Source: Planctomycetota bacterium
GTDB lineage: Bacteria > Planctomycetota > Phycisphaerae > WQYP01
DNA: 64,000 bases
Assembly (NCBI GenBank): GCA_021790385.1
Contig: JAJYDW010000007.1
Coordinates: 10,483-74,482, forward strand
Direction: 5' to 3'
Part shown: piece after piece, positions 1 through 64,000 of the stretch
Position numbering within the stretch: the first letter of the stretch is position 1
Layout of the letters: each line of letters starts with the position of its first letter
The notes under the pieces: generated by a model
Seen by the model: only the letters and a program-made list of their open reading frames with translations
Databases searched by the model: none
Told to the model about the DNA's origin: nothing
Translations under genes and position numbers: made by a program

Positions 1-335
1 CTTTGGCGCAAGCACCGCATGTGGGTACCTGGACTTTTACGCCAACCCGTATTCCGCGGTTGATTTGCACCATGCCAAATGGAACTAGAATTATCGGTAT
101 CTTTCATGCTTCGCGGCATTGGGTTGGCCGGGTGTATGTGCGGGTGGTACGGGCGGTGCACCATACCTCCGGCCCCGGGGATGCAGAAATGAACGCCGCC
201 ATTAAAGCCCTGAAGGCCAAAGCCGATCTTGATACGGTTGCGCAATAAAGGGGCGGTTGCCGGTGTGGTTGGGGGGTTGGGTTCATGGGATTGTAAGGCA
301 CTTGTGTGGCGAGAAAAAAATGCTACAATAGATTT

Positions 336-449
336 TGTGGTCAATAAAAAGGTCCGGATATTCGGATATATAGCCGGGCTTTTTGGATCGATCTTGCTCT
401 CTCTCCCTCCTCAGGCTGGTGTTCCTTCGGGCCACCAGCCTGGTTTTTT
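336..449 (+). ncRNA. Candidate small RNA, about 115 nt: promoter-like TTGTGT-N16-TGcTACAAT at 301-329, a CU-rich tract (ctctctctccctcctc, 399-414), ending in a strong intrinsic terminator.
   Basis: Seen in sequence: extended -10 TGcTACAAT at 321-329, no ORF, pyrimidine-rich anti-SD-like tract, and a 10-bp GC stem plus T6 at 412-449. It could alternatively be the 3'UTR and terminator of the partial upstream ORF ending at 248. Confidence 0.25.
412..449 (+). terminator. Rho-independent terminator: stem CAGGCTGGTG (412-421) / CACCAGCCTG (433-442), 11-nt loop, then TTTTTT (444-449).
   Basis: Perfect 10-bp inverted repeat followed by a T-tract; read directly from the sequence. Confidence 0.65.
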
Positions 450-649
450 AACCAAAGTGCAGGCAAAAGCCAGACCGACCTGACAGAATCCGGTTTTTAT
501 TTACACTGTGCCGGAGTCGCCGAAGTTCCCGGCGCACCACCTTGTGGTTTTACCCATTTTCAGTTATTAAAATTGTGAAACCTGGTGTGAAAAGGATGCT
601 CATCAGCGGCCCGTTTCATCGGACTTTGTGCTGCGGATACGCCATCCTA

Positions 650-2446
650 TCACCATTGATCCCCGCGACGTTTGGCCTGGATCCACTGTTCCAATTCAGG
701 GCCGCTCCGCGTGTTGAGGATGTTGGTTTTTCTCGCCCAGCCGCGGCGGGCGGTTAAAACGCCATAATCAATTTGCGCAAAATCCTCTATGCCATGGGCA
801 TCGGTATTGATGCACAGGGGTACACCGGCCTCCACCGCCAGCCGCACGTGGGTATCGCGTAAATCCAACCGCAGATCATTGGCGTTGATTTCCAGAGCCA
901 CACCGCTGCGCAATGCGGCCATCACAACCCGTGGCATATCGGGTTCGAGACCGCGGCGTTTTCCCACCAATCGCCCGGTCGGGTGCCCCAGCACATGTAC
1001 CAGTGGATGCGATGCCGCCCGCACCAGCCGCGCGGTGGCCGCATCTGTTTCCTGGCTCAGTGCGGCATGGGGTGACGCCACGACCCAGTCCAGCTTTTGC
1101 AGCAGATCATCTTCATAATCCAGCGTGCCATCGGCGAGAATGTCCACCTCAGCTCCGGCTAATACGCGTATGCCATGTACCTCCCGAGCCACGGCATGGA
1201 TGGCGGCAATGTGATCCAGCAGTCGTTGCGGGTTTAGGCCGTTGGCCAGTATTTGCGATTTGCTATGATCGGTAATGGCAATGTATTCATAGCCGCGATG
1301 CTTGGCGGCGGCCACCATTTCCGTGATGGTGCACGTGCCATCGCTGGCCACGGTATGCGTATGCAGATCACCACGAATGTCGGCCACCTGCAATGTTTCC
1401 CACGTCGAGGGGGCATCAGACAGAAAAGGGAAGGCGGTTTGTACATCAGCTTTGGCCTGCCCCCGCATGAGTCTGGCCAGATCTATTTCACCCCGGTCTT
1501 CACGCATTTCCGGAGGAATCCAGGCCAGGCCCAACGCTTCATAGATTCCTACTTCCGTTTCGCCGGCGATGGATTTATCGCCCGCAAAGAGTCCCCATTC
1601 ATTTAATTTCAGGGCTTTCGCCGTGGCCATTTCGCGCAGGCGCACATTGTGTTCCTTGCTGCCGGTGAAATACTGCATGGCCGCCCCCCAGCTTGGCCTG
1701 GGAACCACACGAATATCCACCTGCATGCCGCGATCCGTGCGAAAGCTGATTTTCGTTTCGCCGACGGCCAGGATCTCAGCCACGTGCCGGTGCCGACCAA
1801 TAGCAGCCCGTATCTGCTCGTGCACGGTGGCATCGGAACATACCAGAATATCAATATCACCGATGGTTTCTCGACCGCGGCGCAGGCTTCCGCAGAAGGT
1901 GGTTCGCACGATGGCCGGGATGGTCTGGAGCAATTGACAAAATTCGTCGGCGATGGGCAGAGCTTCGCCGAGCCGTCGGCGGTCGGCCTGACCGGCGGAA
2001 AAATCCAGATTGTCTTTTATCTTGGCCAGCTTTTTTGCACCCATGCCGGGCAAGTTCAGCAGCGTGCCATCGTCCAGCCGACGGCGCAGTTCTTCGATGG
2101 TGGTAATACCCGCTTCGCGCCAGAACAGGGCAGCGGTTTTTACGCCCAAACCGGGGATATTCATCATGGCCAGCACGCCGGGAGGAACTTGCCGGGTTAA
2201 ATCCTGAAATTCACTGATATGACCGGTACGCAGGTATTCGCGGATTTTTTCCGCGGAATGTTTGCCAATGCCGGGCATATTGTCCAGTTCGCCGCTGCCC
2301 GCCAGTTCTTCCACAGTGCGCGGGCAGTCGCGCAGTAGACGGGCCACCTTTTGTATGGCCAGCACTCTAAAAGAATTAGCTCCCAGGATGGCCATCACAT
2401 CGGCGGTCTTGTCAAAAAGCTCGGAGAGATCAGTATTGGTACTCAT
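650..2446 (-). CDS. polX: DNA polymerase/3'-5' exonuclease PolX (family X polymerase with C-terminal PHP domain)
   Basis: 598-aa ORF. The N-terminal Pol-beta-like helix-hairpin-helix and nucleotidyltransferase region contains GDIDILV. The C-terminal PHP domain has HTHTVASDG, HS and NTDAHG histidine clusters. Confidence 0.9.
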   Translation of the reverse strand: MSTNTDLSELFDKTADVMAILGANSFRVLAIQKVARLLRDCPRTVEELAGSGELDNMPGIGKHSAEKIREYLRTGHISEFQDLTRQVPPGVLAMMNIPGLGVKTAALFWREAGITTIEELRRRLDDGTLLNLPGMGAKKLAKIKDNLDFSAGQADRRRLGEALPIADEFCQLLQTIPAIVRTTFCGSLRRGRETIGDIDILVCSDATVHEQIRAAIGRHRHVAEILAVGETKISFRTDRGMQVDIRVVPRPSWGAAMQYFTGSKEHNVRLREMATAKALKLNEWGLFAGDKSIAGETEVGIYEALGLAWIPPEMREDRGEIDLARLMRGQAKADVQTAFPFLSDAPSTWETLQVADIRGDLHTHTVASDGTCTITEMVAAAKHRGYEYIAITDHSKSQILANGLNPQRLLDHIAAIHAVAREVHGIRVLAGAEVDILADGTLDYEDDLLQKLDWVVASPHAALSQETDAATARLVRAASHPLVHVLGHPTGRLVGKRRGLEPDMPRVVMAALRSGVALEINANDLRLDLRDTHVRLAVEAGVPLCINTDAHGIEDFAQIDYGVLTARRGWARKTNILNTRSGPELEQWIQAKRRGDQW

Positions 2447-3174
2447 AGATGGTGAATCTCCAATGAGGCCGTCAGCGGTTGTGTGACCCTCGCCAGTGCT
2501 TCGGCCAGCAGGAGATCTTCTGGAGTAGTCAGTTTAATATTCATTGGCGAACCTGGTGTGGCCGCTACGGGTAGACCGGCGAGTTCATAAACCGTGGCGT
2601 CATCGGTAATGTCCTGCAACCGCCCCGCATTGAGTAACTGTTCGTAGGCCGTCAGCAGAGTTTGTCGCCCAAAACATTGCGGCGTTTGGGCCTGAAAAAT
2701 TCCCATCCGGCTTATGGTTCCGACAATGTGGCTGCTGTCATTGACCCGCTTAAGCGTGGCCGGCTCCGCCACGACCGGTACGCCTGCGCCCATCAGTCGA
2801 GTCGCGGCAAAGGCCGCATCGATAACCGCCGCGGGCGTAAGTGGGCGGGCGGCATCATGAATGGCCACGTATTTAGATGTCCTCGAGGCGGCCCGCAAGC
2901 CATGCAGCACGCTTTCCCAGCGTGCGGTGCCACCGGGAACCAGGCGCAGCGGTTTGCCGGCAGGAATGTTGGCCAGCAACTTCCTATAGGTATCAAAGCG
3001 CTCGGGCGCGGTTACCACCAGAAGTTCCAGTACATCCGCCCGCCCCGTAAACAGGGCCACCGAGCGCTGCAGTACCGTAGTTCCGCCAATGTCGGTCATC
3101 AGCTTATCGCCAAGCCCAAACCTGCTGCCCGTACCGGCAGCAGGAAATATCACACTAAAACCATCGTCTATCAT
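2443..3174 (-). CDS. ispD: 2-C-methyl-D-erythritol 4-phosphate cytidylyltransferase (IspD)
   Basis: FSVIFPAAGTGSRFG...DK motif at the N-terminus. The start is placed at the internal ATG (MIDDG); the ORF track extends to 3222. 4-bp overlap with the polX start. Confidence 0.85.
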   Translation of the reverse strand: MIDDGFSVIFPAAGTGSRFGLGDKLMTDIGGTTVLQRSVALFTGRADVLELLVVTAPERFDTYRKLLANIPAGKPLRLVPGGTARWESVLHGLRAASRTSKYVAIHDAARPLTPAAVIDAAFAATRLMGAGVPVVAEPATLKRVNDSSHIVGTISRMGIFQAQTPQCFGRQTLLTAYEQLLNAGRLQDITDDATVYELAGLPVAATPGSPMNIKLTTPEDLLLAEALARVTQPLTASLEIHHL

Positions 3175-3565
3175 GGCAGTATAGTATGCCCGAACCATGC
3201 CGCGGCAACAATCTGCCCGCACTGGCCGGTTGAAGCAGGTTCTTACACCTCCGCTGGCGGGGTAGCGGTATCAGTTGCGCTGGCCGATGGCTAAGGGTGC
3301 GGCCATATTTTTTGACACACAAACAGAGGCCCATCATCAGAACATCCAGGGGAGACGCAGTGCGGATAGCCTGTTGCCGATCCATGCGGGCGAGGACGCC
3401 CGCGCTCCCAGGCAGCCCCTGGAATACGCATAATAATCCAGGCGGTCGGGCATTTGCCAAAAAAATATGGCCGCACCCATGGCTAATCCTGCCAGGCCCC
3501 GTACTGGAAATTTCCGTGGCTAACCGGTAGGCTGTGCCCCCGCGAATGTGTGGGAAACGCCAACA

Positions 3566-4360
3566 ATGCGCATCATGGTTTACAACATACTCGAAGGCGG
3601 CGTTGGCCGAATCGATCCGATCTGCGAGGTCATTCGCCATGCCGATCCGGATGTTATTATCCTGCCGGAAACCTGGGTGGGCGGCGAATTTCAAAAGCTG
3701 GCAGATCGCTTGAAAATGGAGATGTTTCAAGCTGAATCTCCGCGTAATTCCCATGGCCACATCGGCTTGCTCACGCGGCTTCCGCTGCTGCAGGCGGTCA
3801 ATTTTGGCCCGCTGGATGAGCGCCTCACCCGGGCCGCATTTCAGGCCGTGGTACAGGATAAGCACGGCCCGATGGGTATTATTGGTGTGCATCTGCATGC
3901 AAAAGAATCCACAATGGATGAACGAATCCGCATGCGCGAACTGGATGCGGTGCTGGCGATGGCGGAGCCATTCAGCACCGTACCGCACGTCATCGCGGGA
4001 GATTTTAACGCCCAGCATCCGCAACAGCGGATTGATTTGGAGAAAGCGCCCAATTTTATAAAGCAGAGGTTGGGCAAAGATGCCCTGGGCACTTTGCCGG
4101 CGCAATTGCCGCGCGACGCCATCGCCAAAATGCTGGCGGCAGGCTACACCGATGCCCACGCCATCGGTCGCCAGCCAGAGGCCTTTGAACCCACGTTTAC
4201 CACTGCGCATCCGGTATTCCGACTGGATTACATCTTTTTATCGCCGCATTTGCCGCATACGCTCCGCAGTTGCAGGACTGTGTGCCACCCCATGACCAGA
4301 TTCGCCAGCGATCATCTACCTGTATTGGCAGAGATGGGAATGCCGTTGATGGCGTGTTAG
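3566..4360 (+). CDS. Endonuclease/exonuclease/phosphatase (EEP) family protein
   Basis: MRIMVYNIL...DVIILPETW N-terminus and C-terminal SDHLPVLAEM, both typical of EEP-fold enzymes. Confidence 0.7.
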   Translation: MRIMVYNILEGGVGRIDPICEVIRHADPDVIILPETWVGGEFQKLADRLKMEMFQAESPRNSHGHIGLLTRLPLLQAVNFGPLDERLTRAAFQAVVQDKHGPMGIIGVHLHAKESTMDERIRMRELDAVLAMAEPFSTVPHVIAGDFNAQHPQQRIDLEKAPNFIKQRLGKDALGTLPAQLPRDAIAKMLAAGYTDAHAIGRQPEAFEPTFTTAHPVFRLDYIFLSPHLPHTLRSCRTVCHPMTRFASDHLPVLAEMGMPLMAC

Positions 4361-4451
4361 GGTCGTAGAGATGTTTCGAGTATAAACGCGGCCGGCTCCT
4401 GGCACCGCAGGGTCAGTTGGCGTGAATCCAAATAATTATATCGGGCCGTCA

Positions 4452-5207
4452 TTATGGCAAAACCCGGCGCAATTCGTCGGCACAAAAAGCTCGCACGCCG
4501 GATGGCGTTTGAATCAGTGCCTGGCCAAGGGCGTCTATGCCGATAAAACGGCCCTCCACCGAAGAGGCACCCGTTTCCGGTCCGCAGCGCACCTGCTGCC
4601 CCAGCCATGCCAGACGCGGGCGAATTTGCGGTAGCAGTAGATCTGCAAAATCGCCGCGATCCAGGATGGGCAGATGGTGCTCCAGCGTTTCCAGCAATCG
4701 ACTTTGCAGGGTCTGCAAATCGATGGGGTGATGCAGCTCATGCTGCAATGTAGTAGCCGGCTGACGTAATGGCTGGCCGAACACTTTCGGATCAAAATTA
4801 GCATTAATTCCCACTCCCAGAATCACGGCGGGAGTGGGCCAGTCCGGGTATGCCTGGCACAGAATTCCTGCAACTTTTTTGTCGCCCATCAACAAGTCAT
4901 TGGGCCATTTGATCAATGGGCTGATGTTGATGCAATTTTGTATAGCCTGAGCGGCGGCCAGACCAACCGCCAGCGGAAGGGGCTGATAGCCATCGGACGA
5001 ACCGCGCATAGGCCAGGCTACACTCAACCACAATCCACCGCGAGGGCTTTGCCAGTTTCGACCGGTGCGGCCCTGGCCGGCAGTCTGAATCTCCGCCACC
5101 ACCGCAATGGCCTGGGCTGCCGATTCGGGTGCTGGGTAGCTGGTCAGCCAGCGCCGCTGCGCTTCGCTGTTCGTAGAATCAACAGTTGGTAAGCTCACCA
5201 GATGCAT
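4452..5207 (-). CDS. birA: Biotin--[acetyl-CoA-carboxylase] ligase (BirA catalytic type)
   Basis: GRTGRNWQSPRGGLW, KWPNDL and DKKVAGIL motifs of the BPL/LPL catalytic domain. The likely start is the ATG of MHLVSLPTVDSTN. The start coordinate may be off by 1 nt: the ORF-track frame and my reading of the printed g-run near 5219-5223 do not agree. Confidence 0.85.
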   Translation of the reverse strand: MHLVSLPTVDSTNSEAQRRWLTSYPAPESAAQAIAVVAEIQTAGQGRTGRNWQSPRGGLWLSVAWPMRGSSDGYQPLPLAVGLAAAQAIQNCINISPLIKWPNDLLMGDKKVAGILCQAYPDWPTPAVILGVGINANFDPKVFGQPLRQPATTLQHELHHPIDLQTLQSRLLETLEHHLPILDRGDFADLLLPQIRPRLAWLGQQVRCGPETGASSVEGRFIGIDALGQALIQTPSGVRAFCADELRRVLP

Positions 5208-5240
5208 GTGTTCTCCGTTGGGGTGTGGATGCCGAAGTTT

Positions 5241-5407
5241 AGGGGCTGTCAAGAAATTACCTGTACCATCCTGCTGGTTCTATTGAAAGCGGTCTTTGTT
5301 GCTCGCTCCTATTTAGCCCCATAGCCAAGGTATGCGCGTCGATTGCGCCTAGCCGGCCGCCAAAATGCCTGCGCCGTATTAATACACTTTATTTCTTGAC
5401 AGCCCCT
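5241..5407. repeat. MITE-like unit: 17-bp perfect terminal inverted repeats (AGGGGCTGTCAAGAAAT at 5241-5257 and ATTTCTTGACAGCCCCT at 5391-5407) flanking about 133 bp. The inner part (5353-5407) is homologous to 13184-13238.
   Basis: Seen in sequence. The right arm abuts the kdpE stop. The left arm contains TTGACA 35 bp upstream of the birA start. Confidence 0.45.
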
Positions 5408-6102
5408 TATTCCACAGCGAGCCGGTAACCCACACCCGGTTCAGTAAGCAAGTAACGCGGCTGGGCCGGGTGAGCTTCAAGTTTCTGCCGCAGTTGGTTC
5501 ATATACACCCGCAGATAGTGTGTTTCCTCAGTGGCCTGCGGTCCCCATACTTCTTTAAGCAACTGCCGGTGGGTCAACACCTTGCCCGCATGTGCGACCA
5601 AAACCGCCAGCAGCCGGTATTCGTTGGGAGTCAGGTGCAGGGTTCGATCGTTGATGGATACACTGCGTGTGGCGCGGTCAACGCGCAGTTCGCCAACGGC
5701 AAAAACCGGTTCTCCAGTGTTACTATGCAGCACGCGGCGGCGCAGCGCCGCCCGCAGTCGGGCCGTGAGTTCGCCAATGCCGAAAGGTTTGGTGAGATAG
5801 TCGTCGGCTCCGGCATCCAAAGCAATTACTTTGTCCTGCTCCTTGCCGCGGGCGGAAATCACAATAACAGGCATGGTGGACCACGATCGTATCTGTCGCA
5901 CCAGGTCGACGCCATCCATATCGGGCAGACCGAGATCAAGAATAATCACATCCGGCGATTGCGAGGTAGCCGCCACCAGGCCGTCGTGGGCGGTTGGTGC
6001 CTCCGTATAGCGATAACCCTGAGTTTGCAGGCTGATGCGTAAAAAATGGCGGATTGGAGGATCATCTTCAATCACTAAAACCAGGGGGGGGGATTCAACC
6101 AT
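5407..6102 (-). CDS. kdpE: OmpR-family response regulator, KdpE-like (receiver domain plus winged-helix domain)
   Basis: Receiver motifs LVIEDD...DLGLPDMDG...KPFG. The C-terminal VWGPQATEETHYLRVYMNQLRQKLE...YLLTEPGVGYRL closely matches the KdpE DNA-binding domain. The start is placed at MVESPP. No kdpD or kdpABC in the window. Confidence 0.8.
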   Translation of the reverse strand: MVESPPLVLVIEDDPPIRHFLRISLQTQGYRYTEAPTAHDGLVAATSQSPDVIILDLGLPDMDGVDLVRQIRSWSTMPVIVISARGKEQDKVIALDAGADDYLTKPFGIGELTARLRAALRRRVLHSNTGEPVFAVGELRVDRATRSVSINDRTLHLTPNEYRLLAVLVAHAGKVLTHRQLLKEVWGPQATEETHYLRVYMNQLRQKLEAHPAQPRYLLTEPGVGYRLAVE

Positions 6103-6272
6103 GCGTGCAATCTCACGCCAATTTGTCGCTGCCGTCAAGCATGAGTGTGGGACGATCAGCATCGTTAGACTGTATCGCCCCTCTTTTCCGTCAAACCTAA
6201 TTGCGGCACGGCCTCCATCATTGGTGCGTCAGATCCGTTCCACTCACCGCTGTACTGCGATTATAATGGCCT

Positions 6273-8744
6273 ATGATGAGCGGACAACAAATTTCACGAC
6301 AAGAGGTCAAGGTGGTGGGTGCAACCTATGCGCAGGTCGCGGTGGATCAGGCGCTGGACGCGGTGCTGACTTACCACATTCCCCAGGAGTTAGTATCAGT
6401 TGCCGTGGCCGGGTCTCGCGTAACCGTGCCGCTGGGACGCGGCAACAGGCCGGTATCGGGAGTCTTGCTGGAAGCAGGTGAAATGTCCGACTTGCAGGAG
6501 TTGCGGGAAAGTTCGGGCGGGACGGTTGCTGCCGCGGAATCGGGCGAAGGCGGTGGTTTACTGTGGCCATCGAATCAAAAAGGCCATTCTCGCCAGCCGC
6601 AGATAAAAGATATCCTGATGGTGCACACTGAGGTAGCGGTGGTGCCACAGGATTTATTGGCGTTGGCGCGGTGGATTGCACGTTATTATTGTGCGCCATT
6701 AGGACTGGTATTAAGTGCCATTGTGCCGGCCGGTGTGAAAACCAATGTTCGCCTGCCGAAACAGCGGCTGGTAACAGCCGGGCCATCGTGGGCAGCGACG
6801 GATGCCGCTGCATCATCAGGCATCGGCCGGGTGTTGCGGCGCGATCAGGAATTACTCCAGCGGTTGATTCCGTGGTTGACGGAGCAGCCACGAACGCAGA
6901 AGGCGGTGCTGGAATTTGCGGGTATTTCGGCGGCTACGCTCAAGCGGTTAGTCAATCGCGGCTTTCTGGCGATCAAACAGCAAACGTTGCGGCCGGGTGA
7001 TGAGGGAACGGCGACCGACCGCCACGACCAGGAGACACTCTCGCCGGTGGGGGTGAAAGGGCCAACCAATGGAAAAGAACGTCTGCGTCTAAGCGCAGAA
7101 CAGCAAGCGGTGCTGGCAAATTTGCAGCCCTTGCTGGAGCATCCGGAATTTGCAGTACGGTTGATTCAAGGTGTGACTGGCTCGGGAAAGACGGAAGTGT
7201 ATCTACGGGCGGCGGAACAGGTGGTCAGCGTGGGCAGGCGGGTGATTGTGCTGGTACCGGAAATTTCGCTTACACCGCAGACGGTGCAGCGATTTACCGA
7301 ACGTTTTGATCGCGTGGCGATTATGCACAGCGGGCTTACTGATTCACAGCGGCATCAGCACTGGCGTGCGGTGGCGGACGGCTGGGCGCAGGTGATTGTA
7401 GGAGTGCGCTCGGCGATATTTGCTCCGGCAACCAATTTAGGATTGATTGTGGTGGATGAAGAGCATGACTCATCTTACAAACAGGACAGCACGCCGCGGT
7501 ATAACGGGCGGGATGTGGCGGTGCGGCGCGGCCAAATGCTCAACATTCCGGTGATTCTGGGATCGGCAACGCCATCGCTGGAAAGCTGGCACAATGGCCG
7601 GATGAACCCGCATTATTCGCTGCTGCAGTTAACCAGCCGTCCGCTGGGCACGGCGATGCCGCGGGTTTTGCGTGTGGATATGAAAGCGGAAAAGCGTCAG
7701 CGCCACGGGTTGCACATTCTTTCCATGGTGCTGGAGCATCAGATGAAAGAGGCTTTGCGCGATAAGGGCCAGGTGATACTGCTGTTAAATCGGCGGGGTT
7801 ATGCCCACTACGTAGCCTGCGCCCGGTGCGATTGGGTTTTACTATGCGATAATTGTGACGCCACGATGGTGGTACATCGGCTGGAGGGCGGCGAGCAGCA
7901 GTCGTCCGGCGAGCCGGCTGTGGTACGGTGCCATTATTGTCTGACCAGTCGATTGCTGCCGAAAACTTGTCCGCAATGCCAGGCTAAAGTGGTATCGCTG
8001 GGCCAGGGCACGCAGCGTGCGGAAGATGAAGTGAAAAGAAAGTTTCCCCAGGCCCGATTGCTGCGCATGGACAGTGATACCATGCGGCAGGGACGGGACT
8101 ACCAACGGGTGCTGGCGGAATTTGGTGCAGGAGAAGTGGATATTCTGCTGGGTACCCAGATGATTGCGAAAGGATTGGATTTTCCGAATGTGCGATTGGT
8201 GGGAGTACTCAATGCGGACCTGGCGATGAGTACGCCGGATTTCCGGGCTGCGGAACGCACGTTTGACCTGATTTGCCAGGTGGCAGGTCGCAGCGGCCGG
8301 GCGCACCAGCAAGGCACCGTAGTGGTGCAGAGTTTTGGGCCTGACGAACCCGCCATTGCGTACGCTGCGCAGCATGACTATGCGGGGTTTATCAGCAAAG
8401 AACTGCCGCATCGGCAGGCACTGGGCTATCCGCCGTATGGCCGAATTGTCCGGTTGGTAGTCAGCGATAAAAATCATAACCTTGCGCAGGGGCAGGCCCT
8501 GTTGCTGTCCGGGCACATTGCGAGAGTGCTGCAGCGGTTGAAACTGGAGAATGCAGTGCGAGTGGCCGGGCCACAATTGGCTCCGCTATCGCGATTGGCG
8601 GAAGAATTTCGATGGGAGATACTGCTGTTTGCACCAGGTGCAGTCTATTTGCAGCAGGTATTGGCGAATCTTCGTGAGCAAAAGGTTTTCGCGGCTCTTA
8701 AAGTTTCGCTGGTGATAGACGTAGACCCATTGCAGATGCAATGA
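6273..8744 (+). CDS. priA: Primosomal protein N' (PriA replication-restart helicase)
   Basis: Walker A GVTGSGKTEVYL, DEEHDSSYKQ, a Cys-rich zinc-binding insert (CARCDW...CDNC...CHYC...CPQC) and helicase C motifs. 823 aa. Confidence 0.9.
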   Translation: MMSGQQISRQEVKVVGATYAQVAVDQALDAVLTYHIPQELVSVAVAGSRVTVPLGRGNRPVSGVLLEAGEMSDLQELRESSGGTVAAAESGEGGGLLWPSNQKGHSRQPQIKDILMVHTEVAVVPQDLLALARWIARYYCAPLGLVLSAIVPAGVKTNVRLPKQRLVTAGPSWAATDAAASSGIGRVLRRDQELLQRLIPWLTEQPRTQKAVLEFAGISAATLKRLVNRGFLAIKQQTLRPGDEGTATDRHDQETLSPVGVKGPTNGKERLRLSAEQQAVLANLQPLLEHPEFAVRLIQGVTGSGKTEVYLRAAEQVVSVGRRVIVLVPEISLTPQTVQRFTERFDRVAIMHSGLTDSQRHQHWRAVADGWAQVIVGVRSAIFAPATNLGLIVVDEEHDSSYKQDSTPRYNGRDVAVRRGQMLNIPVILGSATPSLESWHNGRMNPHYSLLQLTSRPLGTAMPRVLRVDMKAEKRQRHGLHILSMVLEHQMKEALRDKGQVILLLNRRGYAHYVACARCDWVLLCDNCDATMVVHRLEGGEQQSSGEPAVVRCHYCLTSRLLPKTCPQCQAKVVSLGQGTQRAEDEVKRKFPQARLLRMDSDTMRQGRDYQRVLAEFGAGEVDILLGTQMIAKGLDFPNVRLVGVLNADLAMSTPDFRAAERTFDLICQVAGRSGRAHQQGTVVVQSFGPDEPAIAYAAQHDYAGFISKELPHRQALGYPPYGRIVRLVVSDKNHNLAQGQALLLSGHIARVLQRLKLENAVRVAGPQLAPLSRLAEEFRWEILLFAPGAVYLQQVLANLREQKVFAALKVSLVIDVDPLQMQ

Positions 8745-8869
8745 CAAACTCTGCATGAGGCAACAGAGAGAGTATAATGGGCAATGGCGTGGTGAATGTT
8801 CATTCTTACGGAGAAAATCATGGCCGCGTACATAAGACTCCAGCATCTGCCGTTTGTTGAGGAGGCTCC

Positions 8870-9280
8870 ATGAGCAAGATATTGCTGGCAATTTCCGATC
8901 AATGGGTGGTGGATGAGCGGATTGATGCGATTGGCCGTTGGGCGATCAAGCTTGATGCGCCGATCTTGGCAGTTCATGTGGAAAGCGGCTCGGGAGAGGG
9001 ACCGCAGCAGGGAACATCCGGTGAAAAAACATTGCGGGAGATAACCCAGAGGCTCAAGGAAATTACGCCGCAGGTGGAATCACTGCTGCTTTTTGCCAAT
9101 GATGTGGTGGATGGCTTGCTGAAAACGGCGGAAGAACATCAGGTGACGATGATTGTGCTCGGCCTGTCACGACAGGGCGTATTAGAACGACTGATTGAAG
9201 GCAATGTGCAGCGGGCGATATTGAATGCCAGTCGCTGGCCGGTGCTGGCGCTGCCGCCGGACTGGGGGGGGACTTTATAA
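8870..9280 (+). CDS. Universal stress protein (UspA family)
   Basis: 136-aa alpha/beta fold; ILLAISD...ILAVHV...MIVLG...VLAL pattern typical of the Usp domain. Confidence 0.7.
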   Translation: MSKILLAISDQWVVDERIDAIGRWAIKLDAPILAVHVESGSGEGPQQGTSGEKTLREITQRLKEITPQVESLLLFANDVVDGLLKTAEEHQVTMIVLGLSRQGVLERLIEGNVQRAILNASRWPVLALPPDWGGTL

Positions 9281-9373
9281 GGCTGCCGAAGCTGGGGGGC
9301 CTGCTGTCAATCGGTCAATTCGGCCGGGCAAGTGGGGCGGAGCGAGCCGTGCAGGTCCACTGGACGGTAAATC

Positions 9374-9820
9374 CTACCGTGTGGGCCTGATTGCATGATC
9401 GGCGGAGCCGTCCGCTGGCCGGGTGCTTGCCGGCTGTGTGGTAAGTTGCGGCGGCAGTTCAATTACATTGACGGGTGTTGGTTGGGCGGTAATGACCGGC
9501 GGCCGCACAGGGCGTGCTGCTGGCGGGTGCGGCAACAAAACGCTGATAACGGTATCGACGTGTGCCGGTTGGCCGGGGTGATTGGGCAAACTGACAACAA
9601 GCAGGGGATGAGGTGTCTGGCTGCCGCTGAGCCTGCTGTCTGAACCACCGAAATTATTCGGAGACCGCAAAGCCGTACCCGGCCCATAGGTGTGCGAGCC
9701 GCACCCCCCAAGGCCAAGCAGCGTCATAAAAAGCGCCGCGCCAAGGGTGATGGAGGAAATAATAGATTCAGCGGGACGATTGTGCATAAAAATTACCTTG
9801 CATCTGGTTTTCATAGTCAA
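9374..9820 (-). CDS. Hypothetical proline-rich lipoprotein (signal peptide with LLGLGGC lipobox)
   Basis: Hydrophobic N-terminus followed by GGC, then a Pro-rich low-complexity tail. Start overlaps the trpB stop (ATGA). Weak. Confidence 0.35.
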
Positions 9821-11130
9821 GCCGGGGTAGTGGCGGTAAGCGTGAGATCCGCGCCGGTCAGTCGGGCTACTTCCATACAGTCCTTATCTCCGCGTCCGCT
9901 TAAGTTAATCACAAGAATTTTATCTTTGGCCATGCTGCGGGCCTGAGTGATGGCAAAGGCAACGGCATGGGCAGATTCCAGGGCGGGAATTATGCCTTCC
10001 GTGCGGGCCAGGATGCCGAAAGCTTCCAAGGCCTGGGCATCGGAAACGGTGGCATATTTCACCCGGCCGGTATCTTTCCAATAGGAATGTTCCGGGCCGA
10101 CGCCGGGATAATCAAGTCCGGCACTGACGCTATGCACATCCGCGGTTTGGCCGTCCTGATTTTGCAGCACGTAAGACAGGGACCCATGCAAAACGCCGGG
10201 CTGGCCGAAGGTGAGCGATGCGGCGTGCTGGCCGGCATTATTGCCCCGGCCGCCAGCCTCCACACCAATCAGCTTGACGGCAGGATCATCGACAAAGGGG
10301 TAAAACATTCCTGCGGCATTGGAACCGCCGCCCACACAGGCCACAATGGCATCGGGCAGGCGGTGCAGTGTTTCCAGTGCCTGGCGTTTAGTTTCTGTAC
10401 CGATCACACTTTGAAAATCGCGCACAATTTTTGGGAAGGGGTGTGGTCCCACCACAGAACCGATAATGTAATGTGTGTGTTCCACCGAACCCATCCAGTC
10501 GCGCATGGCTTCATTGGTGGCGTCTTTAAGCGTTTTAGCGCCGGTTTCGACGCTGATCACGCGGGCTCCGAGCAGTTTCATGCGAAAAACGTTAAGCGAC
10601 TGGCGACGGATATCTTCCGCGCCCATGTAAACATCACAGGAAAGTCCGAATGCCGCGGCGGCGGTGGCAGTAGCCACACCATGCTGGCCGGCACCTGTTT
10701 CTGCGATAACCCGTTTTTTTTTCATACGTAAGGTCAGCAGCCCCTGGCCGAGGGTATTGTTGATTTTGTGGGCACCGGTATGGGCCAGGTCTTCGCGCTT
10801 AAGATAAATACGGGCACCGCCGGCCATTTCCGTCAACCGACGGGCAAAATACAACGGCGTGGGTCGGCCGGCAAAATCGGCCAGATAAAACGCCAGTTGC
10901 CGGGCAAAGGATGGGTCCTGGCGGGCACGCTCGTATTCCTGAGCCAATTGATGCACGGCGATCATCAGGGTTTCCGGCACGTAGACACCACCATAGGGAC
11001 CAAAATGGCCGACGGAATCGGGGACGTGGCTGGTGGCCGGGGCGGTGATGAGAGAGGCTGCAATTTGGGTTGAGGATAGTCTGGGCATACCAGAATCGAC
11101 CAAGGAAGATGTGATATCGGCAGTTGGCAT
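9817..11130 (-). CDS. trpB: Tryptophan synthase beta chain (TrpB1 type) with an N-terminal extension of about 40 aa
   Basis: [17 protein letters not shown] (PLP lysine), [14 protein letters not shown]; high similarity to canonical TrpB1 throughout. No trpA adjacent. Confidence 0.9.
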
Positions 11131-11276
11131 AAAATCCTTTTACTCTTTTACTATCATATGGGTGGCTGACGCTGTTTAGCAAGCAGGTGTCAAAAAAACT
11201 GCCAATTTCCGTCGCCGTTTCCATTCTTGCCCTGATTTGGTTGTGATAGTCTCATCGCTCCTGCCAGATGCAAATT

Positions 11277-13079
11277 TCAAGGACTGCGGCGAGAAGTTTT
11301 TTTCGTTGCAGTGGCTTTTGCGGGCACAGGTGCCTGGCTCTTTACATGTGTGGCCTGGGTGGAGGGGGGGACGGCGGTACGGTGCGCTATTTCCAGCAGT
11401 TCCTGGGCTTGGGCCAGGGAAGTGGGGGTGACATCCTTACCGGTAATCATTTCAGCGAGTTCGCGGATGCGTTCCGCTCCTTCCAGGCGGCGAACATAGG
11501 TGAAGCTTTGTTTATTTTCAACGGTTTTGTGGATGGTGATATGCCGATCGGCAAAACTGGCGATTTGCGGCAAATGCGTGATGCACAATACCTGGTGGCC
11601 GCGAGCCAGCCGACAGAGTTTCTCCCCGATAATGGCTCCCATTCGGCCGCCGACATTGGCGTCAATTTCGTCAAACACCAGTACGCTAACGCGGTCGGAG
11701 GTAGCCAAAATAGATTTCAGGGCCAGCATAATACGTGACAATTCGCCGCCGCTGGCAATTTTTCGCAGCGGGGCGGCGGGCTGACCGGGGTTTGGAGCAA
11801 TCATCAATTCTACGGATTCCAACCCCTGCGGTGATCCCTCGGCCTGGGCTGATGGAGTCCTTGAGACCGGGGCGATCCATTCCACCAGGAAGCGAGCTTC
11901 CTTCATGCCCAGGTCTGCCAGTTGCCGGTGGACCAGAGGAATAAGTTTTGTTGCCGCCTGTTGCCGGCCGGCCGAAAGCCGCTGTCCCAATTCAGCGAGT
12001 TGCTTTTTCATTGTGGCCAGTTGGGTGGACAATTCGGAGACATCGGCGTGAGCCTGGCGCAAACGGCTAAGTTCTTCGCCAATGTGGCGGCGATGGCTTA
12101 GCACATCTTCCAGGGTGCCGCCGGCTCCGGCATACTTATGAATAAGCCGATGGATGGTATTGAGGCGATCCGTAGTATCGGCAAGTTCTTCCGGGTTGAG
12201 TTCAAGCCGGTCAATGCGGCGGCGCAGGGCAAATGCGGCTTCGTCCAGGGCGATGGCGGCATCGCGCACCTGGCCGGCTGGCTCGGAAAATTCGCCGTCC
12301 AGTTCGACGAGTTCCAGCAGGATCGTGGCGATGGTTTTGAGGTGGCCGATGACGGCGGCATCATCTTCATAAAGAGCGGCATACGCGGCCTCGGCCTGTG
12401 ATTTTATTTTTTCCACATTGGCTAACATACGTTGGCGGGCTTCCAGTTGTTCTAACTGGATGTCGGGTAAGTCTGCAGCATCAAGTTCTGCAGCCTGAAA
12501 TTCGTAGAGTTCAAGTTGCTGCCGGCGCAGCGCCTGAGAGGCCTCAAGGTTATCCAGTTGCTGCTGAAGTTGGTGTCTTTGAAGCCAGATCTGGGCGAAT
12601 TGGACTGCCAGGGCCGTGGTTTGTCCGAAATCGTCGAGCAAAGCGAGTTGGTTGGCGGGGTTCAGCAGAAACTGGGCATCGTACTGGCCGTGAATATCCG
12701 CGAGGGTTTCGCCTACGGCTTTAAGCATGGTAGCGCTGATGGGATGGCCGCCAATGGAAGCAGATGTGCGGCCGCTGGCAAAAATGCGGCGTACCAGGAG
12801 AACCTCGGCTTCGTCTTCCATTGGCAGATCGGTAAGGGTGGCCAGGCGTCGGCGCAGCATTGGGCTGGCCAGATGAAACACTCCAGTAACGCGGCCTTCC
12901 GTTGCGCCATGCCGGAGCATATCGCCGGCAGAGCGCAAGCCCAACAAAATTTCCAGTGCCCCGATGACCAGGGATTTTCCAGCACCAGTCTGGCCCGTAA
13001 AGCAATTGAGGCCGGCATCAAGTTCCAGCGTGGCATCGGCAATAAGAGCCAGGTTTGATATATGCAATTCGCGAAGCAT
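11277..13079 (-). CDS. recN: DNA repair protein RecN
   Basis: N-terminal MLRELHISNLALI...FTGQTGAGKS (Walker A), long coiled coil, C-terminal SGGELSRIMLAL signature and VLVFDEID Walker B. Start is at the second M of the ORF. Confidence 0.9.
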   Translation of the reverse strand: MLRELHISNLALIADATLELDAGLNCFTGQTGAGKSLVIGALEILLGLRSAGDMLRHGATEGRVTGVFHLASPMLRRRLATLTDLPMEDEAEVLLVRRIFASGRTSASIGGHPISATMLKAVGETLADIHGQYDAQFLLNPANQLALLDDFGQTTALAVQFAQIWLQRHQLQQQLDNLEASQALRRQQLELYEFQAAELDAADLPDIQLEQLEARQRMLANVEKIKSQAEAAYAALYEDDAAVIGHLKTIATILLELVELDGEFSEPAGQVRDAAIALDEAAFALRRRIDRLELNPEELADTTDRLNTIHRLIHKYAGAGGTLEDVLSHRRHIGEELSRLRQAHADVSELSTQLATMKKQLAELGQRLSAGRQQAATKLIPLVHRQLADLGMKEARFLVEWIAPVSRTPSAQAEGSPQGLESVELMIAPNPGQPAAPLRKIASGGELSRIMLALKSILATSDRVSVLVFDEIDANVGGRMGAIIGEKLCRLARGHQVLCITHLPQIASFADRHITIHKTVENKQSFTYVRRLEGAERIRELAEMITGKDVTPTSLAQAQELLEIAHRTAVPPSTQATHVKSQAPVPAKATATKKTSRRSP

Positions 13080-13183
13080 TTGTCCGAATTCCAACAGGGC
13101 CAACAGACCAGGGCGTTCCGGTCAGGGTTGCATTGTTGGACATTGTAATCGGCAAAGGCGAATGGTTCACCGGTGGACCTTTA

Positions 13184-13238
13184 AGGGGCTGTCAGGAAAT
13201 AAAGTGTATGAATACGGCGCAAGCATTTTAGCGGCCGG
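13184..13238 (+). repeat. Roughly 55-nt repeat (AGGGGCTGTCAGGAAATAAAGTGTATGAATACGGCGCAAGCATTTTAGCGGCCGG) homologous to the reverse complement of 5353-5407
   Basis: Seen in sequence: the two copies are near-identical by eye. On the minus strand it places a CTGACA -35-like box about 100 nt upstream of recN. Confidence 0.45.
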
Positions 13239-13254
13239 TTTGATGGCGAATTTT

Positions 13255-13390
13255 GCGGGCAGGATGGTCGCGGTCCCAGGGATGACTATGGCGGACAAGA
13301 TGCCCGCCCCCCTACCAAGCGATTGGCAGACAAGAATGTGGGGTTGCGGACGCGATGCTGCACGGCCACAGGCAAGAATGTCTGTGCTAC
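13255..13390 (+). repeat. Intergenic repeat family, copy A. It ends with the conserved 30-mer CACGGCCACAGGCAAGAATGTCTGTGCTAC.
   Basis: Shares GCGGGCAGGA..GG.CGCG.TCCCAGGGAT...TGGCGG.CAAGAATG...CACGGSCACARRSAAGAATGTCTGTGYTAC with 20620-20700 and, partially, 30050-30104. Confidence 0.5.
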
Positions 13391-13407
13391 ACTGGGGGAC
13401 ATGCAGG

Positions 13408-16329
13408 TTAGCCATGGGGTTCAAAGGGCACCTCAATGGCGAAAATCTGAATTGCGCCGGTGCTGTCTGAATCGTGGCGCAGCATGATGGTATTGTTGCC
13501 CGCGGCCAGCGGCAATTTTAGCGCGATAGTTCGTCCCACGCCCGGCCGAGGTGCGGCGGAAACCTTGAGTTTGGCCGTCTGTCGGCCATTGACATAAACG
13601 TTGAGTGTACCGGCCTGATGGGCATGGACATTGGCAGCGCGAATTTTCACGGCATAACGACCGCGGTGGCTGCGCCGCAGATAAAAGCTGGCACCGGATT
13701 CCGGTATGTTGAGGCGCGAAATATGGGCAACTTGGCCGGCCAAGCCATGTACCAACAAGGCTCGCCGATCTGGGGAGGGACCCATGAGAGACGCCTCGGA
13801 GAGAGAAAGACTTTCAACCTGCGGCAGCGTGGTCTGGTGGCCATGAAGATCGACGGTGATGGCGACACCCGCCGGTAGATGAACGCTGGTAACACCGCCA
13901 AAAACATCCCGCGAGACGCGGACTGTATCCGCGGCCGCAGCGTGGCCGTTTACGTATACATTGGTTGCTGCCTGGCCATGCACGCGCACAACGAAGTGCC
14001 GCACGGTGGAAATATAGGTGCCCTGTGGGGCCGAGATTGCAACATGGGTGTGTTGTCCGTGGCGGTGCGTGCTGATGACCTGCTTATGAAATCGGCCATG
14101 CTGATAATCAAAAGAATCTCCATCATCTTCATAAAAGACGCCTTGGGTAGATTGTCTGGAGGGGAAAATATCAAGATAGGCCACCGTTGGCCGGGCGGTG
14201 TGCAGTGCCGGCACGGGATCAAAGGTGGGAATAATGGCACCATCTTTAATAAAAAGAGGAATATCCATCCAGGAATCGGTGTTGAGGGGATAATCGAGCC
14301 ACTGGCCGCCGCGATAGCGTGTGCCACGGAAGTAATCAATCCAGATATTACCGTCGGGCAGATAGACGCGCCGGGTAGAGCTTTGTTCGAGGGAAGAAAG
14401 CACCGGTGCTGCCAGCAGGTAGTCCCCGAACATCCATTGATTGCTCAAATCAGCCACCTGGGAATCGTGGGGATAATCAAAAAGCAGGGGCCGGACCAGA
14501 CCGATGCCGGTTTGAGTACAGGCGATATGATCAGCGGCGTACGTATATGGGAACAGGGCATAGCGGAGGCGCATGGCCTGCTTGGCGGTTTCGCAGGCCT
14601 GGGTACCATAAACCCATGGCTGGCGGCGCTGGCCGAGCGTGCAATGCACCCGGAAAATGGGACACAGCGCACTGAATTGGAGCCAGCGGGCGTAATTCTG
14701 ATCTGAAGGGTGGCCCTCAAAGCCACCGGAATCCATACCCCAGCGCATCTGTCCGAGATTGATCATGGTCAACATGCGGAGGGTTTGCAGCGCCATGGAG
14801 TCAAATCCGGTGGGGATATCGCCGGACCAGGTGGCGTAGCCGTAGCGCTGGGATCCGAGGTAGAAATTACGGTTGAGGGACCACACTCGCCGGTTAGGCC
14901 GATCGCGCCGCTGCCCCTCATACAAAGCCTGCTGCATGTGGAGAAATTCAAAGTTACCGAGCTGTCCATAATCGGCTTCATCATTCCAGAAGCCGACGAT
15001 ACCGCGCTGCATACAACCGTGGGACCAGGTGGCATTCCAATACCAGCGGCGGCACTTTTCCATGTAGAAATTAACATCAATGGAATAGAGATGAGAAAAA
15101 TAATCTTTGAATGGCTTTTCACCCGGGAACCAGATACCTAGACGGCGTGATTCGGCCCCCTGGGTGGTAAGGGGTTGCAGATGTCCTTTGCGGGTACTGA
15201 GAATAATGCGAGGTTTCATGATACCGGTAATTTTGCAATTTAGATTGGAGGTCCAGGAAAGCAGGCTTTCGGGATTGTCCGGGGGCAGCAGTGCCTGGCT
15301 GTATTTCACGGGGTTCCAGCGGAATTCGCCGTAGTGATTGGCTCCCCAATCCTTCCAGTCAAAATCAAGGGTGAAATTATCAATGGGAATATCTTTGGCC
15401 CGGTAGGTGGTAAGATAATGGCGCAACAGATGCTGATCGGTGCCCCACTGGGAATTGGTAAAACCATAGGCCCAGCGTGGAAACATGGGCATAAAGCCGG
15501 TAATTTCGGCCACGCTGCGGAAGATATCGCGTGGGCTTCCGACCAGAATGAAAAGGGTAAGGGAGTTGGGGCGGTGGTACCGGCAACCATAATCGTCAAG
15601 CGATTCGTTGCCGTAATTGAAGGCGACGCGGTTTGGCCCCATCATGAAAAATCCCCCATCGCTATCCACCAGCAGGCCGTAACCGTCGGTGGTCCAGATA
15701 AAAGGTGCGCCGCCGCCGCCTTCGACACCGGCATCCACCTGGTAGGTGCCGTCGGGCATGCCTGTGCCATTGCGCAGCATGGAACTGCCCATAGAGTATT
15801 TTTTACCGTCCCACCCGGGCATGGCAATGCAACTGATTCCGTAAAACCTGGTTCCCTGATTGCACTGGAAGGCAAAACCGGTCAGACCGGTCTGCCGTGG
15901 ATGCACGTACAAACTTGGCCCTTTGTGCGGGCGCAGTAAATATCTGCCGGTGGCATCGCAGAGGGTGAGGCCCGCAGTGGCCCGTGCAAGGTCCAGGGCC
16001 AAGGCCGCGGTTTTGATCTGCAGCTTTTCGGCCCCGACATGTACCTGCGCCCGGGCATCGCCGGGAAAATGGGCGTGCGGATCCAGCAGCGGTGTGGCGG
16101 GATCGTGGTGTCCGCGGTACAGCAGATCCAGCCGTACGATATGCGGCGAGAGCACGGTGGCCCGGAGAACATTTTTGCCCCAATGAGCCACGAGCACGCG
16201 GTTGTCAACCCAGGCCCGGTCGATGCCGACGGACGGGGCAGCGGCGAGGCAGGTTGAGGCACCGGCCCATACCGATCCGGCAGCGGCGGCGGCAGTGCTT
16301 CTAAGGATAAATTCTCTACGATCAAGCAT
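13408..16329 (-). CDS. Glycoside hydrolase family 31 (alpha-glucosidase or alpha-xylosidase), Tat-signal exported
   Basis: Twin-arginine signal MLDRREFILRSTAAAAAGS. GH31 catalytic region GFWNDEADYG...YATWSGDIPTGFDSMA. About 970 aa with extra C-terminal beta domains. The start is placed at the ATG of MLDRREF. Confidence 0.8.
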   Translation of the reverse strand: MLDRREFILRSTAAAAAGSVWAGASTCLAAAPSVGIDRAWVDNRVLVAHWGKNVLRATVLSPHIVRLDLLYRGHHDPATPLLDPHAHFPGDARAQVHVGAEKLQIKTAALALDLARATAGLTLCDATGRYLLRPHKGPSLYVHPRQTGLTGFAFQCNQGTRFYGISCIAMPGWDGKKYSMGSSMLRNGTGMPDGTYQVDAGVEGGGGAPFIWTTDGYGLLVDSDGGFFMMGPNRVAFNYGNESLDDYGCRYHRPNSLTLFILVGSPRDIFRSVAEITGFMPMFPRWAYGFTNSQWGTDQHLLRHYLTTYRAKDIPIDNFTLDFDWKDWGANHYGEFRWNPVKYSQALLPPDNPESLLSWTSNLNCKITGIMKPRIILSTRKGHLQPLTTQGAESRRLGIWFPGEKPFKDYFSHLYSIDVNFYMEKCRRWYWNATWSHGCMQRGIVGFWNDEADYGQLGNFEFLHMQQALYEGQRRDRPNRRVWSLNRNFYLGSQRYGYATWSGDIPTGFDSMALQTLRMLTMINLGQMRWGMDSGGFEGHPSDQNYARWLQFSALCPIFRVHCTLGQRRQPWVYGTQACETAKQAMRLRYALFPYTYAADHIACTQTGIGLVRPLLFDYPHDSQVADLSNQWMFGDYLLAAPVLSSLEQSSTRRVYLPDGNIWIDYFRGTRYRGGQWLDYPLNTDSWMDIPLFIKDGAIIPTFDPVPALHTARPTVAYLDIFPSRQSTQGVFYEDDGDSFDYQHGRFHKQVISTHRHGQHTHVAISAPQGTYISTVRHFVVRVHGQAATNVYVNGHAAAADTVRVSRDVFGGVTSVHLPAGVAITVDLHGHQTTLPQVESLSLSEASLMGPSPDRRALLVHGLAGQVAHISRLNIPESGASFYLRRSHRGRYAVKIRAANVHAHQAGTLNVYVNGRQTAKLKVSAAPRPGVGRTIALKLPLAAGNNTIMLRHDSDSTGAIQIFAIEVPFEPHG

Positions 16330-16361
16330 GGTGGGGTCTCCTGCAATATAAGCACACATTT

Positions 16362-19118
16362 CTAGTGAGAAAAACCGGCTTGGAATTGACCACGGCGATA
16401 GCGGGCCAGGAGCATGGCCTGCCATGGCTTTAAGGTCAGCCGCAGTGATTTGGCTTGGGTATTAATCAATAAACCGTGACGTATACGTACCAATATGGGC
16501 CGGGCGTCGGAATCTTTCACCGGAGGCAGCAAGAGTTTGCAATACCGCGGGGAAAGGTAGTTGAGCAGGTGGTGGCCGCGATCGAAATGAAAGACTGGGA
16601 TTTCAATGTGTACCGTTGCGGCGCTGCGATTGACTACAAGATAAACATGGTTATGGCCGAGGGAGCGGTAACAGGCAAACACGCGCCGATGGCCTACAAC
16701 GCGGAGCCGGCCCCAGGAACCGATCTGCAAAGCGGGCAACTGCCGTCGGGCCGCAATGGCCCGGCGGTAAAAATGCAGCAGAGGCGTGTTGACGGTTAAG
16801 GCCGGATTGTCATAAGGCTGGAGATCTTTCCAGATCATGGGCTGGCGGTTGGCTGGATCACTGGCACCCCACATTCCCACCTCATCGCCGTACCAGATCA
16901 TGGGCGCACCGGCAAAGGCCATCTGAAAGGCGACCACTTCTTTGAGCCGCGTGTATGCCTCCGCGGTTGGTTTAGCAGTACTGTAATGAGGGTTGCTGTC
17001 CTGCAGGCGGTCTGCACCGTTAAAGGGCAAATTGGGGTTCATGAAGCGAGAAATAAAGCGATCGGTATCCTGGCTGTTGAGCAAATTCTGATTGACCAGA
17101 TCCACTTGATAAGGGTAATAACTGAGAATTTGGGACAGGTGCGAGGCAAACTGTCGACTGGAGAGGCCCCGCCCGCCGCTGCTTATGGTGTCTGCAAAGT
17201 ATTTGGTGGCAGCCTGGGCAAATGGGTAATTCATGACGCCATCAAATTGATTGCCGCGGTTGAGCCACGCCTGGGCCGGGGTCCAAATTTCTCCGATGAT
17301 CAGGGCGTGTGGATTAATGGATTTGACGAGTCGACGCCAGGCAATCCAGAAGCGGTGCGGCACATCCGGGGCGGTATCGAGCCGAAAGCCATCCACACCA
17401 TTTTTGACGTTGCCGTTGGGAGCCAACCAGCGTCGGGTGGCGGCAAAAAGGTAGTTGCGGACGCCACGCTGGAGGCCATAGCGTATGCTGCGGGCAAAAA
17501 CGGGCATGGCACCGTTGGGCTTATCCCAAGCCTGGTATTGCACAGGCGGCCCCCAACTGGTGATGTCAAACCATTTGGCGTAGGGTGATTTTCGACCGTA
17601 CTTAAGGACATTTTGAAAGGGAGGAAAATCGACGCCGCAATGGCCAAACGGCACGTCCATAATTACTTTGAAGCCCTGACGGTGCGCAGCGGCCACCATA
17701 GCCAGAAAAACTTTATCTGAAGCAGACCACTGCCAGGTTGAGGGATTACGGGTATGCTCGCCTTTGATTTTAGCCAGCGATCCCTTGACGCCGAAGCCAT
17801 CATCAATATGGATGAAACTGGACGGATCATATTTATGCACACTGGGGGCTTGAAAAACCGGGGTAAGATAAAGGGCATTAACGCCCAGGTGCCGCAAGTA
17901 AGGCAGTTCCTGCTGGATGCCCTGAATATCGCCGCCGTAGAAGCGATTGTAGACATAACTGTAGAAGTTGCCTTTTTCACCGGCCGGGCGGTATGGCCTG
18001 TTCCAATTCCACCGCCAGGGGATGTGATGGCCGGGATCGTTGGCCCGACTGCCATTGCGAAAACGATCGGGAAAAATTTCGTACCAGACGGCTTTTTTGG
18101 CCCAGTGCGGCGTAACCACGCGGGCCTGCATTGGAGAATCATAAGCGTGAGCACGGGCCGCGTGCGCGGAAGCATAGAGATAACCACGGGCTAAAAAGAC
18201 CCGGTCGGTGCCGTGAACAAGCTGAAAATAATAGCTTACCGTTGGGCCGTGCACCGGAATTACGTTGGCCCAGGTGGTGGCACCGGCATGGTTTTCCACC
18301 ACGTGCAATCCTATGGACCCAGGATGCGGTCCCGGCAGAATCACACGCACATGGCTTAAGCCGCCAGTTTGGGCCCGCAGTACCAGACGCACATCGTGGT
18401 GGGCAATTACATCAAATTCACGGGTATTGGCGGTACGGAAGGAAATGGCTTGAGGATTGATACGATTGGCCAACGGCGGCGAAAGTTTGAGCCAAGGGGA
18501 AACCACGTCTATGCACGAATTAAAACCACCCATGCCGTTGGACACACGTTTGGCTGCATGCGGATCGGTAATCCACTGATGGTGGTTGAGGACAAATTTG
18601 TACTGGTGAACTCCGGGGGAGAGCCGAAGGGAGGCAATCCAACGATTTGCGTGGCGCAACATAGGATTGGCGCTAACGGACCAGGAATTAAAATCCCCGG
18701 CGACGCAGAGAGCTTTTATAGTGCCGGCAGACGCCAGCGAGGCAGGTTGGTAGGAGAATGTAACACGCACCAGACGGGGTGGAGCACTGATGGCGGCAAT
18801 CGGCGGGCTTGGTACCGGGCGCTTGGCGCAGCTCGCCAGCGCCAGCCCGAACAGCAGGAGTGAAGCAACAAGTAGCCCCCAGAAAAAAGATAGCCGCCAG
18901 GATGCCCGCCTGAACAACGGTTGCGGGCGGCCAAGGCTAACCAACAAGCCCCATTTTGCCCGCTGTTGCACTCTATCTGCCTCCACAAGTGAGATGGATT
19001 GTGGCCTTGGCGATGACTTGTTATCCATTCGGAAAAACCCTTGTAATGATTGGCACATGGCCGCTGAGTTTGCGCAAAAGTGTCCGATGATCAGGCACAT
19101 CTGACCACAGCCAATCAA
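16362..19118 (-). CDS. GH13 alpha-amylase-family enzyme with an N-terminal CBM48/E-set glycogen-binding module (pullulanase, neopullulanase or glycogen-debranching type)
   Basis: CBM48-like CVAGDFNSWSV...HQYKFVLNHHQWITDP. GH13 regions YLTPVFQAPSVHKYD, GFRLDTAPDVPHRFW, IIGEIW and FAGAPMIWYGDEVGMW. Signal peptide with a possible LALASC lipobox. The true start is probably at an internal Met. Confidence 0.8.
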   Translation of the reverse strand: MIGCGQMCLIIGHFCANSAAMCQSLQGFFRMDNKSSPRPQSISLVEADRVQQRAKWGLLVSLGRPQPLFRRASWRLSFFWGLLVASLLLFGLALASCAKRPVPSPPIAAISAPPRLVRVTFSYQPASLASAGTIKALCVAGDFNSWSVSANPMLRHANRWIASLRLSPGVHQYKFVLNHHQWITDPHAAKRVSNGMGGFNSCIDVVSPWLKLSPPLANRINPQAISFRTANTREFDVIAHHDVRLVLRAQTGGLSHVRVILPGPHPGSIGLHVVENHAGATTWANVIPVHGPTVSYYFQLVHGTDRVFLARGYLYASAHAARAHAYDSPMQARVVTPHWAKKAVWYEIFPDRFRNGSRANDPGHHIPWRWNWNRPYRPAGEKGNFYSYVYNRFYGGDIQGIQQELPYLRHLGVNALYLTPVFQAPSVHKYDPSSFIHIDDGFGVKGSLAKIKGEHTRNPSTWQWSASDKVFLAMVAAAHRQGFKVIMDVPFGHCGVDFPPFQNVLKYGRKSPYAKWFDITSWGPPVQYQAWDKPNGAMPVFARSIRYGLQRGVRNYLFAATRRWLAPNGNVKNGVDGFRLDTAPDVPHRFWIAWRRLVKSINPHALIIGEIWTPAQAWLNRGNQFDGVMNYPFAQAATKYFADTISSGGRGLSSRQFASHLSQILSYYPYQVDLVNQNLLNSQDTDRFISRFMNPNLPFNGADRLQDSNPHYSTAKPTAEAYTRLKEVVAFQMAFAGAPMIWYGDEVGMWGASDPANRQPMIWKDLQPYDNPALTVNTPLLHFYRRAIAARRQLPALQIGSWGRLRVVGHRRVFACYRSLGHNHVYLVVNRSAATVHIEIPVFHFDRGHHLLNYLSPRYCKLLLPPVKDSDARPILVRIRHGLLINTQAKSLRLTLKPWQAMLLARYRRGQFQAGFSH

Positions 19119-19184
19119 TCCGGCATTATGCCGCAGCCGAGGCGTATATCAGCAGATCGCTGCCCTGGCTAGAGCCGGTTCATG

Positions 19185-20393
19185 CTAGCTGCGCAGGCTG
19201 CGCATCATGCCGGTGGATTCCCGCAATACCAGGTGCGTGGGCAATACCTCAGCTACATGTTCCACCTTGCCGCGAATGCGTTCCACCAATTTTTCGCAGG
19301 CTAAAACCCCCAGTTCATACAGGGGCAGATGCACGGTGGTTAGACTGGGGTTGGCGTAGGCCAGATGCTGAATATCATCAAACCCGACGACTGAAACATC
19401 ATCCGGTACCCGGTGTCCATGGGTGGTGAGGTAGCGGATGGCACCCAAGGCCATTTTGTCATTGCCGCACAAGAGTGCGGAAATTTGGGGATCACGGGAG
19501 AGCAGAATGCGAGTCGCTTCCGCCCCACCCTCATCGGTAAAACAACCATCCACCAGCCAGTGTTCCGATGGAGTTATTCCCGCGGCCACCAGGCTGGAAG
19601 TATAGGTTTCCACAACATCACGGGCGGTGGGGCTTTCCGGAGCGGCGTAGACCATGCCGATGCTGCGATGTCCAAGCTGTAAAAGACAGTTCATAGCCTG
19701 CTGGGCACCGAGGCGATAATCGCAATGGACATAATCCAGCAGGTTATCGCCAAAGCGGTTGTCTACCAGAATCATGGGATAACGCCGGGCGGCGAAGTCT
19801 GATAAAAAGCTGTGCTTTTCATTAAAGCCCAGGCAAAGCACACCATCCACGAACCGGCGTTCATATAATTCGAGATGTTTTCCCTCTTTGACAAATTGAG
19901 GTTTGGCCTGCTCGATGAGCAATTTATGGCCGAGTTTGCCGGCGCGATCGGCGATTCCACTGAGTATTTCTCCAAAGTAGGCATCGGCAAAGGCGTGCCG
20001 AAGCGGGGGCAGCATAACGGCAACCACCTGGGTGTACCTCCCGGAAAGACTCTGGGCGAGCCGATTGGGACGGTAGCCCATTTTGTCGATCATCTTCTGG
20101 ACTTTAATATGCGTAGAGCGGCTGATGCGCGGGCTGGCATTGAGCACCATGGAGACTGTGGCCACGGAAACTCCCGCTTGCCGGGCTACCTCGCGGATGT
20201 TGACTTTTTCCGGGACTTTTTCTTCCACAGCGGCATTATTAAACCGCACGGTTATTTCTTTGGAAGCCTCGCGGCTGGGCGCAAAAGCATCCGCAGATTT
20301 GCTTTCCGGAGAAGAATTAAGCGGTGGCGTGGGCACGACGTATAATCTCCAAAATGGGTCCAATTCCCAACCGTTGTTAAAACAGTTTACCAT
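19185..20393 (-). CDS. LacI-family transcriptional regulator
   Basis: HTH VNIREVARQAGVSVATVSMVLN followed by a periplasmic-binding-protein-like sugar-binding core. The 90-aa N-terminal extension in the ORF track is probably non-coding; a GTG internal start is likely. Confidence 0.85.
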   Translation of the reverse strand: MVNCFNNGWELDPFWRLYVVPTPPLNSSPESKSADAFAPSREASKEITVRFNNAAVEEKVPEKVNIREVARQAGVSVATVSMVLNASPRISRSTHIKVQKMIDKMGYRPNRLAQSLSGRYTQVVAVMLPPLRHAFADAYFGEILSGIADRAGKLGHKLLIEQAKPQFVKEGKHLELYERRFVDGVLCLGFNEKHSFLSDFAARRYPMILVDNRFGDNLLDYVHCDYRLGAQQAMNCLLQLGHRSIGMVYAAPESPTARDVVETYTSSLVAAGITPSEHWLVDGCFTDEGGAEATRILLSRDPQISALLCGNDKMALGAIRYLTTHGHRVPDDVSVVGFDDIQHLAYANPSLTTVHLPLYELGVLACEKLVERIRGKVEHVAEVLPTHLVLRESTGMMRSLRS

Positions 20394-20619
20394 TCTTGTT
20401 TAACAGTGTCAAGCGTGAACAAGATGGATGGCCGTATGGGGGAAATAGCGGTCAGCGTTTTAGCGGTCAGCGATCAGCAATCAGCTTTCAGCGGGCGGTG
20501 GCGGTTGGTATTTGCGACGGCGATGGAGACATCGCCGGAAAATGCGATCTGTGGCGTTTTAGTTGATCGGCGGCTAAATTTATGATTGAGCGTGCATCAT
20601 TAATGTTCGCCACGGCGAT

Positions 20620-20700
20620 GCGGGCAGGAGGCCCGCGATCCCAGGGATATCGTGGCGGGCAAGAATGTTGCTTCACGGGCACAGAGAATGTCTGTGCTAC
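20620..20700 (+). repeat. Intergenic repeat family, copy B (ends CACGGGCACAGAGAATGTCTGTGCTAC). Two tandem TAGCGGTCAGCG motifs lie about 150 nt upstream (20446-20472).
   Basis: Aligned by eye to 13255-13390; see findings. Confidence 0.5.
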
Positions 20701-20972
20701 GTTTAATTGCCCTGGCGGAATGGCCGGGCTGGGGGAGGTGGCCGTGGCGATTGCTGCGAACTTTTAAAATACCAAGATAGCTGGAAAAATTCTTAAAGAT
20801 TTTATTTGACTTGTATATGGGCATTGGATTAAAATGATTAAAAGACTATAGCAGCGGCAAAATATGGGCTTTTGCTGGTGTTTTTCGGCTGATGGCCGCG
20901 AGTACGCGACTTAAAATTCCACGGATGGTACCTCCCATTGGGAGTAATCGGGCAGAAAAAATATGGCGGGGC

Positions 20973-21001
20973 TTGACAAGGGCAGTTTAATCGGTTAAAC
21001 T
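20973..21001 (+). promoter_or_regulatory. Promoter-like TTGACA-N17-TAAACT, copy 1, containing the degenerate palindrome GTTTAATCGGTTAAAC
   Basis: Seen in sequence; about 320 bp upstream of the PEP-CTERM gene at 21318, in a locally AT-rich region. Confidence 0.4.
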
Positions 21002-21220
21002 GATAACCAGAGATAGAATGGCTATGTAATATGGACTTTGATTATGGCGCGCACTGGTCTGTTCAATTGCGATGGCAAATACACCCTTGCGGGCGGGGCC
21101 TATAACTGTATCGGGTTGAAAACCCTGAATGTCGGCGCGTGCCGACGGGTTAGAGCGGCAACGGATGTAATAAACAACTAAGGAATGGAGGCGCAATATG
21201 AGCGACAAAACAGGTAGCCG

Positions 21221-21249
21221 TTGACAAACGTGGTTTAACCGGTTAAACT
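21221..21249 (+). promoter_or_regulatory. Promoter-like TTGACA-N17-TAAACT, copy 2, with the perfect 16-bp palindrome GTTTAACCGGTTAAAC (21233-21248) in the spacer
   Basis: Seen in sequence; about 70 bp upstream of the PEP-CTERM gene start at 21318. Confidence 0.55.
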
Positions 21250-21317
21250 TGCATTCAATGAGTATCAGAGGCTTTTCAATAGTTTGAGTTTTGTGTACCT
21301 TTTTAGGAGGTTCTATC

Positions 21318-22154
21318 ATGGTTCTTCAAGTTCTTCCTCATCGTCGATCTTTGGCAATCCTTGTGGGATTGAACGCGGGAGTGGTGGCAGCAGGCTGTTT
21401 TGCCCAGTCCACCAGCGCCGCGATGATCGCATCAGACAATGCGGCTAATTATACCGGGGCTATTTCTACCGGCAGCACCGGCGGCACAGGGTTTGAAGCC
21501 TGGACGGTTACCACGAGCGGCAGCGGCTCTATGGGCAACTACCTGGATGCCAGCAGCAAAGGCATTGCCACCAACACCAAGAGCTGGGGGACGTACGCCA
21601 ACACCGGAACCAATCCACGCATCGACCTGACGCGGCCATTTGAGACCAGCGCCGGCGGCTCTGGCGGCACACTCCGGGCCGGCCAAACCTTCAGCGTGGC
21701 CATGGAATCAGATGGTGTCGGCAACAGCGGAGCCTTGGGTTTCTCCCTCCAGAGCAGCTCGCCGATCAACCAATTCACCTTCGAATTCGATGGAGCCGCT
21801 GGCTACAACAATATGAGCATTATCGACGGTAGCAACAGCGGCAAGGAATATCAATCACCCGTGGCCCTCCCCTTCACCAGCTATATTGGCAAGGGCATGA
21901 CTGTGAATTTTACGCTGGTGACTTCCTCCACGTACGATCTTTCCGTGACGCCGGTGGGCGGCAGCCCCGTAACCGTGATTACCAACGGGACGCTGCCGGG
22001 CGGGGCAATCAACCAGGCGGATTTGTTTGACCAGAACACCAACGGCAACGGCTACTTCAACAGTATTTCCATTGTCCCCGAGCCGGCCTCGCTGGGGCTG
22101 ATGGCGATCGGTGGATTGGCCTTGCTGCTGGTAGGACGCCGGAAGACGGCTTAA
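21318..22154 (+). CDS. PEP-CTERM sorting-domain secreted protein (exosortase substrate), paralog 1
   Basis: RBS AGGAGG then ATG. Signal peptide. C-terminal VPEPASLGLMAIGGLALLLVGRRKTA (PEP motif, TM helix, basic tail). N-terminal region shares the SDNAAN..G...TGGTGF motif with the next gene. Confidence 0.75.
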   Translation: MVLQVLPHRRSLAILVGLNAGVVAAGCFAQSTSAAMIASDNAANYTGAISTGSTGGTGFEAWTVTTSGSGSMGNYLDASSKGIATNTKSWGTYANTGTNPRIDLTRPFETSAGGSGGTLRAGQTFSVAMESDGVGNSGALGFSLQSSSPINQFTFEFDGAAGYNNMSIIDGSNSGKEYQSPVALPFTSYIGKGMTVNFTLVTSSTYDLSVTPVGGSPVTVITNGTLPGGAINQADLFDQNTNGNGYFNSISIVPEPASLGLMAIGGLALLLVGRRKTA

Positions 22155-22175
22155 GTGTTAATCAGGTAAGAGCAA

Positions 22176-22214
22176 AGCGTTGCCGGGAGCACCGACGTGG
22201 ACCCCGGCAACGCT
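22176..22214 (+). terminator. Intergenic stem-loop: perfect 12-bp stem AGCGTTGCCGGG / CCCGGCAACGCT, 15-nt loop, no clear U-tract
   Basis: Seen in sequence between the two PEP-CTERM paralogs. May be a partial terminator or attenuator, or an mRNA stability element. Confidence 0.45.
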
Positions 22215-22239
22215 TAAATGGAGTTTTGGAGATAAATTT

Positions 22240-23229
22240 ATGAGTCTGATATTCAGAACCATTTTTGATTCACGTACGCCGCGTGCCCGCCGGGTAGCGA
22301 GTGCGGCTGTCGCGGGCATGATCGGCTGGGCCATGGGTCACAGCGCGGCGGTACGCGCTGTGATCCTGGCCTCTGATAATGCCGCCAACACCGCGTATTC
22401 CGGCGGCACATGGTCTGGAACCAGTAACGGCGGCACCGGCTTTAGCCAATGGTTTCAGGGGCCAACGGGTTCTGGCGTGAACCAGGCCGCCACATGGGGA
22501 TTCACCACCCAGACAGCTTCCACCGTGTTTGGGACTTATGTTACCCCGAATATAGATACCAATGGGGTATCCTGGAGTATGGGGGCCTATAACGGCACCA
22601 GCAGCGATCCGGCTGCTCCGTATGCCTATCGCGGCTTAAATACGCCGTTGCAAATCGGCCAAACCCTGCAGTTGAGCATGGCCACGGGTTACATGAGCAA
22701 CCCTGGACAGGAAGGCTTTCAGATTCAAAACTATAACGCTACCACCGGCTACGGCACGCCGCTGTTTCAGATTGCCGCGGCAGGCTCGGGCAGTTATTAC
22801 GCCATCAGTTACGGTGGTTATACCTCCCCCACCACCGGCTTTGCGTACTCGGCGTTGACCGGCATTGCTTCTGCCCACACCGGCGTTACCACGCCCAACA
22901 ATGGCAACGGCATAACCGTAGCCTTTACACTGGAATCGCCAACGTCATTTAATTTGACGATTACTCCGCTGGCGGATCCTTCGGCAGCGGAGACGTTTAC
23001 CAATCTGACCCTGACGGATTTGCCGGTAAACCAGTTGTTCTTATACAACGACAACTTGGGACTGACCTCCCAGTACGCCTATTTTAATAACCTGGAAGTT
23101 ACCGCCACGCCGGAACCGGCACCGGCGGCGATGCTTCTAGGCGGAGTGGCGATGCTGGCCTTGATTCGGCGACGTAAAATTGGAGCCAAGGCGGCACTGT
23201 TTGGCCGCGGCAAAATTCAGGGCACCTAA
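22240..23229 (+). CDS. PEP-CTERM sorting-domain secreted protein, paralog 2
   Basis: C-terminal TPEPAPAAMLLGGVAMLALIRRRK. N-terminal motif ILASDNAAN..YSGG..GTGF shared with paralog 1. Confidence 0.75.
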   Translation: MSLIFRTIFDSRTPRARRVASAAVAGMIGWAMGHSAAVRAVILASDNAANTAYSGGTWSGTSNGGTGFSQWFQGPTGSGVNQAATWGFTTQTASTVFGTYVTPNIDTNGVSWSMGAYNGTSSDPAAPYAYRGLNTPLQIGQTLQLSMATGYMSNPGQEGFQIQNYNATTGYGTPLFQIAAAGSGSYYAISYGGYTSPTTGFAYSALTGIASAHTGVTTPNNGNGITVAFTLESPTSFNLTITPLADPSAAETFTNLTLTDLPVNQLFLYNDNLGLTSQYAYFNNLEVTATPEPAPAAMLLGGVAMLALIRRRKIGAKAALFGRGKIQGT

Positions 23230-23292
23230 GCACATGGCCAGGGCCTCGGCGGAATTACATGCCCGAGACCTGGGATAAAAAAGGATAACACC

Positions 23293-26200
23293 ATGGAACC
23301 GACGAGAAACAATTTGGCAAGTTCCACCCGGCAGCGCCGCAACATGGTTCTGCGGGCGTGTCGTGTAGTGGCCTGCGGGATAGCGGGTGCCGCGGTCATC
23401 AGCCTGTGCCGCCCCGCCGCCGCGCAGGTTTTCGGAACGCCGTATTCACCGCCGACCATTCTCGATGCGTTCGGTATGCCATGGACCAATCTTACCGCCC
23501 GCATGCCCGATATTTTTGGAGCCGGTTACGGGGCCATTCTCACCCCGCCGCCCACCCGTGCCGACAGCGGTAACGGTTCGGTGGGCTATGACATTTATAA
23601 TCGCTTCGACCTGGGCAGTCCCGGCGACCCCACGGCCTACGGCACGCTTTCCGGATACGAACAGCTTATTGCCGCCACACACCAAATGGGTGGATACATT
23701 TACGTTGATTATTCCATGGGACACAATGGCTTTTCCAATTCCGCCTCGGTGGATGGCAATGGCAATTCGTTTGTCAATGCCGGAGGCTACCCGGGCTTTG
23801 TTACCTCTTATCCCGGAAATTCCTATCTGAACCCGAGTGATCCGGCCAATATTGACGGCGATTTTAACGGGGCGTATGCCCAAAATGTGGAAGAAGCCCG
23901 GCTGGCCGGCCTTATTAACGTGAATTTTAACACCGATTATCAATATATCCGCAGCCCTACCACGGCGGGAGATCCGGCCAACATCCCCGGCGGAACCACC
24001 CCGGCCTTTGGCCGCCTGGCCAATGTGCCCATGCCGGTGAATCAGCAATTTTATCCCAACCCCAACAGCCAACCGATTTTTATTTACAACCCGCAAACCG
24101 GCCAGGGCAATATTCAGGTCAATTCCTTTACGCCTTCCAATCCGATGGCCGGTTCGCCCACCGCGGAAAATGTTACCGGCTACGAAATGCGCAATATTCA
24201 GTGGTTTGTGCAAACGCTGGGGGTTGATGGCTTCCGGCTTGATGCTACCAAAAATATGGAATGGCAGACGGCCCTGCCTTATTTCAATCAGGCGGTTTAC
24301 CGGGCCTCGCCGCGGACCTACCTCAATGGCGTGCAGGAAACCATTTTTTCGTTCCAGGAATATTATGACGGCAATCCCGCCAACGTTTTTCCGGTGATCC
24401 AGAAAAGTCCCATGAACCCAGACGGAGCTCCCGCCGGCAACATTGGCACCGTGCAGCCCAACCTGGACGCTCTGGACTTTCCTTTGTTTTTCTCCCTACA
24501 ACAAAACCTCACCGGCAACGGGTTTACCAATAGTTGGTACAACGTCAGCGACGGGCTGGACCCCAACCATACAGGTAACACCGGCGTGCGATTCGTGCAA
24601 AGCCAGGACAACGGAGCCCCTTATCTGGCCAATGTGGCCGCCGCTTATACCCTGATGATGCCCGGCCAGTGCATTGTGTACTACAACGGCAATTTGACCC
24701 CTTACGACAACGGCACGCAGACATTTCCGCAAAATGGCCGGGGCGATGCCCTGGGCGGCGTGTACGGCAACACCATGGCCAATAATTCTTTAAGCACGTA
24801 CAACGCCGGCTCGAACACCATGACTGTAACCCACAGCAATGAAATCAGCGGTCTGGTGGATATCCGCAATCGTTATTCCAGCGGCGGCTACATTCAGCGC
24901 TATATTACCCAGAACAATCTGGCGTTTGAACGCAGCGATTCCGCCCTGGTGCTGCTGAACAATCAGACCGGAGGCATTTCGGGCACGGCCAGCATTCAGA
25001 CGAATTTCAACTCCTACAACGTACCCTACCTGGTGGAACTCACGGGTAACGCCGCCGCCCAGGGCCTGCCGCAGGTACTGCAGGTTTATTCCAACGGCGT
25101 GGTCAACGTCACCTTCCCCAACAACGGCTACAACAACAGCACCGGCGGCGGTGATCTGATCTACGGCCCGGCGACACCCGAGGGCACGCTGACGATTACT
25201 AATGTCGCCGGTCAAATCGCGGGTACCACTCCCACCACCAGCACGCCCAATCTGCCGCAGGCCAATGGCGCGGATGTTATCAGCAACGTGGCGGTGGTGA
25301 AAGGATCGCAATTTCAGATTCAACTGCAAACCCAAAAAGTCTATCTGCTGGGCCAGCAGAATTTATTTGACTACAACGCCGGCGGCGACAGCGCCATTTT
25401 CAAAATAGATGGTGGCACACTGGTCAATGGCCAGCAGTTTGTCAGCACTGAGCCAAACACCATCGCCTACGGTTTCCTCCCCTTTCAAACCGGCAGTCCG
25501 TTGGCTCCGCAAAATGGAACCGCGCCAGGTACCGGCCTTTATACCGAAACCATCAATACCAGTGATCTCTCGCAAGGCTATCATTACCTTACCGTGATCG
25601 CTTTCCGCACACGCCATGCGCCTGGCGCTCCACCCGTTTACACCGACTGGACGCAAACCATCTATGTGGATACCGCCCCGTCGGTATCGGCCATTATGAG
25701 TTTTAACCCCACCGTTCCCGGGGTCAACCAGAACCGCACCTTGACGGTGGAAAACGTGGACAGTCTGGCCAACAACATCAATGTTTTGTTTGACCTGCCG
25801 GCAGCGGATACGGCCAGTCAAATACTGGCCCTGCTCAACAGTTCCACCCAGGCCACGCAAACCGACACCAATTTATGGACGATTAATGCTACCGGGCTTA
25901 CCAGCGGCAACCATGTAGCCACCGTCGTAACCTTTAAGCCGGATGGTACGTACAACATCCAACGTTTCGCGGGATTGTACACCTCCACCATTTATGGTGC
26001 AGGGCTGGGGGATTTGAATTTTGACGGCCAATACAACCTGGCCGATGTTCAGACCATGGCCCAGTTGCTGGCCAGCAACAACACCGAATTCAATCCAGCG
26101 GCAGATTTTCTGGGTACCGGTGTTATTACACCGCAGGATTTAATTCCTTTTGGCCAAAAGCTTCAGGCGGAAGGAGCCAATAGTGCCACCATGGCGGCAT

Positions 26201-26385
26201 ACCAGTCCCTTTACGACCAGTATTTTGGCAGCAGCATTTCTTCGACTATCGCCAAAACGTTTGCGGCAGATAACCTGCTTTCGAATCAGACCACGCCAAC
26301 GCCGGAGCCATCGGCGGCGTGGCTGATGCTGGGTGGATTACCGCTGCTTTTGAAGCGTCGCGGTGGAGCGATGCGGATTAGTTAA
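23293..26385 (+). CDS. Large (about 1000 aa) secreted GH13-like alpha-amylase-family protein with a dockerin-like or EF-hand-like Ca-binding motif and a C-terminal PEP-CTERM anchor
   Basis: GH13 N-terminal signature AGYGAILTPP...GYDIYNRFDLGSPGDPTAYGT...YIYVDYSMGHNG and GVDGFRLDATKNMEW (region II-like). GDLNFDGQYNLADVQ resembles a dockerin or Ca-binding loop. C-terminal PTPEPSAAWLMLGGLPLLLKRRGG. Confidence 0.65.
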   Translation: MEPTRNNLASSTRQRRNMVLRACRVVACGIAGAAVISLCRPAAAQVFGTPYSPPTILDAFGMPWTNLTARMPDIFGAGYGAILTPPPTRADSGNGSVGYDIYNRFDLGSPGDPTAYGTLSGYEQLIAATHQMGGYIYVDYSMGHNGFSNSASVDGNGNSFVNAGGYPGFVTSYPGNSYLNPSDPANIDGDFNGAYAQNVEEARLAGLINVNFNTDYQYIRSPTTAGDPANIPGGTTPAFGRLANVPMPVNQQFYPNPNSQPIFIYNPQTGQGNIQVNSFTPSNPMAGSPTAENVTGYEMRNIQWFVQTLGVDGFRLDATKNMEWQTALPYFNQAVYRASPRTYLNGVQETIFSFQEYYDGNPANVFPVIQKSPMNPDGAPAGNIGTVQPNLDALDFPLFFSLQQNLTGNGFTNSWYNVSDGLDPNHTGNTGVRFVQSQDNGAPYLANVAAAYTLMMPGQCIVYYNGNLTPYDNGTQTFPQNGRGDALGGVYGNTMANNSLSTYNAGSNTMTVTHSNEISGLVDIRNRYSSGGYIQRYITQNNLAFERSDSALVLLNNQTGGISGTASIQTNFNSYNVPYLVELTGNAAAQGLPQVLQVYSNGVVNVTFPNNGYNNSTGGGDLIYGPATPEGTLTITNVAGQIAGTTPTTSTPNLPQANGADVISNVAVVKGSQFQIQLQTQKVYLLGQQNLFDYNAGGDSAIFKIDGGTLVNGQQFVSTEPNTIAYGFLPFQTGSPLAPQNGTAPGTGLYTETINTSDLSQGYHYLTVIAFRTRHAPGAPPVYTDWTQTIYVDTAPSVSAIMSFNPTVPGVNQNRTLTVENVDSLANNINVLFDLPAADTASQILALLNSSTQATQTDTNLWTINATGLTSGNHVATVVTFKPDGTYNIQRFAGLYTSTIYGAGLGDLNFDGQYNLADVQTMAQLLASNNTEFNPAADFLGTGVITPQDLIPFGQKLQAEGANSATMAAYQSLYDQYFGSSISSTIAKTFAADNLLSNQTTPTPEPSAAWLMLGGLPLLLKRRGGAMRIS

Positions 26386-26484
26386 AAGAGAGGGCGAGAA
26401 TTGTTGGCGACAGGGTGAATGGAAGCCCAAGCCACCCCAAAAGGGCAAGATGGTGTCAAAATGAACACGAAGGCATAGTCGTAC

Positions 26485-26512
26485 TTGACAAACCAGTTTA
26501 ACCGGTTAAACT
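26485..26512 (+). promoter_or_regulatory. Promoter-like TTGACA-N17-TAAACT, copy 3, with the perfect palindrome GTTTAACCGGTTAAAC (26496-26511)
   Basis: Seen in sequence; about 50 bp upstream of the DUF1559 gene (RBS AAGGAG, ATG at 26559). Confidence 0.55.
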
Positions 26513-26558
26513 ATGTTTGTCGCTATGTTTGGGTCTGCTCTTACAAGGAGTGTTGATC

Positions 26559-27662
26559 ATGATTAGCAGGCAATTATCTGGGCGTCGGTGGCCATCCTTA
26601 AAACAAGAATCCGCTGTGGTTACTAAAAAGGGGTTCACTCTCATTGAGTTATTGGTGGTGATTTCCATCATCGCCATTCTCATTGCCCTGCTGCTGCCGG
26701 CCCTGGCCGCAGCCAGACAGGAAGCGGATTCCGTGCTGTGCCTTTCCAATGTGCGGCAAATGGCCCTGGGAGCCATTGAATTCACCCAAGACCATCAGGG
26801 GCTTTTTCAGCCGGACACCGATACGAATGTGGTTACAGCGTATGTGGATCCCAGCCATCAGCTTTTTGCCTACCGGTCAACTTCGACCGGCACGTATCTG
26901 TTGGATTGGGCCAGTGCGCTGATTCCATATATGGGCGGCACCAACAGCCAGAACTTTGTGGGTATGGCCACCAGCGGCACTCCGGGCAGCTACTACGCCC
27001 CCGGCACTTACCCCAAAGTGTTTTTGTGTCCGAGCGACCCAACATTAAATGATACGTGGCCAGGTTATGCTCTTATTAATAATGTCACCAATCCGGCCGG
27101 CGATACCGGAGATGGAAGCTTCGCCTATTTCCCGGTATCCTACGGTGTCAATGCTGATGTTTGCTCGATTGTTGACCCCGTCAATGGCAACGACTTCAAC
27201 CAAGGTTCCACCATGGACGTGGCGAATGGCCCGGCCGGAGTCGGTGGTGGCCAGCCACTGGGTTGCAGGCTCTCGCGGGTTGTGTCGCCCAGTACCACGT
27301 TGCTTTTTGCCGACTGCGGCACCCGGCCCACGCAACCGGAAGCCGTGCCCGGCGCACCGCTGAACTATAACGATGGCTTGTATTACACCACTAACTACGA
27401 CGTGTACGCCGGTATTCCGGCCAGCTACCCCGCAAATACCATTAACACGCTGGAGGGAGTTGCGCTAACCTCCTGGCTGCGTGATCGGATTCCCATTGCC
27501 GGCAGTTTGATGCCCAGTAACATCAACGCCAGTCCGCAGCAGCCGCAAAACATCATGGATCGCCACGGCGATCACATCAACGTATCGTTTTGTGATGGCC
27601 ATGCGGAAGCAGTTAACGTTTCGCAGTTTGCTAACGTCAACGTATCACCCTATGGCCGGTAA
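26559..27662 (+). CDS. Prepilin-type N-terminal cleavage/methylation domain protein of the DUF1559 (H-X9-DG) family, typical of Planctomycetes
   Basis: [27 protein letters not shown] pseudopilin N-terminus. C-terminal [13 protein letters not shown] (H-X9-DG). Confidence 0.8.
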
Positions 27663-27823
27663 TGGCGTGAGTGGTCAGTCAGCAACAGTTTGATTACCAT
27701 GTAGAGAGCTTAACACCACCCTCGTGGTCGATGGCGTTCTTGCCAACGGGCATTCAAGCCTGAAAAGATGGCCAAGGGGTGGGCGATGATCTACATTCGG
27801 CGGCACCAAAAGAGGAACCCAGT

Positions 27824-29635
27824 ATGACGCATGTATTGTCGAGCGCTCGCCTTGCAACTGCAATACCCCATCTGGCCGGCACCCTGGCAGGCGGGCCGGT
27901 GTTAAAGGCGCATCCGATTGATTATCTGATTATGGGCGTTTACTTTGTGTTTGTCATTGCCATCGGAGTCATTACCGGGCGGGGCCATCAGACCAGCGAA
28001 GACTTTTTTCTTTCCGGCAGGCGCATTCCGGCATGGATTACGGGGCTGGCGTTTATTTCCGCCAACCTGGGGGCTTTGGAAGTAATGGGCATGTCCCAGC
28101 AGGGCTATGAATACGGCATGATGACCGCCAACTATTATTGGATTGGGGCTATTCCAGCCATGGTGTTCATGGGCATCGCCATGATGCCCTTCTTTTACGG
28201 CAGCAAAGTACGTAGTGTGCCGGAATTTCTGAAAAAGCGATACAATGAAGGTGCCCGTTTTATCAACGCCATCACATTCACGATTTTCACCCCGGCCATT
28301 TCGGGCATCAGCATGTACGCTTTGGCAGTGGTGATGCAGGACTTTTTGGGATGGCATTTCGGGCCGAGTGTATGGGTGTCGGCAGCGGTGGTGCTGGTGT
28401 ATACATTTCTGGGCGGTCTAACGGCCAGCATTTACAATGAAGTGCTGCAGTTTTTCCTGATTGTGCTGGGCATTGCTCCACTGAGCATCATCGCCCTGAT
28501 TGCGAACCATGGATGGTCGCACTTCAAAAAGTGGATTGCCACGCATCAGTTACCATTTTTAACCCCGGATCAGCTTACCGCTGCCGCATCGCAGCCTGCT
28601 AAGGCCGCACATCAACTGGCCGCAGGTCAATGGCTGCATACCTTTCACAACACGCTTACGCAAAGCAATCCGATGCACATCACCTGGCCGGGCATTGTAC
28701 TGGGGCTGGGTTTTGTGCTGTCGTTTTCGTACTGGTGTACCAACTTCCTGGTGGTGCAGCGGGCGCTGGCGGCGAAAGACATGAATGATGCGCAGCGGAC
28801 ACCATTGCTGGCGGCGTTCCCGAAAATGATTTTCCCTTTTATTGTCATTTTGCCGGGCGTGCTGGCTCTGCCACTGCTGCCGCACTTATTTCCCGGCAAT
28901 ACGATGGTGGATGGGCATCTGATTCCGGCGACGCAGTCATTTAATAATGTGATGCCGCTGATGCTGGCAAAGTATTATCCGGCGGGTCTGCTGGGACTGG
29001 GGCTTACGGCGCTGATGGCGTCGTTTATGTCTGGCATGGCGGGCAATGTTACGGCTTTCAATACGGTTGTCACATACGACCTCTATGCGGTGTTCATCCG
29101 GCCGCAGGCTCCGGACCGGCATTATCTGTGGGTGGGCAGAATTTTGACGGTTGTCGGTGTGGTGATCAGCGTAGCATTTGCGTACGTGGTACGCGGTCAG
29201 TCCGGCATTATGGGGTACACGCAGACGATTTTCGGTGTGGTCAATGCGCCACTGATTGCGGTTTTTCTGCTGGGAATGTTTGCGAGTTTCACCACACCGG
29301 CCGGCGGATTGTGGGGCTTGCTGGTGGGCACGGGAACATCGGTAACGCTATGGATATTCCGATCCCATCCCGGCCTGCCGCTGTGGCATCATTATAACAA
29401 CAACACCACCGGTGCCTTTTGGGGTGCCATCTGGGCATTTTGTGCCGGTGCGGGTGCCACCATCATCGTAAGTTTGTTTACCAAGAAAAAAACGGACAAA
29501 GAAATGGTAGGGCTGGTTTATCAGCTTACCCCCAAGCCGGAACAGGACCACCAGCTACCATGGTGGAAAAAGCCGGTGGTGCTGGGCGTATTGGCACTGA
29601 TTTTAACACTGCTGATCAATCTTTGGTTCTGGTAA
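27824..29635 (+). CDS. Sodium:solute symporter (SSS family; SGLT-like sugar/solute transporter)
   Basis: About 600 aa with about 14 TM segments. The SSS signature region is GRRIPAWITGLAFISANLGALEVMGMSQQGYEYG. Confidence 0.85.
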   Translation: MTHVLSSARLATAIPHLAGTLAGGPVLKAHPIDYLIMGVYFVFVIAIGVITGRGHQTSEDFFLSGRRIPAWITGLAFISANLGALEVMGMSQQGYEYGMMTANYYWIGAIPAMVFMGIAMMPFFYGSKVRSVPEFLKKRYNEGARFINAITFTIFTPAISGISMYALAVVMQDFLGWHFGPSVWVSAAVVLVYTFLGGLTASIYNEVLQFFLIVLGIAPLSIIALIANHGWSHFKKWIATHQLPFLTPDQLTAAASQPAKAAHQLAAGQWLHTFHNTLTQSNPMHITWPGIVLGLGFVLSFSYWCTNFLVVQRALAAKDMNDAQRTPLLAAFPKMIFPFIVILPGVLALPLLPHLFPGNTMVDGHLIPATQSFNNVMPLMLAKYYPAGLLGLGLTALMASFMSGMAGNVTAFNTVVTYDLYAVFIRPQAPDRHYLWVGRILTVVGVVISVAFAYVVRGQSGIMGYTQTIFGVVNAPLIAVFLLGMFASFTTPAGGLWGLLVGTGTSVTLWIFRSHPGLPLWHHYNNNTTGAFWGAIWAFCAGAGATIIVSLFTKKKTDKEMVGLVYQLTPKPEQDHQLPWWKKPVVLGVLALILTLLINLWFW

Positions 29636-29680
29636 CATGATAGGGCCACAATCGCGGCCACTGCCGCACTGGAGAATAAT

Positions 29681-29905
29681 ATGATGGATTTACGTTTGCC
29701 CATCGGTATATTTTTTCTGCTGGTGGGAATAATTCTGGCCGGCTACGGAGTAGTGTCCACACACGACATCCCGAATATCACGGAAAAAATCAACATCAAC
29801 CTGGACTGGGGCGCGGTGCTGCTGGTATTTGGTGCGGCCATGACTTTTTTTGGATGGAAGGCGGAGGCAAAAGCCCGCAGCGAGAAAAAGAATTCCAAGG
29901 CCTGA
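29681..29905 (+). CDS. Small two-TM membrane protein (74 aa). Its placement next to the symporter resembles the small SSS-associated subunit (DUF4212-like).
   Basis: Two hydrophobic helices and a basic C-terminus, 45 nt after the symporter stop. Weak. Confidence 0.35.
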   Translation: MMDLRLPIGIFFLLVGIILAGYGVVSTHDIPNITEKININLDWGAVLLVFGAAMTFFGWKAEAKARSEKKNSKA

Positions 29906-30049
29906 TGCGCGGTGCCAAATGTTGGCGGAGCGATCTTGAGTTTTAGCAATCAGGTTTAAGCGGTCAGCGGGCACCGGCCGCCCGGCGGCCGCGCTAAACG
30001 GAGTGTGCCTTTCAGCGGGCAACGCGCGGGCCCAATGCCCGCGTCTAAA

Positions 30050-30104
30050 TGGGATGGAGGGCGGATTGACACCACACGGCCACAAACAAGAATGTCTGTG
30101 TTAC
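30050..30104 (+). repeat. Intergenic repeat family, copy C (partial; core CACGGCCACAAACAAGAATGTCTGTGTTAC at 30075-30104). A TAAGCGGTCAGCG motif lies at 29957-29969.
   Basis: Seen in sequence, immediately upstream of the kpsF start. Confidence 0.45.
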
Positions 30105-30153
30105 CGCAGTGGCACACTGGCAAGGGTGCGTTGAATCGTATATCGTTAGCCCC

Positions 30154-31179
30154 ATGCGAAAGGTCAAAAAAACAACCCTCCATTCCGATGCGAACCTGCT
30201 GGAGGATGCCCGGCAAATCATAAAATCCGAAGCGCAAAGTCTTCTGGCCATCGCGGGACGCATGGATCAAGCCCTTGTGCGGGCTATACATCTTATTCAT
30301 GACCATATTGGGCCGGATTCCGCCGGGGTGCTGGTAGTCAGCGGTGTCGGCAAATCAGGGCTGGTGGGCCAGCGCATCAGTGCCAGCTTTGCCAGCACCG
30401 GCACGCCCTCGCATTTTCTTCATCCGGTGGAAGCGTTGCATGGAGATCTGGGGCGGGTACGCCGGCAGGATTTGGCCTTGCTGCTGTCTTATGGTGGAGA
30501 AACGGATGAATTAATCCGTCTGATGGACCACTTAAAACGCATGCGTGTACCCACCATCGCCATCACCAGTCAGGCGTCAAGCTCTCTGGGAAGGCTGGGG
30601 GATATCTGCATCGGGCTGGGTTCGCTGGAAGAAGCCTGCCCCCTGCGACTGGCCCCTACCACGAGTGTAACGTGCATCAGTGCCGTTGCCGATGCCCTGG
30701 TGCTGGGAGTGATGAGCCTGCGGCATTTTTCGGCGGAAGATTTTGCGGCTTTTCATCCAGCCGGTTCCCTGGGACGAAAATTGCTTCGGGTGCGCGATGC
30801 AATGAGTTTTGTGGTGGGTAAAAATATATCGGTTGCATCCATGAAATCGACGGTGCGGCAAGTGCTGGCCCAGGATAAGACCTTGGGCCGAAGGGCGGGA
30901 GCGGTTATTCTGGTGGACCCAAAGGGCGTATTGGCTGGAATATTCACCGATGGAGACCTTCGCCGCAAGCTCGGACAATATGCCGACCTGCTGGAAATGC
31001 CGATGGCCAAAGTAATGACGGTGAATCCAAAGGCTATCGGACATCAGGCGCTGGCCAGTGAAGCTCTGGCCCTGTTAAACCGCCACCGGATCGACGAATT
31101 ACCGGTAGTGGATGAGTGCAACCACCCGGTCGGGCTTATCGACGTGCAGGATTTGGTGACCCTGCGAGTGTTAGAATAA
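30154..31179 (+). CDS. kdsD: Arabinose-5-phosphate isomerase (KpsF/KdsD; SIS domain plus tandem CBS domains)
   Basis: SIS motif VVSGVGKSGLVGQRISASFASTGTPSHFLHP. C-terminal CBS pair. Start at MRKVKKT. Confidence 0.85.
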   Translation: MRKVKKTTLHSDANLLEDARQIIKSEAQSLLAIAGRMDQALVRAIHLIHDHIGPDSAGVLVVSGVGKSGLVGQRISASFASTGTPSHFLHPVEALHGDLGRVRRQDLALLLSYGGETDELIRLMDHLKRMRVPTIAITSQASSSLGRLGDICIGLGSLEEACPLRLAPTTSVTCISAVADALVLGVMSLRHFSAEDFAAFHPAGSLGRKLLRVRDAMSFVVGKNISVASMKSTVRQVLAQDKTLGRRAGAVILVDPKGVLAGIFTDGDLRRKLGQYADLLEMPMAKVMTVNPKAIGHQALASEALALLNRHRIDELPVVDECNHPVGLIDVQDLVTLRVLE

Positions 31180-31255
31180 ATCATGGTCGCCGCGTGATGG
31201 CCACCAGCGCAATAAGCAGCGACAAAAAAGGTCGATTGGAAGTACGGAGTTGCGG

Positions 31256-31756
31256 ATGGATATTCAGTTGCTGATTCTGGATGTGGATGGGGTGCTCACC
31301 GATGGTGGAATCATCCGCGATGACAGCGGCCAGCAGATTAAACGCTTTCATGTTCGTGATGGCGCAGGGATTGTGATGTGGCGACGCTTTAACCGGCAGG
31401 TAGCCATTATCACCGGAAAGGAAAGCCAGGTGGTGCAGCACCGTGCCGAAGAACTGGGAATTACCCAAGTCTACCAGAACGTTACCAATAAGCTGGAAGT
31501 GTATGGAGATTTACTCCAGCAATTGGGCTTGCAAGACGCGCAGGTGGCTTATGTGGGCGATGACCTGCCTGACCTGCCGGTGATGCGGCGCTGCGGCTGC
31601 CCGATTGCCGTAGCTGACGCCGTGCCGGAAGTGCGGGCTGCGGCCAAATATGTGACTGCTGCTCCCGGAGGATTCGGGGCGGTGCGGGATGCCATCGAAT
31701 GGCTCTGCAAGCAGATGAACATCTGGGACCAGGTGATAGCCCGGTACACGGGCTGA
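31256..31756 (+). CDS. kdsC: 3-deoxy-D-manno-octulosonate 8-phosphate phosphatase (KdsC, HAD superfamily)
   Basis: IQLLILDVDGVLTDGGI (HAD motif I); GDDLPDLPVM (motif III). 167 aa. Confidence 0.85.
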   Translation: MDIQLLILDVDGVLTDGGIIRDDSGQQIKRFHVRDGAGIVMWRRFNRQVAIITGKESQVVQHRAEELGITQVYQNVTNKLEVYGDLLQQLGLQDAQVAYVGDDLPDLPVMRRCGCPIAVADAVPEVRAAAKYVTAAPGGFGAVRDAIEWLCKQMNIWDQVIARYTG

Positions 31757-31812
31757 ACAATGGGTTGTGCGTACCTGGTGCCAGGGTCCCAATTCAGACA
31801 GCAAGTTAAATT

Positions 31813-34800
31813 ATGAAAAAGAAAATTCTTCTATACATGGCAACTCTGGTCGTGGTGGCGGTCATTTTCGTCTGGGTGACGGGCCTCTTTTCCGGGGCCG
31901 GAGTGTGGCGCATTCATCATCAGCCGGTACATCCGGTTCCGGTCTTTACCACCAAAGGCATGGCCCACCTGGTGATGGAGGTGCGCAGTTCCAGGGGCGT
32001 GCTGGAATATGTGCTGCGCGCACGGCAAGCACTTCCCAAAGGCAACGGGCGATATCTGCTTACAGAACCAAGCATGCAATTTTTCAGCGCCAATAATCAA
32101 TCGACCGTCATTGCCAGCGACATGGGCGATGTGTATGTGGATCAGGTGGGCGGAGCGATGTCCAGCCACGTTTACCCGCGCAAGGGCAAACTTTTTGGCC
32201 ATCCGACCATCACCATGGGACCGGTGAAATCCTTTATTCACGGCGTGCGCAGGCGACAACCGGGACAAATGCAAATCCGGTTTTCCCGCCCGCTTTCGTT
32301 TAATTATCAACAGGGCATTATCAAGAGTTCAGGAGCCGTCCATCTGCGCAGTGATCAGGCGGACTTCGACGGTCTGGGGCTGACCGCCCAGATTGACCTG
32401 CCTCATAAAAAATTGACCTACCTGCGAATTGACAAAGGCATTCGGATGGTGCTGCGTCATGTCTACAATGCCGGCGGTTTTGGGCAAAATTCTGTATCCA
32501 GTCCACCGGCCGTCATCAGCCAGCCGCCGACAACGCCCACCTCCGCAGTGACTTCATCTGGAAAGGTGAACACGCCGTTGGCGGTAGTGGCCAACGCGCC
32601 GGTGGTGTATCGGCTGGATTTTATCGACCATGTGAAGGCGTTGATCGGCCCACAGGAGATTCAGGCTCCACGTTTTGTCGTTTATTTTTCCGGAAGTGCT
32701 GCCGCGCCTCCAAAACCAACACCCGCTGCAGTCCCCTTGACTGGCCCATCCGTGGCCACACCACCTGCCACCGGTACTGCGGTTCACTCTCATGTGGTCC
32801 ACACCCATCGCGATGCGGATCTGTTTCTCACCTGGACCGGCCCCATGATCATGCGTCCTGAGTTGCCTCACGGTATGCACCTGCTGGGACCGAAAGATAT
32901 TTTATTTGAAGCCCGTGGTCAGGTTGGCGAGCCGGTTCGGCTGACCGATGACAAAACCCTTTCCGCGTTGGCCCAAGAAGTGACCTATCAAACCCAGCCG
33001 CAAATTCTTGAACTTATGGCTGGTGTCGGCACTACCGTGGTGCTGAACAGCAGCCAATTCGGAACGGTTCATTGTCCTGAGGTAACTTTCAATCGTTTAA
33101 CCAACCGAGTTCTGCTGACCGGGCCGGGAACAGCCAAGCTTAGCTCGCCGCACGGCACAACATCCGGTGGCTGGCAAGCGACATGGCAAAAATTCGTCCA
33201 CCTCCGCCTCGCTCAGATGCCGGAAACCAGTCAATCAGGCCGCACCACGCTTGAGGTACGCCGTGTAACTCTACGTGGACAAGCACGGGTTAAACATGTC
33301 GGGCTGAGCATACATGGCGACGAACTGGCGGCCTGGCTCACTGCCGCTGGTCCGGCACACCACCCCCAGGCGTTGCAACGGCTTCTGGCCAAGGGACACG
33401 TGCAAGTGCTTTCACAAACGTCCGCGGCCAGGGGTGCTCCCGCCAACAGCAGCCGCATGACCTGCGATCAATTGTTGATGCAATCCACCCGCCAGGCCGG
33501 CCACCAAACACCTGTACCGCACAGCCTGCTGGCCACCGGCCATGTCCATCTGAAACTTATCCAGCCTGCTGCGAATACCGGCTCTACACCGGCAGTTTAC
33601 ACAATTATTACGCCGCACTTAGCGGCTATACTGGCTCCAACCCAGGTTCGGCCGGACCGTTCCGGTCATCTGCTATCTTCTTCCGGCCGCTTCACCGTTA
33701 CCCAGTTTAGCGCTACGGCTGGTGTGCATCTGGGTATCAGCAACATGGGCCGCCCCATCGCGGCGACGGCCACAGCAATGTCCGGCAATCGCCGCACAGG
33801 AATCATGGAACTCACCGGCGGAACCGGGGCCAATTCCTCCGCCTGGGCTGCGATTACGCAACAGGGCAATTTTATTACCGGCCCGGATCTGATTCTACAT
33901 CAAAAGGCGCAAGCAATTTTCGCACGCGGCCCCGGCAAGTTTGTCATCCTGCGTAAAAAATCCCCCGACACGGCGGCGAAACCGGGCGTACAAATCCTCT
34001 GGCAAAAATCCATGAAGTATCACGGTACCACCCACAAAGCCTTATTTGTTGGCCACGTGCTGGCCCAATTGCTCTCTCGGCCTGACCAGCAAAGTCGTTT
34101 AGCCTGCCATCAATTGGCCATTCTACTGGCAAAACCCGCAGCGGCACGGTCTGATGCCACCGGCCAATTGCATCTGGTGGATTTGCAGGCCCAAGGCGCA
34201 GCCGGCCGCCGACTCAATGCCATGAACGCCAGTTTTAACCCGCGAGGTCTGCTGCAAACCCGATTGTATATTCAGGGTAATTCTCTGCATTATAATGCCC
34301 TGCTTCGACGTTTGACTGTTGCCGGCCCCGGGCAGATGTCGCTGGAGGACTATCGGGGAGAATCAGCGGCCAGGCGTCGGGCTGCGGCCAAAAAACCGAT
34401 AGGTAATCCGCTGGGTCAGCCCCGTGGCCAAAGCGCTTTCGCCTGGTCGCAGGGGCTGCGCTACCACGGAAATACCGGCGTTTTGTCTCTGCGGGGCCGA
34501 GTTCGCCTGGTATATAAACCACTCCACCCGTTGCAGGCCTCGATGATAGGTGCGGTGGACAACTCCACCCAGGTCCAGCACCCTGCTGGTGCTGGGGCAG
34601 GCGAACGAGCCAGGTTGATCCTGCTGGACTGTCGACGATTGATGGCGCAGCTCACGCGGCCAGGACAGGCGAAAACCAGCGCGATGGAACTGGGCATGGG
34701 CGGTCCCATGAAACTTGATTTCGTGCAGGCACAGGCTGCGGCGTTGGAGCTTCTGGGAATTCGGATGACTGCTGATGTCCTGAAATTTAATACCGCTAAA

Positions 34801-34959
34801 GAGCAGGCTACTGCAATGGGCTTAAATGGCCACGAAGCCGTGGTCAGCAGTAGAAATGGCCAGGCGCACGGTCAGGCCCGCAAAATAATATGGAACCTGG
34901 CTAAAGGCCGGACAGGCTTGATATTTATTCAACCGCGTGGAACGATTTCCACACACTAA
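31813..34959 (+). CDS. Large N-terminally membrane-anchored envelope protein (1048 aa). The N-terminal region is possibly an OstA/LptC-LptA-like fold; the remainder is unknown.
   Basis: Single N-terminal TM (LLYMATLVVVAVIFVWVTGLF). The segment after it shows the beta-jellyroll-like pattern ..YLLTEPSMQFF..NQSTVIASDMGDVYVD.. seen in LptC/LptA. The position immediately after kdsC mirrors kdsD-kdsC-lptC-lptA synteny. The functional assignment is an inference (about 0.3). Confidence 0.6.
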   Translation: MKKKILLYMATLVVVAVIFVWVTGLFSGAGVWRIHHQPVHPVPVFTTKGMAHLVMEVRSSRGVLEYVLRARQALPKGNGRYLLTEPSMQFFSANNQSTVIASDMGDVYVDQVGGAMSSHVYPRKGKLFGHPTITMGPVKSFIHGVRRRQPGQMQIRFSRPLSFNYQQGIIKSSGAVHLRSDQADFDGLGLTAQIDLPHKKLTYLRIDKGIRMVLRHVYNAGGFGQNSVSSPPAVISQPPTTPTSAVTSSGKVNTPLAVVANAPVVYRLDFIDHVKALIGPQEIQAPRFVVYFSGSAAAPPKPTPAAVPLTGPSVATPPATGTAVHSHVVHTHRDADLFLTWTGPMIMRPELPHGMHLLGPKDILFEARGQVGEPVRLTDDKTLSALAQEVTYQTQPQILELMAGVGTTVVLNSSQFGTVHCPEVTFNRLTNRVLLTGPGTAKLSSPHGTTSGGWQATWQKFVHLRLAQMPETSQSGRTTLEVRRVTLRGQARVKHVGLSIHGDELAAWLTAAGPAHHPQALQRLLAKGHVQVLSQTSAARGAPANSSRMTCDQLLMQSTRQAGHQTPVPHSLLATGHVHLKLIQPAANTGSTPAVYTIITPHLAAILAPTQVRPDRSGHLLSSSGRFTVTQFSATAGVHLGISNMGRPIAATATAMSGNRRTGIMELTGGTGANSSAWAAITQQGNFITGPDLILHQKAQAIFARGPGKFVILRKKSPDTAAKPGVQILWQKSMKYHGTTHKALFVGHVLAQLLSRPDQQSRLACHQLAILLAKPAAARSDATGQLHLVDLQAQGAAGRRLNAMNASFNPRGLLQTRLYIQGNSLHYNALLRRLTVAGPGQMSLEDYRGESAARRRAAAKKPIGNPLGQPRGQSAFAWSQGLRYHGNTGVLSLRGRVRLVYKPLHPLQASMIGAVDNSTQVQHPAGAGAGERARLILLDCRRLMAQLTRPGQAKTSAMELGMGGPMKLDFVQAQAAALELLGIRMTADVLKFNTAKEQATAMGLNGHEAVVSSRNGQAHGQARKIIWNLAKGRTGLIFIQPRGTISTH

Positions 34960-34965
34960 GCGGAA

Positions 34966-37900
34966 ATGGCGGACAAAAAGTCGGATTTACTTATGGCAAA
35001 ACCAGGATTGGTCTGGGTAACCATTGTTGCTTCAGGTTTGGCTTGCGGCGGCGGCGCGTCTGGCGTGCACGCGGCAACCACCACTGCTACCGCTATGGTC
35101 AAGGGCAGAGTTCAGCCCGCGACTGAAGCTCAACTGCGTTCTTCCGTGTCCTCCCCCCAAGACATTCCAGCCTCGGTGCAAACCATTGACCAATATATTC
35201 AGACCGTGGCCGGTTTTGGTCCCAACCGTTCCGCCGGCAGTGCCGGTGCGCAGCAGACTGGCAGGTTCTATATCAACAAGCTGGCCTCCGGCAGCGGTCG
35301 GCCGGTGTGGCGTCAACCATTTTCGATGGTGGTTCCACATACACAATATTGCCGGGCGGTGGATCCGCAACATCCAGCCATGCCCATAAAGCTATTTTTA
35401 ATGCGCCCTTGCGGTGGTCAAATTGCGGCATTGCCAAGTATGCAGAGTCATACTGCGCCGGTGGTATATGTGGGTCGCGGCCGCCTGCCGGATCTGCGAG
35501 GTCTTCACATTGCCCATGCCTGGGTGGCCATGAATATATCAGGCTCGCGCAACTGGCTGACCATCGCCGGGCTGGGTGCCCGTGGAATAATCTTCCTGGG
35601 TTCCGCGCAAGACAGCTTCACCTCTTTTGCTCCCACCGCCACGACCGTCCCGGTAACTATTCCGCGGTTTTATACCCAAAATCCCACGTTGGCAGCGGCC
35701 ATTCGCACCGGTAAAATCCGCAGCCTTAACATTCAATGGCGTGCTGAGTGGGTGCGCCGCATCGGCAATAATCTGCTGTGCCTGATTCCGCCGACCAATT
35801 CCGCCAAGAATGCGGCATCCGCTCCGTCAAAATCGCTGATTATTCTCACTGCCCGCTACGATGCTTCCAGCTATGTGTTGGGCCGCAGTCCCGGCGCGCA
35901 GCAGGACATGGGAGCCGCCGTTCTCGCGGCACTGGCTCCGCAAATCGCCCAGGCTCAACTGGGCCATCCCGTGCTTATTGCGCTGCTGGCTGACAATACC
36001 TGGCAGTTTACCGGCGAGCAGCAACTCCTTCGCATGCTCACGACTACGCCTGTCACACTGACATCGCGACTGGCTCGGCGCAGAATCGCCTACCACAAAG
36101 CCAGTCGTATGTTGACCCAATTGCGGGATATCGCCGCTACCAGAAATGTAAGCGATATACAACTTGGCTCGTCTCTGGCCCAGACCATCGGCAATCAGAT
36201 CCAGGCGGATGTCTCAAAATTACAGTCTGCCCTGGATATTCAGTTGCTCAAGCCCATCGTAGATCGCCACCACCAGGTGAAACTGCTGGAAAAACGCAAA
36301 CTTGATCTACTTTTCGCCCACAATGCCGTTCATACGCACCATCATCTGGCCGCGTCGCAGCAGGTTATTTTGCGTGCTGTTGAGCAACTGATACCACAGT
36401 GGCAGATGGAAGCCCGGCGGTCCCAAGAACGTGTGCACAAAGTCCAGGCGTGGCGCGCCATCCGCCGTAAATTAGGTCCGGACAAGCTGAAAATTCTGGT
36501 GCAGTTGAACCTGCATTTGACCAGCCATGGCCGGGAGTTCGGTTTTATTACCCATTCCTCCTGGATGACCAACGATTTCAGCAACGAGATGTCCCAGTTT
36601 GACAGCGCCATCACCCGTAATTATTTTGGCCAAGCCCGTCGCCATGCCAAAAAGATGGGGCTTCCTTTTCGTTGCGCCTTTAATCCGCTACCTGCGGAAT
36701 CAGTTGATTCCGTCCATAATTACTTTCCCATTCCCATGGGATTCTGCACCGATTATGCCTTGTGGCGGGGTCTGCCTGGCGGTACCTTTGCCACGCTTTG
36801 CGACGACAGCGGCCTGATTGATACGCCCAACGATACCACCAGCCGAATCGATTGGCAGTCCATAGCCCGGCAGGTGGCGGCCTTGAAGCTGCTGCTGCTG
36901 GGCAGTCAGCGTTACCATTCGCTCGGAGCGCTCACTGATCCTGATTTTTCCGGTCGTGTAACCCCGCATGATCAAACCAGCAATCAAACCTTTACCGTAC
37001 TCCGACGCAGCTTCGGCCAGGCGGTGGCATCACTGGGTGCCCCGAATTATCTGGCCGGGGCGGTTTTTATTAACGGCGGTGGTCCCTTGCCACCGGTGTT
37101 GGAGGGTACCCGCCGCAGCAGTTGGCAATTCACTCATTTCAATGGCTCAGTCCACCTTCATCATCTGCCCTACGGCTGGTTCCAGTACGAATTGCAGGTA
37201 TTTAAATTTGCCTCCGACGGCATGCCGAAAAGAGTACTCGCGGGCAACCTGGCGGCACAAGGTTATTCCGATGGATTATTCATACCCGACAGTTCCACCA
37301 CTCTCCAGTGTCTGGTCTTTAAAAGCCGTCCCATCAATCTTTACGGACTTTTTGACCCACGGTACCTCGATTATATCGATCAACTGCAGATTCTTGACGC
37401 CCGTAAGGGTGGCGCTCCCAAGTACGATCAAAGTTTCACTGCCGGGATGGCCGGAATCGCCTACGTGCAGCCGGGTGTACCCTGGCAACTGCTGGCCTCA
37501 CGTGGAGCCGTGGCCAACCGCATGATTCTCATCAACGCCTCGCGGGCGCACCCGCTGGGGACCGGCTTTCTCCACAATGGCGCGACCTATCTGGGCCCGC
37601 TCGCCTGGAGAACCGCCACTGATATGAACGCCATTGACACGCATCGCCGTGCGGTGCTGCAAAAGTTCGGCATCACCAGCAACGTCATCAATACTTTTTT
37701 TGAAGCCGCGAAAACGCATCTTCAAGCCGGCCAAAAAGCCCGCAATACCCAACATTACAACCGCTGGCTGGGTCAGGCCGCCGCCGCCTGGAGTCTGCAA
37801 ATCCAGGCTTACCACGCCCTGATCAGCGATTCCAATGGCATTGTTTATGGTGCTATTTTTCTGCTGCTGGGCCTGATTCCCTTCAGCTACTTTCTTGAAC

Positions 37901-39942
37901 GCCTGCTTATCGGTTCCCCCAATGTATACCGCCAGATTGGCGGATTTGCCTTTATTTTCGCCATCATGACCGCGGTGCTGGCCTCCTTCCATCCAGCCTT
38001 TCGCATCACCAAGGCCCCGCTGATGATCCTGTTAGCCTTTGTCATATTGCTTCTCTCCGCAGTGGTTATTCACATTCTGTTCCAAAGATTTGAAAATGAA
38101 CTCGGCAACATGCGCGGTGCCAGATCCAGTTCCCACAAAGATACCCTCCGCGGCAGTGCCGTCTTTGGGGCTGCCCTGCGGCTGGGCCTGTCCAATATGC
38201 GCCGCCGTGGCACCCGCACCACTCTTACCCTGATTACGCTGGTCCTGCTCACCTTCACCCTGCTTTGTTTTACCAGCTTGCGGCACAACCTGACCCTGGT
38301 GCCCAATACCGAACCCAATGCACCCAAGCATCCTGCCGTCGGCATTCTGTTGCGCCAGAGAGCCTGGCAGCCCATACCTGAAATTGGGCTACAACTAACC
38401 CGGGAAATCGTCGGCCGCAGAGGTATCGTTGCCCCTGTTTTCTGGTACGCCTCGACCAACCCGCAAAGCACCTGGCATATTGCCATCCGGCCTGCCAGAT
38501 TCTCTCCCATCCACACTTCCAGTCCCAACGTCAGTGGCCTGGTAGGCATTTCACCGCAGGCGGCCGCCTTCTTTAAATCGCCGGCCGCCAGTATTGCGTC
38601 ACAGTTGTCGGGATGGAAGAAGCTTCTGGCGGGACAACCTGTATGTTTTCTGCCCGCGAATTTCCACGGCCACCCTTTCCACCGCAATCAAAAGGTGCGG
38701 ATTCTGGGCCGCAGCCTGACGATTGCCGGGTTCTTTCACACGCGAAGCTTTATGGTAAGGCAAATCACCGGTGAACCCATCTTCCCCGTAGATGCCGCCG
38801 CCAGTGCCCAGGGCAGTCAAACGCCGGCCAATACGAGTCCCAGCCAGATTGCCGCCATGCGTGAGCCTAGCCTTACTTTTTTACGCCCCGCGGAGGTTGC
38901 CATACTACCCGCCGACATTGTCCGCAGTTTCGGAGGCCATTTCACCAGTGCCATGCTCTGGCCGCACGGTGCCACACCCCAAACCATCTTTCGCGAGGCT
39001 CGCCACCTGGCCCGGCGCTGCGCCTTCTCGGTCATCGCTTCCAATGGCCAGCGGGTGCTTTCGTATAACGCCACCGCCAGCGCCGGGGTCAACGATCTTT
39101 CCTCGGTATTGGTACCCCTGGCTATTGCGGCGGTGATTGTGCTCAACACCATGCTTGGCGCTGTATCCGAACGTACCCGCGAAATTCATGTGTACACATC
39201 GCTGGGGTTGGCCCCCAGTCACGTGGGAATGTTGTTTCTGGCCGAAGCCGCCGCACTCGGAACGCTGGGCGTGGTTTTCGGGTATATCTGCGGCCAGGCC
39301 GCAGCCACCCTGCTGACCTACACTCATCTAATTTCCGGAGTGCACCTCAATTATTCCTCCATGTCGGCCATCGGTACCATGGGCCTGGTCCTGGCGCTGG
39401 TCATGGCATCCACGATCTGGCCGGCGCGCATGGCATCGCGCGTGGCGGCACCGAGTCTGCAACGTCACTGGAAACTCCCCGAACCCGTCGGAGACATTTT
39501 AAAAGTAGATCTCCCCTTTACCGTCAATGCCGTCGCCGCCCACGGTATCTGCAAGTTTATTGAAGAATTCTTCAGTGACGTTTCTCAAAGCGGCGTGGGT
39601 CGCTTTACCGCCGAAAAAATCTCCGCTTTTACCCACCAAAGCATTCACGGAATTTCCGCCCAGGTGTGGCTGGCCCCCTACGATCTGGGGGTCATTCAAG
39701 ATTTCTGGCTGGCCATCCATCCGACGCCAGAACCCAACGTCTTTGAAGTTAAACTGACCCTGCGCCGCCAAGCCGGCAGTCCCGCCACCTGGCTCCGGCT
39801 TAACCGGCCATTTATGGTCGAGGTGCGAAAACAGTTTTTATTGTGGCGTTCCGTATCGCCGGAAATGGTGCATGAATACGTGACAGGCTCGGAACAGATG
39901 TTCGCGCACGCCGAGGAAACTTCGCCACCGGTTGCAGCATAA
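34966..39942 (+). CDS. Giant (1658 aa) fusion protein: signal peptide, then a PA domain plus a degenerate M28 peptidase-like ectodomain (about 35140-36000), then a linker, extra TM helices, and an FtsX/MacB-type 4-TM permease domain with a periplasmic loop (about 38100-39450), then a cytoplasmic tail of about 160 aa
   Basis: PA-like VVYVGRGRLPDLRGLHIAHAWVAMNISGSRNWLTIAGLGARGIIFL. M28-like NNLLCLIP...SLIILTARYDASS...GRSPGAQQDMGAAVLAALA...HPVLIALLADN, with the metal-binding D/E residues replaced (QQD, ADN). FtsX hallmark LGAVSERTREIHVYTSLGLAP and the TM1 motif RRRGTRTTLTLITLVLL. No Walker A anywhere in the protein. Confidence 0.75.
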   Translation: MADKKSDLLMAKPGLVWVTIVASGLACGGGASGVHAATTTATAMVKGRVQPATEAQLRSSVSSPQDIPASVQTIDQYIQTVAGFGPNRSAGSAGAQQTGRFYINKLASGSGRPVWRQPFSMVVPHTQYCRAVDPQHPAMPIKLFLMRPCGGQIAALPSMQSHTAPVVYVGRGRLPDLRGLHIAHAWVAMNISGSRNWLTIAGLGARGIIFLGSAQDSFTSFAPTATTVPVTIPRFYTQNPTLAAAIRTGKIRSLNIQWRAEWVRRIGNNLLCLIPPTNSAKNAASAPSKSLIILTARYDASSYVLGRSPGAQQDMGAAVLAALAPQIAQAQLGHPVLIALLADNTWQFTGEQQLLRMLTTTPVTLTSRLARRRIAYHKASRMLTQLRDIAATRNVSDIQLGSSLAQTIGNQIQADVSKLQSALDIQLLKPIVDRHHQVKLLEKRKLDLLFAHNAVHTHHHLAASQQVILRAVEQLIPQWQMEARRSQERVHKVQAWRAIRRKLGPDKLKILVQLNLHLTSHGREFGFITHSSWMTNDFSNEMSQFDSAITRNYFGQARRHAKKMGLPFRCAFNPLPAESVDSVHNYFPIPMGFCTDYALWRGLPGGTFATLCDDSGLIDTPNDTTSRIDWQSIARQVAALKLLLLGSQRYHSLGALTDPDFSGRVTPHDQTSNQTFTVLRRSFGQAVASLGAPNYLAGAVFINGGGPLPPVLEGTRRSSWQFTHFNGSVHLHHLPYGWFQYELQVFKFASDGMPKRVLAGNLAAQGYSDGLFIPDSSTTLQCLVFKSRPINLYGLFDPRYLDYIDQLQILDARKGGAPKYDQSFTAGMAGIAYVQPGVPWQLLASRGAVANRMILINASRAHPLGTGFLHNGATYLGPLAWRTATDMNAIDTHRRAVLQKFGITSNVINTFFEAAKTHLQAGQKARNTQHYNRWLGQAAAAWSLQIQAYHALISDSNGIVYGAIFLLLGLIPFSYFLERLLIGSPNVYRQIGGFAFIFAIMTAVLASFHPAFRITKAPLMILLAFVILLLSAVVIHILFQRFENELGNMRGARSSSHKDTLRGSAVFGAALRLGLSNMRRRGTRTTLTLITLVLLTFTLLCFTSLRHNLTLVPNTEPNAPKHPAVGILLRQRAWQPIPEIGLQLTREIVGRRGIVAPVFWYASTNPQSTWHIAIRPARFSPIHTSSPNVSGLVGISPQAAAFFKSPAASIASQLSGWKKLLAGQPVCFLPANFHGHPFHRNQKVRILGRSLTIAGFFHTRSFMVRQITGEPIFPVDAAASAQGSQTPANTSPSQIAAMREPSLTFLRPAEVAILPADIVRSFGGHFTSAMLWPHGATPQTIFREARHLARRCAFSVIASNGQRVLSYNATASAGVNDLSSVLVPLAIAAVIVLNTMLGAVSERTREIHVYTSLGLAPSHVGMLFLAEAAALGTLGVVFGYICGQAAATLLTYTHLISGVHLNYSSMSAIGTMGLVLALVMASTIWPARMASRVAAPSLQRHWKLPEPVGDILKVDLPFTVNAVAAHGICKFIEEFFSDVSQSGVGRFTAEKISAFTHQSIHGISAQVWLAPYDLGVIQDFWLAIHPTPEPNVFEVKLTLRRQAGSPATWLRLNRPFMVEVRKQFLLWRSVSPEMVHEYVTGSEQMFAHAEETSPPVAA

Positions 39943-39952
39943 GGCTTTTTTG

Positions 39953-41947
39953 ATGACGGAAGACAAGGAACTTGCCCAATACCGGTCGCTGATGGCTACG
40001 CCGTCGGTTTTTGCCGACGGCTTTAACCTTAAATCCGTCATTGGCTGCTTGTTCATCGGCCTGGTGATGATGCCCGGGTCAATGTATCTTGCACTGATGA
40101 CCGGCGGAGGCCTTGGCCCGGCCGCCCAATGGGTTACCACCATCCTCTTTATTGAACTGGCCCGCCGGTCGTTTACCAGCCTCAAAAGCCCGGAAATTTT
40201 TATCCTCTATTACATGGCCGGCGTGGCGGTGCTTTCTCCGTTCAGCAACCTGCTTTTCACGCAATATTATATTCAATCCAGTGCCGCGCAGGCCTTCGGC
40301 ATTTCCCATCTGATACCATCGTGGGTCGCACCAGGACCAAAAATTCTCGCCCAACGCACATTTTTTACCGGTGCCTGGGTTATTCCCATGGTTCTCATGG
40401 GTGTGACTTATCTGTTTTCCCGCCTGAACAATTTTGGTCTGGGGTACGTACTATACCGCGTTACCAGCGACGTTGAAAAATTGCCTTTTCCCATGGCACC
40501 CATCGGAGCGATGGGCATTACCGCCCTGGCCGAAAGCTCCAGCGGCAACGAAACCTGGCGATGGCGGGTTTTTTCCATCGGCGGCATGATCGGCCTGGTG
40601 TATGGGGCACTTTGGCTGGGTGTCCCGGCCATCACCGGCACCTTTCTCCAGAAGCCCATCCAACCCATTCCGTTGGTCTTCGCCGATTTCACGCAATACA
40701 CCCAGAGCTTTCTCCCCGGCGTGCCCATGGCAGTGAGTTTTGACATCACCAATGTGATGGTCGGATTTGTTTTGCCATTTTCCGCGGTGCTCGGTACGAC
40801 CATTGCCACCATTGCGACCTGGCTGGCCACACCGCTGCTGGTCCATTGGCATCAAATTCCCGACTGGAAGCCAGGTATGGATGCGGTGAACACCTCCTGG
40901 GTGGGGTATATCGACGTTTACATGAGCGTTGGCATCGGCTTGGCGGTGGCCATCGCCCTGATCGGTTTTTTTCATATTTTTTCGACCATACGCCGCCGCG
41001 GGAAAAGCAGCGAGATGTTGTCTCCTGCCAGCGACAAGGATACCTCCAGCCCATCTGCATGGCAGCGGCTGATACATCCTCCGGCGGGCCGCGGCGATTT
41101 TTCCCTCTGGATCGGCATAGGCATTTACCTTGCCAGCACGATCACTTCTACGGTGCTATGTAAGATGCTGGTGCCCACCTTTCCCCTGTGGCTGCTGCTG
41201 GCGTACGGTTTTGGTTATACGCCCGTGATGAGCTACGTAGCCTCGCGTATGGAAGGCATTGCCGGCCAGTGGGTGGATATTCCGATGGTTCAGCAAGCCA
41301 CTTTTGTGCTGGCGCATAAATTCGGCTACAACGGCGTGGGAATCTGGTTTGCCCCCATACCCCTCAATAATTTCGCGGGCCAGGTGGTTAGCTTCCGCAC
41401 CCAGGAACTCACCGGAACCAAAATATCCAGTGTGGTCAAGGCTGAACTGGTCATGTTCCCCGTGGTCATTATCAGCAGCATTATCTTTTCCCAGTACCTG
41501 TGGCGCATCGCGCCTATTCCCTCGCCCGCGTACCCCTTCGCCAATCAAATCTGGACTCTGACCGCCAAACAGATGGCCTTGTATCAATCGGCCACGCTCC
41601 CCGGTGGAAATTCCATGTTCATGGATGCCATCAAGTGGCCTTATATTTTCGGGGCGGTCATCGGCGGCATTGGGCTTTATGCCGTCTTGGCGAGATTCGG
41701 GGCGCCGGTTATGCTCTGTTATGGACTGGTACGCGGCCTGGGTGCGGGGTTGGCTCCATGGGTGTTTCCGCAATTGCTTGGAGCTCTCCTGGGTAGATAC
41801 TATTTTCAAAAGAAAATTGGCGTGACGAAATGGCGGCAGTATGCGCCGGTACTGGCGGCCGGATTTGCCTGTGGAATCGGACTCATCAGTATGTTGTCGT
41901 TTGGATTTGATTTGGTCAGCAAGGCCGTGTTTCAGTTGCCGTATTAG
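39953..41947 (+). CDS. Polytopic integral membrane protein (about 665 aa, at least 12 predicted TM segments), uncharacterised; paralog of the next gene
   Basis: Start overlaps the stop of the giant gene (translationally coupled). Hydrophobic throughout. C-terminal LLGRYYFQKKIG...APVLAAGFACGIGLISM resembles LLKAVILRWGGVELYKKARPFFFGLIIGEAIANVFWM of the next ORF. Confidence 0.6.
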   Translation: MTEDKELAQYRSLMATPSVFADGFNLKSVIGCLFIGLVMMPGSMYLALMTGGGLGPAAQWVTTILFIELARRSFTSLKSPEIFILYYMAGVAVLSPFSNLLFTQYYIQSSAAQAFGISHLIPSWVAPGPKILAQRTFFTGAWVIPMVLMGVTYLFSRLNNFGLGYVLYRVTSDVEKLPFPMAPIGAMGITALAESSSGNETWRWRVFSIGGMIGLVYGALWLGVPAITGTFLQKPIQPIPLVFADFTQYTQSFLPGVPMAVSFDITNVMVGFVLPFSAVLGTTIATIATWLATPLLVHWHQIPDWKPGMDAVNTSWVGYIDVYMSVGIGLAVAIALIGFFHIFSTIRRRGKSSEMLSPASDKDTSSPSAWQRLIHPPAGRGDFSLWIGIGIYLASTITSTVLCKMLVPTFPLWLLLAYGFGYTPVMSYVASRMEGIAGQWVDIPMVQQATFVLAHKFGYNGVGIWFAPIPLNNFAGQVVSFRTQELTGTKISSVVKAELVMFPVVIISSIIFSQYLWRIAPIPSPAYPFANQIWTLTAKQMALYQSATLPGGNSMFMDAIKWPYIFGAVIGGIGLYAVLARFGAPVMLCYGLVRGLGAGLAPWVFPQLLGALLGRYYFQKKIGVTKWRQYAPVLAAGFACGIGLISMLSFGFDLVSKAVFQLPY

Positions 41948-41965
41948 CCGGAAGCCCGCACCGCC

Positions 41966-44005
41966 GTGACCATTCGATGGACCGTTTTTGGATGTAAGAT
42001 CCGCATGAGTAAGATGCCTCAATCGCCGAATCTCGGCACCGATAAAATTACGTACAGTGTTACATTTCGCAGCGCCCTGCTGGGCATCGGACTGACCCTG
42101 CTGGTGGCCATTTTTACCCCTTTCAATGACTACGTAATGCAAAACACCTATTTCGTGGGTAACAATCTACCCATGTCGGTTATTTTCTGTATTTTGCTAT
42201 TGTCACTCGTAGTGAACCCGCTGCTGGGTTCCCGCCGATTCCGCCGGGGTGAAATGATCGTGGCTTTCAGCATGATGCTCATCGCCTGCGCTCTGCCCAG
42301 TTCCGGACTATATCGCTACCTATATTCCACACTGGCTGATTCCGTCTACCAGGCAGGCCAAAATTCTTCCTTCATCCCATTTGTCCATGCCCTGCCATCC
42401 TGGATGCTGGCCTCCAAAAATCCGCATAGCTGGGTGTTACGGGACTTTTACCTTGGCTTTAGCAGTCATTCCCGCCATTCTTATTGGGATGTACTCCAAG
42501 CCTGGGCTTTGCCAGTAGTAACCTGGGCCTGTTTCCTGCTGGGCATGTTTGGTGCCATCATTTTTTTCTGCCTGATCATGCGCAAACAATGGGTTCAGCG
42601 CGAACGTCTGCCCTACCCTCTGGCCACGATTCCCCTGGAATTATTAGCGGATCCGGAACCGGGCCGACGCATCAATGCACTGTGGCGTTCGCCGCTGCTT
42701 TGGATTGCCGCCGGCCTTGTTTTTCTCATTGATATTTATAACGGATCGCTTCTCTTCCCGATTTTTCATAATCTGCCCCCCATTCCCACCACTTATAATC
42801 TGTCCAAAGATTTTTCCCAGTTTCCATGGAATGCCATTCTTTGGGCGATTCAACGCAATCGCATTTATTTTTCCGTAGTCGGTGTAACCTTTTTCATCCC
42901 GCTGGAAATTTCATTTTCAATATGGTTTTTCTTTCTGGCCTACAATTTCGGTTATGTTTTTCTCGTGGACAGCGGTTCCAATGCCAATCTCTCCACCATG
43001 ACCATCTGGCAAACGCCGGGCATGTATGCCGCTTATTTCATCATCACCTTGTGGATTGTCCGCCGGCATATTCGCGAAGTGTTCATATCCACCATTCGCT
43101 TCCTACCGCGACAACCGGATGAGTTTTTACCCTATTGGATCAGCGTCTGGGGATTTTTGCTTTGCGTGGCCATAGCCACAGCATTTCTCGCCTTTGCCGG
43201 ATTAAACTGGTGGTGCGGTCTGCTGGTGGTGGCTTTACTACTGTTTTACTGCATGATGCTTACCCGCGTTATTGCCGAAGCCGGCCTTTTAATGGTGGAC
43301 TTCTCCAGCGGGCCATTTCACGCCCTGACACTGCTGTTTTCCTCCAATCCGTCCGCTCTTTCCATCCGCCAGTGGATGGTGGCCCGCTTGAGCATCTCCA
43401 ACCTTTGGACTGATCAGCGGGAAAACCTCATGCCCTTCGCTTCCGATGTGCTGCGCATGGGTTCTGACGTTCAACCCTACCGCAAAGTCCGTTACGTAAC
43501 CCTGCTGTTTGGAGCCTTGGTCCTGTGTTTTGTCGTGGCCGGGACAACAAACCTGCTGCTGAGTTATAAGTATGGTGCCAGCACTTTCAATGGCTATAGT
43601 GCCGTCGGTTTTCCATACAACACCGTGGAAAGTGCCATCCACGCAGCACAGCCCAACACCGCTTCCACCTCGCCGATGACTCATCTGCTGTACGTTATCG
43701 AAGGCGCAGTGGCCATGACCGCGGTTGCCGGATCGCGGCTCCTTTTCGCCGACAGCCCCTTCCACCCTATCGCGCTGCTGTTCCTCAACAGCTACGCCAT
43801 GGACGTGTTCTGGTTTTCCGTTTTCATCGGCTGGTTGCTTAAAGCGGTGATCTTGCGCTGGGGTGGCGTAGAGCTTTATAAAAAGGCCCGCCCCTTTTTC
43901 TTCGGCCTGATCATTGGCGAAGCCATCGCTAACGTCTTCTGGATGTTCATCGGATTTTTCGTGGGCTGGCCGTCTGGAATTCCGTTCTGGCTTCTCCCCG
44001 GATAA
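41966..44005 (+). CDS. Polytopic integral membrane protein (about 670 aa), uncharacterised; paralog of the preceding gene
   Basis: ORF-track start is GTG at 41966; an ATG alternative is at about 42005. Many TM helices. Starts 19 nt after the preceding stop. Confidence 0.6.
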   Translation: MTIRWTVFGCKIRMSKMPQSPNLGTDKITYSVTFRSALLGIGLTLLVAIFTPFNDYVMQNTYFVGNNLPMSVIFCILLLSLVVNPLLGSRRFRRGEMIVAFSMMLIACALPSSGLYRYLYSTLADSVYQAGQNSSFIPFVHALPSWMLASKNPHSWVLRDFYLGFSSHSRHSYWDVLQAWALPVVTWACFLLGMFGAIIFFCLIMRKQWVQRERLPYPLATIPLELLADPEPGRRINALWRSPLLWIAAGLVFLIDIYNGSLLFPIFHNLPPIPTTYNLSKDFSQFPWNAILWAIQRNRIYFSVVGVTFFIPLEISFSIWFFFLAYNFGYVFLVDSGSNANLSTMTIWQTPGMYAAYFIITLWIVRRHIREVFISTIRFLPRQPDEFLPYWISVWGFLLCVAIATAFLAFAGLNWWCGLLVVALLLFYCMMLTRVIAEAGLLMVDFSSGPFHALTLLFSSNPSALSIRQWMVARLSISNLWTDQRENLMPFASDVLRMGSDVQPYRKVRYVTLLFGALVLCFVVAGTTNLLLSYKYGASTFNGYSAVGFPYNTVESAIHAAQPNTASTSPMTHLLYVIEGAVAMTAVAGSRLLFADSPFHPIALLFLNSYAMDVFWFSVFIGWLLKAVILRWGGVELYKKARPFFFGLIIGEAIANVFWMFIGFFVGWPSGIPFWLLPG

Positions 44006-44029
44006 CCACCGCCGGACCTTGCTAACCCG

Positions 44030-44995
44030 TCACGGCGCCGCTGGGGTCTGGCCAGGCGGTGGCACGTTGCTTTCATCCATCTCTTTTAACCGTTTCACCA
44101 CCGCCTGCAAATCGCCCCAGACTGCGCCACGATTTTCCGGCGTATATGCCCGCAACAAATAGGCTGGATGATACGTCGGCATCACCGCTATTCCCCGGTA
44201 CTCATGCCAACGCCCGCGCAAAGTCCGCATGCTTTCCGTCACCCCCACAACATACCGAGTAGCCGGTAACCCCAGCGTTACAATCACCTGTGGTTGAATA
44301 ATTGCAATTTGCCGATGCAGCCAAGGCAGCCCCAGCGCCACTTCTGACGTTGTGGGCGGACGGTCTCTAAGCCGCTTCGTCTCATCATCAAACGATGCCG
44401 CCCGTAATTTACAGATGTTGGCAATGTAAACGATTTCCCGGGTGAAACCCATCGCTGCAATCATTTTATCCAGCAACTGGCCGGCACGTCCTACAAATGG
44501 CCGCCCCGTGCGATCTTCCTCCTGACCCGGGCCTTCTCCGATAAACATCAATTTGGCTCCGGGATCACCTTCGCCAAACACCACGCGTTGCGCCACATCG
44601 CTTAGGTAAGCGGCCAGCACATGGTGAGCTTCGTCCGCCAAAGCCGAAAGCCTCCGACCTTTTTCAGCCCGAGTCAGATGCGGTTCGTCAGAAATGGCCC
44701 CTGGCGGAACTGGCGGCAACTCAGCTTCAGGCACAGGTGTACCCCGGACAACTTCACGCCGGGGAGCGGCTGGCTCAACAGTACGTTTGGTCTCCACCGG
44801 ATGACCCGTCGCAGGCCGGGAGATCGATAATAGGAATTGCGGTTCGGACTCCGTGCGCACCACCTCCGGTGATTTTATGCCCATCCCTTTACCCCCCAAC
44901 CCAGCGTCAGCCCGGCGGACAATGGGTACGTCCATTGCCCCCATGGCCTCATCCGCGGCCAGCCATTGGTGCGCAATTTTCCGGGCGCGGCTCAT
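44030..44995 (-). CDS. Uracil-DNA glycosylase, family 4 type, with a low-complexity N-terminal extension of about 150 aa
   Basis: LMFIGEGPGQEEDRTGRPFVGRAGQLLDKMI...VMPTYHPAYLLR family-4 UDG motifs. The start is ambiguous (ORF track to 45100; here placed at MSRARK). Confidence 0.75.
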   Translation of the reverse strand: MSRARKIAHQWLAADEAMGAMDVPIVRRADAGLGGKGMGIKSPEVVRTESEPQFLLSISRPATGHPVETKRTVEPAAPRREVVRGTPVPEAELPPVPPGAISDEPHLTRAEKGRRLSALADEAHHVLAAYLSDVAQRVVFGEGDPGAKLMFIGEGPGQEEDRTGRPFVGRAGQLLDKMIAAMGFTREIVYIANICKLRAASFDDETKRLRDRPPTTSEVALGLPWLHRQIAIIQPQVIVTLGLPATRYVVGVTESMRTLRGRWHEYRGIAVMPTYHPAYLLRAYTPENRGAVWGDLQAVVKRLKEMDESNVPPPGQTPAAP

Positions 44996-45044
44996 GGCAA
45001 TATTCCAATTTTTGAGGCCAGTAGCGGCCCCAATCCACTTGAAT

Positions 45045-45383
45045 TTATCGCTGATTGCGCCGACGCGGATCAATTTCAATCGGACCGCACACCTGTTCAT
45101 ACCGCTGCACCGCCTGGCTCAAGGCCAGCGCCAATCGCTTGGCGGAATAAAAATTCATCATCACCCGTGTGCTCACATCCATCACCGCGGTGTTCGGCTG
45201 GTCCGGATGCTGCGTGTTGATGGCAAAATCGACAAACAATTCCTCCAGCGTCCCGCCTATCCGGCTGACATTGCTGTAAATAACCTGCATTTTGTCTTCG
45301 CGAATTTGCACATGCATCTGCTGACCCGCTCCCATGGCAGGTTGATTATTCGTGGTTCCCGTTATTGGCGTTTCCTCAGACAT
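45045..45383 (-). CDS. DUF3467-family small protein (112 aa)
   Basis: QVIYSNVSRIGGTLEELFVDFAI...VSTRVMMNFYSAKRLALALSQAVQRYEQVCGPI matches the conserved DUF3467 pattern. ATG verified at 45381-45383 (cat on the plus strand). Confidence 0.6.
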   Translation of the reverse strand: MSEETPITGTTNNQPAMGAGQQMHVQIREDKMQVIYSNVSRIGGTLEELFVDFAINTQHPDQPNTAVMDVSTRVMMNFYSAKRLALALSQAVQRYEQVCGPIEIDPRRRNQR

Positions 45384-45528
45384 TATCGTGCTCCTTATTC
45401 TGACTTTTTTACCGCTTCGAGGCTGTACCTCCATGGCACACCGCCCGGCGAATCCCCAAACGATAACCGAATTGACCCCAAATGTCACCAAACCTCGCCC
45501 CCCCCTTAAAATTCTTGACGGAATTTTC

Positions 45529-45619
45529 TTGACTTGCTGTAATTCCTTTGTTATTGTGGCTATTGGAAGTGCATGTTTCCACCGCGTGTTCTCGGAGATG
45601 AGCATAAATCTCCGCCGCG
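45529..45619 (+). promoter_or_regulatory. Promoter-like TTGACT-N17-TATTGT (45529-45557) followed by the conserved leader block GTGTTCTCGGAGAT-gagcataa-ATCTCCGCCGCG (hairpin 45593-45614)
   Basis: Seen in sequence. Homologous to 47918-48005 with compensatory stem changes. About 270 bp upstream of the PEP-CTERM gene at 45889. Confidence 0.45.
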
Positions 45620-45888
45620 TGGAATGAAGGCTTCCCAAAACGGGGCATGCTCATGCCGACCGTTGAAGATTTATCGCGATGGATCGTTGTATTGTTCCCC
45701 TCCGGCCGTGAGGCCGGGGAAGGATGCAGGGTAAGCCTTGCGCCTACTGCCGCAACGATTTCCAGTCAGACCGACATCAAATCGAGCAAAGAGGTGCTTA
45801 TGTGACTGTGCGGATAATTTAGCTCAATGGAAAGGTCCGTTTTCCACGTTTTTACATTTCTCCCGTGTGGAGAGAATTGGAGTTTATC

Positions 45889-46797
45889 ATGAGTAACTTA
45901 CGAAACAAATGTATCGCCATGGCCGTTGGTACCGGTATGCTCGGTGGCATTGCCACCGCTGGAGCCACGGAAATTCCGGCCGGAAACCTGTTTTATCAAA
46001 ATGGGGCCGCCACGGCACCGAATGTATCAACCGTTATCAATAATCCCCAAAATATGAGCGGCGGGTCTTGGGTTGGCGGGACCAATTACTGGGTTGGCGG
46101 TAACAGTCCGGTGCTGGACGGCAGCGTTTCCACAATATGGAACGCCGGCACATTTAGCGGCGGCGGTATGTGCAATGTCGCCATCTCACAGGGTTCGTAC
46201 GATAGCAGCACCTCAACTTTTACATCGGTACCGTTTGGCGCTATCGCAACGATACGTATCTGGGCGGAAAATTATATCAATAGCGACGGCAGCACATGGA
46301 GTTCGATGCCCCAAGTGGTCGCGGTAGGATATACCACCAACAGCAACCTCACTTCGACCATTCGCAACGGCTACTCATTCAATAGCGGCACGGCGGGTAC
46401 CCTGCCGCCAACTTGGAGCACCATGGCCACGATTTCTTCTGTCAATGGCGGCACACCGGGCACACCTTTCGATCCGACGGATTACCCGACCGCTTCGGGT
46501 TGGGTGGCCGGGGATTTTTCGCAAGGCACGGTTACCGGTTTAAATAGTGGACACAGCACGCTGGCCTACATGGATCTGACTGTGAATATTCCCGCTGGTG
46601 CTACCAGTGTCATGATCTCGTTTGGACAGGACAGCGGCATCGCCACTGCACCCAGCCCCAGCTATTACAGCCCCGGCGGCCTGGCAATTGCCGATATCCA
46701 GGCCTATGCTCCGACCATTCCCGAACCCGCTTCGTTGGGTCTATTGGCCTTTGGCGGTCTGGGGCTGTTGTTGCTCAAGCGTCGTAAAACGGCTTGA
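45889..46797 (+). CDS. PEP-CTERM sorting-domain secreted protein (third copy in the window)
   Basis: Signal peptide MSNLRNKCIAMAVGTGMLGGIATAGA. C-terminal PTIPEPASLGLLAFGGLGLLLLKRRKTA. Confidence 0.75.
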   Translation: MSNLRNKCIAMAVGTGMLGGIATAGATEIPAGNLFYQNGAATAPNVSTVINNPQNMSGGSWVGGTNYWVGGNSPVLDGSVSTIWNAGTFSGGGMCNVAISQGSYDSSTSTFTSVPFGAIATIRIWAENYINSDGSTWSSMPQVVAVGYTTNSNLTSTIRNGYSFNSGTAGTLPPTWSTMATISSVNGGTPGTPFDPTDYPTASGWVAGDFSQGTVTGLNSGHSTLAYMDLTVNIPAGATSVMISFGQDSGIATAPSPSYYSPGGLAIADIQAYAPTIPEPASLGLLAFGGLGLLLLKRRKTA

Positions 46798-46874
46798 GGT
46801 CGCCGCAGTAACTGGCAGCGGGGCACCCCTGCCGCTGCACCTGACGATTTCTCCGGCAGCAGAAAGGAGTAGTC

Positions 46875-47864
46875 ATGAATCCGATAAAGCGACGACAAAC
46901 TAAGGAGTTTGCATTCAGTTCTACGGCTGCCCATTTTTGGGGGTCAATGCACGATCGCAGACCCAGAGCATTTACCCTGGTGGAACTGCTGGTGGTCATT
47001 TCCATCATTGCCATTCTTATCTCCTTGCTGCTTCCCGCCCTGGCCAAGGCCCGCTTTTGGGCCAACGTGACGGTATGCGCCAACAACCAGCGGCAGATTT
47101 ACCTGGCCACCGCCATGTACGCCAACGACAATCTGGGGTTCATGCCGGGCTGTGATGCCTTTCAAAGCGTGAGTGGGGGAACCTACGCCACATCCTACGG
47201 CGGCTATCCGTGGGAATTTCAGGATTATTGGTACAGCAATCCCATCTTACCTTCAGGCGTGGTGTGGTCGCAAACAGTACGCTGGTACGGGGTGGGAGTT
47301 TTGATTGGTCAAAAGTACATGCCCCCCACCAATGCCGTGGAATGTCCGGATTTTGCCATTTCACCACAAGCCCAGATCGGCCAGAAATGGAGCAACTACA
47401 CGCAAAATGGCGTGTTTCTGCTGCCGAAGGAATACAACACCGCAGCCGCCGCCGGCGACAGCCCCGAACAGATCGCCAACGCCTGCTTCGGACAAGGCTC
47501 TTACGTGCTTGATACCGAACCGTATTACAACACCTTTGATCCCGGCAATGAATCCCATGGCCGTATCGGACTGCCCGGCACCGAGGGTGGATGGTGGTCG
47601 CCGGGCGGATTGCTCAAAGTGCCGCACATTACTGCGCTGATTATGTGTCTCACGACCTATGCTGATATCAACCCGCAACCGGCGACCATCACGCACGAGA
47701 TGAAGGGCGTCAACTGTACGTATATTGACGGGCACACCCAGTGGCTGCCCATCCACGCGGCGACTTGGAGTTATTTCAATTCCATCGGTTTCCCCGCCAG
47801 TTCCGGCGGCGACATGCGCGGTGCCTATACCTTTTTCCCGTGGGCCACGCAGCAAGGATGGTAA
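46875..47864 (+). CDS. Prepilin-type N-terminal methylation domain protein of the DUF1559 (H-X9-DG) family, second copy
   Basis: RBS AAAGGAG then [30 protein letters not shown]-terminal [13 protein letters not shown]9-DG. Confidence 0.8.
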
Positions 47865-47917
47865 AAGCTTCCAGACGGACGGAGCCAGTGGGTGCAAAGT
47901 GAAAAATAAAAACTGGT

Positions 47918-48005
47918 TTGCTGCTGCAATAGTGCTCTGGTAGTATCGTTTAGCAAATAGGCTTCCCGTGTGTTCTCGGAAATTTTTGCTCATTTCCGCC
48001 GCGGC
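47918..48005 (+). promoter_or_regulatory. Promoter-like TTGCTG-N17-TAGTAT (47918-47946) followed by the leader block GTGTTCTCGGAAAT-ttttgctc-ATTTCCGCCGCGG (hairpin 47977-47998)
   Basis: Seen in sequence. Same flanks as 45586-45619, with a G-C to A-T covarying stem pair and an inverted loop. About 100 bp upstream of the giant Tat/Sec-exported gene at 48104. Confidence 0.45.
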
Positions 48006-48103
48006 TGGCAACTTGGCCTTTAATCAAAACTGAAAATATTGTGGCATCACCATCTGGCCCATGGCCCGGCTTTGGCCGGCTCTTTCGTGCAGAGGTATGA
48101 ATT

Positions 48104-51100
48104 TTGTCCAGCGACAACCGCCCCAATCGCCGCAGTTTTATCAAAACCATGGGCTTGGCCGCCGCCGCGCTGACAGTGGATGCCGCAAGTGGGCGCGGGG
48201 CCAAATTGAACTTTGACCATTTGCCGAAGTTTGCCTCCGGCACGCCGGAATACCCCACACCCTTTCTGGCCATCGCCAGAACCCCGAATCTGATTGCCGC
48301 GCCCCAGGGCGGCGGCATGAATATTGAAAGTGATGTCGGATTTTTATCCGGCTTTTCCGGATTTGTGGACAAGACCACCGGACGCTTCGGCTATCCCGGC
48401 TACAACAATTACACCAACGCCAATTTCTCCTTTGATAACGACAAGCTCGTCATCGTAGCCCATGTGCCTTATCCCGTGATCGGCGATCTGCACCAAGACG
48501 ACACCTTTGAAGTGCTTATTCAACCCCGCGGGCCGCACTCCACCGGATTTGTTTATCGCGTCACCGGCAACGCCTTCGGCCGGTGGCATGCAGATCTTGA
48601 CGAACCGATCATCGGCCAATTTCATCAACCCTGGCATTCCCTCATCCACTATGGTGCCATGCTCTGGAATCCGTCCGGCCTGTGGATGGCCAGCGTGGCT
48701 ATCCCCTGGAAATCGTTGGGAGGCCGGCCCGCCAATGGGGCCGTATGGGGTGTGCAGTTTGCACTGCGTTATCGCCAGCCCACCATCGTCGCTTATCTAA
48801 GCCCCACCGATAAATTCACCGACACCAGGCGTTTCGCCCGCATTCGCTTCGATTTCAACCGCCGCATCAATTACCGTCCCCATTGGCTCAGTGAAGAAAT
48901 GGACACCGGCCACTTTATGGTGCAGTATCTGCTGGCCAACGGCGGCACCAAGCCGGCCACCGTGGAAATGAAAGTGGCCCTCTACAAAGCCGGCCACGAA
49001 TTTGCCCATGCCCAGCTCGAAAAAACCGCACCGCCAGGCTCCACCTATTGGGCAGATAACACCGGCACCAACATGATTTCTCTAAATTCTGAACCTGCCA
49101 CACCTGCCCAGCGCAACACCGTGGCCCATCTGACTGCCTATGACCGCACTAAAAATGCTCTTATCTATGATCAATGGGTGCCTTATTGGCAATTCAAACC
49201 CGGCGAAAATGACTGGATTAAACAGCGCCTGGCGCGACAATTCAGCTTTAACATCGGGCCATATCCATCCATGGGTCTGATCGACTATGCCGTGGATGCA
49301 CGCTCCCTCAAGGAAGTGACACCCACCGCGACCGAGTTTACCTGCGCGGTTCTCGCCGACGGAAAACCCGTCTTGCACCAACGCCGACCGCTGCCTGCCG
49401 ACGGACAAATTACCGGCAGCGTCAATCTGGGTGCCTTTACGGATCGCGTTACCTACGATCTGCAGGCCGACATTCGCGACTCCGAAGGCACCGTGCTCAA
49501 CCAGCGCAGCCGGTCGTTTACCCGTCGTGTGATGCCTTTTGAAAAGGCGCCTCCGGCCGGCGTCGGTGATCATGTATTCCCGCCGTTCACCCCGCCGCGA
49601 ATTCACGGCACCGCTGTTTCCTGCCTGCTTCGCACCTACGTGCATGGCACCAACGGCCTGCTGGAGCAGATCTTCGCCGCCGAACGCAACTTACTCATTC
49701 GCCCCGCCGCTTTTACCGTCGTGCTCGATAACTGGCAGTCTCTGGTATTAACCGCAGGCAGTCCCCACTTGCTACCCCATGGTCTAGGCTCCGTCGATTA
49801 CACCCAGACCTTTCAGGGCGGCGGTGTGGAACTGCTTTTGCACGGAAATTTAGATTACGACGGCTTTTACCATTTTACCGCCACGCTTAGTCCGCAAAGC
49901 CGGCCGGTCACCATTCGTGAATTGCGTTTGCAAATTCCCCTAAGCCCAGCGCATGCTACACTTATTGATGCGGCCGTCACGTGGATGTACCCTGGCTGGG
50001 AAAAGGCACTGGGTTTTTTAAGCCACGGGCACGGCCGAATCTGGGATTCCCACACCCTGCCCATGCAAATGAACAATCGCGTCAGCAATATGCCTCCTTA
50101 TATCTGGGTTGGCGATGACGATCGCGGACTATGCTATTCCTGCCCCTCCGATGAAGGCACACATAACACTCCCGATTTACCTGCTGCGGCATTGGACCGT
50201 GCTGACAACGCTGTCACCTTAAGCATTTGGATGGTCAATCGCACATTGCATCTTGAAAAGCCCCGCCGCTTTCAGTTTGCCCTCCAGGCCAGCCCCTTTA
50301 AGCCGGTAGCCGCCAATGGACGGTTGTGGCGCGATCAGACTACCGCCGCTGCCACTTATAAAAATGGCCTGACCTTCACCGACTTTTGGGATCCGGCATC
50401 CTATCCTACCTATGGCCGCTGGCTGACCCTGGATTATCTCAAAAAACAGGTCGCCGTCGACGGCTGCGACCGCACCGGCCTCGAAGCCTCCGCTCTTTCC
50501 GAATGCGCCGGAACTCCCGAATATCGCCAGTTCTATTACGAATGGGGCAGTGCGATGGACGAATATCAGCAAGTCGTTCCACCCGTCCCCGCCGGGATTC
50601 TCCCACGCTTCAAAGCCAGTGGGGTACGGGCAAATCCATTCGTGATGATCGAAGCTTTTTCCAACACCACCAAAACCAACCGCGATTATCGCGCATGGTG
50701 GCTCTCCGAGGCAGCCAAACACGCTGGCGTCTCATTTGTGTACCAGGACAATCCTACCTGGGTTTTCGCCGACCGCCCTCAGCCGGAATATGGGTATAAA
50801 CGCCCGGATAGCGGCATTGAACCCACCAGCATGATTTGGAAGTCCCGTGATGTTCTCAAACGGTTCTTTCAGGCCGTGGCCGAAGCCGGCCAACCTTCCC
50901 AGCCAGGAATCTGGCCCAACATGATTACCCCGGCAGCGCCTGGCCGATCTTTCTGTGGTAAAGCCCTGGATGGGGAATATACTGATTCTAATAACCTGCG
51001 TATGGGAATGATGCGCGTGCATCTATCCAAACAGTGGGGGTTTGTAGTCGACTGGCTTTGCCAGCCGCCGGCCAGTGCCGGAGCTCAAATTGGCACCACT

Positions 51101-52111
51101 CGCGATTACTGGCGAGCCTTGTTCAGCCAGCTTTGTCTTCTGGATGTTACCAATTTTTCTCGACCGGACACCGCCGAAATCTATAGGCTCTGGTGGAATG
51201 CCCTGGATGTATTCTGGCTCGACGACCCGAGTGTGCACTGGCATCCGTATTACCGCAATCCCACTTTGGCCCAGGCTGAACCTGCCGACACCATCCTGGT
51301 TTCCACCTACACTGCTACCGGACGTTTATTGGCAATCGTTTCCAACTGCGGCCATCAGGACGCCATTGCCACGGTTCGGTTTAAGGATCTGGCTGCATGG
51401 GAGGCCGCTGGTCTGACCCATTTTTATGATGCCGAAACTGCGGAAGAAATCTCGGTTAAAAACGGTCAGTTGCGACTGTTTGTGGCCCGGAAAAATTACC
51501 GCCTGATCATTGGTTTCCGGGGACCGTGGAAGTTTGCCGCTAAAAACCGCCTCCCCCATCCCAACCAAATCCTCACCAACTCGTCCCTGGACCCGCAGGC
51601 CACCATTGGGGAAATTTGTCGCCATCTTCTGACCGCACGCACCCTGCCACCCATGCAGCATGCAGACCAGTTACTGCTGCAATGGGCACAGGAGATTCTC
51701 AAGGAACTTCCCGCAAGTTCTCCGGATATTGCTTATTTTGACGCCAAGGCCATGGCCGACATCCACCTCGGTAACCTGGAAGTTCGTTGTTCCGTGTTCG
51801 TTAACCGTCGCAGTGGTTTCATGCTGGTCGGCTTTTATAACGGCACTGACCAGCACCGGGTGCTTAGTCCCCGGATTTATGACCAGATTGCCGCCAAAGT
51901 CGGCAAACCGGGTTACAATTTTATTTATGATGCCATCGGCGGTCAGTCGGAATGGTCGGAAATTGATCTTCCCGCGCATAGTGGGCGCTGGGAGGTGGCC
52001 TATCAGGATGATCCCGATTACTACGGTGCCCGCCGCGGCGTTTTCAAAATCGGCACGTTGATGTCCAACATCCTGACGGCAGTTGAGGAAAATAAAAAGA
52101 CTCTGCAGTAA
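48104..52111 (+). CDS. Giant (1335 aa) Tat-signal exported protein with an N-terminal CBM9-like (DOMON-like) carbohydrate-binding module and a large domain of unknown function; putative novel CAZyme, paralog of the next gene
   Basis: Twin-arginine signal NRRSFIKTMGLAAAALTVDAAS. CBM9-like segment DNDKLVIVAHVPYPVIGDLHQDDTFEVLIQP...WGVQFALRY. Shares the VSFVYQDNPTWVF / MNGYWWDNGTFWT block with the 52167 gene. The ORF-track start is TTG; an in-frame ATG a few codons upstream is possible. Confidence 0.65.
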   Translation: MSSDNRPNRRSFIKTMGLAAAALTVDAASGRGAKLNFDHLPKFASGTPEYPTPFLAIARTPNLIAAPQGGGMNIESDVGFLSGFSGFVDKTTGRFGYPGYNNYTNANFSFDNDKLVIVAHVPYPVIGDLHQDDTFEVLIQPRGPHSTGFVYRVTGNAFGRWHADLDEPIIGQFHQPWHSLIHYGAMLWNPSGLWMASVAIPWKSLGGRPANGAVWGVQFALRYRQPTIVAYLSPTDKFTDTRRFARIRFDFNRRINYRPHWLSEEMDTGHFMVQYLLANGGTKPATVEMKVALYKAGHEFAHAQLEKTAPPGSTYWADNTGTNMISLNSEPATPAQRNTVAHLTAYDRTKNALIYDQWVPYWQFKPGENDWIKQRLARQFSFNIGPYPSMGLIDYAVDARSLKEVTPTATEFTCAVLADGKPVLHQRRPLPADGQITGSVNLGAFTDRVTYDLQADIRDSEGTVLNQRSRSFTRRVMPFEKAPPAGVGDHVFPPFTPPRIHGTAVSCLLRTYVHGTNGLLEQIFAAERNLLIRPAAFTVVLDNWQSLVLTAGSPHLLPHGLGSVDYTQTFQGGGVELLLHGNLDYDGFYHFTATLSPQSRPVTIRELRLQIPLSPAHATLIDAAVTWMYPGWEKALGFLSHGHGRIWDSHTLPMQMNNRVSNMPPYIWVGDDDRGLCYSCPSDEGTHNTPDLPAAALDRADNAVTLSIWMVNRTLHLEKPRRFQFALQASPFKPVAANGRLWRDQTTAAATYKNGLTFTDFWDPASYPTYGRWLTLDYLKKQVAVDGCDRTGLEASALSECAGTPEYRQFYYEWGSAMDEYQQVVPPVPAGILPRFKASGVRANPFVMIEAFSNTTKTNRDYRAWWLSEAAKHAGVSFVYQDNPTWVFADRPQPEYGYKRPDSGIEPTSMIWKSRDVLKRFFQAVAEAGQPSQPGIWPNMITPAAPGRSFCGKALDGEYTDSNNLRMGMMRVHLSKQWGFVVDWLCQPPASAGAQIGTTRDYWRALFSQLCLLDVTNFSRPDTAEIYRLWWNALDVFWLDDPSVHWHPYYRNPTLAQAEPADTILVSTYTATGRLLAIVSNCGHQDAIATVRFKDLAAWEAAGLTHFYDAETAEEISVKNGQLRLFVARKNYRLIIGFRGPWKFAAKNRLPHPNQILTNSSLDPQATIGEICRHLLTARTLPPMQHADQLLLQWAQEILKELPASSPDIAYFDAKAMADIHLGNLEVRCSVFVNRRSGFMLVGFYNGTDQHRVLSPRIYDQIAAKVGKPGYNFIYDAIGGQSEWSEIDLPAHSGRWEVAYQDDPDYYGARRGVFKIGTLMSNILTAVEENKKTLQ

Positions 52112-52166
52112 CTTTTACCGGATATGGTTTATTGCTTCCTTCACTTTTTTACAACAAGGATTCGTT

Positions 52167-55100
52167 ATGAAACACTCTAGCGTTAGCATCCCAATCCTCA
52201 TCCCGGAAAACCCGTACACGCCGCGATCCGTTTTACTGCTGTGCTTAGCCTTATTGAGCGCACTGGTTTTGGTGGTAAACCCATGCACTACCGCCGCGGC
52301 CCCGGCCAACCCCATCCCCAAACTGCCTCTGCTGCGCATACCGGAACTGACCACCCCCCCCGTGATTACCGGTCGCATCAGCCCCGATCATGTAACCGGA
52401 CAATGGGTGCATGCTGCTCGCCTGACCGGCCTTCAAAATTTCGGCATGGGTACGCTGCCCCCATCCAAACTCCAACCCACCTGGTGGCTGGCGTACGATA
52501 AAACTCATCTGTATCTGGCTTCTTACTTTCCCGCGTATCCAAAAGGTACCATCGTTGCTCAGGTCAAACACGGCGATGAGGGTGGTCTAAACCCGCATGC
52601 CGGTGATATTCTCGGCGATGACCACGTTGAAATACAAATTTGTGATCTGCCCAAACGATCCGAAGCCGTCACCAAGTATTTTTACAAGATCATGACCAAT
52701 CCTTATGCCGCGGTGGTGGATCAACGTATTGAGTGGTCGGTTGGCTGGATGGGTTATGAATGGCAATCAGGTGCTATCGTCAAGTGCCATACCACCAGAA
52801 ATGGCTGGTCCATGGAAATGGCCGTTCCCCTGAAAAGCATGAATCATCTGGTGGCTCCACCCAACAACACTCAATGGTTTATACAATTGGCCGATGCTAA
52901 CGGTGAATCTCCATATTACGCCTGGCAGCCGGTGCTGTTTACCGATTGGGATCACATGGGATCCATCGTGTTTGATTCCCACGCACCTGTGTTTCAACTG
53001 CTGAGCCTGGGCCATGTCCAGCATGGGCAGATGGATGTACAAGCCGCCATCAACGTGCCCCACGGACAACCACCCGTACAAATGCGGGTACGCGTGCTGG
53101 GTGCCGGCGGAAAGATATTATTCGTCCGCACCCGATCCGTGCCGGCCAACGGAAAGCCCACCGCACTGCGTTTTCACAAAAACGGACTGCCTGTAGGTGG
53201 CCACGGCCAGACCATGGATATTCTGGCCTGGCAAGGCCACAAAATCATCTATCGCGACTCCATGCCGTTTGACACTATCACCGCCGCCGATCTCAAAAAC
53301 ATGTACACCGCTATTGCCGCCAATCGGCACAACCTCGGCCAGCCCAATCTTTCCTCCTGTTATTATCAGTCTTATCATACGCTCACGGCGCGCTGTGATG
53401 TGAATATTCTCGAAATCAATCCTACGATCCGCACGGCTAAAATTCTTCGTGCCAGTATTGTACGTGTTGGCCATAAAAAGCCACTGGTCAGTGCTGATGG
53501 CGTTATCCAGCCGGATGGCCTGGGACGAATTCAAGTTTCCACGGGCAAATTGCCGCTCGGCAAATATCAGGTTATCACGCAGATCATAGGAAACCGCGGT
53601 CAGGTACTCGCGTCACGCATCGATCCCTTCGCAGTCAAACACTTCCCATGGGAGCACAACAAGCTCGGTGAAGAGCACATCGTTGCGGCTCCGTTCACAC
53701 CGGTGAAAGTGCTGGGATCTACGCTGCATGTCTGGGATCGGGCTTATCATTTCGCAGCAACAGCATTACCGAGTTCCATTATCAGCCTGGGCCGGAACAT
53801 GCTTGCCGCTCCCATCACTCTCACCGGAACTATTGATGGCAAAAAAATTCCGCTGGTAAGTATCGGCCGACCTGCCTGGACGCACGTTTCCGGCTACAGT
53901 GCCACCGTAACCGGTCATGGCCAGATAGGCCCTCACGTGCATGTTACCATTAAGGCCAAAACCGAATATGACGGTACCACGTTTTACACTCTAACCCTTA
54001 CGCCTCATGGCTTGGCCAAGATAAACGAATTATCCATGGTCATTCCCCTGCATAAACTCATGAACTGGGAGGCCATGCGCAGCAGTGGACGCGATATGCC
54101 CTATGGTACCATTGGTGAGGGCACGCCGGATGGCGTATTCTGGAAATCCTCCGAACTGCCTGCCGCAGCATTTATTCACGACACCTTCCTGCCCTACTGC
54201 GTGATTTCCGACGGTCAGCGAGCTTTGTCCTGGGCGGCAGATTCAGATCAAGGCTGGATGGTGAGTAACCACCGGGCATCTTTTCTGCTGGAGAAGCACG
54301 CCAACCGTCAAATCTGGATGCACGTGCGGTTTGTCGATACGCCATCGGTCCTCAAAACTGCCCATACCATTCACTTCATGCTCACCGCCATGCCCATGAA
54401 ACCCAAGCCCGCAGATTGGCGCTATCGCATGTGGGGCATGCCTAACGCCGCCTTTGGCTACATGTCTGGTTGGCAAGGCAGCAACATGTGGGCTTATGGT
54501 TGCGGCCCCACTATCAGCTTTAGAAATCAGAATCAATTCGAAATCCTACGCCATTTACTTTCCGCCGATCGCCAAAGGGTGCGGCTGGCCGCCGAAAGCG
54601 TGCCCGGGCCCAAGTATCCGCCCATGAGCATGTGGTACGTTTCCGCCAACACCTGGGGCTACGCCATGCCTGAATACCCCACTTACAGCGGAGAATGGAC
54701 CGGCATGACCCATCCTCCCATTAATCCACAGCGCAGCTACATCAATTTCAAAAGTCCCTTCGGTGTCTGGAGCACCGCTCGCGAACAAACCCGCGGCGGC
54801 ATGGACCTTATTCAATCCGCCATCGACTGCCGCGTCTACGACTTTGACCAAGAGCAGAAAAAGGCCGGCATGAACGGCTACTGGTGGGATAACGGCACTT
54901 TCTGGACTTCCGGCAACCTTATCAAGGGCACCGCTTACATCCGCAACGGCCATATCCAGGGCATTTATAACATCACCCTGATGCGCCAGATGCTCAAGCG
55001 CATGGCAGTGGTTTCACAACTCAACCACATCACCCCCTTCCAAAGCATGTATGCCCATGGAGAAATTGGTCCTCTGGCTGGTTTTGTTAACTGGCTCTGG

Positions 55101-55727
55101 GCCATTGAAGGGCCTTGGTACCTCAACAGCGACAAGGTGGACCTGGTGCAAAATATCCAAGGAGGTCTCAACGGTATCCGCACAATCCTACAGACGTATC
55201 AGGGCTTGCCCATTTCCATGGATAACAACACGCAGGATCAGTCCAGCAATGACAACGCCAATCCGTGGCAAACACGCTCCTGCCTTGGTGTGGCTCTGCT
55301 TTTTGATGTAGGTGACGGCTGGAATGGTGGCATCAACGGATTCTGTCAGCACAAGCTGGTTCAAGCCCTGAACCGCTTTGACTATTTCAACCATCGTGTA
55401 AAGTGGGTTCCTTACTGGCGAACGGCCAAACTGGTGAATGTTCACGGCGGCCACATTGTCACCACTCTCTACATCCGCAAACTGCGCGGACAGACTCCCG
55501 GCATCATGCTGGTGCTTTTTAATGATGGCCACCATACGGCCACCGTCAGTGTGCAGGCCAATACCAATAAACTGCTCGGTCTGGCCCGCAAATATACCAC
55601 CCTGCATGACCTGGAGAATTGGAGTGCCAACCCTGTTCCCATGCTCGCTGGGCGCTGGGGGGGCATTACCATACCCCGCCACGATTTTCGCCTGATGCTG
55701 CTGGGACCACGGGCTGATGGTAACTAA
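52167..55727 (+). CDS. Giant (about 1185 aa) signal-peptide exported protein with a CBM9-like N-terminal module; paralog of the preceding gene
   Basis: Signal/TM MKHSSVSIPILIPENPYTPRSVLLLCLALLSALVLVV. CBM9-like TWWLAYDKTHLYLASYFPA...GDDHVEIQICD...WFIQLADANG. Start at the internal ATG (the ORF track begins at 52083). Confidence 0.65.
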   Translation: MKHSSVSIPILIPENPYTPRSVLLLCLALLSALVLVVNPCTTAAAPANPIPKLPLLRIPELTTPPVITGRISPDHVTGQWVHAARLTGLQNFGMGTLPPSKLQPTWWLAYDKTHLYLASYFPAYPKGTIVAQVKHGDEGGLNPHAGDILGDDHVEIQICDLPKRSEAVTKYFYKIMTNPYAAVVDQRIEWSVGWMGYEWQSGAIVKCHTTRNGWSMEMAVPLKSMNHLVAPPNNTQWFIQLADANGESPYYAWQPVLFTDWDHMGSIVFDSHAPVFQLLSLGHVQHGQMDVQAAINVPHGQPPVQMRVRVLGAGGKILFVRTRSVPANGKPTALRFHKNGLPVGGHGQTMDILAWQGHKIIYRDSMPFDTITAADLKNMYTAIAANRHNLGQPNLSSCYYQSYHTLTARCDVNILEINPTIRTAKILRASIVRVGHKKPLVSADGVIQPDGLGRIQVSTGKLPLGKYQVITQIIGNRGQVLASRIDPFAVKHFPWEHNKLGEEHIVAAPFTPVKVLGSTLHVWDRAYHFAATALPSSIISLGRNMLAAPITLTGTIDGKKIPLVSIGRPAWTHVSGYSATVTGHGQIGPHVHVTIKAKTEYDGTTFYTLTLTPHGLAKINELSMVIPLHKLMNWEAMRSSGRDMPYGTIGEGTPDGVFWKSSELPAAAFIHDTFLPYCVISDGQRALSWAADSDQGWMVSNHRASFLLEKHANRQIWMHVRFVDTPSVLKTAHTIHFMLTAMPMKPKPADWRYRMWGMPNAAFGYMSGWQGSNMWAYGCGPTISFRNQNQFEILRHLLSADRQRVRLAAESVPGPKYPPMSMWYVSANTWGYAMPEYPTYSGEWTGMTHPPINPQRSYINFKSPFGVWSTAREQTRGGMDLIQSAIDCRVYDFDQEQKKAGMNGYWWDNGTFWTSGNLIKGTAYIRNGHIQGIYNITLMRQMLKRMAVVSQLNHITPFQSMYAHGEIGPLAGFVNWLWAIEGPWYLNSDKVDLVQNIQGGLNGIRTILQTYQGLPISMDNNTQDQSSNDNANPWQTRSCLGVALLFDVGDGWNGGINGFCQHKLVQALNRFDYFNHRVKWVPYWRTAKLVNVHGGHIVTTLYIRKLRGQTPGIMLVLFNDGHHTATVSVQANTNKLLGLARKYTTLHDLENWSANPVPMLAGRWGGITIPRHDFRLMLLGPRADGN

Positions 55728-55773
55728 ACCCGTTTGCCTTGCAAGTTGAGCAACTTCTCGGAGAATATGCCAC

Positions 55774-57816
55774 ATGGCTTCCAAACTTGATCATAATACC
55801 ACTCTGCGCGTGGAGTTAAATCCCCGGATCGGCACAGTGGATCTGTACAACACCGCCACCGGCGACGGATGGTACGGCCTGCAATTCTTTCTGCGTTGCG
55901 GCGCGAGGGAATATCGCCCCCGGTTACTCAAGTCTGCCAGACACCAAAAAGGTAAGACCACCTGGCAGGTGGAGTTGGCTCCCGGCCTGCGCGTTTATTT
56001 TGCAGCCATGACTTCCCCTGCCGGCAGTGGAATATGGCTTTGTCCGCGTTTGGTCAACCGTTCTGACCGCACCTTTCAGTTTACTTCGTACGGTATGGCC
56101 ACGGCCTCTGGCGCTATAGGACCACAACTTCACCACACCAGTTTGCCCGTATTTGCCCACAGCGAAAATCTGCGTTATGAAGACCTGCCCGTGTCCAGGC
56201 AAACCTTCCCCTTCATCCGTCCTTTGCCGGAGCAAGGCCGATGGTTTGGCCGCCAGGGAATCGGACCAATTCCCGCGATGGTTTTAGGCAGACGCGATCA
56301 CAATCGCTGGCTTGTGGAAGGTTCAGCTTCCCAGGACCGAGCCACCGCATCCTGGCATTTGTCCTTGCCCACCCAGTCCGACCGCATGGTGGATTATTGC
56401 AGTGAATACATGTGGAATGGCCAATCGCAGGAGGCTCTGGCCGCCGGTCAGACTATGGATCTCGAATCCTGCCTGTATCAGATTATCAACGGCGAGCCAG
56501 ACCAATTGTATGAATCATACACCACGGAGTTATCGGCAATCCATGGCCGGCGCTTCGCCGGTACCACCAGCCGCCTGGCCCATGAGCCGGTTTACTGCAC
56601 CTGGAACTATGGGATTTACACCAACATCACCGAAGATGTCTGCATCAAGAGAATTAAAATCGCCGGCCAGTTGCAAAACGGTGGCATTTTTCAACTGGAC
56701 CATGGCTATCAGCCACCGCACGCACCCCACGCATCCTGGGGCTATCTGGATGCCTATTATCCTGACGCTACCCACACCTGGGATACGGCACGCTTTCCCG
56801 GCGGACCACGCCGGATTGTAAAGGAATCGCAACGTCATGGCCTTACGCCCGCCATCTGGTGGACCCCGCGATTGGATATCGGCGGGCCTATCGCCACCGA
56901 CCACCCGGATTGGATCGCCATCAATCGCCACGGCCGACCGATTGAACACGTTGGTGATTTACATCCGGATTATTCCGTCCCCGCCGTCCGCGACTTTATC
57001 CAGCGCACCATTCGCACCATCATCCACGATTGGGGCTTTGCGGGCATCAAGCTCGATTTTTTTTCTTGGGCCTTTGATGCTCCCGACCTGGCCTATCGCT
57101 ACGGTGGAACGAGCGTGCAATGGCGTCGCTGGCTGCTGGGCCTGATTCGCCGGGAATTGGGACCGCGTGGCTACTTCCTCTATTGTATCTCCTGCCCGCT
57201 TGGCAATCCTTTTCTGGCTCTGGACGGTTGTGATTCCTTCCGTGCCGGAACGGACATCGACCGCGGTCACTGGGCTACGCATGTCGCCAATTGCAGTTGG
57301 TTCCTGGCGTCGTTTCCGGCCTGTGGCCGGCGTACCTGGTTTACCGACATGGACAGCTTCATGGGTTCGCCGGAATTTCCTGCAAACGAGCGCCGCTTCC
57401 GCTGCGCCATGGGCTACCTGACCTCCGGCATGATGGATTTTTCAGGTCCTATTGAACAACTGGACCAGGCCGCATTACGGGATTACCGGCGACTCTGCCA
57501 ACGCTGTGATCAGGGCGGCAAGGTTTTGGTGCCGGATCGGGAAGCCTTTTATGGCCGGCCGTTGCCTGCCATCCTCATGCGTCCTCATGCCGCCGATAGC
57601 CGCACTCGCCGTCGCTTCGGCGTGCAGGCCACAATTGGCCTGTTTAACTGGGACACCCACCCGCGGGCCATGAGTGTGGCGCTGGATACCTGGTGCCGCA
57701 AAGGCTTTAGACTTCGCGTGCAGGACTTCTGGACCAGTCGCCCGGTGAGGGTTGATAACGGTCTGCTGACCGCCAACTTACTGCCCCGCCACCATTTGCT
57801 TGTGGATATTATGTAA
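55774..57816 (+). CDS. GH36-like (clan GH-D, melibiase-type) glycoside hydrolase, putative alpha-galactosidase or related
   Basis: TIM-barrel region CTWNYGIY...GIFQLDHGYQ...HGLTPAIWWTP...HPDWIAINRHG...DLHPDYSVPAVRDFI...WGFAGIKLDFF parallels the GH36 motifs (LDDGW, GLWFEP, HPDW, KWDMN). No signal peptide is evident. Confidence 0.55.
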   Translation: MASKLDHNTTLRVELNPRIGTVDLYNTATGDGWYGLQFFLRCGAREYRPRLLKSARHQKGKTTWQVELAPGLRVYFAAMTSPAGSGIWLCPRLVNRSDRTFQFTSYGMATASGAIGPQLHHTSLPVFAHSENLRYEDLPVSRQTFPFIRPLPEQGRWFGRQGIGPIPAMVLGRRDHNRWLVEGSASQDRATASWHLSLPTQSDRMVDYCSEYMWNGQSQEALAAGQTMDLESCLYQIINGEPDQLYESYTTELSAIHGRRFAGTTSRLAHEPVYCTWNYGIYTNITEDVCIKRIKIAGQLQNGGIFQLDHGYQPPHAPHASWGYLDAYYPDATHTWDTARFPGGPRRIVKESQRHGLTPAIWWTPRLDIGGPIATDHPDWIAINRHGRPIEHVGDLHPDYSVPAVRDFIQRTIRTIIHDWGFAGIKLDFFSWAFDAPDLAYRYGGTSVQWRRWLLGLIRRELGPRGYFLYCISCPLGNPFLALDGCDSFRAGTDIDRGHWATHVANCSWFLASFPACGRRTWFTDMDSFMGSPEFPANERRFRCAMGYLTSGMMDFSGPIEQLDQAALRDYRRLCQRCDQGGKVLVPDREAFYGRPLPAILMRPHAADSRTRRRFGVQATIGLFNWDTHPRAMSVALDTWCRKGFRLRVQDFWTSRPVRVDNGLLTANLLPRHHLLVDIM

Positions 57817-57829
57817 ATAAAGGGAACCG

Positions 57830-60409
57830 ATGCCTCGTACCATAGTCACCCATTGGCAACACGCCCCCACCGGAGCCGCCGGCATCTGTGATGCCCATTG
57901 CCGGTACCCCGGTGTGCCGGTGGCCATAGACATGCAAAAACACGTCGGCCGCAACCGTATCATTTACAATGGTCCCGCTGCGGTTTGGTCTGAAGGCTTG
58001 CCCATGGGTAATGGCGATTTAGCCGCCATGGCTTTTCAACCTGCCGGCTCCCTGTGCTGGGGACTCACCAAATCAGATGTTCGTGATCTGCGACATCCTG
58101 TGGTTCCCTGGTGCGATCATCCCACCATGCGTCGTATCTTTGAAAAGGAACACAACCATTTACTCACCGATCAGATCAACGAAGAAGAATGGGATTTTCG
58201 CACCTATTTTCCCTGCTTTCTCCCCGCGGGAGGCCTATGGCTTAGCGCCCTGCAAGAAGGCGAACTGGCCGTTCAACGGCAGGTGCTGGATTTATATCAG
58301 GCCCAGCACAACATGGAGTTGGCTGGTGGTGGCCAGGTTACCAGCTTCGTTTATGCCGATGCCAATGTACTCGTCGTTCGGTTGACCGGTATGAAAGGGA
58401 TGCAACTGCGTTTGCGATTCGGCCCTGAGGCCATTGAGCCAGGCCGTGCCGGTGAGCCTGATTCTCCCACGGCACAATTGATCCGCAAGGAAATTTTCCG
58501 CCGTCAATTACGCCAGTGGCAACCCGATCAGGGGCGATTACAGGTGGACTATGCCGATGGCCATCGTACACTTCTGATGCTGCAAATTCGCGGAGCCACG
58601 CTTGACTATCGTGCATCCGATGCCGAGGAGGCCACGGTGGACTTGCAGGCCGACACCGTAGATATTCTGATGACCATTGCCACATCACGCCAGGGTGCAT
58701 TTTTGCAGCGCCGCGCCTCCCTCCTGCTGGAAACCGCGTGGCAGCGCAACGTGGACCGGTTGCTTGCCGATCATCACACCTGCTGGCATGAACGCTGGAG
58801 CCGTTCCGCAGTACAACTGCCCCAACGCATTTTGGAAAGCCTTTGGTGCTACGCCATATACACTATGGCCTCCAGCAGTCGAGCCGCGTATCCAGCCCCG
58901 CTCATGTCCGCCTGGCATTTACGCCTGGATCAACCCTACGGCGGTGATTTTCATAACAACATCAATTCGCAGATGTGCTATTGGCCCCTCCCCGCGGCCA
59001 ACCATGCAGATATCATGGAACCTTTTCTCAAGCATTTCTGGTCGGTCATGCCGGAAATGGAAATGGAGACCAGGCGTGTCTGGAATCTACCCGGCATCAA
59101 GGTACCCTTTGCCAGCATTGGTCGAGGTATCGATCATTGGGGCGTTGGATACTGGCGATACGAGCTTTTTGTTTCAGCATGGCTCGCCCAGATCGCCTGG
59201 TGGCATTATGAATTCACCGGTGATCGCAAGATGCTTTTGCAATTCGGTTGGCCGCTGATTCAGGCTGTGGCTGAATTTTACCTGGCCTATCTCGATGTCG
59301 ATCCGGCCACCGGCAGACTTTCGCTGCCACTGACCAAACTCTGCGAAGACACCATGTTCAACGTAGTTCCTGCGCAACGGCTGGTCCGTGATGCCGGCCT
59401 GGACCTGACCGCTGTCCACAGTCATCTGCGCGATGCTGCACAGGCGGCCGAGGTAGTCGGTCAACCCCAGGATGCCGCCCGTTACCGCGCTACCATCAAC
59501 AAACTCAATCCGCTGCCGGTTACCGACGGCCAATTTGCCATTGCATCCGGAATGACCATGGACGTACCTGTTTCCCATCCTTATCAGTTAGCGGCTATTT
59601 ATCCGGCCGGCCTTGTAACCCAGCTTGGACCTGCCTCTTTGTTGCCTGTTGCGCAGCGCACCCTGGCTAACGTTTGGAGATGTTCCTCGCGGGTCAGCAT
59701 CGGTCAGCCCGATACCGAACGGCTTCGCTGGAATGATGATCTCTCTATGGGTTGGATCGGCACGGCCAGAGCCTGGATGAGCGATGGAGATGGCGCTCTT
59801 GATGCCTTGCTTAATGGATGGGTCACCAGCACACTTAAAACCAACGGCTTTTTAGCCGAGCAAGCACGCCAGCCGGGCGAACGCTCCACCATGGGCTGGA
59901 TGCAGAATCAGCTTTGCGGACTTGCCAACGGCATCAATGAAATGCTCCTGCAAAGTCATTCCGGTATCATCCAGATTTTTCCCGCATTACCTTCCACCTG
60001 GACCGATGTCGGCTTTGTACACCTGCTGGCCAGGCCTGGCGTACGAGTTTCCGCCCGGCGCTGCGGGGGTAACACTCAATGGGTGGTGCTTTCCGCGGAA
60101 AATAAAGCGGCGGTATGCCTCCGCAACCCCTGGCCGGGGCAAATAGTTGATTCGCTGGCCGTGGTAGACACGTGCTTTCCAGACCGGCTAATGCCCATCG
60201 TCTGCAACGATGCCGGGCATCTGCTGCTGACCCTGCTGCCACATCAGCCGCTGATGGTAGTGCCCAAGGAACACCTTCCCGTCGAAACTCTAATTGAGGC
60301 TCCAGAGGATGATGGAACCGCTCCCTGGTCCTTTACCGGACCCATTCCGCTGCGCCACGAGGATCCGCCGCCGGACGGCACCTGGACGAGCTGGTGGGGC
60401 AAGCCGTAG
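57830..60409 (+). CDS. GH95-like glycoside hydrolase (putative alpha-L-fucosidase or alpha-L-galactosidase), 859 aa
   Basis: N-terminal AAVWSEGLPMGNGDLAAMAF...LCWGLTKSDVRD matches the GH95 N-terminal beta-sandwich signature (PA..W.EALPIGNG.LGAMVFG). The size fits GH95 enzymes. Family assignment is tentative. Confidence 0.45.
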   Translation: MPRTIVTHWQHAPTGAAGICDAHCRYPGVPVAIDMQKHVGRNRIIYNGPAAVWSEGLPMGNGDLAAMAFQPAGSLCWGLTKSDVRDLRHPVVPWCDHPTMRRIFEKEHNHLLTDQINEEEWDFRTYFPCFLPAGGLWLSALQEGELAVQRQVLDLYQAQHNMELAGGGQVTSFVYADANVLVVRLTGMKGMQLRLRFGPEAIEPGRAGEPDSPTAQLIRKEIFRRQLRQWQPDQGRLQVDYADGHRTLLMLQIRGATLDYRASDAEEATVDLQADTVDILMTIATSRQGAFLQRRASLLLETAWQRNVDRLLADHHTCWHERWSRSAVQLPQRILESLWCYAIYTMASSSRAAYPAPLMSAWHLRLDQPYGGDFHNNINSQMCYWPLPAANHADIMEPFLKHFWSVMPEMEMETRRVWNLPGIKVPFASIGRGIDHWGVGYWRYELFVSAWLAQIAWWHYEFTGDRKMLLQFGWPLIQAVAEFYLAYLDVDPATGRLSLPLTKLCEDTMFNVVPAQRLVRDAGLDLTAVHSHLRDAAQAAEVVGQPQDAARYRATINKLNPLPVTDGQFAIASGMTMDVPVSHPYQLAAIYPAGLVTQLGPASLLPVAQRTLANVWRCSSRVSIGQPDTERLRWNDDLSMGWIGTARAWMSDGDGALDALLNGWVTSTLKTNGFLAEQARQPGERSTMGWMQNQLCGLANGINEMLLQSHSGIIQIFPALPSTWTDVGFVHLLARPGVRVSARRCGGNTQWVVLSAENKAAVCLRNPWPGQIVDSLAVVDTCFPDRLMPIVCNDAGHLLLTLLPHQPLMVVPKEHLPVETLIEAPEDDGTAPWSFTGPIPLRHEDPPPDGTWTSWWGKP

Positions 60410-60528
60410 TTTGCCGGGCCAGGCTCATCAGCCAAGCCCTCTTGAACAAAGGCTTCCGCCTGCCGCATTTCATCGGAAGCCTGTCGCGCACAAAATGCTG
60501 CACCGATTATGAAAGCGATTAAAATTTT

Positions 60529-61851
60529 ATGCCATCGAATCAGCCCACATCTTCCCCTCAGCCAGCTCTAACCCCACAGAAATTCAGCGATCTCCGCTAT
60601 GGCATGATTGTTCATTATGGCCTTTACAGCCTGCTGGGGCGAGGCGAATGGGCTCTCAACCGTGAACGAATCAACCTGGAGGAGTATCGCTCCCTGACGG
60701 CGCAGTTCACCGCCAAAAATTTTGACGCAGATGTTCTTTGCAGACTGGCCGTTTCCGCCGGCATGCGTTATCTGGTATTCACCACCATGCACATCGACGG
60801 CTTTCGATTGTACAACACGGTCCATAGCCCCTTCACATCGATGCACGCGGCCTGTCATCGAGATTTAACCGCCGAGGTTATTGCTGCCGCCCGCCGCCAC
60901 GGCCTCTACATCGGCCTGTATCACAGCCTCACCAATCTGATGGATCAACCCGATGGTGCAGACGCTCTGGAAAATCCCGCCGCCTACCGCACCTTCATCG
61001 CCCGCACCCATCAGCGCCTGGAAGAACTGGTGCGGTGCTACACCCCCATAGATATCCTCTGGTACGATGGCTGGTGGCCCTTCAACGACCGAGGCTGGCA
61101 AGCCCAGACCATGAATGCTTTGGTTCGATCCATCCAGCCCCACCTCATCGTCAACGGCCGCAATGGCCTGCCCGGTGACTTTTCCACTCCGGAAGGCCAT
61201 TTGTCGGCACCCCGTCCGTGGCGGCCATGGGAGGCCTGCATGACTCTCAACAACAGTTGGGGCTACCATCAGGGCGACCATGAATGGAAGACGCCCGGCC
61301 AGGTTGTGGACATGCTCGCCACTGTTGCTGCCGATCACGGCAATCTCCTGTTAAACGTCGGACCGCGTGGTGACGGCTCTATTCCCCAGCCAACCATTGA
61401 AGTCCTGGAAACAGTTGGTCAATGGCTTGAGCGTTGCGGCGAATGCATCTTTCATACGGACCGGTTTACCTACGGCCTGCGGGAGCGCGGCGACCACCGC
61501 GGAGATTGGCATCATCATGGCCCCATGACTGCCCGCGGCAATAGCCTTTATCTGCTGTTGCGCCGGTGGCCTGGACGAGAAATGGCCCTCGGCGGCTTGC
61601 AATCTCGCGTGCTCAAGGCCACCCTGCTGGGCATACCTGACTCTGCCAAAGCTGGGCCTCTACAGGTAGTTCAAACCCCCGACCGTCTGGCCATTCGTGG
61701 TTTGCCCGACAATCCACCCGATCCGGTCTGTACGGTACTCGCTTTGGAATGTGACCATCCACCGGTGCTGAATTTAACCGGTGGCATGCGGGTACCGCGG
61801 GTACCGCATCCTCCGTACGATCCGTGTCCGTCCGATTTGGCCCATAGCTGA
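60529..61851 (+). CDS. Alpha-L-fucosidase, glycoside hydrolase family 29
   Basis: KFSDLRYGMIVHYGLYSLLGRGEW (GH29 HWG.YS..EW motif). ILWYDGWWP (nucleophile region). C-terminal beta-sandwich domain. Confidence 0.85.
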   Translation: MPSNQPTSSPQPALTPQKFSDLRYGMIVHYGLYSLLGRGEWALNRERINLEEYRSLTAQFTAKNFDADVLCRLAVSAGMRYLVFTTMHIDGFRLYNTVHSPFTSMHAACHRDLTAEVIAAARRHGLYIGLYHSLTNLMDQPDGADALENPAAYRTFIARTHQRLEELVRCYTPIDILWYDGWWPFNDRGWQAQTMNALVRSIQPHLIVNGRNGLPGDFSTPEGHLSAPRPWRPWEACMTLNNSWGYHQGDHEWKTPGQVVDMLATVAADHGNLLLNVGPRGDGSIPQPTIEVLETVGQWLERCGECIFHTDRFTYGLRERGDHRGDWHHHGPMTARGNSLYLLLRRWPGREMALGGLQSRVLKATLLGIPDSAKAGPLQVVQTPDRLAIRGLPDNPPDPVCTVLALECDHPPVLNLTGGMRVPRVPHPPYDPCPSDLAHS

Positions 61852-61881
61852 TATGATTCCAATACAAAAAAGGAGCCTTCC

Positions 61882-62889
61882 ATGTCTACGTCAATCACTT
61901 CCCCGATCCATCGCCCGGCGCAATGGTCTACACGTGCGTTAGTCGCCATCATCCTGGTGCTGCTGTATGCTTTTACCATGACCAGCCCCTGTCAGGCAGC
62001 GGGAATTCCAGTACATAGTGGCCAAACAATTGCCTTTCTCGGCGATTCTATCACCCAGTTTGGCTGGGACCAGCGCAGCGGATATGTTCGGCTGGTCATG
62101 CTTGGCCTGAAGGTCAACGGCATTCATGCCACGGCCATTCCTGCCGGAGTCAGTGGCAACACCTCCAACGATATGCTCTCGCGATTGCAAACGGATGTGC
62201 TTAACAAAAAGCCGAACTGGATGCTGGTAAGCTGCGGCGTCAATGATGTCTGGCATATCCCCGGCGGAGTTTCTCTCCCCAATTTCAAAATGAACATGAC
62301 CGCAATCGTCAGGCGGGCTGAGAACCGGGGGATCAAAGTCATGATTCTCACCGCCACCATGATTGGAGAAAACGCCAACAATCCATTTAACCGAAAGCTG
62401 ATCGCCTATAACGCCTTTCTTCGGCGACTCGCGGCGCGCCATCATTGCCTGCTGGCCGACGTCGGTGCAGACATGCGAAATCAAGTGAAAAAGGAAATTG
62501 CCAAAGGACGCCAACCCGGGTGCCTGTTCACTGTGGATGGCGTCCATCCCAACCCGCGAGGGAATATGATGATGGCCGCCGACATCCTCCGGGCCTTTGG
62601 CTGCAACCATACCCAGTTGTCCACAGCTCGCCGCGCCTGGCTCAACGTTCCTTGGAAACTATCCGTCGTGTATCAAGTACGAGTAACCCGACAGCTTACC
62701 TTACGCCAATTTTTACGCCTGCAAAAACTGGGACGCAAAAATACGTCCGCAGCCATCTGGGATCAGGTTCAGTCCCGGTTTAACGATTGGCTTAACGCCC
62801 GGCCCACGGTGCAACGGTTTGATAATCGCATCCAACACCTATTTGACAGCTATATCACCCACAAGCTTGCCCCGATCAGCCACCGCTAA
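61882..62889 (+). CDS. SGNH/GDSL-family hydrolase (esterase or deacetylase), secreted
   Basis: Signal peptide. FLGDSIT (block I Ser), GVSGNTS (block II), CGVNDV (block III) and a DGVHP block V. Confidence 0.8.
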   Translation: MSTSITSPIHRPAQWSTRALVAIILVLLYAFTMTSPCQAAGIPVHSGQTIAFLGDSITQFGWDQRSGYVRLVMLGLKVNGIHATAIPAGVSGNTSNDMLSRLQTDVLNKKPNWMLVSCGVNDVWHIPGGVSLPNFKMNMTAIVRRAENRGIKVMILTATMIGENANNPFNRKLIAYNAFLRRLAARHHCLLADVGADMRNQVKKEIAKGRQPGCLFTVDGVHPNPRGNMMMAADILRAFGCNHTQLSTARRAWLNVPWKLSVVYQVRVTRQLTLRQFLRLQKLGRKNTSAAIWDQVQSRFNDWLNARPTVQRFDNRIQHLFDSYITHKLAPISHR

Positions 62890-62981
62890 TCCCCTCCGCG
62901 CCTGCCGCGTCCGCCCCGCGCCCCGCCCGAACGCCGGTGGTTCCAGGCGGGTCGTTGAATGGCCCATCTTGGTTGCAACCA

Positions 62982-63872
62982 TCAGGCCATGGACCGCTTC
63001 CCCCCCTGGCCCCCGCGTACCATCCGCTGCCCTCCGGAAGATTGCCTTTTCGAGCACAAACCCGCCATCGCCCGATACATCTCCCCGCTAATTTTGTTGG
63101 ACGGCATTTTCCATAATTCCGGGTTGAACAGTTCCAGCGAAAAATAACCCCGGTACCCCAGACTCTCAATCCGCCGCACAATTCCTTTGACATCCAGAAC
63201 ACCCTGACCGCTGCCCGGCAGCACGCGATCATCGTTGCAATGGCTGTGCTCACCCGGTTTGGGCCGCATATCATTGATATGCACATGCTTGAAAAGCGGC
63301 ACACTCACGTGATTGATATCTTCCAGCTTGCTGCTTGTGCAATGGTAATGCGCAACATCAAAAACAATTCCAACACGCTCGCTCCGCGCGGCCTGCGCCA
63401 CGCCCACCGCCGAACGCAGACTTTTAACCACCGGAGACCAATTGAATTCCACCGCCAGCGACACCGATTTCGGAAAACGCTCGGCAATTTTCCCCATCAC
63501 CTTACCAATGGTATCCAGAGCCGCCAGGGAATTTTGTTCCGGGCCATCGGTGCCTACCACCAATACCCCCCCACCCAACTCCGAGAGTAACCTGGCATTG
63601 GCTACCAGCAGCTTGTGATTCTCACGCTGCCGCCCGGCGTTGCTGAAACATTCAATGGGACATTCAAATCCGCCGATGCACTGCAATTGGAAACTCTCCA
63701 GCAACTTGCCCAAATCGCCCGCCCGCCGGCCCTGGTTGATCCATTGCCTGGCTTGACCAAGCTGCAATTCCACGCGGCGGAACCCTGCCGCGGAATAGGC
63801 TACCAATTTTTCTTCTAACGTCTCGGCCGGTGCGGTGGAAACGCTGGCAATTGCTATTTGGGATAATTTCAT
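62982..63872 (-). CDS. Sugar phosphate isomerase/epimerase (xylose-isomerase-like TIM barrel)
   Basis: AP-endonuclease-2/Xyl-isomerase-like TIM pattern (GFRRVEL..., ...LAVEFN..., DVAHYH..., HINDM); 296 aa. Confidence 0.7.
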   Translation of the reverse strand: MKLSQIAIASVSTAPAETLEEKLVAYSAAGFRRVELQLGQARQWINQGRRAGDLGKLLESFQLQCIGGFECPIECFSNAGRQRENHKLLVANARLLSELGGGVLVVGTDGPEQNSLAALDTIGKVMGKIAERFPKSVSLAVEFNWSPVVKSLRSAVGVAQAARSERVGIVFDVAHYHCTSSKLEDINHVSVPLFKHVHINDMRPKPGEHSHCNDDRVLPGSGQGVLDVKGIVRRIESLGYRGYFSLELFNPELWKMPSNKISGEMYRAMAGLCSKRQSSGGQRMVRGGQGGKRSMA

Positions 63873-64000
63873 GTGAACCTCTATAATTTGGCCTTTTCTG
63901 TTTTCCGCAGCTTCGGCCGTGGCTGCTTTGCGCTATCCTGCATCGTGTCATCTCCGGTCACCCGCACCGCCCAAATCCAGCCATTGTCGGGCGATTTCCA

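Follow-up and report, generated by a model that had tools for sequence, protein, structure and literature searches.

Three intergenic sites in a 64,000-nucleotide stretch of a Phycisphaerae genome (the window) carry similar short sequences that end in a common 30-mer, which raises the question of whether they are a small RNA family, a MITE-like mobile repeat, or a region bound by a shared regulator, the options offered in a preliminary description made from the DNA sequence. The neighboring genes named there (recN, GH31, LacI, and PEP-CTERM) were recovered, as was a SIS+CBS protein consistent with KpsF, a name that was not returned by any family search of this protein. In our judgment the three copies (A, B, and C) and a fourth island (D) are probably clusters of short, selfish REP-type repeats, of the kind moved by a RAYT (REP-associated tyrosine transposase), forming a BIME-like mosaic and situated in intergenic islands whose turnover is much faster than that of the rest of the genome.

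The three 30-mers are located where they had been described, all on the plus strand, at 13361–13390 (A), 20674–20700 (B), and 30075–30104 (C), the copy in B being a 27-nt version, 3 nt shorter than the other two. All are intergenic within the 64-kb window. Their core, AAGAATGTCTGTGYTAC, has three matches at up to three mismatches compared with 0.16 expected, and none of 100 shuffles reached three. Read on the minus strand, the unit consists of GTAG, a hairpin with an 8-bp stem around a 4-nt loop, and GCCGTG, as in copy A (GTAG-CACAGACA-TTCT-TGCCTGTG-GCCGTG, a GTAG-tagged hairpin unit). A hairpin is predicted in all three 30-mers, with an 8-bp stem containing one G-U pair or one mismatch and a loop of 4–5 nt; the stem of B (GCACAGA/TCTGTGC) is perfect over 7–8 bp. 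A and B carry the GTAG tag (CTAC on the plus strand), whereas C has GTAA (TTAC on the plus strand), three copies being a small sample for gauging tag conservation above 90%. Differences between A and C are noncompensatory, and one of these copies folds better on the plus strand, the other on the minus strand. The 30-mer has the stem of 5–13 bp and loop of 2–20 nt by which REP palindromes are defined (PMC3733652). The REP criterion that we applied further comprises an extragenic location and tens to hundreds of copies per genome, and an exact-pattern scan of two large collections, among which the source genome is not included, found no further 30-mer. The short stem, and the visibility of only three 30-mers and four copies of a second hairpin module (M1, below) in 64 kb, are points against a REP assignment.

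The 30-mer can also be read as part of tiny protein-coding genes, with a frame HGH(R/K)(Q)ECLCY inside open reading frames of 13–22 codons (A, MLHGHRQECLCYTGGHAG; B, MLLHGHRECLCYV; C, (TTG)TPHGHKQECLCYRSGTLARVR). What separates the copies is then three changes at third codon positions, one exchange of R and K, and a 3-nt indel that keeps the frame, a pattern that by our own estimate would arise by chance about one time in ten, given four substitutions and free choice of frame. This reading is extremely improbable: no Shine–Dalgarno sequence precedes any of the start codons, the nearest relative (L003) has lost the HGH part and has Tyr in place of Cys, and coding would leave the common 50–200 nt upstream of the 30-mer unexplained.

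The REP-type reading also draws on the second hairpin module, M1, which comprises a GCGGGC(N) stem of 6–7 bp, a loop of 3–5 nt, and then G-N-TCCCAGGG. Copies A and B have a 30-nt block in common at 87% identity (13254–13283 vs 20619–20648). A hidden Markov model (HMM) built solely from metagenome units recovers M1-B (20620–20648, plus strand; GCGGGC-AGGAG-GCCCGC-GA-TCCCAGGGAT; E = 5e-6) and, marginally, the degenerate hairpin-plus-tail unit M1-A (13255–13284, plus strand; GCGGGC-AGGAT-GGTCGC-GG-TCCCAGGGATG; E = 0.23). The same model recovers a canonical unit, M1-D, at 3386–3412 (plus strand; GCGGGCG-AGGA-CGCCCGC-GC-TCCCAGG; E = 4e-5), and a C-G pair in the stem of M1-D is replaced by T-A in L015, a compensatory change. 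Copy C does retain the terminal 30-mer, as the preliminary description had it, but is of greater extent than was thought, as the 5' module of A and B recurs in degenerate form (M1-C) at 30024–30057 (plus strand; GCGCGGGC-CCAAT-GCCCGCG-TCTAAATGGGATGG), recognized only by eye and with a predicted hairpin. Two types of hairpin-plus-tag unit, the 30-mer and M1, make up the mosaic element, and in the window all three 30-mers and all four M1 units are singletons in one orientation.

Further modules surround these units. The TAGCGGTCAGCG motifs noted earlier before B and C are exact at 20446 and 20461 and carry one mismatch at 29958 (AAGCGGTCAGCG), giving three matches compared with 0.18 expected and none of 100 shuffles reaching three; the block motif TTTCAGCGGGC noted with them begins at 20486 and 30010. 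In island B these form a 5' module (20446–20496, plus strand) of two TAGCGGTCAGCG motifs, NNTCAGC heptads, and a terminal TTTCAGCGGGC, and in island C the 5' module lies at 29941–29972 (plus strand; TTTTAGCAATCAGGTTTAAGCGGTCAGCGGGC) and the block at 30010–30020 (plus strand). The internal duplication attributed to copy A was likewise found, with the CAAGAATG segment at 13331 and 13373 and the duplicated TGGCAGACAAGAATGT segment spanning 13324–13339 on the plus strand. Copy A also has a second hairpin, read from its sequence, at 13290–13315 (plus strand; GGCGGAC-AAGAT-GCCCGCC, then CCCCTAC, a CTAC/GTAG-type tag), and copy B a weak hairpin, GGCGGGCAAGAATGTT, at 20654–20669 (plus strand) with the GAATG loop of the terminal hairpin. 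Island D (3263–3412) combines TAGCGGTATCAG, a variant of the TAGCGGTCAGCG motif (3263–3274, plus strand), with the canonical M1 module, and the 30-mer is absent from this interval. The TAGCGGTCAGCG/heptad module has no association with the M1 hairpin class elsewhere, and REP biology leaves it without explanation.

Conservation of the element does not extend to relatives with flanks of 85–96% identity. L003 is 90–96% identical to the window at the nucleotide level, and over ~15 kb the sole segments that cannot be aligned are 20471–20724 (site B) and 29954–30089 (site C). At both sites L003 has a different repeat, made of tandem units of ~50 nt, which is 88–92% identical between its two sites and begins directly 3' of TTTTAGCGATCAG; in island C, homology to L003 ends just past TTTTAGCRATCAG. 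L003 and L004 both have the start of the island B TAGCGGTCAGCG/heptad module at this site. In L004, B is reduced to its 5' half, with ~82% identity (manual count; flanks ~85%) and segmental rearrangement, and upstream of kpsF the element is missing from both L004 and L005. At site A, the contigs of six of six relatives lose homology at ~13181, directly upstream of a conserved recN promoter-like block, and all six end 120–675 nt upstream of recN. The island D region (3220–3503) is unalignable with relatives. Sequences conserved in relatives beside the replaced or absent elements include GTGAAC-17-TACAAT at recN and GAATCGTATATCGT at kpsF.

The BIMEs of Escherichia coli and the BOX elements of Streptococcus pneumoniae are modular mosaic intergenic repeats, which the islands resemble in architecture only, their sequences being unrelated. 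TAGCGGTCAGCG with heptads, hairpin-plus-TCCCAGGG, CAAGAATG, and the 30-mer are combined differently at each site and modules are duplicated internally, and in L003 a conserved 5' end leads into ~50-nt tandem units that vary in number, an arrangement recalling boxA-boxB(n)-boxC.

A shared regulator, one of the options first offered, would make the islands a cis-regulatory module, whether a promoter or an array of transcription-factor sites, with one factor acting on CAAGAATGT and the 30-mer to co-regulate recN, the LacI/PEP-CTERM cluster, and kpsF. CAAGAATG does occur four times in three islands in one orientation, compared with three times elsewhere in the window with both strands counted, copies B and C lie upstream of plus-strand genes, and the 30-mer of C overlaps a sigma-70-like TTGACA-16-AAGAAT (10/12 match; 30066–30093) ~55 nt upstream of kpsF. 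We nevertheless regard such a module as quite unlikely, given that sister genomes have other sequence in place of the elements, or lack them, and conserve the adjacent recN and kpsF promoter-proximal sequences. Moreover, a −35 element at workable spacing is missing from A and B, the 3-nt indel in B shifts the internal spacing, and downstream of B the PEP-CTERM genes are served by promoters of their own with LacI-type operators. Copy A is directed away from recN, just past the end of the GH31 gene, and the orientation of the element relative to neighboring genes is inconsistent.

Less likely still is a family of small noncoding RNAs or cis-acting RNA structures with transcription from the plus strand. 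In its favor is copy B, which folds as four consecutive hairpins (z = −3.8; none of 200 shuffles folds as well), the terminal one preceding a T-rich stretch and flagged as terminator-like. Copies A and C, however, show no excess of structure over shuffles (z = −0.46 and −0.16), no promoter was found in A or B, and no promoter or terminator is consistent across the copies. The Rfam 15 covariance models gave no match at gathering score over the whole window, and when E values up to 10 were admitted, island A still had none and island B only eukaryotic matches attributable to chance. The lack of sequence conservation in relatives also counts against this option, as do the uncompensated substitutions in L004, where the orthologous B copy has a stem change that breaks the hairpin.

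Returning to the REP-type reading, M1 has a wide distribution outside this genome. A scan with the pattern GCGGGYN{4,7}RCCCGCGNTCCCAGGG found the class in at least 120 metagenome contigs and 7 viral contigs. Among the matches listed, the seventh stem pair, left unconstrained by the pattern, is Watson–Crick in 138 of 142 unique units compared with 80.8 expected and includes all four pair types, and 89 of these 142 units have an inverted partner no more than 200 nt away. Judged by such compensatory stem changes, the hairpin of this class is under selection, and M1-B and M1-D, recovered by the HMM, belong to the same hairpin-plus-TCCCAGGG class. We found no paper containing M1-class sequence strings in a literature whose key survey has figures that are not text-searchable. 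Like REPINs, the inverted REP doublets of Pseudomonas, the metagenome units are mostly inverted doublets with tails pointing outward, whereas the four window units are singletons and would be decayed remnants under a REPIN model.

Neither the 64-kb window nor the loci of close relatives encode a RAYT gene, so the association of these units with RAYTs rests on other organisms. On contig L184, the region 1–342 scores 86 bits against NCBIfam NF047646 (REP-associated tyrosine transposase; cut-off 80), and two M1-class units lie 29 and 101 nt after the RAYT stop codon. L175 encodes the N-terminal part of a related protein, whose only match is to the L184 open reading frame (phmmer, E = 2.3e-8), and its units, with a covaried GCGCGC stem, are ~50–300 nt upstream of a gene whose start codon is uncertain. 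In those organisms, the M1 class is associated with a RAYT gene. Three Planctomycetota contigs bear on the 30-mer. The open reading frame of L048 scores 188 bits against NF047646, those of L217 and L223 are 61–66% identical homologues that carry PF01797, and all three are flanked by inverted units composed of GTAG-G, a 9-bp stem, a 3-nt loop, the second half of the stem, and GCGG. This is the same layout as that of the 30-mer on its minus strand.

GTAG REPs, with their RAYTs also called REPtrons (Nunvar 2010; Bertels and Rainey 2011; Di Nocera 2013, PMC3733652), are imperfect palindromes of 20–40 bp with stems of 5–13 bp, loops of 2–20 nt, and, at one end, an unpaired tag, which some families have in degenerate form; they are single, paired, or clustered and have been reported in Planctomycetes (PMC3733652). 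The 30-mer resembles them in that GTAG is followed directly by an imperfect palindrome and a short GC foot, and in that RAYT genes of the same phylum are flanked by units of its layout. It is likewise extragenic, lineage specific, variable between close relatives, and found beside other repeat types. Unlike GTAG REPs, the 30-mers here have no inverted pairs, one of three tags is GTAA, and their stem sequence is unrelated to the stems flanking the RAYTs inspected.

We infer a mechanism in which a RAYT, as an HUH/Y1 transposase from the IS200/IS605 lineage, would recognize the units in the form of folded single-stranded DNA; its gene would presumably lie elsewhere in the source genome. Units would be copied in trans to extragenic DNA, preferably beside or inside existing units, and local duplication, deletion, and recombination between copies would then produce the mosaic and homogenize the copies within a genome. 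Mobilization within this particular genome is a conjecture of the model.

Of the options first offered, the mobile repeat is the one favored by the evidence, with REP/BIME elements a closer match than a classical MITE. The A/B/C element is like the MITEs of DDE-type insertion sequences (IS) in being small, noncoding, intergenic, absent from relatives, and assembly breaking, but unlike them its ends are asymmetric. A terminal-inverted-repeat MITE was considered for it and rejected, the 5' TAGCGGTCAGCG and 3' GTCTGTGCTAC not being inverted copies, and no target-site duplication flanks A, B, or C. The MITE-like kind is fitted instead by R1, a separate inverted-repeat element of 167 bp at 5241–5407 that is small and noncoding, with terminal inverted repeats of 16–17 bp and TTA/TAA flanks, and absent from relatives. 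A half copy of R1 (13182–13238, plus strand; 93% complementary to 5353–5409) abuts copy A; Logan contig L089 terminates within this half copy. The islands also contain other small inverted-repeat insertions that are missing in relatives, and inverted arms of 24 bp (3290–3313 and 3460–3483) bracket M1 in island D.

R1 and its half copy, the inverted arms, the heptad tandem repeats and internal duplications, the rearranged island B of L004, and the lack of a local RAYT gene all suit a mosaic that owes nothing to RAYTs, in which remnants of MITEs or IS, together with tandem repeats prone to slippage, have been shuffled by illegitimate and homologous recombination, with incidental hairpins and nothing mobilizing now. 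We consider this doubtful, as it is at odds with the match of M1 to a class whose stems clearly covary and which adjoins RAYT genes in other organisms, with the full GTAG, hairpin, and GC-foot layout that the 30-mer has in common with RAYT-flanking units of its phylum, and with ends of the A/B/C element that lack both terminal inverted repeats and target-site duplications.

The REP-type reading would account for the few unalignable intergenic gaps in a lineage otherwise 85–96% identical and for the assembly breaks upstream of recN in relatives, and such gaps should not be taken for regulatory RNAs or operators. It would add Phycisphaerae examples to the REP–RAYT picture, and it draws attention to a hairpin-plus-TCCCAGGG unit that is very common in environmental bacteria and may be uncatalogued. 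As the elements adjoin the promoters of recN, kpsF, and a LacI-controlled cluster, they could also alter expression.

It is possible, and we propose it tentatively, that M1 represents a third REP/REPIN tag class, defined by the hairpin, G-N-TCCCAGGG, and its own L184/L175-type RAYT clade, with TTTTAGCGRTCAG islands serving as landing pads. The described REP super-families are GTAG and CGTC, and a third class, if real, would be widespread in soil and freshwater bacteria. Two sister genomes each carry a matched pair of cassettes at the same two sites 9.5 kb apart, the pair differing between genomes, which would imply either target-specific insertion 3' of TTTTAGCGRTCAG, in the manner of IS200/IS605, or directed gene conversion.

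The islands that carry the 30-mer are probably REP-type hairpin repeats clustered as in BIMEs, that is, mosaics of short hairpin-plus-tag units. All three copies of the 30-mer lie on the plus strand where the preliminary description had placed them, at 13361-13390 (copy A), 20674-20700 (copy B, 3 nt shorter) and 30075-30104 (copy C). The gene context it had named in this Planctomycetota (Phycisphaerae-like) MAG was likewise borne out: recN, GH31, LacI, PEP-CTERM and a SIS+CBS protein consistent with KpsF, which is followed by a HAD-type hydrolase and has its best relatives in three MAGs (99%, 98% and 92% amino-acid identity). The 30-mer core has three matches in the window versus 0.16 expected and TAGCGGTCAGCG three versus 0.18, with no shuffle reaching three in either case, and a further 30-nt block is common to A and B at 87% identity. 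The gapped exact 30-mer pattern had no matches in genome_contigs and metagenome_contigs, collections without the source genome. Same-strain contigs, found via exact window proteins, are 100% identical to the window, and no allelic variation was seen among those compared. The lineage is present in samples ERZ27233565, ERZ27237304, ERZ27237183, ERZ27237285, ERZ27236897, SRR13170411, SRR13170413 and SRR13203278.

The minus-strand sequence of the 30-mer is GTAG-CACAGACA-TTCT-TGCCTGTG-GCCGTG, and a hairpin is predicted in every copy, the differences between A and C being non-compensatory and the overall structure significant in copy B only (z=-3.8). The element matches the published description of tagged REPs, which have stems of 5-13 bp and loops of 2-20 nt, tags that are degenerate in some families and a frequent occurrence in clusters, and which are found in Planctomycetes (PMC3733652). 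Read instead as a promoter, the repeat offers a sigma-70-like TTGACA-16-AAGAAT in copy C, but in that copy only; read as a small peptide, HGH(R/K)(Q)ECLCY, it is statistically weak and unconserved in L003, the contig of the nearest relative. By eye, the spacing is wrong for an ECF promoter as well as for sigma-54, which had been set aside at the outset.

The islands are modular. A profile of the 5' block of A and B (a GCGGGC stem, loop and TCCCAGGG tail) finds a fourth block at 3386-3412 (GCGGGCGAGGACGCCCGCGCTCCCAGG), approximately 120 nt past a TAGCGGTATCAG motif in island D (3263-3412), which lacks the 30-mer; it also matches the distant contig L015 approximately 130 nt upstream of kpsF, where a stem pair has changed from C-G to T-A in compensatory fashion. 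Copy C retains a degenerate block at 30024-30057. A 167-bp MITE-like element occupies 5241-5407. Its terminal inverted repeats (AGGGGCTGTCAAGAAAT) measure 16-17 bp, its flanks are TTA/TAA, and the genes on either side encode a response regulator and a protein of the biotin/lipoate ligase family; the relatives L083, L084 and L086 have no such element at that site. Half a copy of it (13182-13238) is found beside copy A, and an independent, window-identical Logan contig terminates within this half copy. The hairpin-plus-TCCCAGG unit of island D sits between 24-nt inverted arms at 3290-3313 and 3460-3483, which have 92% complementarity, are separated by 146 nt and may represent another small inverted-repeat element. 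A tRNA or integrase attachment site at A was rejected, as ARAGORN placed a tRNA near no island; its single call, a tRNA-Ser(tga) at 14663-14749 (minus strand), is inside the GH31 catalytic-domain coding region and is probably a false positive. Upstream of recN in L083 (455-490), and also in L084 and L085, is a fragment resembling a tRNA 3' end (GGTGGGTTCGACTCCCGCCCGGCGCA), at which ARAGORN called no tRNA and which may be the remnant of an integrase attachment site.

The 5' block belongs to a widespread class of hairpin units. The pattern GCGGGYN{4,7}RCCCGCGNTCCCAGGG occurs in at least 120 metagenome contigs and in 7 viral contigs. Among the matches listed, which comprise 142 unique units, the first and last loop bases, left unconstrained by the pattern, pair in 138 versus 80.8 expected (G-C 102, A-T 24, C-G 9, T-A 3), giving a triloop on a 7-bp stem; an inverted partner with tails outward lies within 200 nt upstream of 89 of these units, and 24 have a direct partner. 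An HMM built solely from the metagenome units finds B (E=5e-6), D (4e-5), L015 (9e-5), A (0.23) and the relative L004 (0.29). Neither TAGCGGTCAGCG nor the TCAGC heptads were associated with the class in the metagenome matches listed. Tandem arrays of hairpin-plus-TCCCAGGG units were observed in the metagenome contigs L116 (1500-1850), L120 and L122, with periods of approximately 45, 174 and 198 nt. Some L116 units have mutated from GCCCGCGCTCC to GTCTGTGCTCC, the stem becoming GTCTGTG, the 3' arm of the window's 30-mer, which hints at kinship; we conjecture that the stem of the 30-mer could be related to the GCGGGC unit through a shift by transitions.

In other organisms, both the 5' unit class and the architecture of the 30-mer adjoin genes for RAYTs (REP-associated tyrosine transposases). 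A strict regular expression for the RAYT motif gave no matches and a loosened version did; among the matches listed, at least two contigs, L184 and L175, have RAYT-like proteins next to 5' units. The L184 ORF scores 86 bits against NF047646 (NCBIfam; cut-off 80), has a PF01797 score of 33 bits and is succeeded, past the stop codon, by two units. L175 encodes a related N-terminal fragment, for which the only match is by phmmer, to the L184 ORF (E=2.3e-8), with units upstream whose stem has covaried to GCGCGC. In three Planctomycetota contigs (L048, L217 and L223) the RAYT genes are flanked by inverted units consisting of GTAG-G, a 9-bp stem, a 3-nt loop, stem and GCGG, with stem covariation between loci; the L048 ORF scores 188 bits against NF047646, and those of L217 and L223 are 61-66% identical to it and contain PF01797. 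The protein database contains more than 7900 entries homologous to a Phycisphaerae RAYT of the L048 type, named as Planctomycetota or Phycisphaerales proteins by several sources, and the two contig sets obtained through such homologues represent sample series other than that of this lineage. We infer that a RAYT would have mobilized the repeats in this genome, with insertion probably favoring existing islands, of which TTTTAGCRATCAG is a motif. The strongest alternative is still a mosaic of decayed mobile fragments that arose passively, since neither the window nor the loci of close relatives showed a RAYT gene.

The REP-type islands differ between relatives. L003 shares 90-96% DNA identity with the window, and over approximately 15 kb the only unalignable segments are 20471-20724 (site B) and 29954-30089 (site C). 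At both sites L003 (301-524 and 9737-9936) has another repeat, with 5' end TTTTAGCGATCAG followed by approximately 50-nt tandem units (GGGAGATTTCGGCATCCATGSCTTCCCGAT..GRCTCCTGTC). Its two copies are 88-92% identical and begin after the same TTTTAGCGRTCAG motif, which in the window is accompanied by TCAGC heptads; an 11-mer common to this repeat and window position ~5225 was dismissed as within estimated chance expectation. In L004 (85-89% identity) the 5' half of B survives at approximately 82% identity by manual count, close to that of its flanks, with an uncompensated hairpin change, and the 30-mer is missing. The kpsF upstream spacers of L004 and a further relative, L005, are shorter than and unrelated to the window's, the 45 nt adjoining the start codon being conserved. 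At site A, homology with six relatives' contigs (recN 86-91% identical) stops at position ~13181, immediately upstream of the block GTGAAC-17-TACAAT, which is conserved, and all six terminate 120-675 nt upstream of recN; islands 3220-3503, 5227-5402 and 6141-6237 behave in the same way. The islands are therefore fast-turnover, not conserved regulatory DNA. The small RNA family suggested in the preliminary description fares poorly, given this lack of conservation in relatives, promoterless A and B copies and no Rfam match.

Another of its suggestions, islands bound by a shared regulator, is disfavored by inconsistent orientation relative to the genes, variable spacing and core promoters located elsewhere. 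Sigma-70-like TTGACA-17-TAAACT promoters overlapping the palindrome AGTTTAACCGGTTAAACT lie at 20973-21001, 21221-21249, 26484-26521 and, on the minus strand, 20384-20412; the palindrome, conserved in L003 in three of four cases, looks like a LacI-family operator for PEP-CTERM, DUF1559 and LacI genes. The stretch 20806-20885, upstream of the PEP-CTERM genes, has a strong promoter-like TTGACT-18-TAAAAT, then a 5-codon ORF (ATGATTAAAAGACTATAG) and a hairpin that, with its T run, resembles a terminator; it could represent an attenuator or a tiny transcript. A promoter-proximal block upstream of recN (13104-13181, minus strand; GTGAACCATTCG..GCCGATTACAAT) is conserved in all relatives. Conserved GAATCGTATATCGT (30110-30153) adjoins the kpsF start codon, even in L015, so the transcript of this gene may carry only a very short leader or none. 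Irrespective of gene orientation, GC skew is positive over 1-32 kb and negative over 32-64 kb, and the change around 32000 may mark a switch related to replication. The four repeat islands all fall within the positive-skew half, in the same direction.

Follow-up and report, generated by a model that had tools for sequence, protein, structure and literature searches.

The question raised by this locus is which protein is served by a palindrome that recurs within promoter-like sequences of the window (the whole 64-kb stretch of planctomycete DNA that was analysed), and what the genes behind these promoters have in common. The answer favoured here is that the palindrome is very probably the operator of a LacI-family repressor encoded divergently beside it, as judged from the anatomy of the site, its distribution across genomes and the predicted reading head of the regulator.

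Anatomy of the proposed promoter-operator modules

The palindrome GTTTAACCGGTTAAAC occurs perfectly at positions 21233 and 26496 of the window and with one mismatch at 20985; TTGACA lies 5-6 nt before each copy, and each copy holds TAAACT. Module 1 (P1/O1; 20973..21001, plus strand) has its -35 TTGACA at 20973-20978 and its -10 TAAACT at 20996-21001, separated by a 17-nt spacer; its operator O1, GTTTAATCGGTTAAAC (20985-21000, plus strand), is the copy with one mismatch and belongs to a 20-bp palindrome, also with one mismatch, over 20983-21002. Module 2 (P2/O2; 21221..21249, plus strand) has its -35 at 21221-21226, its -10 at 21244-21249 and again a 17-nt spacer, with the perfect palindrome O2 at 21233-21248 (plus strand). 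Module 3 (P3/O3; 26485..26512, plus strand) has its -35 at 26485-26490 and its -10 at 26507-26512 with a spacer of 16 nt; the perfect O3 (26496-26511, plus strand) is part of an 18-bp perfect palindrome over 26495-26512. The initial annotation had placed three copies at these positions, two perfect and one with a single mismatch, which the sequence bears out; the "exactly 17-nt" spacer that it gave is correct for copies 1 and 2 and is to be amended to 16 nt for copy 3.

The palindrome is even, centred on CG, and seen in 16-, 18- and 20-bp forms; its core is AACCGGTT, and at its longest it reads CAGTTTAACCGGTTAAACTG (20 bp). An even palindrome of 16-22 bp around a central CG is the form that defines LacI-family operators (PMC4052901). 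TTGACA-N16/17-TAAACT matches the sigma-70-type consensus at 10 of 12 positions, and the modules display what defines a sigma-70-type promoter, namely a 16-18-nt spacer and a downstream gene with a ribosome-binding site (RBS). The distance from the -10 to the start codon is 69 nt for P2 (ATG 21318) and 47 nt for P3 (ATG 26559), with AGGAGG 7 nt before the former ATG and AAGGAG 8 nt before the latter. The centres of O2 (-77) and O3 (-55) fall within the usual LacI-family range of 30-140 bp from the start codon (PMC4052901). In the 64-kb window, 0.15 matches to the palindrome with at most three mismatches are expected and three are observed; for TTGACA-N15-19-TAAACT the figures are 0.01 and four.

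Conservation across genomes

At loci whose regulators are 95, 77 and 66% identical to the one found here, TTGACA is again followed after 5-6 nt by the perfect 16-mer, which heads the same cluster and is divergent from the orthologous regulator. The same arrangement is present in 13 Planctomycetota species representatives. About 14 Phycisphaerae genomes have the block ahead of this cluster and divergent from an orthologous regulator, with drift in the surrounding DNA; several of the genomes that support this are close relatives (regulator 95-98% identical) and not independent observations. Over 27 non-redundant modules a 17-nt block is near-invariant while spacer and downstream DNA vary; the gap between the -35 and the operator is 5, 6 or 7 nt, always giving a promoter spacer of 16-18 nt. 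Such a variable gap is what one would see with TTGACA serving the polymerase and the palindrome serving a separate protein.

A genome-wide search for the site in 596 Gb of reference genomes found TTGACA at N5-7 in 15 of 17 Planctomycetota copies versus 0 of 58 in other phyla; none of the 17 Planctomycetota copies lies within an open frame of at least 150 codons, versus 29 of 58 elsewhere. Scattering of the palindrome at random inside genes, which the initial annotation had named as the finding that would speak against its reading, is thus not the pattern in Planctomycetota. Upstream of regulators at least 57% identical, 56.8 kb hold 22 occurrences of the AACCGGTT core, against four in the remaining 145.5 kb of those loci; upstream of regulators less than 57% identical there are none. 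Module 2 (P2/O2), the ancestral module, is present in all orthologous loci. The layout of two sites about 5.3 kb apart is also seen in four other loci (L032, L055, L070 and L073), and an internal site of the P3/O3 type is also found in L064.

The LacI-family regulator

The regulator gene (19185..20336, minus strand) encodes 383 aa from GTG 20336, a start marked by a GGAGA RBS and by the third-codon-position substitution pattern in relatives; the gene end reported earlier, 20393, is that of the open frame and not the real start. The protein has an N-terminal extension of about 47 aa, an N-terminal LacI-type helix-turn-helix (HTH) and a type-I periplasmic-binding-protein core, with domain matches to PF00356 (2.7e-15), PF13377 (9.8e-31) and PF00532 (7.3e-23). 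It aligns at full length to the structures of CcpA, PurR and LacI, best to CcpA (E = 2e-46); the C-terminal tetramerisation tail is absent, as the protein ends 8 residues past the region aligned to LacI residues 4-329. The reading head is invariant among 17 homologues, down to 61% identity. In the hinge (...YRPNRLAQSLS...) the Leu aligns with the hinge Leu of CcpA and is likewise invariant in the 17 homologues; Ala-51 and Leu-54 are both present, in keeping with the rule that Ala-51 is accompanied by a hydrophobic residue (Leu-54) inserting into the central CG (PMC2978694).

A published recognition code pairs Val/Ala at AA-15/16 with TA at NT-5/NT-4 (67 binding sites) and records AA and GA as degeneracies (PMC2978694 Table S1). 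The regulator has Val-15/Ala-16 and the operator has TA at NT-5/NT-4, as the code predicts, while the distant-clade variants have GA or AA; the code was derived and validated for the TVSR subgroup whereas the regulator here is TVSM, and TA is also favoured by several other residue classes, which makes the test only moderately discriminating. Position AA-20 holds an invariant Met (TVSM) and NT-6 is T, which does not conflict with the rule that Arg at AA-20 pairs with G at NT-6 (PMC2978694); no rule is known for Met. Comparative genomics and the code thus uphold the predicted dimeric binding protein; of the LacI/TetR-type site proposed initially, the LacI part is retained and the TetR alternative is not needed.

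A fourth TTGACA-TAAACT promoter, overlooked in the initial annotation, precedes the regulator gene (20384..20412, minus strand); it has the form TTGACA-N17-TAAACT with TG and lies in a sharp conservation island. No site with at most four mismatches and a central CG was found in this promoter, just the half-site-like GTTAAAC/GTAAACTG. Autoregulation is found in about three quarters of local LacI-family regulators (PMC4052901), and the lack of a full site at the regulator's own promoter is a counterpoint to the repressor reading, even though autoregulation is typical rather than obligatory.

The downstream genes and the proposed switch

The P1/P2 operon (21318..26385, plus strand) comprises a 278-aa PEP-CTERM protein (21318-22154, plus strand; PF07589 at 22.1 bits versus a cut-off of 20.7), its paralogue (22180/22240-23229, plus strand; 349 aa; TIGR02595 at 16.7 versus 16) and a 1030-aa alpha-amylase-like protein (23293-26385, plus strand) with a signal peptide and a PEP-CTERM tail, ...PTPEPSAAWLMLGGLPLLLKRRGG, read by eye. 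The P3-driven genes (26559..29635, plus strand) begin with a prepilin-type (N_methyl), DUF1559-like protein (26559-27662, plus strand), whose leader KKG/FTLIELLVV can be read directly; N_methyl scores 30.3 bits versus a cut-off of 21.2 and PF07596 22.2 bits, just under its 23.3, and so the earlier label "DUF1559 gene" is right as to the prepilin-type domain and slightly overstated as to the family. A sodium:solute symporter (27779-29635, plus strand) follows the pilin-like gene; the 117-nt gap before it shows no promoter- or terminator-like site on the plus strand, and it is probably co-transcribed from P3.

Directly downstream of the regulator gene, at 13408..19118 (minus strand), lie genes for a maltodextrinase-like GH13 protein with CBM48 and alpha-amylase domains (16362-19118, minus strand) and an alpha-glucosidase-like GH31 protein (13408-16425, minus strand), both probably co-transcribed with the regulator; GH13 still follows the regulator at loci where regulator identity is as low as about 42%. 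Since GH13 and GH31 genes come after the regulator gene, the locus is predicted to be an alpha-glucan (starch/maltodextrin) utilisation locus. The two genes have no operator of their own, so that part of the pathway would escape repressor control. The initial annotation had spoken of a regulon for cell-surface or secreted proteins; their content describes more precisely a single local alpha-glucan utilisation locus. The window holds a second glycoside-hydrolase locus, where again a PEP-CTERM gene and a pilin-like gene come first.

The repressor position initially predicted for the palindrome is supported by its footprint across genomes, by its lineage and context specificity and by the recognition code. 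The comparison shows the anatomy, conservation and lineage specificity of the site and the family membership of regulator and site; binding, repression, transcription start sites and effector are inferred as follows. The right half-site supplies the -10 hexamer (GG-T-TAAACT), while the spacer is filled by the left half; a bound repressor dimer would cover about -24 to -7, excluding RNA polymerase, and the near-consensus -35 would suit strong promoters that are off by default. A sugar effector, judging from the gene content probably one of the maltose- or maltodextrin-like products of alpha-glucan breakdown, would on binding free the repressor from the operator; release would lead to expression of the alpha-amylase-like secreted/surface-anchored enzyme, the two PEP-CTERM proteins, the pilin-like DUF1559-type protein and probably the sodium:solute symporter. 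The proposed regulon is local and has one ancestral module, P2/O2, to which this clade has added an internal P3/O3 at the pilin-like gene and an upstream P1/O1; transcripts from P1 would need to pass O2 too.

The reading of copy 1, and alternative readings

Copy 1 is predicted to be an upstream promoter that is conserved in close relatives and would give a long leader, about 310 nt. As initially described, it lies in an AT-rich stretch, though modestly so (GC 42-47% versus a window mean of 56%), with no convincing ORF after it, the downstream ORF not being conserved in frame in relatives. Module 1 and its -35 are conserved in three close relatives (L073, L002 and L055), and the module is missing from relatives with regulators 66-77% identical. 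It is rather unlikely that copy 1, instead of serving the operon as a promoter, is an auxiliary operator that loops to O2, or that it drives a separate small RNA or leader peptide. The centre of O1 at about -325 falls beyond the usual range (PMC4052901), and the leader between P1 and P2 (21002..21220, plus strand) is about 80% conserved in close relatives, with a predicted long-range helix and a GGAGG-N6-ATG mini-ORF (21198-21224, plus strand) whose stop lies inside the -35 of P2; it has no match in Rfam. However, copy 1 keeps a perfect -35 at the correct spacing; the leader has no in-frame conserved ORF and no terminator-like site; the 47-aa ORF after copy 1 is interrupted by indels in relatives, and the leader fold is backed by a single compensatory pair. 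Looping is further disfavoured by the missing tetramerisation tail and by O1-O2 distances of 239, 248 or 255-256 bp, which differ among relatives, so that helical phase is not kept. The regulator does not fit an E. coli-type tetrameric, loop-forming LacI, which would have a C-terminal heptad segment and operators in constant helical phase.

It is improbable that the operator serves another DNA-binding protein whose gene lies elsewhere, be it a paralogous LacI-type, a TetR-type or some other dimer. The lineage is rich in LacI-family paralogues (6538 proteins at E<=0.001), one with the same reading head may exist elsewhere in the genome, and in one locus (L003) another sugar-sensor regulator adjoins a pilin-like gene. 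Against this, the site accompanies the orthologous regulator in every locus whose flanks are long enough to show both; the perfect site is confined to this locus in the four closest reference genomes; and the shape of the site, its central CG and its NT-5/NT-4 bases match the reading head of the adjacent regulator, which co-occurrence and code together indicate as the probable binder, as first proposed.

Very improbable is the view that the block is mainly a promoter element, such as an unusual extended -10/spacer read by RNA polymerase or an alternative sigma factor, with incidental symmetry and no repressor. The -10 hexamer does come from the right half, the regulator's promoter has TTGACA and TAAACT without the palindrome, and TAAACT is present in four of the five perfect TTGACA-N16-18-TAnnnT sites of the window. 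The left half, however, has no polymerase role and is as invariant as the right; the palindrome stays constant while its gap to the -35 varies, and a distant clade keeps the AACCGGTT core upstream of orthologous regulators without an overlapping -10. Some LacI-family proteins (CcpA, CytR) act positively or via partner proteins, but an activator or anti-activator role at these sites in place of simple repression is barely credible, as a dimer bound over the spacer and -10 would exclude polymerase, the perfect-consensus -35 needs no activator, and most LacI-family regulators bind DNA without ligand (PMC4052901).

Comparison with known systems

The repressor-operator pair proposed here resembles in site that of PtxS, a LacI-family repressor of Pseudomonas that binds TGAAACCGGTTTCA, overlapping the start site, and is freed by a sugar-acid effector (PMC11678583). 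The two share the family, an identical central AACCGGTT and a site at the core promoter or start site that hinders polymerase; they are likened by site and family. The PtxS site is 14 bp with arms TGA.. as opposed to GTTT.. here, the effector of PtxS is 2-ketogluconate, the pathway under its control is a different one, the phylum is unrelated, and in the system described here the operator itself provides the -10 hexamer.

E. coli LacI/lacO and GalR/GalS share with the system proposed here an HTH with hinge helix, an even palindrome with central CG and repression by promoter occupancy. GalR is a member of the Val-Ala reading-head class, which favours TA at NT-5/NT-4, as here; what differs is Met in place of Arg at AA-20 and T in place of G at NT-6. 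The regulator would not form LacI-style tetramer loops, lacking the C-terminal tetramerisation segment, and its operator covers the -10 and spacer, not +1 to +21 as does lacO.

MalR-type proteins are LacI-family maltose/starch repressors of Gram-positive bacteria; MalR/Reg1-type and CcpA/cre systems provide sugar-responsive LacI-family control of amylase and alpha-glucoside genes, as proposed here, but their operator sequences differ and their controlled genes do not include PEP-CTERM and pilin-like proteins. CcpA is moreover a global regulator that needs HPr-Ser-P, whereas the regulon here is a single locus. The likeness to the starch utilisation system (Sus) and polysaccharide utilisation loci of Bacteroidetes is a functional analogy only, of a sugar-switched locus with surface-anchored glycan-degrading and accessory proteins and an uptake component; SusC/SusD homologues and a SusR-type regulator are absent here, and anchoring would be by PEP-CTERM signals, with a prepilin-type protein as a putative further part.

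Implications for planctomycete biology

The mechanism, a LacI-type repressor acting on a promoter, is textbook; the instance lies in a little-studied lineage and provides a clean, deeply conserved regulatory element in Phycisphaerae. In the literature library that was searched, no paper dealt with LacI-family operators in Phycisphaerae, and a large survey of LacI-family regulons does not mention Planctomycetes (PMC4052901). The compact set of promoter, operator and repressor is a possible sugar-inducible genetic tool, and the tie of DUF1559-type pilin-like and PEP-CTERM proteins to alpha-glucan use offers a testable hypothesis for families of unknown function; DUF1559 proteins are the largest paralogue family of a model planctomycete (PMC10632474).

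It may be suggested, tentatively, that the switch marks a planctomycete counterpart of starch utilisation systems, in which a member of the enigmatic and hugely expanded DUF1559 pilin-like family and PEP-CTERM-anchored proteins would be substrate-specific parts for glycan capture or uptake, co-induced with a surface amylase. This suggestion is made because the pilin-like gene is kept beside the amylase gene in at least 14 loci, because it acquired its own operator-controlled promoter in this clade, and because the second glycoside-hydrolase locus is headed by the same two kinds of gene. If true, the DUF1559 proteins would gain a testable role, and the promoter, operator and repressor would be a ready-made inducible expression tool for Planctomycetota.

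Promoter-palindrome modules of the locus

Three promoter-like elements with an embedded palindrome were found at exactly the coordinates assigned by the initial annotation. Copy 1 (P1/O1) comprises TTGACA at 20973-20978, the palindrome GTTTAATCGGTTAAAC at 20985-21000 and TAAACT at 20996-21001; copy 2 (P2/O2) has TTGACA at 21221-21226, GTTTAACCGGTTAAAC at 21233-21248 and TAAACT at 21244-21249, and copy 3 (P3/O3) TTGACA at 26485-26490, GTTTAACCGGTTAAAC at 26496-26511 and TAAACT at 26507-26512. A spacer of exactly 17 nt had been claimed for all three, which holds for copies 1 and 2 but not for copy 3 (16 nt); the 16-bp palindrome is present, however its symmetry is wider than described, reaching a perfect 18-mer in copy 3 and a 20-mer with one mismatch in copy 1. 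With up to three mismatches allowed, the palindrome was observed three times in the window against 0.15 expected, and TTGACA-N15-19-TAAACT four times against 0.01; the fourth such promoter, overlooked earlier, precedes the regulator gene (20412..20384, -) and does not contain the full palindrome. The three copies are alike over 28-29 nt only, and an origin as a mobile element or repeat was rejected on this ground. Long palindromes are not over-represented in general, with three of at least 16 bp observed against 1.06 expected in the window, so the signal is one sequence recurring. Only five perfect TTGACA-N16-18-TAnnnT sites occur in the 64 kb, four of them with TAAACT, and all four TAAACT-bearing sites sit in this one locus; TAAACT is not supported as the general -10 of the organism.

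The LacI-family regulator is encoded at 19185-20336 (-) from a GTG start preceded by GGAGA, a start consistent with both a 383-aa gene call and the third-codon-position drift in relatives. The protein has an N-terminal extension of about 47 aa before the HTH (20196-20336, -), which is clearly translated because its differences from relatives lie at third codon positions; a semi-conserved I-x-[VI]-x-F-[DN] motif is seen in it among homologues at least 71% identical, and an extension of this kind is unusual for the LacI family. Behind the regulator gene lie genes for a CBM48-bearing GH13 enzyme and a GH31 alpha-glucosidase-like enzyme; neither gene has an operator of its own, which is awkward for the model. 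Three genes follow copy 2 on the plus strand. The first two encode PEP-CTERM paralogues that share 31% identity; the product of the third (1030 aa) has a signal peptide and, towards its N-terminus, an alpha-amylase-like region, and ends in a PEP-CTERM tail. Its resemblance to amylases reaches E = 1.5e-9 against solved structures and 2.9e-20 against NF006970, the latter well under the curated cut-off of that model. Copy 3 is followed by a prepilin-type protein with the leader KKG|FTLIELLVV and then by a sodium:solute symporter; the former had been called a DUF1559 gene, and its N_methyl match is above the Pfam threshold while its DUF1559 score falls slightly under its own. Judged by the names of homologues, the source belongs to the Phycisphaerae (Planctomycetota). 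The presence of GH13, GH31 and amylase-like genes identifies an alpha-glucan utilisation locus, narrowing the generic regulon for surface or secreted proteins proposed initially.

Conservation of the palindrome among relatives

Orthologous loci, fetched through homologues of the regulator, keep the regulator-then-GH13 order and the divergent cluster of proteins of ~300 aa, ~330 aa and ~1000 aa with a pilin-like protein. At regulator identities of 95, 77 and 66% the first gene of the cluster is preceded by the perfect 16-mer, itself 5-6 nt downstream of TTGACA. A scan of one genome per species across 185,579 species returned 75 bare palindromes in 69 loci, 17 of them in 13 Planctomycetota/Phycisphaerae genomes; TTGACA at N5-7 accompanies 15 of these 17 sites versus none of the 58 in other phyla. 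Occurrence at random positions inside genes, which would speak against an operator, was looked for and is not seen in this lineage, as open frames of at least 150 codons hold none of the 17 planctomycete sites versus 29 of the 58 others. In two Flavobacterium genomes (L048, 4289-4332; L075, 3528-3571) the same 16-mer centres a much longer palindrome, ttaaccgttaatttGTTTAACCGGTTAAACaaattaacggttaa, with no TTGACA; this is probably an unrelated element.

The two-site layout of copies 2 and 3, ~5.3 kb apart, is repeated in four genomes, and among the reference-genome sites an orthologue of the regulator adjoins the site wherever the flanks suffice. In the four closest genomes, which are metagenome bins and may be incomplete, the perfect site is confined to this locus, which suggests that the regulon is local. 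Across 27 non-redundant modules the 16-mer and the next T are near-invariant, and the spacer and downstream DNA are almost information-free. In a metagenomic set of 80 further regulator loci the core AACCGGTT occurs 22 times in the 56.8 kb upstream of regulators at least 57% identical, four times in the other 145.5 kb of the same loci, and not once upstream of regulators below 57% identity. The arms of the site vary in this more distant group, for example in the half-site GTYRAACCGGTTYRAC, and no promoter could be tied to the site there; an operator overlapping a -35 (...AACCGGTTTGACA) was dropped because no convincing -10 follows and the flank is the variant half-site. In a relative with a regulator 79% identical (L003 and L004, 8600-10000) the amylase/PEP-CTERM/pilin-like cluster is absent, an unrelated gene lies nearby, accompanied in L003 by a Y1 transposase-like gene, and the site has decayed to ATTTAACCGGTTAACC with no clear -35, as if the regulated operon had been lost and its operator left behind as a relic.

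Match between regulator and probable operator

The regulator can be aligned over its full length with CcpA, PurR and LacI. In 17 homologues, with identities as low as 61%, its reading head (...GVSVATVSMVLN.NPRISR...GYRPNRLAQSLS) is essentially unchanged, therefore co-variation between head and operator is unusable. A recognition code for the family pairs residues AA-15/16 with half-site positions NT-5/NT-4; its Val-Ala class prefers TA (67 sites), with AA and GA as recorded degeneracies (PMC2978694, Table S1). The regulator carries Val-Ala at AA-15/16 and the half-site G-T-T-T-A-A-C-C has T and A at NT-5/NT-4; operator variants of the distant clade have GA and AA. AA-20 is Met instead of the usual Arg, and NT-6 is T instead of the Arg-linked G; the hinge has Ala-51 and Leu-54, which go with the central CG of operators (PMC2978694). 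The code is considered supportive and not decisive, because its derivation rests on the TVSR subgroup and several residue classes favour TA. The site centres of O2 (-77) and O3 (-55) are within the usual range of 30-140 bp, while O1 (-325) is outside it (PMC4052901). The characterised LacI-family member PtxS binds TGAAACCGGTTTCA, which shares its central octamer with the palindrome; the PtxS site overlaps a start site and PtxS is let go by its effector (PMC11678583). The initial proposal that the adjacent LacI-family protein binds here is supported computationally by conservation, lineage specificity and the recognition code, and the palindrome is very probably the operator of this predicted repressor.

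The -10 hexamer is supplied by the right half-site (GG-T-TAAACT) and the spacer filled by the left half; since the half-sites span the spacer and the -10, a bound dimer would occupy about -24 to -7 and would thereby shut out polymerase. The gap from -35 to palindrome is 5, 6 or 7 nt and the promoter spacer always 16-18 nt, as expected if polymerase reads TTGACA and a separate protein reads the palindrome; both hexamers resemble those of E. coli. One operator position that varies in the distant clade is always A/T here, presumably because the -10 has its second base there. Judging by gene content, the effector may well be a maltose- or maltodextrin-type sugar. Looping between O1 and O2 is unlikely, as the regulator does not carry a tetramerisation tail and the O1-O2 distance in close relatives varies out of phase (239, 248 or 255-256 bp).

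Copy 1 and the upstream region

Copy 1 and its own perfect -35 are kept in relatives with regulators 95-98% identical and are absent at 66-77%. The lack of a convincing ORF after copy 1 was borne out: the 45/47-aa ORF called in one assembly (21038/21044-21181) is non-coding, as 1- and 2-nt indels break its frame in close relatives. No terminator-like site was found between copies 1 and 2, an Rfam scan of 20000-27000 at E<=1 gave no matches, and the predicted fold of the P1-P2 leader has one compensatory pair among three distinct sequences. Copy 1 is most economically read as an upstream promoter gained recently, with transcripts that would also have to pass O2; it possibly drives a regulatory leader or short RNA.

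Within the leader, GGAGG, 6 nt and an ATG open an 8-codon mini-ORF (MSDKTGSR, 21187-21224), the TGA stop of which lies inside the -35 of copy 2; the ribosome-binding site and ATG are kept in three relatives' loci (L073, L002, L055), where the peptide length varies (8, 4 and 4 codons). Upstream of copy 1 is a conserved block (20780-20960) holding the sharpest AT trough (27% GC), a promoter-like TTGACT-18-TAAAAT (20806-20835), a terminator-like hairpin (20855-20877) and a small hairpin CTCCC-ATT-GGGAG (20932-20944), the last replaced by CGCCC-TTA-GGGCG in L002 and L055, a compensatory change; the block may represent a further small transcript or a region bound by protein.

The regulator's own promoter (TTGACACTGTTAAACAAGAATGGTAAACTGTTTTAACAA; 20384-20412, -) has both hexamers of the three modules and forms a sharp conservation island out to ~20350, almost identical in relatives whose adjoining DNA defies alignment. 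It carries the direct repeats GTTAAAC/GTAAAC, resembling one operator half-site; a full autoregulatory site was looked for at this promoter and not found, therefore canonical autoregulation is not supported. Related repeats (GTTAAACTGATTAAACAGTTAAAC, GTTAAACTGTTTAAAC) lie 157-175 bp upstream of the aligned regulator region in L003, L076, L082, L083 and L093. The long intergenic region between regulator and operon also holds a short imperfect CAGC-rich tandem run (gcggtcagcgttttagcggtcagcgatcagcaatcagctttcagcggg, 20440-20500), shorter in L073 and missing from L002.

Pilin-like and PEP-CTERM genes at other loci

A second locus of the same layout (45865-61851) is headed by a PEP-CTERM gene (45865-46797) and a prepilin-type gene (46875-47864), followed by a run of glycoside hydrolases: two GH123-like giants, a GH31/melibiase-like enzyme, GH95 and a GH29 alpha-L-fucosidase; a promoter-like TTGACT-17-TATTGT (45529-45557) lies ~330 nt upstream and contains no such palindrome. 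Pilin-like and PEP-CTERM genes thus seem to be a recurrent head of the glycan-utilisation loci of this organism. A further pairing of a sugar sensor with a pilin-like gene in the lineage is found at L003 (854-3319), where a hybrid regulator (Peripla_BP_3 sugar-binding domain with an AraC-type HTH) is divergent from another prepilin-type gene.

Significance

A literature search for the motif or the regulator in Phycisphaerae gave no match; the element is a member of a well-known kind, an unusually clean example of an ordinary mechanism, in a lineage for which the searched literature holds no such element. The promoter/operator element could be used as a genetic tool. DUF1559 proteins form the largest paralogue family of a model planctomycete and have no known function (PMC10632474); the element connects a DUF1559-type pilin-like protein, together with PEP-CTERM proteins, to starch use.

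Follow-up and report, generated by a model that had tools for sequence, protein, structure and literature searches.

A kdsD-kdsC-Lpt-like gene set beside part of a widespread type VII ABC system in a Phycisphaerae gene cluster

Six co-directional genes of a Phycisphaerae genome bring together two separable modules, kdsD-kdsC-LptCA and GIANT/OPT, the second of which belongs to a widespread type VII ABC system of the MacB/LolCDE class for which we found no published study. At about even confidence, we read the locus as two envelope modules transcribed together in a single Phycisphaerae clade, the second being locally incomplete, with its ATPase encoded in trans.

Results

Gene layout of the region

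The six open reading frames that a sequence-only reading had placed in the window (the whole 64,000-nucleotide stretch analysed) were all confirmed on the plus strand, at the coordinates first given:

30066..30093, plus strand: candidate operon promoter (TTGACA-16-AAGAAT), the best sigma-70-like match, directly upstream of kdsD
30154..31179, plus strand: kdsD/kpsF-type arabinose-5-phosphate isomerase with SIS and CBS domains (TIGR00393, Pfam SIS and CBS)
31250..31756, plus strand: kdsC, KDO-8-phosphate phosphatase of the HAD-IIIA, YrbI family (TIGR01670)
31813..34959, plus strand: LptCA, 1048 aa, transmembrane (TM) anchor and Lpt-type jellyroll chain (Pfam, AF2/Foldseek, internal repeats)
34966..39942, plus strand: GIANT, 1658 aa (Pfam FtsX, 22-sequence profile, AF2 model)
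39932..41947, plus strand: OPTa, OPT-superfamily polytopic membrane protein, 671 aa (Pfam OPT in close homologues)
41966..44005, plus strand: OPTb, DUF6785 and DUF6784 polytopic membrane protein, 679 aa (Pfam)

The gaps between the six genes measured 6-76 nt, and not 0-57 nt as first reported, with 6 nt separating LptCA from GIANT. The stop-start overlap described for GIANT and OPTa requires TTG 39932 as the OPTa start and is lost with the ATG at 39953, which is called publicly at an identical locus, leaves a 10-nt gap after GIANT and is the likely start (664 aa). Likely or public starts also lie further downstream for OPTb (ATG 42005, 666 aa) and GIANT (34993). The promoter-like site matches at 10 of 12 positions, and we regard it as suggestive because such sites were no commoner in the region than expected from shuffled sequences. 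Terminator-like sites were absent from the intergenic spaces of the six genes, in a scan that did not exceed shuffle expectation either. An ABC ATPase gene was not found anywhere within the 64-kb window: tblastn with two ATPases of the module gave a best E of 1.0, and the sole ATPase-type Pfam match among the larger ORFs between 9.8 and 63.9 kb was a RecN-like SMC protein. The earlier statement that the operon and its flanks encode no nucleotide-binding protein therefore stands for ABC ATPases.

kdsD, kdsC and the LptC/LptA-like protein

The kdsD product matched the KpsF/GutQ model TIGR00393 at 4.1e-80 (269 bits, cutoff 203.7). Its start is ATG 30154, the equivalent of which also begins the orthologue in L007, with an alternative GTG at 30109. 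The kdsC product matched TIGR01670 at 4.6e-51 (172.8 bits, cutoff 106.95) and is 72% identical to the kdsC of L174, which precedes an LptCA-GIANT pair there.

Residues 12-108 of LptCA matched Pfam LptC (25.1 bits, cutoff 21), and residues 994-1036 matched LptD_N/OstA (22.7 bits, cutoff 20.4). Its AF2 model, with a mean pLDDT of 60.6 (the LptCA and GIANT models are both of modest confidence, pLDDT 60-65), consists of a helix at residues 2-24 followed by almost exclusively beta structure, and retrieved LptD (8e-7), LptC (4b54, TMt 0.62) and LptA (2r19, TMt 0.59-0.62, rmsd 3.5) with Foldseek; no PDB match was found at the sequence level. Residues 676-850 and 868-1045 are internal repeats (hhalign 95%, E 2.6e-8), and the linkers between jellyroll repeats are rich in Pro, Ala and Thr. 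LptCA thus resembles an LptC-like head to which three or more OstA/LptA-like repeats have been fused. As in the LptC-LptA bridge of the LptB2FGC-A-DE machinery, the TM anchor matches Pfam LptC from model position 1, the jellyrolls match LptC, LptA and LptD-N, and the gene lies directly behind kdsD-kdsC; LptCA differs, however, in being one 1048-aa chain with several jellyroll repeats. In contrast to the kdsD-kdsC-lptC-lptA-lptB operon, lptB followed LptCA in no relative, in a set of nine retrieved homologues.

GIANT carries a pseudo-peptidase ectodomain and a complete permease unit

From N- to C-terminus, GIANT comprises a signal/anchor, a PA/M28-like ectodomain, an unassigned domain, a three-helix TM bundle, a MacB-type permease unit and a conserved cytoplasmic C-terminal domain, of which the following were delimited:

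35077..36915, plus strand: PA and M28-aminopeptidase-like periplasmic ectodomain, residues ~38-650, interrupted at ~350-510 by a mainly helical insertion (profile matches)
37828..38100, plus strand: extra three-helix membrane bundle, residues ~955-1045, with an invariant HPAF motif (invariant columns, AF2 helices)
38152..39456, plus strand: complete type VII ABC (MacB/LolC/FtsX) permease unit (Pfam, profile, Foldseek)
39463..39885, plus strand: cytoplasmic C-terminal alpha/beta domain of ~145 aa, WLAPYDLGVxQ ... RKQFLLWR (invariant columns, pLDDT 70-86)

The PA/M28-like part, proposed earlier and undetected by Pfam with the single sequence, was recovered with a 22-sequence profile that matched the aminopeptidases 2EK8 (2.5e-19) and YwaD (4e-18). 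The transferrin receptor (2e-5) and nicastrin (1e-4), non-catalytic M28/PA ectodomains, were also matched; like GIANT they have lost zinc ligands and are membrane-tethered, whereas GIANT is bacterial and fused to an ABC-type permease. Where the aligned proteins have SHHDS, GANDDASG and YHTPNDT, GIANT has ARYDAS (His to Arg297), PGAQQDMG and IDTPNDT (His to Asp619), respectively. Since these metal-ligand substitutions, which recur across the family, affect the M28-like domain, its sequence identifies it as a pseudo-peptidase.

The FtsX-type permease assignment proved genuine. Pfam FtsX covers residues 1382-1492 (1.3e-12), and the unit runs from an amphipathic helix through TM1, a ~270-aa periplasmic alpha/beta domain and TM2 to a coupling helix (SERTREIHVYTSLGLAP), TM3 and TM4. 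The profile of this unit matched MacB (5LIL, 9.6e-15) over both halves, that is TM1, periplasmic domain and TM2-4, and also YtrF, LolC and LolF, while Foldseek with the AF2 model retrieved LolE/LolC of LolCDE (5.8e-12), MacB (6.4e-12), HrtB, BceB and FtsX. All 22 sequences share E1402, R1403, E1406, I1407, G1414 and P1417. Few stretches of GIANT are as well conserved across all lineages as the NBD-coupling helix, which, like an RRR motif before TM1, does not vary whether or not an ATPase gene lies next to GIANT. Only one FtsX unit is recognisable: the extra bundle, which in the predicted model returns the chain from periplasm to cytoplasm, could not be related to the FtsX domain (hhalign probability 0.1%). 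The C-terminal domain weakly resembles START/Bet v1 folds (Foldseek 6ka2, 3put and 4jhg, E 3e-3 to 1e-2), and no jellyroll-like docking domain was detectable in residues 650-950.

OPTa and OPTb

OPTa is the best-conserved component, with 50-63% identity between phyla. Its homologues (3601 matches; 953 representatives at 50% clustering) include proteins that NCBI calls "peptide transporter" or "OPT/YSL family transporter". Three of 13 close homologues matched Pfam OPT at 1e-16, which links them to the OPT family (PF03169, TC 2.A.67), whereas the OPTa of the window stayed below detection and its subfamily differs in nearly always adjoining GIANT. No PDB relative of OPTa was found. OPTb matched DUF6785 (1.9e-99) and DUF6784 (1.5e-25) and is a full-length member of this family. 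Paralogy of the two proteins, as first suggested, could not be demonstrated (BLASTP E=0.012 over 106 aa, hhalign E=0.077), and from their sequences they would be remote superfamily relatives at most. We found no characterised members of either subfamily.

The family-wide cluster and its ATPase

A cluster with GIANT and OPT-like genes at its core is conserved across more than 595 species genomes, the majority from Desulfobacterota and some from Planctomycetota. The order sFtsX-ABC-GIANT-OPTb(DUF6785)-OPTa occurs in some 40 Desulfobacterota species genomes, five of them from cultured strains, and the five genes occur in permuted order at L003, L006, L087 and L088; most Desulfobacterota loci have OPTb beside GIANT and OPTa. 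The full cluster also encodes a 230-aa FtsX-only partner (sFtsX), often with a PqqD-like protein and two uncharacterised proteins. A LolD/FtsE-type ATPase gene (LolD/MacB/DevA/FtsE class, best NCBIfam match LolD), accompanied by sFtsX, was adjacent in 28 of 46 well-flanked loci, defined by at least 3 kb upstream and at least 5 kb downstream; the remaining 18, from several lineages, lacked both the ATPase and the small FtsX. The initial description of an ATPase-less system is thus correct for the locus in the window and incorrect for the family. Of 32 metagenome loci anchored on GIANT, 29 had an OPT-like gene next to it, and in some loci without the ATPase (L113, L162, L165 and L110) GIANT and OPTa form an isolated pair surrounded by unrelated housekeeping genes.

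Neither an ATPase gene nor a small FtsX gene was found in this genome and other Phycisphaerae within the ±10 kb read around the anchors. The module is scattered in Phycisphaerae (no OPTb beside OPTa in L010-L012 and L174, an acc29x homologue kept in L005 only, a toxin-antitoxin-like pair between GIANT and OPTa), so that dispersal of the ATPase is plausible. The ATPase gene adjoins the cluster in most other bacteria, and the NBD-coupling helix of GIANT does not vary; GIANT in this genome is therefore most probably served by an ATPase encoded in trans. Literature searches on DUF6785, DUF6784 and M28+FtsX+MacB returned nothing, and GIANT, OPTa, OPTb and the accessory proteins all lack an NCBIfam model, which bears out the view that the GIANT/OPT-like genes form an undescribed envelope system.

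The two gene sets are separable

The kdsD-kdsC-LptCA set is a conserved unit of its own, present in further Phycisphaerae that lack GIANT beside it. LptCA homologues occur with kdsD and/or kdsC and without GIANT or lptB at L170 and L172, and more than 100 GIANT/OPT loci, including all those outside Phycisphaerae, have no Lpt-like gene. The two sets are therefore separable modules. At L171 and L172, where GIANT does not follow LptCA, lptB does not follow it either, and lpt genes outside Proteobacteria are reported to be unclustered (PMC8871954); the idea that GIANT has replaced LptB in its slot was thus not borne out. Co-localisation of the unusual genes with kdsC/kdsD, on which the sequence-only reading depended, does recur, as kdsD-kdsC-LptCA-GIANT-OPT in L091 and kdsC-LptCA-GIANT-OPT in L174, both divergent lineages. 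Four Phycisphaerae lineages keep the order kdsC-LptCA-GIANT-OPTa despite divergence of LptCA to 24-32% identity; this retention and the short LptCA-GIANT gap argue for more than accidental juxtaposition. With such synteny in four divergent lineages, functional coupling is therefore conceivable.

Discussion

LolCDE is one of the nearest known counterparts. It provides the best structural match of the GIANT permease, shares its TM1, periplasmic domain and TM2-4 topology with coupling helix, and resembles canonical GIANT loci in having two different FtsX-type permease genes and one LolD-like ATPase gene. GIANT differs in its ~1600 aa, its PA/M28-like ectodomain, its three extra TM helices and its cytoplasmic C-terminal domain; the second permease is nearly devoid of a periplasmic domain, OPT-superfamily proteins are linked in almost all loci examined, and the loci lack LolA/LolB genes, with every NCBIfam Lol score far under cutoff. 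MacAB-TolC and MacB-family peptide or antibiotic exporters share the whole permease unit and the ATPase class, but in the GIANT system the NBD is unfused, the ectodomain architecture is unrelated, and no GIANT locus contains a MacA-type adaptor or TolC gene.

Could GIANT/OPT be coupled physically and functionally to the LptC/A-like bridge in this clade, drawing a lipid or (KDO-)glycolipid out of the inner membrane in the manner of LolCDE and passing it to the jellyroll chain, beside or instead of LptB2FG? Lineages with LptCA-GIANT synteny are scattered over the clade tree, with kdsD-kdsC-LptCA-GIANT or kdsC-LptCA-GIANT in the window/L007, L011/L091 and L174 and LptCA-GIANT in L005; the two genes are tightly spaced and even overlap in L174. 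The structural match to a lipoprotein extractor, the START-like, lipid-binding resemblance of the C-terminal domain and the glycosyltransferase and DUF2334 genes that adjoin the cluster in Desulfobacterota fit as well, and Lpt in Planctomycetes is reported to be "largely reduced" (PMC8871954). We nevertheless consider such an exporter rather unlikely: GIANT/OPT has no Lpt-like neighbour in hundreds of genomes, LptCA with kdsD/kdsC lacks GIANT in L170-L172, three Phycisphaerae-type lineages (L001, L004/L010, L090) have GIANT without upstream LptCA, no docking jellyroll was detectable in residues 650-950, and the accessory genes hint at peptides.

The 18 loci without ATPase and small FtsX, the solitary GIANT-OPTa pairs and a GIANT-OPT adjacency much tighter than that of GIANT and ABC would also suit a self-sufficient, pmf-driven transporter-receptor pair, with the FtsX unit as a structural scaffold and ABC/sFtsX as an optional add-on; OPT-family transporters are secondary carriers. 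This seems unlikely, as the NBD-coupling helix is conserved in every lineage and we know of no FtsX/MacB-fold protein that works without an NBD. FtsX permeases distant from their ATPase gene moreover have a precedent in TIGR03434, the ADOP "duplicated orphan permease" family, whose members typically lack an adjacent ATPase gene; the FtsX part of GIANT matches it weakly (21 bits against a cutoff of 622, and one recognisable FtsX unit instead of two). Very unlikely, in our judgement, is a regulated-hydrolase system of the FtsEX-EnvC kind, in which the dead M28-like domain would be an ATP-controlled activator or adaptor of a separate periplasmic enzyme of envelope or cell-wall remodelling, and the OPT-like proteins would recycle released peptides. 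FtsEX-EnvC/PcsB and YbbAP-TesA likewise combine a MacB-fold permease with a hydrolase-fold periplasmic module, catalytically dead in EnvC (PMC7668044, PMC12646458); the dead peptidase-fold ectodomain with its long helical insertion parallels EnvC and PcsB (PMC7668044), type VII systems are repeatedly paired with hydrolases (PMC12646458), and OPT-type proteins are annotated as peptide transporters. The GIANT pseudo-hydrolase, in contrast, is of M28/PA fold and fused to the permease, with no sign of a downstream enzyme; no conserved hydrolase gene was found in the cluster, and nothing in acc200 or acc29x was recognisable as the signature of an enzyme.

We therefore return to two separable modules. 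The first (kdsD, kdsC, LptCA) would represent the classical kdsD-kdsC-lptC-lptA arrangement in its local form, providing KDO for LPS and an inner-membrane-anchored, single-chain LptC-LptA(n) beta-jellyroll bridge. The second (GIANT, OPTa, OPTb) would be an incomplete local copy of the widespread MacB/LolCDE/FtsEX-class system, its small permease and ATPase most likely being encoded elsewhere in the genome. The ATPase would dock onto the invariant coupling helix, and the small FtsX would probably form the second half of a LolC/LolE-like heterodimer with GIANT. Type VII ABC systems are established mechanotransmitters with periplasmic partners that are often hydrolase-like (PMC5985334; PMC12646458). 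ATP binding and hydrolysis could likewise be transmitted across the membrane so as to move periplasmic domains, among them the ~900-aa catalytically dead PA/M28-like ectodomain, which may bind a ligand for, or gate, the tightly linked OPT-superfamily protein(s), the putative membrane conduit. Transport direction and ligand class we infer, the latter solely from domain-family themes: because aminopeptidase and OPT folds occur family-wide together with a PqqD-type peptide chaperone, these themes point to a peptide or a peptide-bearing envelope ligand, and not LPS, as what the system may handle.

Genetic organization of the operon

The six co-directional ORFs proposed from the nucleotide sequence are present between 30.1 and 44.0 kb of the window.

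Table. ORFs of the operon (window coordinates).
30154/30109-31179: kdsD; TIGR00393, 269.2 bits (cutoff 203.7)
31250-31756: kdsC; TIGR01670, 172.8 bits (cutoff 106.95)
31813-34959: ORF3 (LptCA), 1048 aa; weak, above-threshold Pfam matches to LptC (N terminus) and LptD_N/OstA (C terminus)
34966-39942: GIANT, 1658 aa; Pfam FtsX, 1.3e-12
39932/39953-41947: OPTa, OPT-like polytopic protein; no Pfam match of its own
41966/42005-44005: OPTb, polytopic protein; full-length DUF6785 (1.9e-99) and DUF6784 (1.5e-25)

Both kdsD and kdsC passed the curated NCBIfam subfamily cutoffs and did not reach the equivalog-level KdsD and KdsC models. The genes are separated by 6-76 nt, not by 0-57 nt as first estimated, and the overlapping stop and start then described needs a TTG start; public gene calls of the identical locus use another start. 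Loci 95% identical to the window occur in Planctomycetota MAGs, and NCBI labels a clustered OPTa copy '[Phycisphaerae bacterium]'; both, like the PEP-CTERM and DUF1559 proteins described below, indicate a Planctomycetota origin.

The 5′ neighbor of the operon encodes a sodium:solute symporter and the 3′ neighbor is a convergent gene of the UDG family, whose product (44030-45100, minus strand, facing OPTb) carries an N-terminal extension of about 170 aa without family match. Three PEP-CTERM and two N-methyl/DUF1559 (pseudopilin-like) proteins, typical features of the PVC group, are encoded on the flanks (21291-23229, 26517-27662, 45865-47864). Further out lie two carbohydrate clusters:
13408-20393, minus strand: starch/alpha-glucan utilization cluster with a GH31 alpha-glucosidase-like protein, an alpha-amylase with a CBM48-like domain and a LacI-family regulator
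48104-62889, plus strand: run of glycoside-hydrolase-like genes, probably a cluster for degradation of fucosylated glycans, with two GH123_N-like proteins of >1200 aa, GH31/melibiase-like and GH95 proteins, an alpha-L-fucosidase and a GDSL esterase

Gene orientation changes from minus to plus at about 20.4-21.3 kb, and cumulative GC skew reaches its maximum near 31 kb. To either side of the switch, C is enriched on the coding strand; skew tracks the direction of transcription, not the usual leading-strand G excess.

GIANT combines a type VII ABC permease unit with an M28-like ectodomain

The architecture of GIANT was analyzed with a 22-sequence profile against PDB sequences. Its FtsX domain (PF02687, TM2-TM4) scored 48.3 bits in Pfam (cutoff 25.5), PDB matches for this part were YtrF, MacB and LolC, and the C-terminal half aligned with MacB (5LIL, 9.6e-15) in two stretches, one with TM1 and the periplasmic domain and one with TM2-4 (5LIL residues 271-459 and 482-654). 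The topology comprises an N-in TM1, a large periplasmic domain, TM2-4 and, joining TM2 to TM3 on the cytoplasmic side, a coupling helix. In an AF2 model spanning residues 930-1658 (mean pLDDT 65), three extra TM helices and an amphipathic helix precede TM1; after an alpha/beta periplasmic domain come TM2, a short coupling helix, TM3 and TM4, followed by a cytoplasmic alpha/beta domain of about 145 aa. The top Foldseek matches of this model were LolE/LolC (5.8e-12), MacB (6.4e-12), HrtB, BceB and FtsX. Since profile, AF2 and Foldseek results agree, the FtsX similarity noticed in the sequence-only reading is genuine and not spurious, and GIANT contains one complete type VII ABC permease unit. 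The 22-sequence family alignment shows no variation in the ER..EI..Y..GLAP motif, and the coupling helix (SERTREIHVYTSLGLAP) together with a basic motif preceding TM1 is invariant in 22/22 sequences and in 7/7 of the Phycisphaerae type.

A tandem FtsX arrangement as in BceB/YbbP, in which the N-terminal anchor, the ectodomain and the first 3-TM bundle would form a degenerate second unit, was rejected for want of sequence support: topology alone is still compatible with it, but hhalign of GIANT residues 945-1050 against the FtsX domain gave a probability of 0.1%. The conserved cytoplasmic C-terminal domain (residues ~1500-1640; 39463-39885) showed weak Foldseek matches (E 3e-3 to 1e-2, probability 0.8-0.95) to the START/Bet v1 helix-grip fold of hydrophobic-ligand-binding proteins.

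At the other end of the protein, residues ~38-325 matched PA-domain M28 aminopeptidases (2EK8, 2.5e-19; Bacillus subtilis YwaD, 6HC6, 4e-18) and, more weakly, the non-catalytic ectodomains of transferrin receptor and nicastrin. Pfam M28 is recorded for the distant homologues P0007-P0009, and a conserved 'DTPNDT' near residue 620 is the counterpart of the C-terminal M28 motif. GIANT has not kept the zinc ligands of the co-catalytic site (His, Asp, Glu, Asp, His): Arg297 stands in place of the 'HxD' His (Phe/Tyr in relatives), Gln in place of the bridging Asp of 'GAxD' (variable, E/Q/N/G, among relatives) and Asp619 in place of the 'YHTP' His. Given this loss, the ectodomain was treated as a putative pseudo-peptidase and not filed as an active peptidase.

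OPTa and OPTb

OPTa is conserved far more strongly than GIANT, with 50-63% identity across phyla (50% between Desulfobacterota and Planctomycetota), 3601 matches and 953 representatives at 50% clustering. Pfam OPT (PF03169) gave no match in the window protein at E<=0.1 and matched 3 of 13 homologues (50-71% identity) with values up to 1e-16; NCBI names some homologues OPT/YSL transporter or peptide transporter. OPTa and OPTb, both of about 670 aa, had been presented as paralogues, but recent paralogy is not established by their similarity (BLASTP E=0.012, hhalign E=0.077). PDB sequence searches with OPTa, OPTb and the accessory proteins acc200 and acc29x found no related solved structure.

The GIANT/OPT module in other genomes

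A word-indexed search yielded 10 GIANT homologues. At distant loci GIANT is adjoined by an FtsX-only protein of 227-351 aa (sFtsX) and an ABC ATPase of about 245 aa, and a DUF6785 protein and an OPT-like protein are encoded there too. A scan of GTDB species genomes anchored on OPTa gave >595 loci, 80 of which were kept and mapped by tblastn, and a metagenome scan anchored on GIANT gave further gene orders, e.g., GIANT, OPTa, acc29x, PqqD, sFtsX, ABC. An OPT-like gene adjoins GIANT in 29 of 32 metagenome loci with >=2.5 kb on both sides.

The canonical operon of Desulfobacterota, found in about 40 genomes, five of them from cultured strains, consists of small FtsX, ABC ATPase, GIANT, OPTb (DUF6785) and OPTa, often followed by acc200 (secreted, ~205 aa), acc29x (~295 aa) and a PqqD-like protein (Pfam 2e-9; weak NCBIfam matches to ScmD and lasso-peptide PqqD chaperones). 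The ATPase belongs to the LolD/MacB/DevA/FtsE class. Genes resembling GT28 or DUF2334 are often found upstream of the cluster. In some loci acc200, which has no family or structural match, is tandemly duplicated (L018:5814-7226, L026:4725-6044).

Next to the Desulfobacterota cluster, often on the opposite strand, about 28 loci, and also locus L003, carry a STAS anti-sigma antagonist, an RsbW-like HATPase_c_2 kinase, a cNMP-binding protein and an ABC exporter of ~840 aa, neighbors that suggest regulation by partner switching or cyclic nucleotides. Examples are:
L067:14025-17861, minus strand
L027:14153-14485, minus strand
L021:14660-15109, minus strand
L016:14223-14747, minus strand

The ATPase of the module

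No ABC ATPase was detected in the 64-kb window, either by Pfam on the larger ORFs between 9.8 and 63.9 kb or by tblastn with two module ATPases, in agreement with the earlier observation that operon and flanks hold no nucleotide-binding partner. A search of the window for the small FtsX, ATPase, acc200, acc29x and PqqD-like genes matched GIANT's own FtsX domain only. Among 46 loci whose GIANT/OPT block is flanked by >=3 kb upstream and >=5 kb downstream, an ATPase is present in 28 and absent from 18, the latter including the Phycisphaerae-type loci and lineages with a GIANT-OPTa pair alone among housekeeping genes. The description of the system as ATPase-less thus does not extend to the family, which has a dedicated ATPase; its absence from the window is a matter of local gene order.

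We favor an ATPase encoded elsewhere in the genome for the GIANT of the window, because the coupling helix and the basic motif before TM1 stay invariant, because the module is visibly fragmented in the Phycisphaerae clade, and because FtsX permeases apart from their ATPase are known, as in the ADOP family. As to fragmentation, seen in neighborhoods of ±10 kb around the anchors, OPTb is not beside OPTa in loci L010-L012 and L174, acc29x is kept only in L005, and two genes are inserted between GIANT and OPTa in L010-L012 and L091:
L010:9079-9932, minus strand
L011:7967-8778, minus strand
L012:1652-2173, minus strand
L091, between 14224 and 16268, minus strand

The inserted genes encode products of ~174 aa ('RRIEKL..FDCGREELNRYL') and ~96-114 aa ('KLDLRLTPKAKKAL..SVSEFVLESAL'), which we take to resemble a GNAT-toxin/DUF1778-antitoxin pair; L174 has a PhdYeFM/PIN pair just after OPTa instead. 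Weak ABC matches downstream in L011/L091 (60-65 bits) come from a 505-aa protein with tandem NBDs, encoded on the opposite strand, and were dismissed as unrelated.

LptCA and the kdsD-kdsC unit

The AF2 model of ORF3 (mean pLDDT 60.6; residues 436-676 unreliable) consists of an N-terminal helix (2-24) followed by nearly all beta structure, and the Pfam LptC alignment begins at position 1 of the Pfam model. Foldseek matched it with probability 1.00 to LptD (8e-7), LptC (4b54/3my2, TMt ~0.6) and LptA (2r19, TMt 0.59-0.62, rmsd 3.5 Å), with TMt of 0.5-0.62 for single modules. Internal repeats were detected by hhalign between residues 676-850 and 868-1045 (95%, E 2.6e-8) and between 262-445 and 868-1045 (73%). 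PDB sequence searches with the single sequence and with a 4-sequence profile gave no match. From the model, the Foldseek matches and the repeats, ORF3 is best described as a fusion of an LptC-like anchor with several LptA/OstA-like jellyrolls in a single chain.

Nine homologues were found, with 24-32% identity between lineages. Those of Phycisphaerae are proteins of ~1040-1180 aa encoded straight after kdsC or kdsD; relatives are located at:
L005:1852-4983
L091:5885-9262
L174:1607-4780
L170:10001-13531
L172:8961-12236

kdsD-kdsC or kdsC lies upstream in the window, L007, L091, L170 (kdsC-like) and L174, and in L172 the homologue follows kdsD and two small ORFs. In L171 and L172 it is succeeded by an M42 peptidase gene on the other strand, with neither GIANT nor lptB. 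As such GIANT-free homologues follow kdsD/kdsC, kdsD-kdsC-LptCA forms a separate unit. The argument that GIANT occupies the slot of LptB fails, because lptB adjoins the ORF3 homologue in no relative, in line with published work that describes lpt genes as unclustered outside Proteobacteria and Lpt as 'largely reduced' in Planctomycetes (PMC8871954).

Association of LptCA with GIANT

Juxtaposition of LptCA and GIANT extends beyond this genome, as three related gene arrangements show, two of them with kdsC or kdsD-kdsC upstream.

Table. Loci with LptCA next to GIANT (identities to the window).
L091/L011: kdsD-kdsC-LptCA-GIANT-...-OPTa; GIANT 42%
L174: kdsC-LptCA-GIANT-OPTa; GIANT 44%, kdsC 72%, LptCA 24%
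L005: LptCA-GIANT-OPTa-OPTb-acc29x; GIANT 44%

In a neighbor-joining tree of the GIANT C-terminal region, lineages with this synteny are scattered across the Phycisphaerae-type clade, and LptCA is missing upstream of GIANT in L001, L004/L010 and L090. The simplest reading is an ancestral operon with the LptCA-GIANT juxtaposition and its later loss from some branches. That the two proteins are truly coupled in function is improbable in our judgment, and we keep the idea mainly because the order is retained despite the 24-32% identity of LptCA; hhalign of GIANT residues 650-950 against ORF3 modules gave a probability of 0.2%, and no jellyroll docking domain was seen. Equally doubtful is the broader proposal that GIANT and its OPT-like partners were recruited to the LPS pathway in the Phycisphaerae clade, with the LptC-LptA(n) chain as a bridge, as a second route that does not use LptB2FG. 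Of the envelope module put forward in the sequence-only reading, a real, undescribed system with conserved KDO/Lpt synteny remains, neither intrinsically ATPase-less nor a replacement of LptB.

Proposed mechanism and ligand

Established type VII ABC behavior served as the model for the mechanism that we consider best supported (PMC5985334; PMC12646458). A dimer of the LolD/FtsE-type ATPase, encoded in trans, would dock on the coupling helices of GIANT and probably also on the small FtsX partner, so that the two permeases would form a LolC/LolE-like heterodimer. ATP-driven closure would be relayed to the periplasm, where the MacB-like domain and the dead PA/M28 ectodomain of about 900 aa would shift, and the tightly linked OPT-superfamily protein(s) would provide the membrane path for the ligand.

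Both the direction of transport and the ligand are inferred. A coherent 'peptide' theme runs through the aminopeptidase fold, the OPT fold and the PqqD-type peptide chaperone. A lipid is suggested instead, less strongly, by LolCDE as best structural match, the START/Bet v1-like match of the C-terminal domain, the glycosyltransferase neighbors and the Lpt synteny.

Significance

To our knowledge, functions are established for only a handful of type VII ABC systems: MacAB-TolC, LolCDE, FtsEX, BceAB, HrtBA and, recently, YbbAP-TesA. Each newly found system has uncovered a distinct envelope process. The present module has a known permease fold and a known ATPase class, but its architecture and the pairing with OPT-like proteins have no known precedent. 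Searches of the available literature found nothing on DUF6785, DUF6784 or the combination M28+FtsX+MacB, those for FtsX with 'OPT family' returned an unrelated transporter census only, and none of GIANT, OPTa, OPTb, acc200 and acc29x is named by an NCBIfam model. The module is widespread (>595 species-level genomes) and unites a MacB permease with a dead M28/PA ectodomain, with OPT-like membrane proteins and with a PqqD-like chaperone, folds not seen together before. It occurs in cultured, sequenced strains (e.g., Desulfatibacillum alkenivorans DSM 16219, Halodesulfovibrio aestuarii DSM 17919 and Desulfopila sp. IMCC35008) and is therefore open to experimental test.

For Planctomycetes, a single-chain LptC/LptA-like protein may explain the 'reduced' Lpt system and suit a wide periplasm, and LptCA offers a way into the study of how LPS crosses this unusual compartment. 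If the second route exists, it would extract a KDO-containing or other envelope glycolipid and send it across the enlarged periplasm of planctomycetes. In more general terms, GIANT/OPT/ABC would then represent a functional class new among type VII ABC machines, in which a mechanotransmitter is coupled to a secondary-transporter fold.
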